A stretch of DNA of 63,505 nt, filler included, from Octopus bimaculoides (Eukaryota), in the NCBI RefSeq assembly GCF_001194135.2. It is 6 parts of 6 records of this genome, joined end to end, with 100 filler letters (N's around TTAATTAATTAA, not from the genome) between each part and the next. Parts side by side here need not be neighbours in the genome. Positions count along the whole stretch, not along the records: positions 5,434 to 34,358 come from NC_068983.1; positions 34,459 to 42,516 come from NW_026416654.1; positions 42,617 to 60,734 come from NC_068986.1; 3 more parts are not named here. One strand, 5' to 3'. Positions 1-63,505 of the stretch are shown here, piece after piece. Made by a program: the position numbers and the translations under genes. Each line of letters starts with the position of its first letter. Positions within the stretch are counted from its first letter, which is position 1. Under the pieces are notes generated by a model that was not told where the DNA came from, ran no database searches, and was given only the letters and a program-made list of their open reading frames with translations.

Positions 1-517
1 ACACACACACACACTCACACACACACACACACACATATATATGTATATATATATATAATACAAATAATAAATGAGTATATGCATATATACATACATGTAT
101 GTACATACTTACATCTACCTGTATATATAGATGCATATCTGGGTACAGGACATTGTAAACAAAGCGTAGACAAAATGATAAACGAGTACAGAAAACACAC
201 AGGCCACATAGAGAACATCTCTTTCATCAGCTGCCCCCATTCTAACACAGGCGTTTCGAAGAGTAGGGCAGACGCATCGTTAAAACGGCTCTTCATTTTC
301 TGTCTACAAAGCCTGTGTGTATGAGTTCTTTCATACGTTATATTGTTATTTTATGCTCGTTAAGTAAACGACAGAAGCTCGATCTAGCTAATAACGTAAG
401 AGTGTAGTTTAGTTATTCCTCGTCGCTAATACTTTAACCTCACAAAATCCACCCAGCAGAAACAAAATGGTTCCATCCAAAATTTCGAAATAGTAATTAT
501 CATTTAGCATTATTATT

Positions 518-1345
518 GAGTGAGAGAGCAGTGCATGCCATCAGTGACACTGGGGTAAAATATACGAAGCCCAGTATACCCACCATGACTTTCTGTCTGA
601 TAAGGGTACAGTAAGCACATGCAGCACAACCATATGTACGTGACATGGAGATCTCATATCAAGATAAACAGCGCATGACCTTGCAAGTGGAGTCCAGTTA
701 GAATTTTCTTCAGGTTTGGTAGCTCATCCCGCTCAAAAGGTCCCTGATTAAAGGTTGTTTAAGGATGTCGAACGAAACAGTCATGCTTCCAGAGGTGAAT
801 TACTCAAATCCCGAAGAATTCCTCTCAACACATAACTATGATGCTTCCCTACTACTTCTATTGATTAGAAATGCACATATCGTCAGCCACTAAGGGAATG
901 CTCAACTGGTTAAGATCAAATATCTTCATGTAATACAGCACAAGCGTTTAAATTGATTGGGTTTTTTCTGAGGATGTGGACAGTACTTGTCAGCATAATC
1001 TTTTAGATTTCTCTCAGGCATGGCTCCCTTGGGATATTATCTAGATGTTTCTGACATCCCTTTCTTATCATACTTATGGTACCCACAATAACAGGAACAG
1101 TTCTTGCTTTAAGATGCCACATCCTTTGTATTTCAATTTCCATGTCCTTATATTTACATAATTTGTCAAATTCTTTTACATATATATTTTTATCAGTGAG
1201 AATACTTACATCTATTAGATTACAAGTATTTTCTTCCCTGTCTTTAATGACTATGTCTGGTCGATTAGCCTGGATCATTCTGTCGGTGTTGAATGGGAAA
1301 TCCCAGTCAATTAGTATTACATATGGAGAGAAATCACGCCATCAG
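518..1345 (-). mobile_element. 3' part of an RLE-type (R4/Dong-like) non-LTR retrotransposon: endonuclease domain plus about 480 bp 3' UTR, ending at (TAA)n
   Basis: ORF 1003-1278(-) reads DWDFPFNTDRMIQANRPDIVIKD..LIDVS..K..KY..PVIVG, the RPD/PD-(D/E)xK signature of restriction-like endonucleases; attattatt at 509-517; the UTR recurs at 13352-13520. Confidence 0.85.
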
Positions 1346-1900
1346 AGTTGCACATCAGAACGATAGGAATGATAGGAATTGTACATTGTATAAATATATA
1401 AAAAAGTGGATGACACGGCTAGATTTGCCTTTGATTATAGATATACTCGATCAGAACTGACCTAGTGTTAAATAGCAACAACAACAAGAATTATGACGAT
1501 GATGAAGATGATGGTGATGCTGCTGTTACTACTACTACTGCTGCTTCTGATGAAGGTGATGATGATGATGCTTTTTAAGCACCGAGGTCAACCCTAATTG
1601 AGCTGATCTAAGATCAAAAGCAATTCAGCTGTGACCATCCCTAATTTTCAGGGGCGTGTCTTGTTTTTCAAAATAGAACGGTAGGGTGTGATTTGCAGGA
1701 AATTTGATTTCTGCTTTTAGTAGACCAAGCGACCACGTTGGTTCATCATCAGTTCCTGTAACTCTTGTTCATTTTTTCCTCAATTGATACTAGGAGAGAT
1801 TACACTGAAGTGTTTCTCTTTGCCTTGTCCAGGCCCTGGAGGAATTTAATCTACTGATTAACTCTCAATGAATAACCACATGCGTTCGATTCCTAGTCTA

Positions 1901-3175
1901 CGAAGGTCGGCTGCAAGGTTCATAAGCTGACCAAGATACTCTCATGGGATGTGATCAAATGGGGTTTATTTTTTTAACATAGTCCTCCTTGCGAGCAATA
2001 CACTTCTACCATCGGCGTTGCAGTGCCTAGACCCCATCGGAGAAGAAGCTATCATCCTGTTGGTAAAAAAAGTCACCAACAGCTGATATGACGTTAGCAT
2101 CACTACGATACTGGTTTCCGGTCAAGTGTTTTTTCGTGATGGGGAACAGAACATTAGTCAGGTGGGGCCAAATTAGGTGAATAGGGAGGCTGATCAACCA
2201 GTTCAAAGCCACAGTCACGCAGATCAGCCATTGAAAGCAAGGACTTGTGTGCTTGGAGCATTGTCCTACTGAAACAAAACCGCTTTCCTCAGTTTTCCTG
2301 GGCGTTTGGTCTTGATAGCCCTTTCGTAGCGGCGTCAGCAAGTTGGCATAGTACTCCACATTAATGGTGTAACTTCTTTGAAGATAGTCAATAAACACAA
2401 TGTCTTTTGCATCCCCAAAAACTGAGGTCATCACTTTCCCTGCTGATAAAACGACCTAGGACTACTTTGGAGCAGGTGAGGAGGAATGCTTCCCCTGCAT
2501 GGATTGTTTCTTTGTCTCTAGCTCAAAGTGATGAACCCAACACTCATTCTGGCTTAGGAAACGCTCAAGGAAACCAGTTGGATCTGCTTCAGATAACGTT
2601 AGATTTTCTCGTGATGTGATCAGCCTGCTGCATTTTTGACCAAGTGTCAGAAGACGTGGCACCCACCGAGCAGAAACGTTTCTCATGCCAAGTTCATTGT
2701 GCAGAATATTCTCAACTCTATCATGGGATATGCTAATTGCATTAGCTATTTGATTTATAGTCAATCGTCATCCATCAGCCTGTGGTGAACACGATCATTG
2801 TTTTCCTCGGTGGTGGCAGTTGCAGGATGTCTAGATCTTGGGTCTTCTTCAAGACTCTCCGTTCCTCTCCTTAATTCAGCTGCACTGTTGATAAAGCTGG
2901 AGCGTCATTCCCTTATGTAGCAAACATGTCAGCATGAATCTCTTTGGAAGCTAAACCCCTTTTCTCTAGGAACTTGATAACTCCACGATGCCAAATTTTG
3001 TCGATTTTCAAGAGAAGCTGCAGCTAGTTACTTTTGAAGTCTTCTTTGAACAGTCAGATATCAGTTTACCTGGAAAGAAACAATGCAGCTATTAATAAGA
3101 AAGGTTGAAATTAATGCATGCAAGATTTCACAGCCCTAGCATCACTCAACCTATGAACTTTTCAGCCGACCCGCG
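1901..3175 (-). mobile_element. Full-length degenerate mariner transposon (about 1.28 kb)
   Basis: TIRs cgaaggtcggctgcaaggttcata and tatgaacttttcagccgacccgcg, TA on both flanks; peptides VSARWVPRLLT, ECWVHHFELETKKQS, VFGDAKDIVFIDYL; frameshifted. Confidence 0.92.
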
Positions 3176-3907
3176 TAAGCTCTTTTCTTCTATGTAATTA
3201 ATATTTTTGTGAAACATGCCAATACATTCCCATCTTGTCGTTTTCTGTGATATTTTCTGTATATTTAAGAAATAAAATCATCCTTTTTAGCAAGTTCATC
3301 AATTTTATTTTCTTTTTTTTTTGTTTTGTTTCGTGTAGATCATGTANNNNNNNNNNNNNNNNNNNNNNNNNNNNNNNNNNNNNNNNNNNNNNNNNNNNNN
3401 NNNNNNNNNNNNNNNNNNNNNNNNNNNNNNNNNNNNNNNNNNNNNNNNNNNNNNNNNNNNNNNNNNNNNNNNNNNNNNNNNNNNNNNNNNNNNNNNNNNN
3501 NNNNNNNNNNNNNNNNNNNNNNNNNNNNNNNNNNNNNNNNNNNNNNNNNNNNNNNNNNNNNNNNNNNNNNNNNNNNNNNNNNNNNNNNNNNNNNNNNNNN
3601 NNNNNNNNNNNNNNNNNNNNNNNNNNNNNNNNNNNNNNNNNNNNNNNNNNNNNNNNNNNNNNNNNNNNNNNNNNNNNNNNNNNNNNNNNNNNNNAAAATA
3701 GGCATTATTAAAAAATAAACGAAAAAAGAAAAGAAAATCGAGTAAAGGGGTGCTGATGTAGAGAATAATTTCAGAGTCAGAAAAAAAATGATAGAAACTT
3801 AGGAATATAAGAAACTATCAGCTGTACCCTGCCTTCCCTTGGTTTATTTTAGTGCCTAAATATAGACATACGGGGAATTCACTATAAAAACAGACGAATT
3901 CACTATA

Positions 3908-4131
3908 CAGTAATCCCTCGTCTATCGCGGGTGTTACGTTCCAAAACCCCCCGCGATAGGTGAAAATCCGTGAAGTAGAGACAGTACTGTAATGTATATA
4001 TCTATTTTATTATTTTTATAATTTGTATATATTTATTTTATTATAAATGCAAAACAACACCGCAGAGGAATCGGCATATGTTTAAATAATAAACCGCGAT
4101 AGGTGAACCACAATATGGCGAGGGATTATTG
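3908..4131. mobile_element. Tigger/pogo-like MITE
   Basis: TIRs cagtaatccctcg and cgagggattattg, TA on left flank, repeated subterminal ccgcgataggtgaa. Confidence 0.75.
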
Positions 4132-4867
4132 TGTTTTGGATAAATTGCTTTAAAAGTTGCCCAACATTTTCTTGCTGGCCGAAAATGTTGGTCCATTCAA
4201 AACTGTCATAACCAAGAATTTCAGATGGTTCATGTCTTAGCGTCATAAAAATGCGGCACAACAGAAAGCAAACAAATATAGAATCAAAAGGTCACATGGC
4301 ATATGACCTTCTCTTTGAAAAGATGTATTCCTCTGCAAAATTTTAGCTATCTAGATGCAAAAACTGCGGCCTACAACCCCGAACATGCATATACAAATAC
4401 ATACATACACATACATTACATACACACAGCAAGTCATACATTTTTTATATATTGAAATGATTTCTGTATTCGTGTGACGATTGAACCGATTAGAAGTTAA
4501 TGTCATTGAATTGACCAGGAAAAAAACAAAAAACTGCCAAAAACTAAGACTAAAAATTTACAAAATATATTGTTTCTAATAATGTAAAATGAATGAAGGA
4601 AGGAAGTGGTTTTAAAAGTTTTAAATTGATGCAAGATTCGTAAGATAGATAGCTCCAAATGTTTAGTCTTTGGATGACATTTCGGATTCGTGCAATCTGT
4701 TATGGGCTCGATTAAAAAAAAAACCAACACGCATTTCAACTTTTACTAAATGTATAATCAAGTAAACAACTCATACACACACACATATATATATATACAT
4801 ACATATAGGCACGGAGACAGGCGCTAATTTTAAATGTAAAAATATTCTTTTATCTTTCTTTTTACAG

Positions 4868-4935
4868 TGACTGGTTTTCCGTTGTGGGGTGCTGTAATTG
4901 CAGTATGGTCCGTTAGCACATTCTACACCACTGTG
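4868..4935 (+). CDS. Internal coding exon of an SLC5 sodium:solute symporter (SMCT/NIS/SMVT-like, SLC5A8/A12/A5/A6 group)
   Basis: Pyrimidine-rich acceptor tttctttttacAG and donor GTAAGT; 68 nt, phase 1 in and phase 0 out; translates (V)TGFPLWGAVIAVWSVSTFYTTV, matching SLC5A8 [23 protein letters not shown], which is followed by GGLKAV in the next exon. Confidence 0.85.
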
Positions 4936-5152
4936 GTAAGTAAATAATTGCTAGATTCTGATTTAATTTGCATCTTTCACATCATTTGTAATGCTAAGTT
5001 CAAATCCCTTCCGGAGTTGATAAAATAAGCACAAGTACCCATAAAATATGTAGCTTTGTACTATCGTTAGAGCTTTGTCCCAGTCCTTTGCATTCTCAGT
5101 CTAAATATTTCATGGCTCCGTAAATCTTGGGCTTCTCAAGCCAATAAACGAA

Positions 5153-5227
<75 letters not shown>

Positions 5228-5333
5228 TATTTATTTGTTTGTTTATTTGTCTTTGCTTACACGTTTACAATTTTGTGCATATATACAAATGTGCATACAT
5301 ACATATATACATACATACATGCATATATATATA

Positions 5334-5433
5334 NNNNNNNNNNNNNNNNNNNNNNNNNNNNNNNNNNNNNNNNNNNNTTAATTAATTAANNNNNNNNNNN
5401 NNNNNNNNNNNNNNNNNNNNNNNNNNNNNNNNN
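5334..5433. other. Assembly placeholder: N44-TTAATTAATTAA-N44 (the 12-mer also at 34403, 42561, 60779, 62092)
   Basis: Identical palindromic 12-mer with stops in all six frames, always in the middle of an N run. Confidence 0.95.
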
Positions 5434-6964
5434 TATATATAGGTTTTGTATTAGTTTCAAAATTTTTTATATATAAATATTTGAAGAGTTCTTTACTGTC
5501 AGTTAGTAGTATGGCTTGTCTATAAGAATCACGGAGATAGTCTTGATAAAATTTCGATTGCTTCTGAACTTATTTTAGTACGAAGTTTTGAAGAGAGAGT
5601 TAGAAAGAGAAAGACAATTTACAGAGGCATGTGTAGGAAAGGTTTTTAAGGACAATATAATAAATAGTGTGTTTAGTTTCTAAAAAATGCAATTAAAGTT
5701 ATAAGCTCTGAAATCCTCTTTTCCGTAAAGCAGCAGTTTATTTTGTCTACAAAATATATTATTCCAGACATTCGTTTTCTAGTTTAGTCAAATTCTGCTT
5801 ATCATTATGAAATAATTATATATATATAGTTTATGAATTATTATATATTTCTTTAACAAAATCTACTCAGGTTTCCGCTGCGTGTATATTATACACAGAA
5901 GAAGCGCTGAGGAAATATTTTTGCTTTTTACATTTTTGAAATAGAATTCTTATAGCATAATTTAAAGTTTTATCAGATCTCTCTCGTTGTCGGCAACTTA
6001 ACCGACTCCACCTTTTGCTAAAATACGTTTGTTTACTTTCGCGCTAAGAAAAGCAAGTTTCTTTTCCAAAAAACCTAAACTTTATGATGAAGTAAAGAAC
6101 AATTCGATTCTCACGTTGTCGTTAGCGACGTCTCATTTAGTAATGAAACACACGATTAGCAAACCGACCCTCTAGCTAGATTTAAAGCTTTTATTCATGT
6201 ATGTTTTTGTACGTGTGTGTGTGTGTGAGTGAGAGAGAGTAAGTGTCAGAGAGTGAGTGTCGTGTGTGTGTATATGTGCGCGCACGTATCTGTCAGTGTG
6301 TGTGCGTAACTTTATGATACGAGCCTATCTTTACCTTCATGCAAGTCCCTCTATGCCTGTGTGTATACGCGCGTGTATATTCACATCCATTTAGTTTTAC
6401 TTCCAATGTCCCTTTCGATGTGTGTGTGTTTTGGATAATTTCCAAATTGTTATTTTTTCATCTCCTTTCATTTAATATGAAACAAATTGCAATATTGTAA
6501 ATAAATGAAAGGATAATGTAAATAACTTTATTTTTTGGTATTCAATCCTTAAACTATTTTTTGGGTAAGCACATAATCTTTGCCAAAAGAATGGCAACCT
6601 TATTCGTCTTCATCTTATTGAATAACTACTAATAGAAACCCAGTTTCTTGTTATATCTTTAGATCCCCACGGAAGCCTCATCAGTAGTGTTAAGAGAGAA
6701 ACGGTGATACAAAGTGGAAAGAGAAAAAGGAGAAAGTTAAATGTAAAGACAAGATGTGAACAGAAAGAAAAAAAGAAGGGTGGGTGAAGGGGTGAGAAAG
6801 TGGAAGAAAGGAAGGGGAGATAGAGAAAGATGGAGAAAAGAAAAGTAGAGGGGGGGAAGAAAGGGTAAATATTGTAGCATTGAGAGGAAAGTAATATGAA
6901 GGTGAACGAAGGGGGAGTACACGAGAAGAAAGAATTTATGAGGCTAGAGAAAGACTAAGAGATG

Positions 6965-7005
<41 letters not shown>

Positions 7006-7680
7006 NNNNNNNNNNNNNNNNNNNNNNNNNNNNNNNNNNNNNNNNNNNNNNNNNNNNNNNNNNNNNNNNNNNNNNATATATTTAGAGAGAGAGAGAGAGA
7101 GAGAGAGAGATAGTGCGTGTGTTACTAAACAATTAGCTCACACATCTTTTCAGACGATTCCATTATAACTGCAATGAAATCATTGCATCGTTTTATCCAA
7201 CTGAAAGTTTAGTCGACCTTCTCTCCATCTCCAACTCCCTATGCTTCATTGATTTAATCTTTACCGTATTCTTTAGTTTTTCCTCCAATTCGTTCTGTGT
7301 GCCAACGTTTGCTAGCCTTGTTTCTGAAGTTGGGTTTCGGCTTAGAGTTTTATATTCCTGTTCCCCTTATAAATAATCTCTCTTAACCCTTTCCACCCCT
7401 AAACCCGTATACCGCACGTCTGTCTGTTCCTCTGTCGTCTGCACTATTAATATTTTACGGTCTAATTTTGTTTACGTTCACAAAACGGGTATTGCGTTTG
7501 TAATTCTACACTTTGAATGTAAAATTGATTACACATGAAAGTTTTATGAACACAATCACCATAAAACATTTGAGGGATTAATTTCGTTTTCAGACAAAAA
7601 TTTAAAAAAAGCGCTCTTGATATTAGAAAAAATAACGAACTATTCATTTTTTTTTTACTGACTTTAATGTAAATAAGTCT

Positions 7681-7861
7681 TTCTATTATAGGCACAAAAC
7701 CTGAAATTTGGTGGAAGGGGGTTAGTTGATTACATTGATCCTAGTGCTCGACTGGTTCTTTTTTATCGACTCCGAAAATTGTCTCCGGCAGAATTTGAGC
7801 TCGGAACGTAAAGGGTCGGGAGAAATGGCGCTAAATATTTTACCCGACGCGCCAGCTCACC
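7681..7861 (-). mobile_element. tRNA-derived SINE, family A (degenerate)
   Basis: Homologous to copies at 15781, 17401, 19581 and 54712 (gctggcagaatcg A-box region, gagttcaaattc B-box, ggggtcgataaa core). Confidence 0.7.
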
Positions 7862-8504
7862 ACTTTTTTAATGTAAATAACTGAATTTCATTTGTTTGTG
7901 GAAGTAAAATAGACAATCATACACTGTCAGTCTCAACTACTCGTAATTAAAACAAAAACTCTTGACTGTAAAGTAGAAATATGATGTAGTAAACCAAGAA
8001 CATTTTAAATCAAATTAAATTACACGCTTAATGATGATGGCGATAATCATTATCTAAATTGACTTTCTGATTCAGAAGATGGTGACGAGAGTTATTTTAG
8101 TTTTCTTCCAAGAAAACAAAAAGAAGGAAAAGTTGTCGATGACAAACACGTGAATAAACAATGATGTATGTGTCTGGAAGAATGCATTAAAAACTAGAAA
8201 AAGGTGGAAATTGACAACAATTAAGAAACTTTCTTTTATAGCAAATAGCTGGCGACAAAATTCTAAACATACCGAAATTTGCTGAAATAATAATAATAAT
8301 AATAATAATATAGAAAGGATTGAGGTAACTCCTCCTGAAGATATATCGTCAAAATTAAAAGAAGAGTGCCATTTGCTATCTTGTGAACAATATTTCGACA
8401 TCTTGCGTGTTCACAAGATAGCAAATGGCACTCTTCTTTTAATTNNNNNNNNNNNNNNNNNNNNNNNNNNNNNNNNNNNNNNNNNNNNNNNNNNNNNNNN
8501 NNNN

Positions 8505-8605
8505 CTATCGGTCTCTTTTGCCGAACCGCTAAGTTACGGAGACGTAAACACACTAGCATCGGTTGTCAAGCGATGTTGGGGGGACAAACACAGACGCACA
8601 AACAT

Positions 8606-8638
<33 letters not shown>

Positions 8639-8798
8639 CATATATACGACGGGCTTCTTTCAGTTTCCGTCTACCAAATCCACTCACAATGCTTTGGTCG
8701 GCCCGAGGCTATAGTAGAAGACACTTGCCCAAGGTGCCACGTAGTGGGACTGAACCCAGAACCATGTGGTTGGTAAGCAAGCTACTTACCACACAGCC
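8505..8798 (-). mobile_element. tRNA-derived CORE-like SINE, family B
   Basis: Head ggctgtgtggtaag..gggttcagtcccact, accttgggcaagtgtc core, internal (CA)n; high identity to 57404-57786. Confidence 0.85.
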
Positions 8799-9468
8799 AA
8801 ATAATGATGATGATGATGACGATGATGATGTACCAGACAATGGCTCTCATGGCTTCTGATCTTAACTGATTAGAAGTGTTGGTATTAAAGATGGGCTACA
8901 GCAAATATTCTGCTCAGTACCACAATTTACTAATTCATTTGAAATGTGAATTTAATTCTTTTATTCCGCAATATAATGTGTTGCTTTACTGGGATCTATT
9001 TTAATGATCGTCGTCGTCGAGATTGTGACGGTCGTCATCACCATCCACCTCCTCCCCACCTCCTCCTCCTCCCCACCTCCTCCTCCTCCNNNNNNNNNNN
9101 NNNNNNNNNNNNNNNNNNNNNNNNNNNNNNNNNNNNNNNNNNNNNNNNNNNNNNNNNNNNNNNNNNNNNNNNNNNNNNNNNNNNNNNNNNNNNNNNNNNN
9201 NNNNNNNNNNNNNNNNNNNNNNNNNNNNNNNNNNNNNNNNNNNNNNNNNNNNNNNNNNNNNNNNNNNNNNNNNNNNNNNNNNNNNNNNNNNNNNNNNNNN
9301 NNNNNNNNNNNNNNNNNNNNNNNNNNNNNNNNNNNNNNNNNNNNNNNNNNNNNNNNNNNNNNNNNNNNNNNNNNNNNNNNNNNNNNNNNNNNNNNNNNNN
9401 NNNNNNACCACCACCACCACCAACAACAACTGAAACTGAAACAACAGTTTAGATGAGAACAGGACGCG

Positions 9469-9529
<61 letters not shown>

Positions 9530-10037
9530 CAGTGAATCCCTCCTACACAGCTCCTTTCAACCGGGACATGCTTGTCACCAAAAACGAACGATGACATTCT
9601 AAGAAGCTAAAGAGCTAAAATGGTGTCCATGTCACGTCTTATTCAAACATGATTCAAATTTGATTCGTCACTTTCAAACCAAATGACACATTATTGATGT
9701 TGTTTTGGACTATATCAGCCCAGGTCCTGCAGGCATATGATGAAAGGCGCACGAGGGTGACTACTGTTTGTTTTTCAAGCATTGTCTAGGGTTACGTCAT
9801 CCTTTGTAACTTTCCTTGTTATAGAAGAAGTTTTGGCTACTGTTTCTGGCAGGTCATACGGAGACGTAAGACCATCAATCCATTGGTTTGTTGAATTACA
9901 TGTTATTTTCAAGTCCATATACGAGATAAACCTATAATGATACCACCACCTAAGAGAGAATTAAAAAGTTCACTTAGAGTCTTGTATGATATGCTATGCT
10001 ATGTATGTATGTATGTATGTATGTATGTATGTATGTA

Positions 10038-10069
<32 letters not shown>

Positions 10070-10169
10070 GCATATATACATACCTATATATGTATATACA
10101 TACATACGTACATAGATATATACACATACATGAGAGAAACAGAAAATGGAATTCACGAGATTCTTTATC

Positions 10170-10280
10170 AATCATTACGATCGTTTCAACCCATTGTGCA
10201 CCAGTGCCTCGCGGGTGAGATGCTGTACAAACACCTGTGGTGCATCGTAGGTGCGTGCGGATGCGTCTCATCAGGTGACT
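10170..10280 (-). ncRNA. Type I hammerhead ribozyme fold with long stem II (PLE-terminus type)
   Basis: agtcac CTGATGA gacgcat..66 nt..atgggtt GAAA C gatc GTA atgatt; palindromic stem III ACGATCGT; GUA site; stem I 5 bp with a mismatch at 1.1-2.1. Confidence 0.6.
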
Positions 10281-10491
10281 TGTCTTTTCATTTCCATTTC
10301 GCTTATTCCCATTAGAATATATTTTGGTAATGAACAGGCTTTAAACAGCATACTACAAGGCCTCCACCCGGCAATAAAATTATTACTTATACACACACAC
10401 ACACACACACACTCTCTCTCTCACATACATACATACATACATACATACATACATACATACATACATACATACATACATAAAGGTCTTCCAT

Positions 10492-11095
10492 AAAGGTTTT
10501 CCTTCTCACTAATCTTTGGAGAGACATTCACGTCCGTTGGGCAGCTGATCACTAAAAAGATGTACGACTTATGTGCCCTCTCGCATTCAACTGTATCTGG
10601 TCTGATATGCTTACACCTAATTTCTACTTTTTATTGGAATGTTCCAATACTATTCCTTATTTTTTAAGGTGTAGATACTTTCTGGTTCTGGTATGCTTTT
10701 GGTATGCCCTTTAGGAAAATTCTTCCTGCATATAGCATTGTTGACCGTCTTAGTGACAATGCCATGTCCTATGGGGAGGGAGTAGCTTGTGGACATTTGT
10801 GAGCAGCTACTTATGACCTTCCACGGTGCTATGGCAGAACCCCCACTTTCTTTCACAAAGTGGAAATTTAGAGGCATCCCTATCTTTTTTGTTGATCAAA
10901 TATTTTGTAGCTGTCTCCTGTTCTTGAACGGCTAAGGCATAGCATTCTAGAAGCTGCTATCCCTGTCAATGTTGCTGGGATTCCCCTGCATGTGGAACAG
11001 TACCTATACATAACTTGATGCTGTTATGTTGAATATTTCTCTTTCACGTATTTCCTCCTGTAGGTCAGCTCTTGTATCACACGGAACAGCCGGAC
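10492..11095 (-). mobile_element. Degenerate RLE-type (R4/Dong-like) LINE fragment: zinc knuckle plus endonuclease
   Basis: Across frameshifts: LECYALAVQEQETATKYLINK..., VISSCSQMSTSYSLPIGHGIVTKTVNNAIC, YWNIPIK, KHIRPD..ISCPTDVNVSPKISEKENLYG. Confidence 0.7.
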
Positions 11096-12047
11096 ACTCA
11101 GAATACTTGTTCAGACGTTTTTCGCCTTATCTCATGGTGTTATTCAACCCTCATTATTGAATATACACGATATGAGTTTAAAAAAACAACTTAAAAGCAT
11201 TTTGTGTTTCCTCCTCTAATTCATGAATCACTGTTCTGCATCGAATTATAAACTATATAAGTCATTACTGATATAGTTAGAAAACCACGAGATTCCATTT
11301 ATGTTTGAAACACCATAAACTATAATACTCGAGCATCATCTGTGTGTGTGCGTGTGTGCGTGCGTGCGTGTGTGTGAGTGTGTGTGTGTGTGTGTGTGTG
11401 CGTGCGTGCGTGCATGCGTGTGCGTGTGTGCGCGTATTAAAACTAGCACTTCAAAATTTCATAGTTCCGATCTTCGAACGAAATCTGAAGAAGGAAACAA
11501 AACTGTTGATATAAATAATTACATACCGAAAGCAAAAATGAAGCATTTGATTGGAAGCATGTATAAAGAGAAAATCAAATAAATGGATAAAGAGTATTTG
11601 ATTGGATTCATGTGTAAAATTAAAATCAACTAACAATCAAATGGATAATAAAAATAATTGATATGGATTTGTAATTCAATCATATTAATTGCAGGCAACT
11701 TTATCTATAGCCGTTCAGAAAGCATTGTTGACGAAGTGGAACAGTGAAAAAGAGTGTAACCGAAAGTATAGTGAGAAACGATATCGCTAGCTTTCAAAAC
11801 GTACTCAAAACTCTTCCTCCATTCACAATCACAAGACATATAAAAGAAATTCTACATCGCAACAGGAAAACAAAAGAAAAATGTGCAAAAATAAGCAAGT
11901 TGGAAATCAGAAATGAAAATGAAAACAATTTGTTATGAATTGCTCGTTGAATATTTTGCTATCGTGAATAACCTTTCGATTTATGCAAACAATTATAAGC
12001 AACATCATTTCTCCAATTCAAGCTGTTCAGGTTCTGTGATGCTATTT

Positions 12048-12245
12048 AAATGTACTTGCATAGCAAGCGACCTGATCTGAGATCGTGTATTGGAACGAAA
12101 ACAAATGCAGCGTGGAAGGTGTTTATAAGCCATTTATGAAACACAAAAACCGTTTGATTCATCTCAAAATTTAAATTTAATTTGCCAAAATATTTTCGTC
12201 GCTTTGAGACCGCGACCTGTTCACTGAGAAAATTCCGGAAAAATG
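12048..12245 (-). repeat. Dispersed repeat (likely PLE terminal repeat) carrying a variant hammerhead
   Basis: Same sequence recurs twice at 28153-28346; HHR fold at 12181-12231. Confidence 0.65.
12181..12231 (-). ncRNA. Minimal type I hammerhead fold with G3:C8 swapped core (GUGAACA)
   Basis: tttctca GTGAACA g gtcgc ggtctcaaa gcgac GAAA atatt T tggcaaa: perfect 5-bp stem II, palindromic stem III AATATT, stem I 6 of 7 pairs (one G:U). Confidence 0.6.
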
Positions 12246-12287
12246 TAATTGTCATTAAATGCGACAAAGGGCAATATGTGTGTAATG

Positions 12288-12318
<31 letters not shown>

Positions 12319-12544
12319 TTTNNNNNNNNNNNNNNNNNNNNNNNNNNNNNNNNNNNNNNNNNNNNNNNNNNNNNNNNNNNNNNNNNNNNNNNNNNNNNNN
12401 NNNNNNNNNNNNNNNNNNNNNNNNNNNNNNNNNNNNNNNNNNNNNNNNNNNNNNNNNNNNNNNNNNNNNNNNNNNNNNNNNNNNNNNNNNNNNNNNNNNN
12501 NNNNNNNNNNNNNNNNNNNNNNNNNNNNNNNNNNNNNNNNNNNN

Positions 12545-12587
<43 letters not shown>

Positions 12588-12650
12588 GTAGATATATACA
12601 TATATAAATATATATGTATGTGTATATATATGTGTGTGTGTGTGTCTATG

Positions 12651-12682
<32 letters not shown>

Positions 12683-13351
12683 TGTGTATACATACTTGTG
12701 TACACATACATACAGACCAATCACACTCACATGCAAATTAATATGCAGTCAACCAGTCCTTGTATCTCGGCCAAAAGTAATGAAGTACAAACAACCCCAT
12801 TCAATGCTGAAGGCTATAATTCAAATCGTAGGCTTCGGGAGTAGACTCTCTCTCTCTTTACCTCTCTCTCCCTCTTTACCTCTCTCTCTCTTCGTCTCTA
12901 TCTCCCTCTCCCTCTCTCTTTCAGTCTCTCCCTCCCTCCCTATCTCTCTCCACCTCCACCTCTCTCTTACCCCGCACAAACGCACCAATTTTTCCTTGAA
13001 TATATTCAGCGGAGTTCACTCTATTGTAATCATTCTGACCAAGATACCGATCCACTTCCCGCTCATATTTTCTCTCCAATCATCGATCTGTAGATGTTCC
13101 GGCTGGTTATCCACTGCATAAATCTCACCAGTCTGTGCAACGGAGCGGCTACAAAAGTCATGGGTACTGCTCCTCCTTCTGCTGACTAATTTAGGCGAAC
13201 GGGCGCGCGCGCGCGCACACACACTCACACACACACTCACACACACACACATATGCACTCACATATACACACGCACAAATTGATTTTCTAGTACTCTGTA
13301 TTCTCTCGGTTATATCATTCCCTTAGAAAGTTTACCATTATTATTGATGAA

Positions 13352-13520
13352 GAGAGAGCAGTGCATGCCATCAAAGTGACGCTGGGGTACAAATATACGA
13401 AGCCCAATATATCCATCATGACTTCCTGTCTGATAGGAGTACACCAGGCACATGCATCATAACCATATGTGCGCGACATGGTGATCTCATATCAAGATAA
13501 ACAGCGCATGACCTTGCTGG
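13352..13520 (-). mobile_element. 3' UTR terminus of the same R4/Dong-like LINE family as 518-1345
   Basis: gagagcagtgcatgccatcaaagtgac... closely matches 524-690; preceded by attattatt. Confidence 0.8.
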
Positions 13521-13682
13521 TGGAGTCCATCTTTTATACCAAGACAAAATATGTACATGGTAACACTTCCAATCAGTTAAGATCAAAAGCCATGAGAGAC
13601 ACTGCCTGGTACTGCATCAGGGTTTCTATTATTATGATTGGATGGTATGCCCTTCGAGCTTTATATACATATGCCAGACTTG

Positions 13683-15275
13683 TTGGGTGAGCTTTTGGTA
13701 GACGTCTTCCGCAACTAGCAACGGAATGGGAGAATACCCGGATCTGTGAGCCGAGGTGTGGTGACGCTACTGAGAAAGGATCCGAACAAGGGGGGCAATG
13801 TTGATAATTTTAGGCCGGTAACTCTTCTAAATACAGATTACAAAATTTTGGTCAAGGTGTTAGCAAAGATGTCCTTGACTGACTGGTGGGTGATGCGCAG
13901 ACTTGCGCTATCTCCCAGCAGAACTATACATGACAACCTCCACCTCACATAATACATCATAGAGAGGATTGGTAAAGAACCTAGCATGGGTGGGGCCCTG
14001 ATCCATTTAGATCAATCGAAAGCTTTTGATAGGGTGGGCCATTTGTACTTGGAAGCTGTCCTCAAGGCGGTCCCATTTTCAGAGGCTGGGTCGCTGCAAT
14101 GTACAGCAACATCTGTTCGGTGGTCGAAGTAAATGGCCGCCTCTCGGAATCGTTTATTATCGCACGTTCATTCCGTCAAGGATGCCCACTCTCACCCCTT
14201 CTCTATGTAATGGCACTCGAGTCATTACTGCGGAAGCTGGAGGTTTCGAGGGGCATCCCGCGTGAATTGGGAAGCGAAAGGTTCGTATCAGCGTATACGG
14301 ACGACGTCACCGTGATAGTGTCGGAAATCAAGATGGTCGGCACTGCCCTTATGGAATACGAAGCGGTGACGAGAGAAATGATTAACCAGGAGAAGTTAGT
14401 CGGCCTGCAGCTCGGTCGAAGGTGGTGAATGCGTACATTGCATCCGTCATATACTATCGCCTGACTGTCGTCCCTTGCCCAGCTTCATGGCTGAACGGGC
14501 TGACGCGTTTGCTCTTCCGCTTTCTGTGGAAGGGACAGGTACCGCTTGTCAGACGGTTCATTTACTGTCAGCACCCGTTGCGTGGAGGACTGGGCATGCC
14601 GTCGCTGATGATGCACAGAAATGCGCTGAGGCTGTGACATCTCCAGCGATACCTTAACGGCGAGCAGGTGTGGTCGCCGTTAGTTGAACGGGCTTTTCTG
14701 CAGCTCGTCTCCTTGACAGAGCTACGGTACGTAGACTGAGGCAGGGCGCTTGGCATCAAGAGTGTCTCCATGCACTCACATCCCTGGGCCAGTCGGGCAA
14801 TGTGGTCGGTGGAAGTTTCACCCTTGGAGCTCTATAGGGGATTGGTGGAGGGTAAGAGCGACGACTCTTGAGCGTCGAGGGATGAACAGGTTGGTCTCTT
14901 CCGGAGGACTTTCGGGCCTGGAACTATGGATAACTTCCAGAAATCCCTGGCCTGGCAGTGCTACCCCGAGAGGGGTCGCGTGCCGGTTCGAGATAAGCTC
15001 TACAGGTACGGGTGTGCAGTTAATCGAGCATGTCCGAGATGCACGCAGAGCGATGAAACCGTTCTGCATGCTCTCGTGCAGTGCTCGCACGTTGCTGACT
15101 TGTAGAGCTTTGTCAAACAGTTATTGTCACGTGTAGGATGGATCCAGCTATCGTCCGAATCCATTGTGAAGATCGCCCCGCCTCCTTCCTTTGGCCGAGA
15201 AAGGAGGGCAATTTTTCTCTGTCTGGTGGCTATGGCGAAAGAGGCTGTGTAGTGGATGCGATTGAAAGGGTTGAG
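13683..15275 (+). mobile_element. Tx1/L1-clade non-LTR retrotransposon fragment (RT plus C-terminal CCHC), internally deleted
   Basis: NFRPVTLLNTDYKIL, LDQSKAFDRV, RQGCPLSPLLY, SAYTDDVT, CPRCTQSDETVLHALVQC; GC-rich relative to flanks; runs into a gap. Confidence 0.88.
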
Positions 15276-15731
15276 NNNNNNNNNNNNNNNNNNNNNNNNN
15301 NNNNNNNNNNNNNNNNNNNNNNNNNNNNNNNNNNNNNNNNNNNNNNNNNNNNNNNNNNNNNNNNNNNNNNNNNNNNNNNNNNNNNNNNNNNNNNNNNNNN
15401 NNNNNNNNNNNNNNNNNNNNNNNNNNNNNNNNNNNNNNNNNNNNNNNNNNNNNNNNNNNNNNNNNNNNNNNNNNNNNNNNNNNNNNNNNNNNNNNNNNNN
15501 NNNNNNNNNNNNNNNNNNNNNNNNNNNNNNNNNNNNNNNNNNNNNNNNNNNNNNNNNNNNNNNNNNNNNNNNNNNNNNNNNNNNNNNNNNNNNNNNNNNN
15601 NNNNNNNNNNNNNNNNNNNNNNNNNNNNNNNNNNNNNNNNNNNNNNNNNNNNNNNNNNNNNNNNNNNNNNNNNNNNNNNNNNNNNNNNNNNNNNNNNNNN
15701 NNNNNNNNNNNNNNNNNNNNNNNNNNNNNNN

Positions 15732-15778
<47 letters not shown>

Positions 15779-15780
15779 AA

Positions 15781-15947
15781 GGCGGCTAGTTGTCAGAATC
15801 GTCAGCACGCCGGGCGAAATGCTTAGCAGTATTTCGTCTGCCGCTACGTTCTGAGTTCAAATTCCGCCGAGATCGACTTTGCCTTTCATCCTTTCGGGGT
15901 CAAAAAATTCAGTTCCAGTTGCTGCCATTGTGGCAAAATTTGAAACC
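15781..15947 (+). mobile_element. SINE family A between (ATT)n tracts
   Basis: A/B-box head, ctttcatcctttcggggtc core, tail gtggcaaaatttgaaacc(att)n. Confidence 0.85.
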
Positions 15948-15983
15948 ATTATTATTATCATTATTATTATTATTATTATTATA

Positions 15984-17338
15984 GTGTCTTTGCATAGCTT
16001 CTAACGTTGGAGATGTACTATGGTGTCAGCAGTTCACTACCAGTGCATTAAGGTAACACCCCTTATATTTCGAGTACCATCTGGAGTATTCGAGCTGTTC
16101 CAAGCAGTGCTGTTTTCTGCAAGTGCTCCACCCTCATTGCAGCCCCTATTTGTTCCAAGTACTTCTCAAGATTTTTACTCACTGTTTCCAGAGCTCCGAC
16201 AATTATTGGTACTACTATCACCTTTTTCATCGACCACAACTGCTTAAACTCCCAAGCTAACCTGTTATATCTATCTACTTTTCTTTCTTCCTTATCGCAT
16301 ACTTTGTTGTCAGCTGGTCATGCTATATCTATGATCCAGCATCGTTTGCTTTCTTTCTCAATTAACACTATGTCTGGTTTCCTATTCTCTATCTCATGGT
16401 CGCACTGAATCATAAAATCCCATAGGATCTTTGTATTATCATTTTCAATGATGCTTTCGGGTTTATGTTCGTACCACTTCTTTGCTCTGTCAGATCCATA
16501 CTTGTTGCAAGGTGTCCAATGGACAATCCTTGCTATAGTGTCATGACGTCACTTATATTCTTTCTGGGCTAGTGGCGTACATTGGCTGGTAATATGCCAT
16601 ACGGTTTCACCATTTTGTTCGCAAATTCTGCACTTATCACTTTCTGATGTGTTGTCAATTCTGTATTTGATGTAGTTGGTACTTAATGTTTGCAGCACAG
16701 ATTAGAGCCTCCGTTTCCGGTTTTAAATCACTTTTAGTAATCCATAGCCATCTTTTTACTCTCTCCATCTTATCTTCAACATCCCTATGAAATTGTCCAT
16801 GCATTCTTTTCTTTATCCACTTATTTTCAGTTTCCTTCGTTCTCAAGTGCTTGTACAGTGCTTTATCTTTGCAGTCTTCCATCCTAGGCAAGCTTGATCT
16901 TCTTACTTCTAATAATAGCGGTTTTGTGACATTTTTTTTTTTACATATCATGCTGTTGTTTTCTTCTGCTCTAATACTGTGTTTGCATCCAATTAGTCCT
17001 CTTCCTCCTCTTTTTCTTGGTACATACAGTTTGTCTGTGTCACTTTTGGGGTGGAGTATCCCATGTCTAGTCAGCAACTTGTCTTTCTGTCTAAGCTGTT
17101 TAGTTCGTCTACTGTCCATGCGATCACCCATTCTCCATGTCTAAGGAGTGAAACCGCTCAGGTGTTGATAGCTTCAATCTTATTCCGTTCATTTAATTTC
17201 GACTTAAGGATCAGTCTCAGTCTGCGTAAGTAATCCAACTTCGAGAGCATATCTAACCCCGCCTGTATTCTTCTTTTCCACCATGGGTCTTTTCTTTTGT
17301 CACTCCCATTATATTTCTTTTCCTTGACATCAACACCC

Positions 17339-17342
<4 letters not shown>
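15984..17342 (-). mobile_element. R4/Dong-like LINE derivative lacking the RT core, embedded in (TAA)n
   Basis: DPWWKRRIQ fused to YLRRLRLILKSKLN..IEAINT; LHPKSDTDKLYVPRKRGGRGL; HGQF; LKPETEALICAA; CRICEQNGETVWHI; RHDTIARIVHW; RKPDIVL; (att)n on both sides. Confidence 0.9.
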
Positions 17343-17398
<56 letters not shown>

Positions 17399-17400
17399 AA

Positions 17401-17611
17401 GCAGCGAGCTGGCAGAATCGTTAGCATGCTGGGCAATATGCTTAGCGGCATTTCGCCCGGCGTTACGTACTGAGATGAAATTCTGCCGAGGTCGACACTA
17501 TCTTTCTTCCTTTTGAGGTCGATAAAATAAAGTACCAGTTGAACACTGGGGTTGATGTAATTGATTTATCTCCTCACCACAAATTGCTGCCTTGTGGCAA
17601 GATTTGGAACC
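17401..17611 (+). mobile_element. SINE family A between (ATT)n tracts
   Basis: gcgagctggcagaatcgttagc head; tail gatttggaacc(att)n. Confidence 0.85.
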
Positions 17612-17841
17612 ATTATTATTATTATTGTTGTTATTGTTGGAATCTTTAGCACGCCGGGCAAAATGCTTAGCTACATTTTTTTGTGTAAGTAACACTTTAG
17701 TGTTTGAAGCTGTCGAACTTGTTACACTTTATAAAATTTATTTTCTAAATTATTCGATACGAGCGGGAGTCGTTCTGTTTTTTTTTTTGCATTTGTCACA
17801 TAATGCTTAATGAAACGTATTGAAGTTTTCTAAATTATCCA

Positions 17842-17903
17842 ACAGCGTTTCTGCTTTCTTACTGCGACAGTGTCTCTACTTTCTTACTGTCACAGCGTCT
17901 CTA
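17842..17903. repeat. 25-bp tandem repeat, about 2.5 copies
   Basis: acagcgtttctgctttcttactgcg / acagtgtctctactttcttactgtc / acagcgtctcta. Confidence 0.8.
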
Positions 17904-18024
17904 TTTAGTTGTCCTGTTTGTCTTTTGTATTTGAAAGTTCATTCTACTTTCTCAATGCATAGCTAATGTTTTAATATTCATAAATTTTGACGATTTGTCA
18001 TGCATCATTCTTTTTTTCTCTCTC

Positions 18025-18298
18025 TCTCTCTTTTTAAGGTATTGTAAACCAACAGTTCGCGAAGTGGAAAATGCCAACCCCATCTCAATATTAATAAACA
18101 ATTGGTTTGTTTCTTTCTTTTCGGCAAAGGTGGGATCTCCCCTCTTTATTAATGAGAAGACAAAATTGTGTCTGCATCCATATAAATTTTTCTTTCTTCA
18201 CCATAATGTTGCACTTGTTTTAAATGTTTAAACTGTTATAATTTTAGTCTGGCTAGCAGTCAGTAAATGCTTAGTTTTCCGATTTCTATATCAGAATA
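18025..18298 (+). repeat. About 275-bp segment duplicated at 21458-21736
   Basis: Near-identical direct copies (taaggtattgtaaaccaacag...tttctatatcagaata). Confidence 0.9.
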
Positions 18299-18654
18299 CG
18301 CATTTATAAGGGACTTTTTCATCACTATTGTAGCCCGAATTGTTCTTTTGGAGCAGGTTGCTGCCATACTGTAAAATAATGACACTTAAATTTGATTTGG
18401 TTTTTCCCCGCTAAGACCGACAAAAAAATCTTTCTAAATTTTCCAACAAATTCTGCGCTTACTTGCAGGAGTTGTTCTGTTTATTTTTTGTATTAGGAAG
18501 TTCATTCTGCTATCTTCATTGTCTCAGAATATTTCAATGTTCATAAACTTAGATGATTCACCCAGCATCGCACCAGTCATAAGGAATTTCGATGCTATAT
18601 CAGCGTACGGCCAACCGCACTATCTGTACTCTACACTGTGAAATTACCTGAAGT

Positions 18655-18686
18655 GGGTTAGGGTTAGAGTTAGAGTTAGGGTCAGG
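18655..18686 (+). repeat. Short telomere-like (TTAGGG/TTAGAG)n tract
   Basis: gggttagggttagagttagagttagggtcagg. Confidence 0.6.
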
Positions 18687-19580
18687 AACACTTGGAAATT
18701 ACAGACTGAAAACTTAGAAGGCCAAGATCTGTTAGTACCTCCTCATGTCTACACAAGAAATGTTCTTTCTGAATTTCTGCAGTAAATCATACCTGTGTAG
18801 TATTTTGGGAGTGATAAATATAATTTTCTTATTTTCCTCTTATTCTGGCTCTTTTATTTACTTCCTCTAATTATGAATTTCTATCGAGTAACTTTTCAAC
18901 AATAATTCCGTAGGCGATAGCTGCATGTTGCCAACACTACCGCCACATAAATAGCAGTTAATACTTTTGTTTGTCCCCTTGGGACAACATCAAGGGAGAT
19001 AACTTCAACAGCATTAGGAGTAATCTCCCTTCGCGTGACGTGATTGTGATACCAACATAAGGATTATTAGTATGAGTTTAATAGCAAAATCAGTAGAGCG
19101 TCCGGCAAGATACCCTACAATATTCAATTACTTCCCTTTATAGTGTGTATTCTAATCATAACCTATTCTGCATTTCATTTCTCCGTGAGTGAATAAAATA
19201 AAATAAATGCCAGTTAAGTACTGGGAAGAGGTGAGTGATTTAATCTACTTCTTCCTCCCTGCCTAACAGTATGTGGCTTTAGGCCATTGTCAGAAATAAT
19301 AATTATTATTTAATTTCTTTCTACTTCTCTTCCCCCTCCTCTGCATTATTATCATCAGCGGCAGCCCCACCCCTGCCGCCGCCGCCACCACCACCACCGC
19401 CATCACCATCAACACCACCATCATCATCATTATCATCATTGTGATCATCGGCATCATCGACGTTGCTCTCGTCGTCGTCATCATCGTCATCGTCATCATA
19501 ATGATGATGATGATCATCGTCATCATCATCGTCGTCTCCACCGTAATAAATGCATATCTATCTATCTATCTATCTATCAT

Positions 19581-19795
19581 ATTTCTTTATTGCCCACAAG
19601 GGGCTAAACATAGATGGGGCAAACAAGGACAGACAAAAGGATTAAGTCGATTACATCGACCCCAGTGCGTAACTGGTACTTAATTTATCGACCCCGGCAA
19701 AGTCGACCTCGGCGGAATTTGAACTCAGAACGTAACAGCAGACGAAATACTGCTAAGCATTTCGCCCGGCGTGCTAACGTTTCTGCCAGCTCGCC
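19581..19795 (-). mobile_element. SINE family A, subtype with ccccttgtgggcaataaagaaat tail, next to (TATC)n
   Basis: High identity to 54712-54941. Confidence 0.88.
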
Positions 19796-21457
19796 NNNNN
19801 NNNNNNNNNNNNNNNNNNNNNNNNNNNNNNNNNNNNNNNNNNNNNNNNNNNNNNNNNNNNNNNNNNNNNNNNNNNNNNNNNNNNNNNNNNNNNNNNNNNN
19901 NNNNNNNNNNNNNNNNNNNNNNNNNNNNNNNNNNNNNNNNNNNNNNNNNNNNNNNNNNNNNNNNNNNNNNNNNNNNNNNNNNNNNNNNNNNNNNNNNNNN
20001 NNNNNNNNNNNNNNNNNNNNNNNNNNNNNNNNNNNNNNNNNNNNNNNNNNNNNNNNNNNNNNNNNNNNNNNNNNNNNNNNNNNNNNNNNNNNNNNNNNNN
20101 NNNNNNNNNNNNNNNNNNNNNNNNNNNNNNNNNNNNNNNNNNNNNNNNNNNNNNNNNNNNNNNNNNNNNNNNNNNNNNNNNNNNNNNNNNNNNNNNNNNN
20201 NNNNNNNNNNNNNNNNNNNNNNNNNNNNNNNNNNNNNNNNNNNNNNNNNNNNNNNNNNNNNNNNNNNNNNNNNNNNNNNNNNNNNNNNNNNNNNNNNNNN
20301 NNNNNNNNNNNNNNNNNNNNNNNNNNNNNNNNNNNNNNNNNNNNNNNNNNNNNNNNNNNNNNNNNNNNNNNNNNNNNNNNNNNNNNNNNNNNNNNNNNNN
20401 NNNNNNNNNNNNNNNNNNNNNNNNNNNNNNNNNNNNNNNNNNNNNNNNNNNNNNNNNNNNNNNNNNNNNNNNNNNNNNNNNNNNNNNNNNNNNNNNNNNN
20501 NNNNNNNNNNNNNNNNNNNNNNNNNNNNNNNNNNNNNNNNNNNNNNNNNNNNNNNNNNNNNNNNNNNNNNNNNNNNNNNNNNNNNNNNNNNNNNNNNNNN
20601 NNNNNGCTTTTAGCTTCCTCCGATAAAAACATCTGGTGAGAGGGCCTTCATTGCCGTAAGGATTCATGCTTTGCAACCGTCCTCCCATCATCTTTGTTCT
20701 ATCTTTGATCTATCTATCTATCTATCTAACCTACTACTACTACTACTACTATTGCTGCCGCTGCTGCTACCGCTGCTGCTACCGCTGCTGCTACCGCTGC
20801 TGCTACCGCTGCTGCTACCGCTGCTGACGCCGCTGCCGCCGCTGCCGCCGCTGCCGCTGTCGCTGCCGCTGCTGCTGCAGAGCAGCAGCAATATCACCAT
20901 CAGCAGCAGCAGTAGCAGCAATAGCAGCAGTAGTGTTATTGCTGTTGTTGTTTGTTTGTTGGTTTGTTTAATCCGGGGCTGGGTAACCTAAGAGCGGCGG
21001 AAGAGTCTCGGCCATGTGTTACATTTGCCCATGAAGCGGCCAGTGAAAGCCTGTCTCAAGTAGAAGCCCGAAGGAAAGAAGGGTGGAAGGGAAAAGAAAA
21101 GAAAGCAAGGCAAATTTATCAAGACCTGCTTGAGTACTGTGGAGGAGAATCCAACGTGTACGGGTCTGGTTTGGGATTAGTCTTATGACAGATCTTGCTT
21201 GCATCCGAGTTGGGTGGACCTCCCTCCATTGCCCGATGTACAATGGAGAGTGGAAGGAACTGTTACTACGATTAAGACAAAATCTGTGTAATGTAAGAAC
21301 ATCCTTGATGTGCCGCTGGATTAAAAAATGGGAGAGACAAGAGAGTATATTCTTTATCTGCTCGCGATTACATAAGCACCTAAAACAATTAGCGAAAGTG
21401 TGGTGCAATCTATCAGGTCATATTCGTTTGCGTATGACGCCTCGTTCTTTTCTTCTT

Positions 21458-21736
21458 TCTCTCTCTTTTTAAGGTATTGTAAACCAACAGCAGTTCGCGA
21501 AGTGGAAAATGCCAACCCCATCTCAATATTAATAAACAATTCGTTTGTTTCTTTCTTTTCGGCAAAGGTGGGATCTCCCCTCTTTATTAATGAGAAGACA
21601 AAATTGTGTCTGCATCCATATAAAATTTTCTTTCTTCGCCATAATGTTGCACATGTTTTAAATGTTTAAACTGTTATAATTTTAGCCTGGCTAGCAGTCA
21701 GTAAATGCTTAGTTTTCCGATTTCTATATCAGAATA
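21458..21736 (+). repeat. Second copy of the 275-bp segment, followed by an HHR-like motif
   Basis: See 18025-18298. Confidence 0.9.
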
Positions 21737-21769
21737 AGCATTCTCGGTTTGGCTCAGAAGGTCTGGGCT

Positions 21770-21817
21770 ATATGTCACTGAAGAGACAAAATCAGGCCGA
21801 AACATTGTATCTAGTGA
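21770..21817 (+). ncRNA. Degenerate minimal hammerhead
   Basis: tca CTGAAGA gac aaaatcag gcc GAAA C att GTA tctagtga; intact core and GUA site, stem I 5' strand apparently lost. Confidence 0.45.
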
Positions 21818-22310
21818 TCCACTGTCCTTCTAAGCCAAGCGCTGTGCCTTTAACACACAAGTTTCTTCGAGAAGTTTCTCTGAGAGAAAATATTACAGTC
21901 AAGTCAAATACATTGGTATGTAATAATTTTATTGAATATGGCAACTGTGCGCCTCGTTTTCAATCCTCACAAGCCCCACCTTGTTGAGAAACACTGCTCG
22001 GAACTACATGCGCCCCTTTTTTCAAAGATGACAAATTGTGATTTTAGGTAAATTTCGCTGCTATTTCTAGCTAGTCGAAAGAACACTCAGAAACTCCTCC
22101 ATTGGCTCGTTGTTATTGTTTTATGGGGTTTTTTCCACCTAATTCCCAATTCTTCATCTACCTCATGTTTGGTTTGCCAGTTACTCAACCTCATACGCCC
22201 GCTATACACCCTTCTCGAGCCCCATGCACTCATAAGGACCGGTTTCCCGGTTTCCGTGGCGTGTATATATTTACCCCTTGGTCTGGACGACGGTCTGACA
22301 CAGGATTACA

Positions 22311-22450
22311 CAATTTTGCCAGCTGAGTGAACTGGAGCAGCGTGAAATGAAGTGTTTTACTCAAGAACACGTGTCACCAGGTTCAGGAATTGAAACCACA
22401 ATCTTAAGCTCATGAGTCCAATACGCTAACCACAATGCCACACGCCTCCA
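22311..22450 (-). mobile_element. tRNA-derived SINE family E, 5' part
   Basis: Homologous to 23724-24038 (tgtgtccttgagcaagacactt-type core, ccagttcactcagctggcaaaa). Confidence 0.7.
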
Positions 22451-23373
22451 CACGCTTCTTAGCTTTCGTTGTTTATCTGATCTCAAATCTGTAAATGAAC
22501 ACACAAGTCATCAATGTCACCACCACCACCATCATCATCAGCATTAAATGCTATAATTAAGAAATGACTGAGATAAGTTATTGACTGGAGAAATGATTCT
22601 TCGCGAACTTCGGTCCCTCGTTAATTCTTCATCACCATTTTGATGCATAATGTCTTGACTACAATTAATCTTGTCAACACCTTCACCCCCTCCCCACCAC
22701 CAATTTCGCTTTAAGGATCCATCTTCGAGAACTACCCATCCATCTATCTACCCAGCTAGCAAGCAAGCAAACCAGCCAATCAGCCAGTCGCATCACTTCT
22801 TGCCTTTCTTACTCGTCCACTGTAGTCCTATTATTGTTAACATCAAATTTCACTGTCTTCTATTCACACTCCCAGATTGTCATCAATAATACAGTCACGT
22901 AATAAAGAAATACAATAATTTTGTGCTTTATGTCAGACGTAATGGCATGATGCACACACATCCATGGTATTATTTAACATTGATCCACAGTAAACAAGAT
23001 GGCGTGTTTATCAATATTCATTACAAAGACAAATGAAGTGACAGCTGTATTTCTGTCTTTACATTTTTAGTTCAAGTCAGTGCAGAATAAACTCTGCCTT
23101 ACACCTCTCGGGCGTCAATAAAATGAGAACGAATCGTTGTTGTTTAGCCCCAAGTGAACTCTGGCTGAATAGACAGACATATGATGAAAAGCATTCCTGC
23201 CGTGTCCAGCCCGTCGATTTTTATGTACAGTGTACCTCAGGCTATATTGTCCATTATAGAAGGAGGACCAAAAGTCCCGCACCAACACGTTTGATATTTC
23301 ATTTATACCATTATCATTATCCATTTTGTTCATCGTGTGCAAATACGTATATATTCATCATTATTTTATTCAG

Positions 23374-23421
<48 letters not shown>

Positions 23422-23649
23422 GGTTGGCCAAGAGCATCCGACAGTAAAGCAAAATTCCATAAATACTTATTATTCATTTTTATTTATTCATTCCAATTAT
23501 GAATGTTTAATAATTGAATGCTAAATAATGTAAATAATTTGTCTATTTATTAGCAAAGTCTCATATAAATTAATTTTTTGTTTTAATCTTGGAATTAAAT
23601 GGTTTTGATGGTTTTGATTTACTGTCAGGTGACTTTTGGCCACCCCTGC

Positions 23650-23688
<39 letters not shown>

Positions 23689-23723
23689 CGTGTGCGTGCG
23701 TGCGCGCGTGTGCGTGTGTAAAA

Positions 23724-24038
23724 CTGGCACTCGGTCGGTTACGACGATGAGGGTTCCAGTTGATCCGATCAACGGAGAGTTTGTTCGTGAAATTAATGTC
23801 TAAGTGGCTGACCACTACACAGACACACGTACCCTTAATGTAGTTCACAAGGAGATTCAGCGTGACACAGAGTGTGACAAGGCTGGCCCTTTAAAATACA
23901 TGGACAATCATTTTTGCCATTCGAGTAGACTGGAGCAGCGCAAAATAAAGTGTCTTGATCAAGGATGCAACGTGCGGCCAGGAATCGAACTCACAACCTT
24001 ACAGTCGTGAGCCGAATACCCCTAATCACTAAATCACT
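23724..24038 (-). mobile_element. tRNA-derived SINE family E, near full length
   Basis: Head gtgattaggggtattcggctcacgactgtaaggttgtgagttcgattcc; 3' end gaaccctcatcgtcgtaaccgaccgagtgccag, also at 38375-38440. Confidence 0.8.
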
Positions 24039-24109
24039 CGCTTTCACTGTACATATATATATGTATGGATGTATATTAAACGTAAATTGTAAACAGAACA
24101 CAAAGGATA

Positions 24110-24206
24110 TCGCGGTACACGTGTTTCAAGCTTTATACACAATCTGTCATTACATCAGTATATATTGTTGATATAAAGGATGGTTTAAAGCTATCTTCAG
24201 CCGCAA
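24110..24206 (-). ncRNA. Type I hammerhead ribozyme, canonical core
   Basis: ttgcgg CTGAAGA t agcttta..50 nt..taaagct t GAAA C acgt GTA ccgcga: 6-bp stem I, 7-bp stem II, perfect palindrome ACACGTGT as stem III, GUA site. Confidence 0.75.
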
Positions 24207-38185: not shown

Positions 38186-39606
38186 TAATCAAGGGTATGT
38201 GTTCTCGGAGTGTCTACGAAATTTTCGCAATAAACCTGCGTTTTTCATGTGAATTGATTTTTATGTAAGTGAAACTTCGTCTGGTGACTGCAATTAGAGT
38301 AGACCTCTGATCTACGCTCAAGTCGTATCATTGATTTAATACCTGGAACTTTTCAGTCAGAGGAAAACAACCTTGCATCTTCATGGCACTCCGTCGGTTA
38401 CGACGACGAGCGTTTCAGTTGATCCGATCAACGGAACATCGTCGTCGTCATCAACATCATCACCACCACCGCTACCACCACTACCACTATCATCATCATC
38501 ATTGTCATCATCATCATCGTCGTCGTCGCTGTCGTCATCATCTTCTACATCGTCATCACCCTCATCACTCTAAAACCACCATCACCATCGACACCACCTG
38601 GACCAAGTCTGACACCACCACTCACCCCCCTGAAATCACTATCAATGCACACGCAGCCAGCAGCACCACCAACAACAACAGCAACAACAATAACATCATC
38701 ATCATAATCAACTTCATTTCGTCCTGATCTTCATCACGTCACCACCACCATCACCTCAACAACCACCTCATCACTACCACCACCACTACCACTACCTCAA
38801 GTGAAATCACCATCAGTACCAACACCATCATCATCATGACCTCAACCACCANNNNNNNNNNNNNNNNNNNNNNNNNNNNNNNNNNNNNNNNNNNNNNNNN
38901 NNNNNNNNNNNNNNNNNNNNNNNNNNNNNNNNNNNNNNNNNNNNNNNNNNNNNNNNNNNNNNNNNNNNNNNNNNNNNNNNNNNNNNNNNNNNNNNNNNNN
39001 NNNNNNNNNNNNNNNNNNNNNNNNNNNNNNNNNNNNNNNNNNNNNNNNNNNNNNNNNNNNNNNNNNNNNNNNNNNNNNNNNNNNNNNNNNNNNNNNNNNN
39101 NNNNNNNNNNNNNNNNNNNNNNNNNNNNNNNNNNNNNNNNNNNNNNNNNNNNNNNNNNNNNNNNNNNNNNNNNNNNNNNNNNNNNNNNNNNNNNNNNNNN
39201 NNNNNNNNNNNNNNNNNNNNNNNNNNNNNNNNNNNNNNNNNNNNNNNNNNNNNNNNNNNNNNNNNNNNNNNNNNNNNNNNNNNNNNNNNNNNNNNNNNNN
39301 NNNNNNNNNNNNNNNNNNNNNNNNNNNNNNNNNNNNNNNNNNNNNNNNNNNNNNNNNNNNNNNNNNNNNNNNNNNNNNNNNNNNNNNNNNNNNNNNNNNN
39401 NNNNNNNNNNNNNNNNNNNNNNNNNNNNNNNNNNNNNNNNNNNNNNNNNNNNNNNNNNNNNNNNNNNNNNNNNNNNNNNNNNNNNNNNNNNNNNNNNNNN
39501 NNNNNNNNNNNNNNNNNNNNNNNNNNNNNNNNNNNNNNNNNNNNNNNNNNNNNNNNNNNNNNNNNNNNNNNNNNNNNNNNNNNNNNNNNNNNNNNNNTGT
39601 CATACC

Positions 39607-39646
39607 GGCCATGACGAAGGGAAATAGCCCTGAAACTCGAGTCGCC
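39607..39646 (+). ncRNA. Degenerate minimal hammerhead
   Basis: ggc c-a-TGACGA aggg aaatag ccct GAAA C tcga GTC gcc; palindromic stem III ACTCGAGT; one extra nucleotide in the core. Confidence 0.5.
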
Positions 39647-40466
39647 TTTATATATTTATATTTATATATTTGATCCTTTATATTGAACACTCAATATTTC
39701 ATCTACATTCAATACTTTATTTCATGGTGCCATCCATTTTTATTTTATTTTATTTTATATTATATATTGTATATTATATTATATATTGTATATTCCATAT
39801 TCTATACCCCACATTAGTTCTGCAGGAATATAAATAAAACATAAAAAACAGACAGTGTTGGAACTCTTTTAAACAAAATAATATATTCCTCTATACACAA
39901 TCATACAAAAAAACCACCTTTTTGTATTTATTTTTACTCGTGTGTGTGTGTGTGTGTGTGCGTGTATGTATATATAACGAATGAAGAAAGGGACATAGTA
40001 GTAGTAGTAGTAGCAGAAGAAGAAGAAAGAGCGGGGTAGATTAGTGTAGGAGGTAGTGCAGGGAGTGGTTGCAGAAGTAGGGGTAAATCTTGGGGTGGAC
40101 TGAAAGGTCAGTCTGTTTCGTGTGGTCAGTGAAATGGAACGACGGTCATCGAAGTTAGACATTCTACACTGAATGACTGAATGCAACACACCTCCATTTT
40201 GTTTTCATTACTTTCTTCCTCTTCCTCCGCCTCTTCTACTTCTTCTTCTTCTTCTTCTGTATTCTCCTTCACTCCACACACACCCCTTACACCGACCGCC
40301 CTCTCTACCCATCTCAACCGTCACCAGATCTTCCCCTCCCTTCAAACCCGCTGCGCTTCACTCTTCGTTTAATTATAATGTAATTGATTCATAACAACAA
40401 GCCCCCCCCCCAACACCAACAACAACAACGTTTATTTCTTTTGTTTTTCTTCTTTATTCTTATATC

Positions 40467-40847
40467 CTTGTTTCAGTCATTTGACTTCAGCCATGCTGGA
40501 GCATCGAAAATAAGGGGTTTTACTCGAAGAAATCTCCCCCACCTACCCAGGACATATTCTTCGTAAGACTAGAACTTATTCTATCGCTTTCTTTTGGCAA
40601 GCCGATAGATTATGTGGACGTAAACGCACCAACATCGGTTCTCAAGCGATGGTGAGGTAACAAACACACAGACACACAAATAAATATATACGATAGGCTT
40701 CTCTCAGTTTCCGTCTACCAAATTCACTCACCAAGCATTGGTCGGCCCGAGGCTATAGTAGAAGACACTTGCCCAAGGTGCCATGCAGTGGGACTGAACC
40801 CAGAACCATGTAGTCGGGAAGCAAGCTTCTTACCACACACTGCGCCT
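40467..40847 (-). mobile_element. SINE family B, full length
   Basis: Family homology over the whole length. Confidence 0.85.
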
Positions 40848-41572
40848 GTATGACCAAAGAAACGGCCCATCCTGGTTTGGCTGCTATTTCTACCAGGTCT
40901 ATCTACCACCCAGTGGTTCACTGCTTCCTTTGGTTACGGACCGCTTAACAGTCGGGTTCGGGTGCTGTGAAAGATAAGATATATGTTTATTTCAAGGGTC
41001 ACGTAGCTGTAATTGACCCCTATCGGACAGACAGGCCTTGTTCTTGTGGCAAAGATGGCTGGAAGTTGATATACAGGTTGTTGCTGTGGTTTCGGTGGTA
41101 GTGTTAGTGGTGGTATTGGTAAGTTTAGCGATGGTAGTTGTGTTGGTAGTAGCAGTGGTGGTGATGGTGTTGGCGGTGGTGGAGGTGATGGTGATAGTGG
41201 TGGTGGTGGCGGTGGTAGTTGTGTTACAGTTTTTGTTATTCTTGCCGCTCTTGTTGTTCTTGGTAGTAGTAGTGGTGGTGGTGGTGGTACTCGCATTAGT
41301 GGTGACGGTTGTACAAATGGCTGGAGCAATTAAGGTGGGTGGGTGGGTGGATTGAAAGAAGAAGGTAAGGGTTTCGGTTCAGATTTCGGCAAGGTTATAT
41401 ATGTCAGCGTTTAGGGGGGTCCCTTAGTGCAACAAATAGGAGTCGAGAAAATGGGAGAAGAGAGGGACTGAGGAGAAGATGGTGGCAAGAAAGAAAGAAT
41501 GAAGGGTGAATACAACAATGAGTTTTTTTTATCTGTCATCAATATGATGGTGATGACGATGATGATGATAAT

Positions 41573-41735
41573 CCTGTCTACTAAAAGCACAAGGCCTGGA
41601 ATTTGAGGGGAGGGGGTTAGTCGATGACATTGACTACATTTCTTGACTGGGATCCTAATGTCCAGAGTTAAAATTCCGCTGTGAGCGACTTCGCCTTTCA
41701 TCATTTCGGGGTCGATAAATAAAGTACCAGTCAAG
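41573..41735. mobile_element. Family A SINE with an internal inversion
   Basis: Minus-strand tail to 41650, plus-strand core 41651-41726, flanked by inverted cttgactgg / ccagtcaag. Confidence 0.7.
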
Positions 41736-42419
41736 GGGATCTTTTCCGGTTGGCTGTGAATTTTCGAAAATTCAACATATATTGAAAATCTTAAAATTTG
41801 GTGTATTAATGTAGTTTTCCAAGCTGAATTCTCAAATGATATTTCAATTTTTTTCTTCCGCCACCACCAACACCACAAGCAACATGACCACCACTGCCGA
41901 TACTCCCACACCAGTCTAACCTCAAGAATACTACCACCACCACAACAGCTATAACACCAACACCAACAACAACAGCAACGACGATAAGACCAAAATTACA
42001 ACATCCATAACCGCCATCACATTTCTTCCCTACACCAACAACAACAACAGACACTTTCCGTTCTCTCCTCTCCAACACGACCATCACCCTTGAACAGTAT
42101 TTACCCCCAAACACCCTAATCCCGAACAACAATTCTTGTCCTGTAATTCCCAGCAGAATATAACATTTCAGTGAAACGAAGAATTCCAGCTAAAACATAT
42201 TTTCCTCTTTCTCTACCAATATACGTGAATATGTATATGCGTATATACATATGTATGTGTGTGTATGTATGTATGTGTGTGTGTGTATGTGTGTGTGTGG
42301 TTGTGGTTGTGTTTGTGTGTGTGTGTGCATAGAAATATATGTATTTCTTTATATATATACATATATAATTATTTTTTAATATATATCTATGTTTCTATAT
42401 AAAACCAGGAGTAGCGTGC

Positions 42420-42453
<34 letters not shown>

Positions 42454-42716
42454 ATGGGTGTGTGTATATATCTATATCCTTCTATCTATCTACCTATATA
42501 TATATATATATATATANNNNNNNNNNNNNNNNNNNNNNNNNNNNNNNNNNNNNNNNNNNNTTAATTAATTAANNNNNNNNNNNNNNNNNNNNNNNNNNNN
42601 NNNNNNNNNNNNNNNNTCCGGTCAGTCATTGTTATGATCGGCCATTATTATGATTGACCGTTGACTGAACACTATTCAATTTTTTTCTCTCCGTGTTTTT
42701 CTCCTTGTCTCCGTAT

Positions 42717-42753
42717 TCTTTCTGTTGAAGAGCGTAGCTCGAAACGTCAAAGA
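42717..42753 (+). ncRNA. Minimal hammerhead fold with A6U core change, inside a PLE-terminus-like repeat (about 42617-42850)
   Basis: tcttt CTGTTGA a gagc gta gctc GAAA C GTC aaaga: 5-bp stem I, 4-bp stem II, loopless palindromic stem III ACGT. Confidence 0.55.
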
Positions 42754-42918
42754 CTTTCCGTATTCCCGAGCGTCATACTAATATATACTTTTGTTATTTA
42801 CACCACCTGTCCTCGTCTGTTGTTATTATTTGTATATTCTCCTATATATATATAATAAGGTTTTTAACTTTTAAATTTTCATATTCAAAAGAGACAGAGA
42901 CTTCAAATCCTCTGGAAA

Positions 42919-42964
<46 letters not shown>

Positions 42965-43064
42965 GTGTATGTATGTGTGTGTACACATATACACGTATAC
43001 AGATATGCATGCATATATCTCCATGTGCATGTGTGTATGTATATGTATGTATGTATGTGTGTGT

Positions 43065-43275
43065 GTGTGTGCGTGTTTGTCAATCTCCCCTACAGTATTG
43101 CTTTGTTTTCGTCCTCTTAACTCAGCGGTTCGGCGAAAGAATCCGATAGAATACGTACCAGATAAAAGGCATAAATACTGGGATCGATTTGTTCGACTAG
43201 CAACCAACCTTCAGGCAGTGCTCCAGCATGGCCGCAGGCCAATAGTTAAAGCATGTAAATGATAAAGAACAAAAA
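43065..43275 (+). mobile_element. SINE family B, 3' half
   Basis: cttaactcagcggttcggcgaaagaatccgatagaat...gtgctccagcatggccgcag. Confidence 0.75.
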
Positions 43276-43731
43276 TATAAAAACAATATGGCGTATTTGA
43301 AGAAAAGTCTCGTATCTTGTTTCAAGCCTATCATTGTAATAACGTTGGCGAGTAGACAACAACTCTTAGTGTTCCAGATCACATGACTTCCGGAGGTTGG
43401 CGTCAGATTTTCTAAAGATATAACCGGCATTCTGACTAAAGCTGGGAGTTTGGGGTCAAGTTAATTTTCTTATCCTTTGAAAACCCTTGAATTAATTAAG
43501 CTAATCATCGGTTTTACGAAACATTAAAGTATTTGGAAATATATCTTCCTTTGTCACGGTTAGTGGTCGTGGTATTTTTTTCTACCGCCGTCGGGTTTTG
43601 ATTCACTTTAGTTGTTTTCAGGGAAGACACTATATACACCTAGTTATACACACAATTATATACAGTCGTAGTATATAACAGTACACTCATTGTGCGAGGA
43701 TCTAGCGATGTATTTTTCACCGGATGCTAGG

Positions 43732-43810
<79 letters not shown>

Positions 43811-43900
43811 ACGTAAAGTGTAACATTATATCTGATTTTTCTTTCAGTTTAAGTTCTTCTTGAGAGGGTTCAAGTCGGTTGCTGAATGTATGTATGTATG

Positions 43901-43934
<34 letters not shown>

Positions 43935-43958
43935 TGTATGTATGTATGCATGTATGCA

Positions 43959-43995
<37 letters not shown>

Positions 43996-44319
43996 GACTG
44001 TATGTGTGTGCGTGTGTGTATGTATGTATGTATGTATGTATGTGTGTGTGTGTGTATTTGTATGTTTTGTTTTATGTATGTATTCTCAGCGGGGTTTTGA
44101 TTCACTTTTTTCTAGCAATTAAATAGATCCTTATTCAATTCATAACCCCAAGAGAAATGAGTTTTGTGGTTACGGTTTCTTCTATAACTGCAGCTAGAAG
44201 GAAATTGTTTACCTGTTGAGCCGTTGTTTTCATTCTGTTTCTCGGTTGTGTTGTTGTTGATGTTGTGTCCAGCCATGTTGTTTGTAGTAACTCTTTATGT
44301 ACACACGCATACACAAATA

Positions 44320-44602
44320 CGTACGTATGTGTATACGATCATTTGGTAATTTGTGTTCGCGTTTGACCTCTCAACACTTGATAACCGGCGTTGGTTTGTT
44401 TACGTTGCAGTAACTTGGTGGTTCGCCAAAAAAGCCGGTAGCATAGGGACCAGACTTGAAAAAATTAGTACTGGGGTTCATTTGCTTCAACTAAACAACC
44501 CTTCAAAACCGTGTCCAATGATAAATGATAAAGATTGAAAAATTATATATCAAGATGGTGCCCCAGCGTGGCCACAGTCTAATGACCAAAACAAGTAAAA
44601 GA
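44320..44602 (+). mobile_element. SINE family B, 3' half, degenerate
   Basis: gataaccggcgttggtttgtttacg...gccacagtctaatgaccaaaacaagtaaaag. Confidence 0.65.
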
Positions 44603-44634
44603 TATAATATAAATAACACACACACACACACACA

Positions 44635-44949
44635 TATAAAGGATCGTGGGTAAGGCCAAAACAAGGCGAAGTAAATGCAAGGTAAATCACAAAAAATATA
44701 TGAATTAATGTAAACTTACCTTGTATTCAATATTTCGGGGTTATGACCCCATTTTCAAGAAAATAAACGAATGTTGCCCATGTGCGTTCACACACACGCA
44801 CATCGGCAACATTCGTCGATTTGTAGAAAATGGGTCATGACCCCGAAATATTGAATACAAGGTAAGTTTATTAATTCATATATTTGTTTTCTTGTGATTT
44901 ACCTTGCATTTACTTTGCATTGTTTTCGCCTTACCCACAATCTTTTATA
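44635..44949. repeat. 315-bp foldback palindrome; each arm carries an outward-pointing HHR-like motif
   Basis: Arms of about 150 bp are reverse complements around a short (CA) loop at 44787-44796; TATA at both ends. Confidence 0.9.
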
Positions 44950-44984
44950 CAATATATTCTGCACAATACTTCATAGTAATTATT

Positions 44985-45015
<31 letters not shown>

Positions 45016-45945
45016 NNNNNNNNNNNNNNNNNNNNNNNNNNNNNNNNNNNNNNNNNNNNNNNNNNNNNNNNNNNNNNNNNNNNNNNNNNNNNNNNNNNNN
45101 NNNNNNNNNNNNNNNNNNNNNNNNNNNNNNNNNNNNNNNNNNNNNNNNNNNNNNNNNNNNNNNNNNNNNNNNNNNNNNNNNNNNNNNNNNNNNNNNNNNN
45201 NNNNNNNNNNNNNNNNNNNNNNNNNNNNNNNNNNNNNNNNNNNNNNNNNNNNNNNNNNNNNNNNNNNNNNNNNNNNNNNNNNNNNNNNNNNNNNNNNNNN
45301 NNNNNNNNNNNNNNNNNNNNNNNNNNNNNNNNNNNNNNNNNNNNNNNNNNNNNNNNNNNNNNNNNNNNNNNNNNNNNNNNNNNNNNNNNNNNNNNNNNNN
45401 NNNNNNNNNNNNNNNNNNNNNNNNNNNNNNNNNNNNNNNNNNNNNNNNNNNNNNNNNNNNNNNNNNNNNNNNNNNNNNNNNNNNNNNNNNNNNNNNNNNN
45501 NNNNNNNNNNNNNNNNNNNNNNNNNNNNNNNNNNNNNNNNNNNNNNNNNNNNNNNNNNNNNNNNNNNNNNNNNNNNNNNNNNNNNNNNNNNNNNNNNNNN
45601 NNNNNNNNNNNNNNNNNNNNNNNNNTATACACACACACACACACACACACATATGCACACACACACAATATATATGTATATAAGAAAAACGGAAGTTGAA
45701 AATGCACTGAGAATACACCAAAACAATAAGAAACGAACGAAAAAACGATTCCTTCAAAGGGGTTTGAAGCATCCAATTCACTGGTAGGGCAGTTGAATAC
45801 CACAGATATAGGGGTATAAACACAAATACAAATAATAAATTAGATAGAGAAATACAATTGACAATCTAACAATTTATTTACATTATAATATAATATACTA
45901 TAAAATATAATATAAAATAAACTAACAACCAATTAAAAAACAAAT

Positions 45946-46031
45946 AAAGCCAACAATTTGTTTCGACTTCTATACATTATTTGATTTATAAATAATTCGT
46001 ATCTACGTTATACAAGTCTCTTCAGAGCCTT
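45946..46031 (-). ncRNA. Type I hammerhead ribozyme, canonical core
   Basis: aaggct CTGAAGA gacttgtata..tatagaagtc GAAA C aaatt GTT ggcttt: 6-bp stem I (2 G:U), stem II 9 of 10 pairs, GUU site. Confidence 0.7.
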
Positions 46032-46435
46032 GATAAAAAAAAAACAGACGAAATTCCATGTAAAAGGACTGCCAGATTGCAAAATACTGATTCAAAATGC
46101 CTATGTTTAGAAGCGCGAGGGTTAACAATTCAAATACATAAGTACAATAAAAGAACAACAAAATTCAAATGGGTAAATTAAGTAATGAAAATTTACAACG
46201 GTCAAAAAATGTTTTTATATCTCTCCAATAATATTAATCTAAATGTATTTAAATCGAAAATATAGTATAGTATATCATATTATAATGTAAATAAATTGTT
46301 AGATTATCAATTATATTTCGCTATTTAATTTGTTTTATATATATATATATTTGTGTGTGTGTGTGTGTGTGTATAAATAAAATAAATACATATATTGCGT
46401 ATATGTGTATGTCTATGAATGTGTGCGCGCGCGTA

Positions 46436-46495
<60 letters not shown>

Positions 46496-46556
46496 CACAC
46501 ACACACACACACACACACTCACATATATATACATACATATATATATATATACTCTT

Positions 46557-46869
46557 TAACTCTGTTACACGTTTCACTTATTTGACTGTGACCATGCTGG
46601 AGCACTACCTTTAGTCGAAGAAATCGACCCCAGGACTTATTCTTTATAAGCCTATTACTTATTCTATCGGTCTCTTTTGCCGAACTGCTGCATTACGAGG
46701 ACAGAAACACACCAACATCGGTTGTCAAACGATGGTGAGGACACACACACACACACACACACATATCGACTCACAAAGCTTTGGTTGGCCCGAAGCCATA
46801 GTAGAAGACACTTGGCCAAGGTGCCACGCAGTGGGACTGAACCCGGAAGCTACTTACCACACAGCCACT
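46557..46869 (-). mobile_element. SINE family B
   Basis: Family homology; head-to-head with the next copy. Confidence 0.85.
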
Positions 46870-46897
46870 ATATAATGTATATATTACACACACACAT

Positions 46898-47041
46898 CAT
46901 GTGACTGTATGGTAAGAAGCTTGCGTTCCAACCACATGGTTTCGGTTTCAGTCTCCTTGGGTAAGAGTCTTCTGCTATAGCCTCGGGTGGATCAAGGCCT
47001 TGCGAGTGGATTTGGTAGACGGAAACTGAAAGAAGCCCGTC

Positions 47042-47076
<35 letters not shown>

Positions 47077-47293
47077 GGCATATGTTTGTGTATCTGTGTT
47101 TGTCCCCCCCACCATCGCTTGGCAACCGATGTTGATGTGTTTACACTTCCGTAACTTAGCCGTTCGGCAAAAGGAACGATAGAATGAATACTAGGCTTAC
47201 AAAGAATAAGTCCTGGGGTCGATTTGTTCGACTAAAAGCGGTGCTCCAGCAAGGTTGCAGTCAAATGACTGAAACAAGTAAAACAATAAAACA
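46898..47293 (+). mobile_element. SINE family B, full length
   Basis: Head, core, internal (TA)n and tail gactgaaacaagtaaa. Confidence 0.88.
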
Positions 47294-47320
47294 ATACATA
47301 CACTCAAGGTATGTGTAGGT

Positions 47321-47370
<50 letters not shown>

Positions 47371-47598
47371 TACATATACGTGTACACATACGTATCTATA
47401 TACATGCATATGTATCCCCCTGCAACAGGTATACGTTCATAAGATAAGGGGTGATGGATAATTTTACAAACATACTACAACAACAACGACAACAATAATG
47501 ACGAAAACATAGACCGTAACAAATGACCATTGTTTGTCTTATCAGATAACAGCAGAGTATATGAAAAAGAATAAAATATTGTCTGACTTATATCAGAT

Positions 47599-47862
47599 AA
47601 GGGTACGATATATATATATATATATATATATATATCTAAAAAATACCAGCATGCTAGAGATAGCAGTCAAAACTTGACTCTAGTATTCATACAGCACTAG
47701 GAGAGAAGACAAAGAGACAAAATAAACTAGCAAAAAATTATTTTTTGCTAATTTATTTTGTCTCTTTGTCTTCTCTCCTGGCGCTGTATGAATATTTGAT
47801 GTGGTTTTAGAGTCAAGCTTTGACTGCTATCTCTAGCATGATGGTATCTTTTAGATACCCTT
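47599..47862. repeat. About 260-bp foldback palindrome
   Basis: tatctaaaaataccagcatgctagagatagcagtcaaa...ctagcaaaaaa tta ttttttgcta...ttgactgctatctctagcatgatggtatcttttagata; short insertion in the right arm, (TA)n inside the left arm. Confidence 0.9.
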
Positions 47863-47999
47863 GATTATAATTTTAACAATAATTATTACTTATGGGTTTT
47901 TTATTCCCATGCTAACCACTTGATATGATCGCTATTTAAAATAACGATCTTATCCTTATGTATATAAATTTATATATATATACATGCATACATACATAC

Positions 48000-48031
<32 letters not shown>

Positions 48032-49034
48032 NNNNNNNNNNNNNNNNNNNNNNNNNNNNNNNNNNNNNNNNNNNNNNNNNNNNNNNNNNNNNNNNNNNNN
48101 NNNNNNNNNNNNNNNNNNNNNNNNNNNNNNNNNNNNNNNNNNNNNNNNNNNNNNNNNNNNNNNNNNNNNNNNNNNNNNNNNNNNNNNNNNNNNNNNNNNN
48201 NNNNNNNNNNNNNNNNNNNNNNNNNNNNNNNNNNNNNNNNNNNNNNNNNNNNNNNNNNNNNNNNNNTATGCATATGTGGGCACAGGACGTCACAAAACGT
48301 AAACAACAAAAAAATACGAAGTACGAGTGCATGGAATATGGACTATTTTTTCGAACAACGAAAGGCACAAATGGAAAACAAGACAAACAACATAAAGAAC
48401 GACCCTTCATCAGTTTCGAGCATTTCACAATAAGATACGCCCTGATGTAGTGCCAGGCAGTCACTCTCCTGCACGACCAGATTTAAACCATGGGGGGTGG
48501 GTGGGTGGCCCGGGGCACTTCAAGTTTGGTGGGCCCCTTATACACAAGAAAATTACCAAATTTAAATCTGAAAACTCATCTATTTCATGTAACTGAATTT
48601 GATGACTTAGCAGAGATAGTTTAAATAATGACTGAAAATGCCGCTTTTAGGTACATTTTTCTCAAATTTCAAATTTCGTTTGTCACATATCCACTTGCAA
48701 ATATTTTTCATAAATGTTCACTACCTTCTATATCAGCAGTATAGTTAGTTAGACAAGTAAGACCACGACTATCTATGGCCGTCTTCTTCATACTCTCTCT
48801 GTCTATACTGACCGACATCACCTTATTTATAACGACTATCACATACCACTTGTCACGTGGGAGTGGTGTACTATTATTACTATTATCCCCACAACATCTC
48901 CCATTTTAAGATTTTCATTTTTCTCTTAGAGAGTTTCATTTTATTTCTTTTAATAGCAATCATTTTTATATCACCCTGCCTCCCTGTTTTGAATTTTTTT
49001 CTTAGTTACACATTTAATATTTTTTCCATTTGGC

Positions 49035-49110
49035 AGAGAGCAGAGCAAGCCCCCAAATCTGCTCTGCTGGGGACAGCTAGGATTTTGAGATTGGTGCTTG
49101 GATGTTGAAT
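49035..49110 (+). mobile_element. C-terminal remnant of an RLE-type LINE ORF
   Basis: KSALLGTARILRLVLGC*. Confidence 0.55.
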
Positions 49111-49474
49111 GTCTCCCACGGTAATAAACAATCAAATATCAAACTTATAACATGCAGAAAGAGAACCTGTGAAACCTCTAACAACAGGCTGCTGTCCGCT
49201 CTCACAGAATCAACCAGAACAAACAAGATCGAATGTTCGGAGAAGTAAAACGATATTAATAATGATAATGAAAAAAAAAAAAAAAAATGGCGTCGGAGGG
49301 ACGAGGTATACTCTGCGCACAGATAAATTTTTACGGAAATTATGGCGTGGCTTACAATGCGTTACTTAATCATGCTTTTTAACGGAACGCACAAGAAGGA
49401 GCATTGACTCGGCACGGTACGGAGCGACGAGAAGGAGCCTTAACTCAGAACAACACGGCGGGAAGGACATCAGG

Positions 49475-51108
49475 ATACAGTTTGGCCTCGATAAATGAGC
49501 AAAAGCTACCTTTATCAAAGGAAAACGGACAGAAACATGCAAGTTTAATCTTGATCAGCAGAATGTCATAAAGGAGTTAGAACCAGCGGAGAGCTACAAA
49601 TATCTAAGGGTATTTGAAGGTGATGGAATCAAACATTCAATGATGAGGGAAAGGATCAGAATAGAATGCCATCGCAGGGTAAGGGCAATACTGAAGACAG
49701 AGCTGAATGCAAGAAACAGGATCGAAGCGATCAATACTTCAGCCATACCAGTCGTGACATACAGTTTCAATATCGTTAACTGGTCAATTACTGAAATATG
49801 TAATGTTGACAGAAAAATACAAAAATTGTTGAAAATGCATAGAATGCACCACCCTGGGGCAGATATAGAACGACTTTATCTGCCAAGAAAAGAGTGAGGC
49901 CATGGACTTTTACAACTGGAATTAATAATGAAGATTGCCACAATTGGCCTAAACTATATCTGAAAAACTCTGTTGACTGGATGTTAAAACTTGTCTTAAA
50001 GCATGAAAACAAGAAAACATCATACTCAGTAACAAAACAGGCAAAGGAATATCTAAGTGAATTTCAAATACCACAAATTCCAGAATTAGACGTACTAGAA
50101 ACAAACGCAGTAAAAGCTAAGTGTATGAAAACCCGTGCTAAAACTGCTGCCTTAGATATTCTTACTGATAAATGGCAAGAAAAACCTCTCGGTGGTAAAT
50201 ACCTAAAGAGAGCTAATAATGTCGATGCTGACAAAGCTCATACCCATCAATGGTTAGTGTGTTCTGGCTTAAAATCAGAAACAGAAGGGTTTATTATAAT
50301 AGCTCAAAATCAATGCCTACCTACAAAGAGCTACCAGGCCAACATATTAAAGAACGGCAGTAGCCCAACATGTCGTGTATGTAAACAACAAAATGAAACC
50401 ATTGATCATGTTGTCTCCATGTGCAGTCTTCTTGCTCCTACAGAGTATCTCAACAGGCATGATAGGGCAGCACAGTATACTCACTGGGTAACCTGCCCCA
50501 TGATAAAAACTGGTGGGAACACAAACCACCTCCAGTGCTTGAAAATGATCACATCTCACTCCTCTGGAACTTCACCGTTCAAACTGACAGAAAGATAGAT
50601 GCGAATAGGCCAGACATTATATTGAAGGACTTCAGGCAAAAATCATGCCTCCTCATTGATATGACTGTCCCAATCGACATAAATGTATCTGTCAAGACCT
50701 ACCAAAAACTGAGCAAGTATAAAGATCTTGATATAGAAATTAGCAAAATGTGGAACCTCATGACTAAAACGATACCTGTTGTCATAGGTGCCCTAGGAAT
50801 GATAGCAAAAGGGGCTGATTGCTACATAGCTCAGATACCAGGAAACCCTAAAATGGCAGAAATTCAAAAGATAGTGCTCATGGGAACTGCCCATATCCTA
50901 CGTAAAATACTGTGTAATCTCAAATTTTAAAACAAACTCAAAATTTTCTTGCTTTCTTAAACATTCTCTAGAACAATACTTTGCGCAAAACCAAATATAT
51001 GACACCCTAGGCATAACACCAACTTGAACTTTTAACTTGTTGTCTCTTGAGGTCTCTGGGTGAGACTTGGAGTCAACTTGTACAAATACAAAGCAAAAGT
51101 CAAACATA
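49475..51108 (+). mobile_element. 5'-truncated R4/Dong-like LINE (RT end, thumb, CCHC, RLE, 3' UTR) ending in (TAA)n
   Basis: IQFGLDK, YKYLG, RAILKTELNARNRIEAINT, LKSETEGFII, CRVCKQQNETIDHVVSMC, RHDRAAQY, ANRPDIILKD..LIDMTVP, PVVIGALG, LMGTAHILRKIL. Confidence 0.93.
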
Positions 51109-51499
51109 TAATAATAATAATCCTTTCTACTATAGGCACAAGGCCTCAAATTTTTTTGAGAACGAAAGAGGACAGCGATCTCATCTTGCAGCACTCGTCA
51201 TTGCGTTTCTAACCAGGTACAACTGCCTTACACTTTACAAGAAAGAAAATAGGATCTTTGTGACGATTATAACTTCTTTCAAAGGTTTTAGCGGCGTAAG
51301 TGAAATTTTATAGTCGATGTAGTTTCAATTACAGCTGTCAATAAACAGCCCCGAAAAGGAAATAATTCAAAACTCTGATGGAATTGTTGTAAAGCCTCTC
51401 TCTTCCCTTCACAGGTCAGGATGCTGCATAACAAGTTGTAGGTGCAGTGACAGGTTTTATTGCCTGTATAGAAGAAGCCACAAATGTTGGCAAAGTCTT

Positions 51500-51625
51500 T
51501 GAAATGATACTTATTTTATCGAACCTGAAAGGATGACAGGCAGAATTTGAATTCAGAACGTAAAAACGGACGAAATGCCGCTAAGTATTTTGTACGGCGT
51601 GCTGACGATTTTGCCAGCTCACAGC
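51500..51625 (-). mobile_element. SINE family A, 5' part; a separate tail piece lies at 51121-51155
   Basis: atacttattttatcgaacctgaaaggatg...gctgacgattttgccagctc. Confidence 0.75.
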
Positions 51626-52811
51626 CTTCTGCACAAACATGATAATAATAATAGTAATTATTATTATTATGAAAAAAAAATGAACCTTGTTCACAAGTTT
51701 GCCCTCCACCGCCAACTAAGCAAATTTCGCTCTCGCACTCATGCCTCCATTCGAAAAATATCAAAATGGCAACGCTTTTCCTTTCGTCTGATTTCAACGT
51801 GAACAACCAGGCTGTCAGAAGCCTCCCTCCTTTACCTCTTTCATTTTCCAGCCGTGACTTTTTCTGTAACAAAGAAAACGTGAGGTTAATGAATTCTGAA
51901 CAGGAAGTCGGCTAATCTTGACTGAATGTTTTGATCTACAAACTTAAATTACTTTCCAGACTTTTTTACCGGGGAAATCGTATAAACAGTCAAGTTACAT
52001 CCACCTTTCGCCTGCTTCCTTTGCTGACCTCTCCGTTGGGTGAAAGTCGAAATATGCCTTATCATTTTCGACAATAGATTTACAAGTCATTTTGGGAGAA
52101 GAAATAAAAAAATAGCAAAAGGGATTGTGATATCTTTCATCTTCTGTGATCCCTACTTTCAATTTAATTTATTTTTTATTTTCTCATTTTATTGTTGTCT
52201 TCTTGTCCCTAACATTATTTACATAAAAAAGGTTTATCTTCCAATCAGCACCCAGATAATAATTTATTAGAGACCTGCCTTTTACCTAATGAAGAGACAA
52301 ACAGCAAAATGTTGTGGTTGTTGTTCTACTTTCTCCTGTTCCTCCTTCTCTTCCTTCTTCTTCTTCTTCTTCTTCTTCTTCTTCTTCTTCTTCTTCTTCT
52401 TCTTCTTCTTTCTCCTCCCCCTCCTCCTNNNNNNNNNNNNNNNNNNNNNNNNNNNNNNNNNNNNNNNNNNNNNNNNNNNNNNNNNNNNNNNNNNNNNNNN
52501 NNNNNNNNNNNNNNNNNNNNNNNNNNNNNNNNNNNNNNNNNNNNNNNNNNNNNNNNNNNNNNNNNNCTTCTTCTTCTTCTCCTCCTCCTCCTCCTCCTCA
52601 TTCTTCTTCTTCTTCTTCTTCTTCTTCTTCTTCTTCTTCTTCTTCTTCTTCTTCTTTCTCCTCCCCCTCCTCCTCATTTAATGGCCTGTTTTCCATGCTG
52701 GCATCGGTTGGATTCACGTACGTACGCACGTATGTATGTATGTATGTATGTATGTATGTATGTATGTATGTATGTGCGCGCGTGCGTGCATGTGTGTGTG
52801 TGTGTGTGAGT

Positions 52812-52930
52812 GAAGGAGTTTCTGCTTGGTCGTTAGGGTGTTGCACACACGATTGCTAGATCGTGGGTTCTATTTCCAGACCAGGCGTTCAGCTGTGCTC
52901 TCGAGCAAAACACTCCATCTCACGTTGTTC
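52812..52930 (+). mobile_element. SINE family E-like head, degenerate
   Basis: gtcgttagggtgttgcacacacgattgctagatcgtgggttctatttcc...tgtgctctcgagcaaaacact. Confidence 0.5.
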
Positions 52931-53112
52931 CGCAATCGTTTCGTCATCTGACATGTGACACGTCGTGTACAGGCAATGCCGATTTGATGGATGGAGTGAG
53001 TTTATGTCAGCACAGGTATTTGATCACGATAAACAAATCTGTGTGGTTGTTCAACAAGTAGTTGAAGAACTTTCATATGTCGTCTAACGACAAGAGAGTC
53101 TACGATATCGTA

Positions 53113-54507
53113 CTGTGCAAGTTAACTCGAATAGTGATGGAATAATGCAAGTATTTATTAAAATGATATTTATTTAGAAAACACGTGGTAATTATATGCG
53201 CGATGATACATTTAATATGAAATATGGCTACCCTCTGCATGTTTAAACATTTTCACACGGTTTGGCATAGAATCCATCAATGTTGAACACGTTTTATCCA
53301 GTTCTTCGTCATGGGACCTAGCCTTAATAACAACACAGATTGACTTCTGCATCGTTAACCAGTCGTCTTTTTCGATACTGCGTTTGATTATAGCCCTAGG
53401 TTTTCAATGAGGTTGATGTCAGGAGAATTTCCAGGCTAATCGAGGACACTCATTTCATTTTCTCTGAAGAATGTGCGCATTTTTCTGGAAGTATGACACG
53501 GAGCGAGATCGTACCGAAAAAAAAAAACCGTCTCCATTGGGAAAATCCCTTTGCATCATGGGAAGCAAGCGAGCCTATAGGATCGACTTGTATTTATCGC
53601 TATTCGTCATTCCCTCGACATTAATAAGCCACCCTAGACCTTCAGCAGTAGAACAACCCCAAAAACAAAACCTTAGGTACGTATTTTGTCGCTTGTTGAA
53701 TGTGCCCTGGTCGATGAGGCTTACCTTTGATTTGTCTCACGACCGCTCACCTTTGATTTGTCTGTACCTATGTACTTATCTGCACCTATGCACTTATCTG
53801 TACCTATGCAATTCAAAATGCGATTCATCCGAATATATTACCTTTCTCCAATCTTCTGCCTTTCTTTCAGCATGATCGCGTGTCAAGCGCAGACGTTTTC
53901 ACTTTATAACAACATGTTTATGTACCGGCTTTCTGATAGGTCTGCCAGCTTCAAGGAACCTTCATCGGACAGTTGAAGGCGAAATATTTACACCAGCTGA
54001 AGCTAGATCTCTCTGAAGGTTTTCACTGGTTTTCCTTGGATCCTTCAAAGTATTTCCGATCAAAATTTTATCATCCTAAGGTGTTGTCTTGCGTCGTCTT
54101 TCATATCTTCTTCGGCGTAGTGTTGCTTGTACGCCAGTGTCTTCTTGCTTTCTTCACAATTTCACCGACAATTGACTTTGCCACAATTATTTTTTTCATC
54201 CATCTGTCTCGTACTAGAACCACCCTTTTTTCTAAGAGCTACAATACTTGCACGCTTCCTGGATGTGATATCTACCATGAATTTAAAAGCTAATAATGAA
54301 CGCACGCAGGAACAACAACACAAAACGAGCTCTCGTATAACACTAAAGGAAATGCTGGAGCGAAGCCACAACTGAGTAGATGCCAGGTGTTGCCACTGTA
54401 CTATTCTGAACGAAAAACAACAAAAGCTTCATTAGTTTAGTCACAGATTACGACATATTATGAAAAAGTCACGAAATTTGATCCTATCCGGATTAATTTC
54501 CGCACTA
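53113..54507 (-). mobile_element. Degenerate Tc1-family transposon (different family from 30435-31669)
   Basis: MVDITSRKRASIVAL, SPSTVR, WRKVIYSDESHF, DLAPCHTSRK, PGNSPDINLIENL, MDSMPNRVK; degenerate TIRs gtgc(gg)aa(a/g)ttaa..cg(g/a)atag. Confidence 0.88.
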
Positions 54508-54516
54508 ATGTGTATG

Positions 54517-54627
<111 letters not shown>

Positions 54628-54711
54628 GCCTGCCTGCCTGTCTGTCTGTCTATCACTCTGTCAATCAGTCTGTCGTCAATCTGTCTGTCTGTCTATCTAT
54701 TTATCTATCTT

Positions 54712-54941
54712 ATTTTTTTATTGCCTACAAGGGGCTAAGCATAGAGGGTGCAAACAAAGACAGACAAAGGGATTAAGTCGATTACATTGACCCCAGTGCG
54801 CAACTGGTACTTAATTTATCGACCCCGAAAGGATGAAAGGCAAAGTCGACCTCGGCGGAATTTGAACACATAACGTAACGGCAGACGAAATACCGCTTAG
54901 CATTTCGCCCGGCGTGCTAACATTTCTGCCAGCTCGCTGCC
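54712..54941 (-). mobile_element. SINE family A subtype flanked on both sides by (TATC)/(TGTC) tracts
   Basis: High identity to 19581-19795. Confidence 0.88.
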
Positions 54942-54953
54942 TTATCTATTTAT

Positions 54954-55025
<72 letters not shown>

Positions 55026-55643
55026 TTAAACATATATCAAGCGTAGTTGGAGATGGAATTCCAGCAGATCCAAGAGGCCTGACAGCTCTGGGGAGAAAAA
55101 TATGGATGACATCTATTGTTGGTTCTGGGTGGTGAGACATGGTAAGGATTGATAGAAGGAAGAGGAGAAGAGGTGTAGGAGGAGTGGGCCAGGTTAGATG
55201 GATATATAGTTAGCCATTTCAGAAAAGTAAATGTCATTGTAGTAGCTCTAGAAAAAGTAGCGAACAAAACAGTGCATCTGTGAGAGCCTGCGGTTCTTGT
55301 GTGTTAGTGGTTCAAACGTCGAGTGACGACCTGTCCTGGCGATCTCATATTCGTAAATAACAATAAAAGCTACATTCCAGAAAAGACTAGTTTTTCGATA
55401 GTTATCCACAATTCTGCTATCAAAAGGGTTAAAAGCAACAGTATAATAATCAGATCAATTTAACAAAACACCACAACCAGGAATCGAACCAAATAGTATC
55501 ATAGTAAACTAGGTATGCCGAGAACCTCTGCACCACCTCACATCTCTCCTCCTACTCGTTCAATACCAGCAAACAATTACGAAGACGTTTATATTATTAC
55601 AAATAAAGAAACGCAAATAATAGTTGCAATAAAAAGGGAGAGA

Positions 55644-55691
<48 letters not shown>

Positions 55692-55914
55692 GAGAGTTGT
55701 GGTATGAGAAAGGAATAGTTTTGTTCTCAAAATGCAACATTTGTTGGCGAACAAAAGAGGTGTGTTGTTGAAAAACTGGTAATGCATATATGGGCAAGTA
55801 AGCTCCTAAACTGTCACAAAACATTCACTTTCTGCTCTGTTAATTCATAATACAATCAATTGTGTGTGTGTGAGAGAGTGTATGTGTGAGCGTGCGTAAA
55901 TGTAATATGTATAG

Positions 55915-55954
<40 letters not shown>

Positions 55955-55959
55955 TTATA

Positions 55960-56660
55960 CATGAGGTGGTGTCAACAAGTTCCGGGACTAGTTTTGTAAC
56001 ATGCCAACAGAAGGCAGCACACGGTTGCGTGTGCAGTGAGAGCTACCGGTGACCTTCATGAGGCAGTGTGACGAGGGACATCACTGTGTTTACTTCGTAA
56101 GTTGTAAAATTTGCGTTTTTGTGATCACGTGGATGATGTAGTCTGCAATTTTGTTATGGGAAGGAAATGCCGACGTGAAATTTTGCTTTAAACTAGGGAA
56201 ATCTGTTACAGAGACATTGAGCATGCTTTGGCAAGCTTAGGGCGACCAGGCAATGGGGGTCGTACGCAATGTTTCGAGTGACACAGACATTTCAAAAGCG
56301 GAAGGACGTCCCTGGAAGGCGATGAGCGATCTGGAAGACCTGCCACAAGCGTCACCACACCGGAAATGTGGGGAGAATTCATCAGCTTGTGCATAAGGAT
56401 CATCGGGGGAATAGTCAATGACATTTCGAAGCGTTTGGGGAGAGACATTCAGTGAAAGCGTCTGTGTCCGTGGAATTTGGATTTTTCACGATGACATGGT
56501 ATCGCTTCCCCACTCGCTCTATTCACCAACAATATCGCAAAAAACAACATGGTATCGCTTGTTCACTCGCTCTGTTCGCCAAAGAGGCATTTTCACTGTA
56601 TTTTGCTATGGAGGAAAATTCTCGAGCAAAAGGTGTTAAAAACACCAGTCAGTTCAGAGC
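55960..56660 (+). mobile_element. Internally deleted mariner
   Basis: TA plus catgaggtggtgtcaacaagttccgggact left TIR; KFCFKLGKSVTET, MGRTQCFE, FKSGRTSLEGDERSGRP, AKNNMVSL; right TIR not clearly seen. Confidence 0.8.
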
Positions 56661-56866
56661 ATCCCCACCCTATGGACTGGTAGACGCAGAAACAGCTGTG
56701 AGCTATTGAATGTGATTACGTAACTCTTGTTCTTTTGTCATTTTTTAAAATTGATTCTACGCTCCGTACTCACCTGATGCTTTACTCTGAAGCATTATGC
56801 ATAATGAGTTCTGACTACAGGACATCAATACCGCTATGCTTAAGCGAAAACATAACCTATCAATTA

Positions 56867-56909
<43 letters not shown>

Positions 56910-56970
56910 CGTCCGTCCGTCCGTCCATCCATCCATCCGTCCATCCGTCCATTCTCTATCTATCTCTTAT

Positions 56971-57374
56971 CTTTTGCTTTCTTGTCATTCGACTGTGGCC
57001 TTTCTGGAGCATATATGAAGCATTTTAGTCGAACGAATCGACCCAAGTACAATTTTTGTTTTTAAAGCCTGGTTGTTATTCTTTCGGTCTCCTTTGCCGA
57101 ACTGCTAGGAAACGGGGACGTAAACACACAAGCATCGGTTGTCAAGCGGTGGTGGGAGACGAATATAGACATAAATACACACGCACAAAGGCACAAACAC
57201 ACACGCACACATAGATTGGGCTTCTTTCAGTTTCCGTTTACTAAGACCACTCAAAGGCTTTGGTCGGCCCGAGGCTGCAGATGAAGTCACTTGCTCAAGA
57301 TAGCACAAAGTCGGGTTGAACCCGGAATCATGTGGTTGGGAAGCAAACTTCTAACAACATAGTCACGCCTGCGC
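56971..57374 (-). mobile_element. SINE family B, full length
   Basis: Family homology. Confidence 0.85.
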
Positions 57375-57403
57375 TTGGAAGTTAAATTTCTAAGAGTAAT
57401 CTA

Positions 57404-57786
57404 TTACTCTTTACTCTTTTACTTGCTTCAGTAATTTGACTGTGGCCATGCTGGAGCACCGCCTTTAGTCGAGCAAATCGACTCCAGGACTTATTCTTTG
57501 GATGCCTAGTACTTATTCTATCGGTCTCTTTTGCCGAATCGCTAAGTTACGGGGACGTAAACACACCACCATCGGTTGTCGAGCGATGTTGGGGGGACAA
57601 ACACAGACACACAAACATATACACACACATACGTATAAATATACATATATACGACTGGCTTCTTTCAGTTTCCGTCTACCAAATCTACTCACAAGGCTCT
57701 GGTCGGCCCAAGGCTATAGTAGAAGACACTTGCCCAAGATGCCACGCAGTGGGACTGAACCCGGAACCATGTGGTTGGTAAGCAAG
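57404..57786 (-). mobile_element. SINE family B, young-looking copy, head-to-tail with the previous one
   Basis: (ttactctt) tail repeats, intact body, runs into a gap. Confidence 0.9.
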
Positions 57787-60700
57787 NNNNNNNNNNNNNN
57801 NNNNNNNNNNNNNNNNNNNNNNNNNNNNNNNNNNNNNNNNNNNNNNNNNNNNNNNNNNNNNNNNNNNNNNNNNNNNNNNNNNNNNNNNNNNNNNNNNNNN
57901 NNNNNNNNNNNNNNNNNNNNNNNNNNNNNNNNNNNNNNNNNNNNNNNNNNNNNNNNNNNNNNNNNNNNNNNNNNNNNNNNNNNNNNNNNNNNNNNNNNNN
58001 NNNNNNNNNNNNNNNNNNNNNNNNNNNNNNNNNNNNNNNNNNNNNNNNNNNNNNNNNNNNNNNNNNNNNNNNNNNNNNNNNNNNNNNNNNNNNNNNNNNN
58101 NNNNNNNNNNNNNNNNNNNNNNNNNNNNNNNNNNNNNNNNNNNNNNNNNNNNNNNNNNNNNNNNNNNNNNNNNNNNNNNNNNNNNNNNNNNNNNNNNNNN
58201 NNNNNNNNNNNNNNNNNNNNNNNNNNNNNNNNNNNNNNNNNNNNNNNNNNNNNNNNNNNNNNNNNNNNNNNNNNNNNNNNNNNNNNNNNNNNNNNNNNNN
58301 NNNNNNNNNNNNNNNNNNNCATACACACACACACGCATGCATACATACATACATACATACATACACACACGTATACATACAGACATACATACATACACAC
58401 GCACACATACATGCATACATACACACGCACACATACATACATTCATACATACATACATACATACATACACACACACGCATTCGTACATGCATGCATACAC
58501 ACACACGCACACATACATGCATACACACATACGCATAGATACATACATACATACATACAAACGCACACATACATACATACATACATGCACACACTTACAT
58601 ACATACATACACATGTGTGTGTATGTGTATTTGTGTGTATACGTGTCAAAAAAAAAAAAAAGAATGAGCTTACAGAATGTGCGGGTTTGTTCAAAATCTG
58701 TTATATAAATTCCAGATGAGAAATAAAGAATTTACACATTTTGCTAAGACACGTTAGAATTATTAAAAATTACAGAAAATAATCACATAAATTAACTCGT
58801 TATATAATCAAAGATATAATTAATAAAAATGAAATTTAAGAATAAATCCAGACTTTTTGGGCCAGATCAGAGTTCGTCATAAGTCTGATTATTGACTGCT
58901 TTTGCACTTTGTCCGGGCATTGAGTACTTGTTTCAAATGTGCCCATAAGCTGTTGGGACAGCAGAGTTTATAGGAAACGACTGATGCCTGCCAGAGAGAT
59001 CGAGTACGTTACCAATAAACTTTTACTATGGTTTCCACCAGCATCTATCTTACAAATGTTCTTTATGAACCGTCCTCACGTCTTCTCGAAGCAGTAACTT
59101 CTCAATTCTATTCTCCCCTTCGAGGGTCTTTCAGAAAGCCCACCAAGCGCGTAAATATTCTCACTACCGCAGGAGGGGCTTCAGTCAGCTCTTTGATATC
59201 TGCTTTTCCGGAGTTGGATTGAACTTGCTTTGTTTCTTTTGCATGCCTAATATTAGACCCCGTGGTACCTTTTAGGGTTTTGCTAAAAACCTCTTTTAAT
59301 TTGGACTGTAATCGACATGTTTCCATCTTTGTACACTTTAAATCTTCTTCTCATCGTTGAAAGATGAAGTAGGTGACGCCATTGGTTATGGCAGAGACAA
59401 GATAATTTTTTTCTTTGGTTCTTGAAACTGTTGGCAAGTCGTTTCTTCTTGTGGTATTCCGAATACAACAGTTTTTGTGGCTTGCTGTTGCAAGTGTTGT
59501 TGTTGTTGTTGCAGTGTCTGCTAATCTCTTCTCTGTCTTACGAATTTCTCCAGAAAGGAATACAGGAACTGATCCTTACTTCCAACGTGTGGGAGCTGAG
59601 CTTTCTGCCCTTTTACCACCAGTCACTCAGCTTTTGTACCCACAGACACGTCGGGACATACATGCGGAATGGTTTTATGGTTTTAGAGGGTCATAAGGAT
59701 TTGAATATAACCTATCTGACTACATATTGTTCTTAGTTGCCTCGGAGCTCACCATCTGCCCGTACCGTTCAACAAAAATGACAATGTACCAAGTATTAAC
59801 TTTAATACCAATATCCTTGTCAAATGTGTTGTTATAAGATCCCAAGTATTTGTGGTACAAGCTTGTGGACAGCTGTGTAATAAACTCGGCCTGATTTTTC
59901 GACCCGTCCTCAGCTTTGAAAACTACATATATGGTTCTATAGCTGTTATCTCCGTTGGTGGAGGAGATATTCCGCCCCCACCGGAGCTGTCTGTAATTGC
60001 TCATTCGTGTATACGAGAAAGCTCCCCATGGCTTCGGAATGCAGGGATTTGTTCCTTTCTTTTTAGTTTTCGTTGTTCGATAAAGAACTGGGGTATAGAT
60101 GCTCTTTCCTTTGTCACGCAGCACTGCTAGGTAGATATTTTTTTCTCTGCAGAGGCAATCCGTAACTAATGCACGTCTATTGCAATCAGTAAACAAAAGA
60201 AGATTACAACTGCGTACCCAACACTTAATTCGAATTTCTAACTCATTCGCACGCTTGACGAAACGGAAGAGCGTTTTACAGACGCTCTTGTTATCGTTCA
60301 TTGAGTCATTAAATCATCTAAAATGTTATTTACTCTCATAAAATCATTATTTGTTCTGCATATAAAGTCTATGCATTCCACTGGAAAACTAAATTTGTTT
60401 AATGCTCGTAAAATGTGTTTGTTTCCATTCGAAGTTTTTTGGGTGTTTCTGCATGGAGTAGCCATATTGTTAGTTTACGAGTGAGAAAAGAAATAGTTCC
60501 TTTTTCCAAATGAAAATGTTAAACGGCAATTAAATTCCCGGATCTATTTTAAAACGGGGGCCACAGTTTTCATTAATGTTTTACGTAGTGTTTTTGGTAC
60601 CGAAAGACTTTCAAACTTCGTATACTTATCTATTTTGTATTATAGAACAGAAAAATATTTTTGTATTCGAATTTATTTCATGTAAAAAATTGTCTTATTT

Positions 60701-61422
60701 CGATAATTTCAACCAATCACTGACAAGTATTCAGNNNNNNNNNNNNNNNNNNNNNNNNNNNNNNNNNNNNNNNNNNNNTTAATTAATTAANNNNNNNNNN
60801 NNNNNNNNNNNNNNNNNNNNNNNNNNNNNNNNNNAAAGATCTGTTCTTTATGACATGCAGGTGTGGTTGAAAGAACACATTTATGGACTTTTGAATATTT
60901 ATCTATTCATGTACTGTTAATGTTGCTGGCATTGGAATGTTGCTGGTTAAATCTGTTTTTGTTTTTGTTGTTGTTTAGCCCTAGGTCAGTCTTGATCAAG
61001 TTGACATGTGATCAAAGGTGTTCCACCCTCAATCATCTTGTCTTTTTTTTTCAAGCACGATATAGATAGAACTACATCATTCAATGTATCATTCGTTTTT
61101 GGGTTTTTTTTTTTAAACAATGTGAGATAATTTGAAGGAAATATATCTGCTAATTCTTGCCAATCAAATAACCAATTAGAATCTCCTTTGTAGGCTCAGG
61201 TTAGTTCCGTCTGAACAAGCCAATGACACACAAAGGAATACAACCAAAATACGGAATCAAGGAGTGTTTCAAATGATGCTAATTTAAATTTTGACTGTGG
61301 ATCACACATTAAGCTGTGTTTTGATACGTAGTTGTGTTTCTTTGATGGTTTGTACACCAACTTGTTCTTTCATGTGACCTCCCAAACAGTCATCTTTCTA
61401 AATAACTGCTCTAACTATTTAC

Positions 61423-61568
61423 GGGCATATGGTGTAGTGGTTAAGAGCGTGGGCTACTAACCCCAAGATTCCGAGTTCGCTTCCAAGCAGTGACCTGAAT
61501 AATAATAATAATAATAAAAATAATAACATCGAAAAACACCTTAGGAATGAGAACCCAGGTTCAAAATT
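61423..61568 (+). mobile_element. tRNA-derived head of a fourth SINE-like element, cut by a gap
   Basis: A box tggtgtagtgg, arm ggg-ctactaa-ccc, B box gagttcgcttcc, then (aat)n and a unique body. Confidence 0.55.
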
Positions 61569-62211
61569 NNNNNNNNNNCCCGGAACCATGTGGTTGGTAA
61601 GCAAGCCACTTACCATACAGCCACTCCTACGCCTGCTCGTTTTGAATGGCTTATGCCACAGCATTAACTTCATTCATTAAAACAAATTAATCCCATTATT
61701 TATTAGTGTGATCCAACGGGCATCACTATGTTTATATACCAAAACATTAAACTTCAACCAATGGCCAATTCCACTTTATTCTTTAGGCAAAAAAAGGCAA
61801 TACTACTTACTTCTATCTAAAAAATACTAAACAAGGTAACCAGTTGCACGTTGTGGTTGAGTGATTCAAAAGGCATCCAAGTGTAGAATCATTTTGTCTG
61901 ACCAAATTTATAGAAAATAATGCATTGGAAAAATATCTGAACTCATGCTAGTATTAAATAAAGAGTATAAGAATGTTAAAAATATAACAAATGACATGAA
62001 TTGTATGTATTTATGATAGTCTTTTCTGCCAATTCTAAAAACATTGGNNNNNNNNNNNNNNNNNNNNNNNNNNNNNNNNNNNNNNNNNNNNTTAATTAAT
62101 TAANNNNNNNNNNNNNNNNNNNNNNNNNNNNNNNNNNNNNNNNNNNNGTCCGGGAATCAAACTCACAACCTTACTATTGTAAGCCCGACCCTCTAACCAC
62201 CGAGCCTTGGC

Positions 62212-63400
62212 AAAAAAACTACCGGCCAATGGCATCCCAAAACTTAATAAGATATATACAGCATGTTTAAATCTCTTCCTCCAGAACCATTGAAGCAGCT
62301 GGAAAGAAAGGAGTCTGGGAAGAAAGAAGCAATTGTTTATAAACAAAACTGTGACGTCAGAGGTGCGGGAGCACAGAAGGAACCTAGTTTCAATTTGGCT
62401 AAACTACAAGAAAGCCTTTGACTCTGTTCCCCACTCATGAATGCTAGAAGCCCTTCCAGTGAGCATAGTCAAAGCCACAGCTGACCTGACTTCATCGTGG
62501 GCCACCATCGTAAGCACAAAGAGTGACTGTATTATTGCTGATAGAATACAATATTGCAGAAGCATATACCAAGGGGACAGCCTATCTGTGATGTTGTTTA
62601 TACTTTCTGTAAACCCCAAGTCATTCATGTTAAGGAAGTCTGAAGGATATCTCACTGGTTCACAAGGAAACAGAAATATCAAAATTAGACACTGTTTCTT
62701 TGTGAATGACTTGAAACTTTATGCAAAGAAAATGCACGAGATGAAAAAGAGCCTTGACCTGACAACATTCTCAAGGGCGGGAATTTGGTCAGGGGAAATG
62801 TTGCTATATGGTTGTGTACAGAGGGAAAACTGTAAACCAGACTAGCAACACCTCCATCAATGATTTAACCGTTTCCCTTATATCTGATGAGAAATTTTAC
62901 AGGTATCTAGGGGTAGATGAAAACATCTTTCAATGGCACATGTAACAAAACACGTATCACTAAAGAGTACTACAGCCGAATAAAGAACATTTTGACCCTG
63001 GAACTCTCTGCATTCAATAAAACAGAGGTCCACAATGTATTTGCAGTGCCAGTATTCATACCAACATTTGGGCTGCTTGATTGGACGCTTGATTAGATCC
63101 GAGCCATTGATATGAAAACCCGGAAAATACTAACAAGCACACATATTCTCCATATAAACAGTGACGTAGACCACCTCTACCTAAAGCGAAAACAAGACTG
63201 CAGAGGCTTAACATCGATCCAAAATGCCTTTGAATGTCGTATCATATCCCTTCGGCAAGATCTTTTAACCACCAAGTTTCGAAGTGCATCCCTTGATCAA
63301 GTTTGCATACATAAGGTTTCGAAGGCATCATATGACTTGGAAGGCAGGTTCTAGAGCAGCATTCCTTGCTTGATAACCTTAAATACGTGCCCAAAGAAGT
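62212..63400 (+). mobile_element. Degenerate R4/Dong-like LINE, RT core and thumb
   Basis: KNYRP, WLNYKKAFDSVPH, IYQGDSLSVMLF, FVNDLKLYA, YRYLG, HINSDVDHLYLKRKQDCRGL. Confidence 0.88.
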
Positions 63401-63465
63401 CGCACGACTCTCCTGCAACGTATCATCAGATGAAAGGATGATACTGTTTCTGTTGTTAATATACA

Positions 63466-63501
<36 letters not shown>

Positions 63502-63505
63502 TATA

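What the first reader, a model, noticed from the sequence alone, without database searches (positions are those of the whole stretch)
10170..46031. About eight hammerhead folds from unrelated repeat families within one intron
Type I HHR folds occur at 10170(-), 12181(-), 21770(+), 24110(-), 39607(+), 42717(+), 44721(-)/44816(+) and 45946(-). Stems and flanks are unrelated, yet all show a CUGANGA-like core, often one extra nucleotide before stem II, GAAA, and mostly a very short palindromic stem III (ACGATCGT, AATATT, ACACGTGT, ACTCGAGT, ACGT). That architecture is established for HHRs in Penelope-like element termini, which are reported to cleave as dimers through the palindrome. No PLE RT is recognisable here, so these appear to be non-autonomous remnants or retrozyme-like units. 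One per 8 kb or less would imply a very large, diverse ribozyme population in this genome (inference).
Basis: partly seen in the sequence, partly recalled or inferred. Interest (0 to 1): 0.75.

Follow-up and report, generated by a model that had tools for sequence, protein, structure and literature searches.

The report
Penelope retroelement ends with variant hammerheads
The nine sites are hammerhead-shaped RNA motifs in the ends of eight unrelated repeat families on three different scaffolds, three of them tied directly to Penelope-type jumping genes; the layout is a known one, but several very abundant families carry fixed changes in the catalytic core that are predicted to weaken cutting, which is untested.

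Summary
The folds are real; the setting is not as described. The sites lie in three packed stretches from three scaffolds, not one intron. They belong to eight unrelated dispersed repeat families. Six copies fit a hammerhead descriptor written after seeing them (0.05 per shuffle); three are decayed. Three families run upstream into Penelope-like (PLE) coding sequence elsewhere in the genome; five are unlinked. So these are PLE end-pieces with minimal type I hammerheads, as published. Density elsewhere is about 1 per 80 kb, not 1 per 8 kb. Of interest are family-wide core variants: U6 (7,238 copies against 56 with A6), G3-C8 (619), an extra A after C3 (811) and the known U3-A8 (87). In the U6 family only positions 7 and 17 vary freely, and 17 avoids G, which suggests a kept fold. 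Short copies of one family start just below a TATA box and keep the cut site intact, as expected from uncut templates. No cutting was seen in RNA reads. The scan noted G3-C8 and U6 before in other genomes.

The parts
10170..10280 (-). Family D hammerhead fold: canonical core, about 60-nt insert in loop II, palindromic stem III; decayed copy (first stem I pair mismatched, G.U at 10.1-11.1)
   Evidence: family majority has all stems; 12 of 25 rows keep all 11 core letters; no ORF link found
12181..12230 (-). Family H hammerhead fold with swapped core pair G3-C8, extra G, 5-bp stem II, AAUAUU palindrome
   Evidence: 619 pattern matches, 91 of the first 100 listed are G3-C8, none C3-G8; no ORF link found
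21774..21814 (+). Family F hammerhead remnant; old family (71-94% identity), majority canonical, this copy broken in stems I and II
24110..24206 (-). Family G hammerhead fold: canonical core, U.U at the base of stem II, long loop II hairpin, ACACGUGU palindrome; 3' end of a Hydra-clade-like PLE
   Evidence: 657 matches; endonuclease end with CxC..C linker, CxxC, E, N, CxH lies 1.1-1.5 kb upstream on the same strand in L520, L522, L523, L528
39607..39646 (+). Family C hammerhead fold with one extra A after C3, A-U at 10.1-11.1, ACUCGAGU palindrome; young PLE end; predicted cut after 39643
   Evidence: 811 matches, extra A in 100 of 100 listed; lies 200-300 nt 3' of a GIY-YIG ORF end in L310 and, as relatives, L235, L236, L249
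42717..42753 (+). Family A hammerhead fold with U at core position 6, extra A, 4-bp stem II, ACGU palindrome; young, very abundant; predicted cut after 42748
   Evidence: (3,228 exact 33-mers); ORF not seen, two ends flank a 5,035-base assembly gap in L396
44726..44761 (-). Family E hammerhead fold with U3-A8, extra U, 5-bp stem II; left arm of an inverted pair; followed by a splice-donor-like motif
   Evidence: 87 matches: 77 U3-A8, 6 U3.G8, 2 C3-G8, 2 other; RT plus GIY-YIG sequence ends about 70 nt upstream in L120 and L435
44821..44855 (+). Family E, right arm of the inverted pair; core decayed (U4 lost)
45946..46031 (-). Family B hammerhead fold: canonical core, 6-bp stem I, long stem II; the only site that passes a strict descriptor
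   Evidence: no ORF link found
28205..28344 (.).
34359..34458 (.). Pack joint between the C3 stretch and the C121797 stretch; not genomic
42517..42616 (.). Pack joint between the C121797 stretch and the C6 stretch; not genomic

Best explanation
Each site is the ribozyme-bearing end (pseudo-LTR) of a dispersed repeat, shown for three families and inferred for five to be a Penelope-like retroelement, and the single copies here are likely inert passengers copied from uncut RNA. Shown: eight unrelated families; PLE coding sequence upstream of families C, E and G at other loci; ends in TA runs, optional tails and inverted pairs; fixed core variants in A, C, E, H. Inferred: the hammerhead works in the parent element, where two ends in tandem can pair through the short palindrome, probably with help from the element's protein; a lone copy cannot form stem III and does not cut. 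Inferred: the many short copies arise when reverse transcription starts inside the 5' end of the uncut element RNA and runs to its start, which is why family C copies begin 4-26 nt upstream of the core, below a TATA box. Inferred: the variant cores are still under selection for the hammerhead fold and give slow or protein-dependent cutting.
For: PLE links: searches (C; fragment 96.6% identical to the L242 ORF with RT-type YLDD, CxxxxCxxC linker and GIY-YIG; E; Pfam GIY-YIG E 2.5e-4, RVT_1 E 2.3e-3, both under the curated cut-offs), 108 with 103 (G; Hydra-clade motifs). 112 GIY-YIG matches in G000. Architecture matches Cervera 2014. With positions 3, 6, 7, 8, 17 left free, all 5 multi-copy families found in 1.58 Mb of held loci have a Watson-Crick 3-8 pair (C-G twice, U-A twice, G-C once; 3 of the 5 are window families), 0 hits in 2 shuffles. 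Family A, first 100 of 7,490 matches, hand tally: positions 3, 4, 5, 6, 8, 16.1 are 94-98% fixed, position 7 is U73/G13/C8/A6, position 17 is C45/U39/A15/G1. Family C, 30 copies picked by a motif 3' of the cut: 11 hidden by gaps; of 19 visible 5' ends, 14 lie 4-26 nt upstream of C3, 1 in the core, 2 run through the TATA box, 2 start 3' of the cut, 0 at the cut; TATA at -58, initiator-like A at -26. Frangieh 2024: an anole PLE hammerhead needs the protein, uncut RNA is the main template, RT starts internally, C3G/G8C partly rescues.
Against: No cleavage shown: RNA reads from two runs of one study cover A (2,192 and 2,444 reads) and C (321 and 204) on both strands with no pile of ends at the cut; these fragmented libraries and lone copies are a weak test. 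Five of eight families have no ORF link. The family A signal rests on few independent master changes (about three at position 7, two at 17), and the pattern fixed the other letters. U6 and an insertion near C3 are expected to hurt catalysis (Perreault 2011: A6C under 0.1 per min, insertions near C3 impair cleavage), so those families may not cut at all. Two of 19 family C copies start in the AT run 6 nt after the cut and could come from cut RNA. The TATA/initiator start site is predicted from sequence only. The 5' clustering could also be RT stalling.
Confidence: 0.8

Rival explanations
1. The variant-core motifs (U6, extra A after C3) are catalytically dead relics that spread only because the parent element does not need the cut; their constancy reflects recent copying from few masters.
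For: Families A and C are young (many copies 99-100% identical). Catalytic mutants did not reduce insertion in vitro. A6C and insertions near C3 impair cleavage. No ends at the cut in RNA reads. The 56 A6 copies (0.8%) fit back-mutation.
Against: Across A subfamilies 72-82% identical in sequence, change falls on positions 7, 17 and loop II and avoids G17. The insertion after C3 recurs with U in sister elements L235, L242, L163. Family E shows C3-G8, U3.G8 and U3-A8 in one lineage.
Confidence: 0.35
2. Some families (B, D, F, H, perhaps A) are non-autonomous retrozyme- or SINE-like units that replicate through their own cut, circular RNA.
For: No ORF link for five families. H copies are short with a fairly fixed 5' end. 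A 122-nt direct duplication of family A exists (L024), with 2 and 6 RNA reads across such a joint.
Against: No head-to-tail arrays were seen in the loci examined; copies are single or inverted, end in TA runs with optional tails, and A is 5'-truncated at many lengths and spans a 5-kb gap. The joint reads are explained by genomic duplications.
Confidence: 0.15
3. The folds are chance matches of a relaxed motif in AT-rich repeats.
For: Only 1 of 9 passes a strict descriptor; Rfam finds none; my descriptor was fitted after the fact.
Against: 6 against 0.05 in shuffles; family majorities complete the fold even where the window copy is broken; 3-8 pairing holds with the positions left free; position 70-1,500 nt 3' of PLE ORFs as published.
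Confidence: 0.02

Closest known systems
Minimal type I hammerheads (min-HHR) in pLTRs of metazoan Penelope-like elements, Cervera and de la Pena 2014, PMC4209133 (read parts 1-2 of 4 of the text, part 1 of 3 of supplement file 2, and a term search of the supplements; file 1 not searchable)
   Same: Short palindromic stem III, extra letter between 9 and 10.1, G10.1-C11.1, short stem I, mostly single copies, inverted pairs 100-700 bp apart, thousands per genome, U3-A8 variant.
   Different: Family-wide G3-C8, U6 and an insertion after C3 are not in the parts I read; three families carry long inserts in stem-loop II.
Hydra-clade PLEs, Craig et al. 2021, PMC8557442 (read passages, section 11 and supplement rows)
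   Same: Family G parent has the CxC..C linker and the CxxC/E/N/CxH endonuclease end, TA targeting and a hammerhead; the paper lists one octopus family (Hydra-1_Obim) with its hammerhead.
   Different: The listed octopus hammerhead is another sequence than any of the eight here; family G has a 3' region of over 1 kb and a long loop II. No tree was built, so clade placement rests on motifs.
PAc (Poseidon of the green anole), Frangieh et al. 2024, PMC11167929 (read parts 1-2 of 4)
   Same: AT-rich targets, two alternative 3' ends (optional tail), intact hammerhead in genomic copies, no reads ending at the cut; G3-C8 made as a laboratory double mutant is partly active.
   Different: There G3-C8 is engineered; here it is the natural family state. 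A 5' wall of short copies at a predicted start site is not described in the parts I read.
Natural hammerhead core variants, Perreault et al. 2011, PMC3088659 (read abstract and passages of sections 7-9, 11, 13, 17)
   Same: U3-A8, a change at position 6 (A6C), U10.1-U11.1 and insertions near C3 are all reported.
   Different: Those were rare single cases in phage and environmental DNA; here variants are fixed in hundreds to thousands of copies, and position 6 is U.
Small hammerhead variants that cleave as dimers, Lunse et al. 2017 (not held; seen only as cited in PMC6765202, passages)
   Same: PLE-associated motifs with reduced stem III.
   Different: Could not be compared; it may already list some of these variants.

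Membership tests
Minimal type I hammerhead of PLEs | Three-way junction with U4 G5 A9, GAAA, U16.1 and H17 | tested here: met
   6 of 9 window copies; majority form of B, D, E, F, G, H and of A, C
Minimal type I hammerhead of PLEs | Watson-Crick 3-8 pair | tested here: met
   C-G in A, B, C (with an insertion), D, F, G; U-A in E; G-C in H
Minimal type I hammerhead of PLEs | A at position 6 and an uninterrupted CUGANGA | tested here: not met
   Not met in family A (7,238 non-A against 56 A) and family C (extra A in 100 of 100 listed); met in the other six
Minimal type I hammerhead of PLEs | Short palindromic stem III | tested here: met
   Perfect palindromes in A, C, D, E, G, H; near-palindromes with one central letter in B, F
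Minimal type I hammerhead of PLEs | Self-cleavage as a dimer or with protein | not testable with these tools
   Needs a bench assay; RNA reads showed no ends at the cut; cofolding paired the palindromes only for family C
EN+ Penelope-like element | RT followed by C-terminal GIY-YIG upstream of the ribozyme-bearing end | tested here: met
   Families C, E, G at other loci; for G only the region after the RT core and the endonuclease were seen
EN+ Penelope-like element | Same ORF link for families A, B, D, F, H | tested here: inconclusive
   None found within 1.5-9 kb of the loci held; assembly gaps sit on many young copies
EN+ Penelope-like element | TA-run targets, optional tail, inverted 5' copy | tested here: met
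   TA ends A, C, E, G, H; two 3' ends in C, G, H; inverted pairs in D, E, G, H
EN+ Penelope-like element | Full-length copy with two pLTRs around an intact ORF | tested here: inconclusive
   None resolved; candidate with a 5,035-base gap in L396
Metazoan non-LTR retrozyme | Head-to-tail non-coding units of a few hundred bases, each with a hammerhead (feature recalled; abstract listing) | tested here: not met
   Single or inverted copies in the loci examined; only isolated two-copy duplications (L024, L063, L467/468)
Metazoan non-LTR retrozyme | Abundant circular RNA | not testable with these tools
   No RNase R data; joints match genomic duplications

The most novel reading that the evidence does not exclude
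PLE hammerheads in this genome are under selection as a protein-dependent fold that tolerates cores thought to be crippling: a U6 core kept through several subfamilies and over 7,000 copies, a recurrent one-letter insertion after C3, and a natural G3-C8 swap. They would be a class of protein-assisted ribozymes (or protein-binding folds) that standard searches miss, and the short copies would be a direct genomic record of internal reverse-transcription starts on uncut RNA, ending at the element's own start site.
Probability: 0.3. Interest if true: 0.6.

Novelty: new variant of a known kind. Interest (0 to 1): 0.36.

Why it matters
Why PLEs keep a hammerhead is open: it cuts poorly alone and was dispensable for insertion in vitro. 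This genome offers matched natural series for a direct test: A6 against U6 in one family, C3-G8, U3.G8 and U3-A8 in another, with and without an insertion after C3 in sister elements. If the variants cut only with protein, the functional core is wider than the consensus and genome counts are too low. If they are dead yet spread to thousands of copies, the cut is dispensable in vivo. The bare observation, many PLE hammerheads in an invertebrate genome, is already known.

Tried and rejected
Rfam: no hammerhead family at gathering score, among the best 150 of 200 rows at E up to 10 or on site B alone. One intron: rejected. Host gene: 22 window ORFs against Pfam gave only transposon domains. ORF links for A, B, D, F, H: tblastn with 9 PLE ORF pieces and upstream walks found none; nearby PLE fragments in L280/L411, L290, L336/L476 and L231 were not counted because they lie 3' of the motif, across other sequence or on the other strand; two H copies 6 kb apart enclose no ORF. 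One walk used wrong coordinates and gave nothing. Run search: no RNA holder listed among indexed runs; two raw RNA runs added by species label were laid and showed no piles of ends. MFE folding does not give the hammerhead junction for the short motifs, as expected for a 1-3 bp stem III. Core-versus-flank identity was not used as evidence because flanks include element ends. Literature: searches for natural G3-C8 or A6U (supplement search) found only laboratory G3-C8 mutants and no natural A6U; Lunse 2017 and Nelson and Uhlenbeck 2008 were not held and one supplement file of PMC4209133 could not be searched, so absence from print is not established.
Full report
1. Setting. The window is a pack of six stretches. 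The sites at 10170, 12181, 21774 and 24110 map to G000:C3, the site at 39607 to C121797 (locus L061, identical for 1,003 bases), and 42717 to 46031 to C6. 'One intron' is therefore wrong. G000 has 2.34 Gb in 145,327 contigs; that it is an octopus is my recall and the reading of earlier scan notes, not tested here. No host-gene domain was found in 22 window ORFs, so whether a stretch is intronic is open.

2. The folds. All nine motifs are at the stated places. A strict CUGANGA descriptor finds one, 45946-46031 (0 in 12 shuffles); with one free mismatch, 7 against a mean of 1.9. A descriptor for minimal PLE-type hammerheads that allows one named deviation finds 6 against 0.05 +/- 0.22 in 100 shuffles; it was fitted after seeing the sites. 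Rfam finds none. The eight families are unrelated in sequence. Each is a dispersed repeat. For B, D, E, F, G and H the family majority has a complete core and stems, also where the window copy is broken; 7 of 20 (F) to 17 of 20 (G) rows keep all 11 core letters. That is the picture of a working fold in a parent and decay after insertion.

3. Link to PLEs. G000 has 112 GIY-YIG matches among 150 scored candidates, several in frame with RT. Family C relatives lie 200-300 nt 3' of such an ORF end in L235, L236, L249, and the exact window motif follows a fragment 96.6% identical to the L242 ORF in L310, across a gap. Family E runs 1.1 kb upstream into RT and GIY-YIG sequence in L120 and L435 (weak Pfam hits under the cut-offs). 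Family G runs upstream into an endonuclease end with the motifs that Craig et al. give for the Hydra clade, on the same strand in L520, L522, L523 and L528. Family A extends 5' through a long C-rich region, and two of its ends flank a 5,035-base gap in L396, but no ORF was seen. B, D, F and H are unlinked; they share TA-run ends, inverted pairs or optional tails with the linked ones. No PLE protein matches the window.

4. Numbers. Pattern matches in G000: A 7,490, C 811, G 657, H 619, E 87; each with 0 in the reversed control; B, D, F were not counted. In 638 kb of de-duplicated flanks of search loci the descriptor finds 8 motifs (1 per 80 kb; shuffles 1, 0, 1, 0, 0), and decayed copies of the eight families occur at 1 per 28 kb. 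The window has 6 in 57.6 kb, about eightfold more, partly because the descriptor was fitted to it.

5. Core variants. E: of all 87, 77 are U3-A8, 6 U3.G8, 2 C3-G8, 2 other; U3-A8 is published. H: 91 of the first 100 are G3-C8, none C3-G8; I found this pair in print only as a laboratory mutant. C: an extra A follows C3 in 100 of 100 listed; sister elements have a canonical core (L236) or an extra U (L235, L242, L163). A: 7,238 copies lack A6, 56 have it. With positions 3-8, 16.1 and 17 free, the first 100 matches (hand tally) give C3 97, U4 98, G5 94, U6 97, G8 96, U16.1 96, but position 7 U73/G13/C8/A6 and position 17 C45/U39/A15/G1. Change between subfamilies thus falls on the two positions that the hammerhead consensus leaves free, and avoids G17, which impairs minimal hammerheads. 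The number of independent changes is small, so this is suggestive. With 3, 6, 7, 8, 17 free, all five multi-copy families found in 1.58 Mb of held loci pair 3 with 8; two shuffles give no hit.

6. How the copies arise. For family C I took the first 30 copies of a motif 3' of the cut. Eleven 5' ends are hidden by gaps. Of 19 visible, 14 lie 4-26 nt upstream of C3, 1 in the core, 2 run on through a TATA box, 2 start in the AT run 3' of the cut, and none starts at the cut. The TATA box is at -58 and an initiator-like A at -26. Copies have two alternative 3' ends about 60 nt apart. This fits Frangieh et al. 2024: reverse transcription starts inside the RNA at two sites, uncut RNA is the main template, and the hammerhead cuts only with the protein. 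I infer that short copies come from internal starts in the 5' end of the uncut element RNA. The start site is predicted, not measured.

7. RNA. Two raw RNA runs of one study (about 6% of each read) cover family A with 2,192 and 2,444 reads and family C with 321 and 204, in both orientations, with no pile of ends at the cut. This shows transcription of family members, probably as read-through, and is a weak test of cutting.

8. Comparison and verdict. The architecture, the dimer model, the extra letter and U3-A8 are published for PLEs, PLEs are known to be abundant in an octopus (passages), and one octopus PLE hammerhead of another family is listed. Earlier notes of this scan report G3-C8 and U6 families in other genomes, including U6 in a likely shark element; I saw these after reaching the same variants here, and they are unchecked. 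I did not find natural G3-C8 or U6 in print, but Lunse et al. 2017 could not be read. Verdict: new variants of a known kind; interest 0.36.

Noticed in passing
window 44762 upstream arm and 44856-44870 (+); family E loci L116-L140: A splice-donor-like motif follows the predicted cut by about 9 nt in family E; it may be the start of a retained PLE intron.
   Followed up: no
L467, L461, L219 (family H): A branch-point-like motif, pyrimidine tract and AG, then ATG, lie about 21 nt upstream of the core, after a 380-nt CATA-rich region; many H copies begin near this point. Possibly the 3' end of a PLE intron.
   Followed up: partly
L247:5681-5717, L081, L142; L148, L159: Two further hammerhead families with U3-A8, both just 3' of GIY-YIG sequence in at least one locus.
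   Followed up: partly
L239, L243, L405, L407, L413, L483, L085, L315, L419, L435: Further unrelated canonical minimal hammerheads, including an inverted pair in L243 and long-loop-II forms; the genome holds many more families than the eight here.
   Followed up: no
window 1003-1341, 16655-17140, 49499-50930, 62441-62845: Fragments of non-LTR retrotransposons with a restriction-like endonuclease motif (R4/Dong-like by recall; zf-RVT hit at 49843-50595).
   Followed up: partly
window 14033-14428: Reverse transcriptase fragment of a non-PLE LINE (RVT_1, E 4.7e-9).
   Followed up: partly
window 2027-2767 and 30694-31149: Mariner/Tc1 transposase fragments (Transposase_1; HTH_Tnp_Tc3_2).
   Followed up: partly
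L522, L521, L524, L529 (family G parent): The family G parent carries a long Asn/Ser-rich stretch between the RT region and the endonuclease linker, unusual for the short Hydra-clade ORFs described.
   Followed up: no
L311: A family C copy abuts a family A copy head to head, a sign that these elements insert into or beside one another.
   Followed up: no
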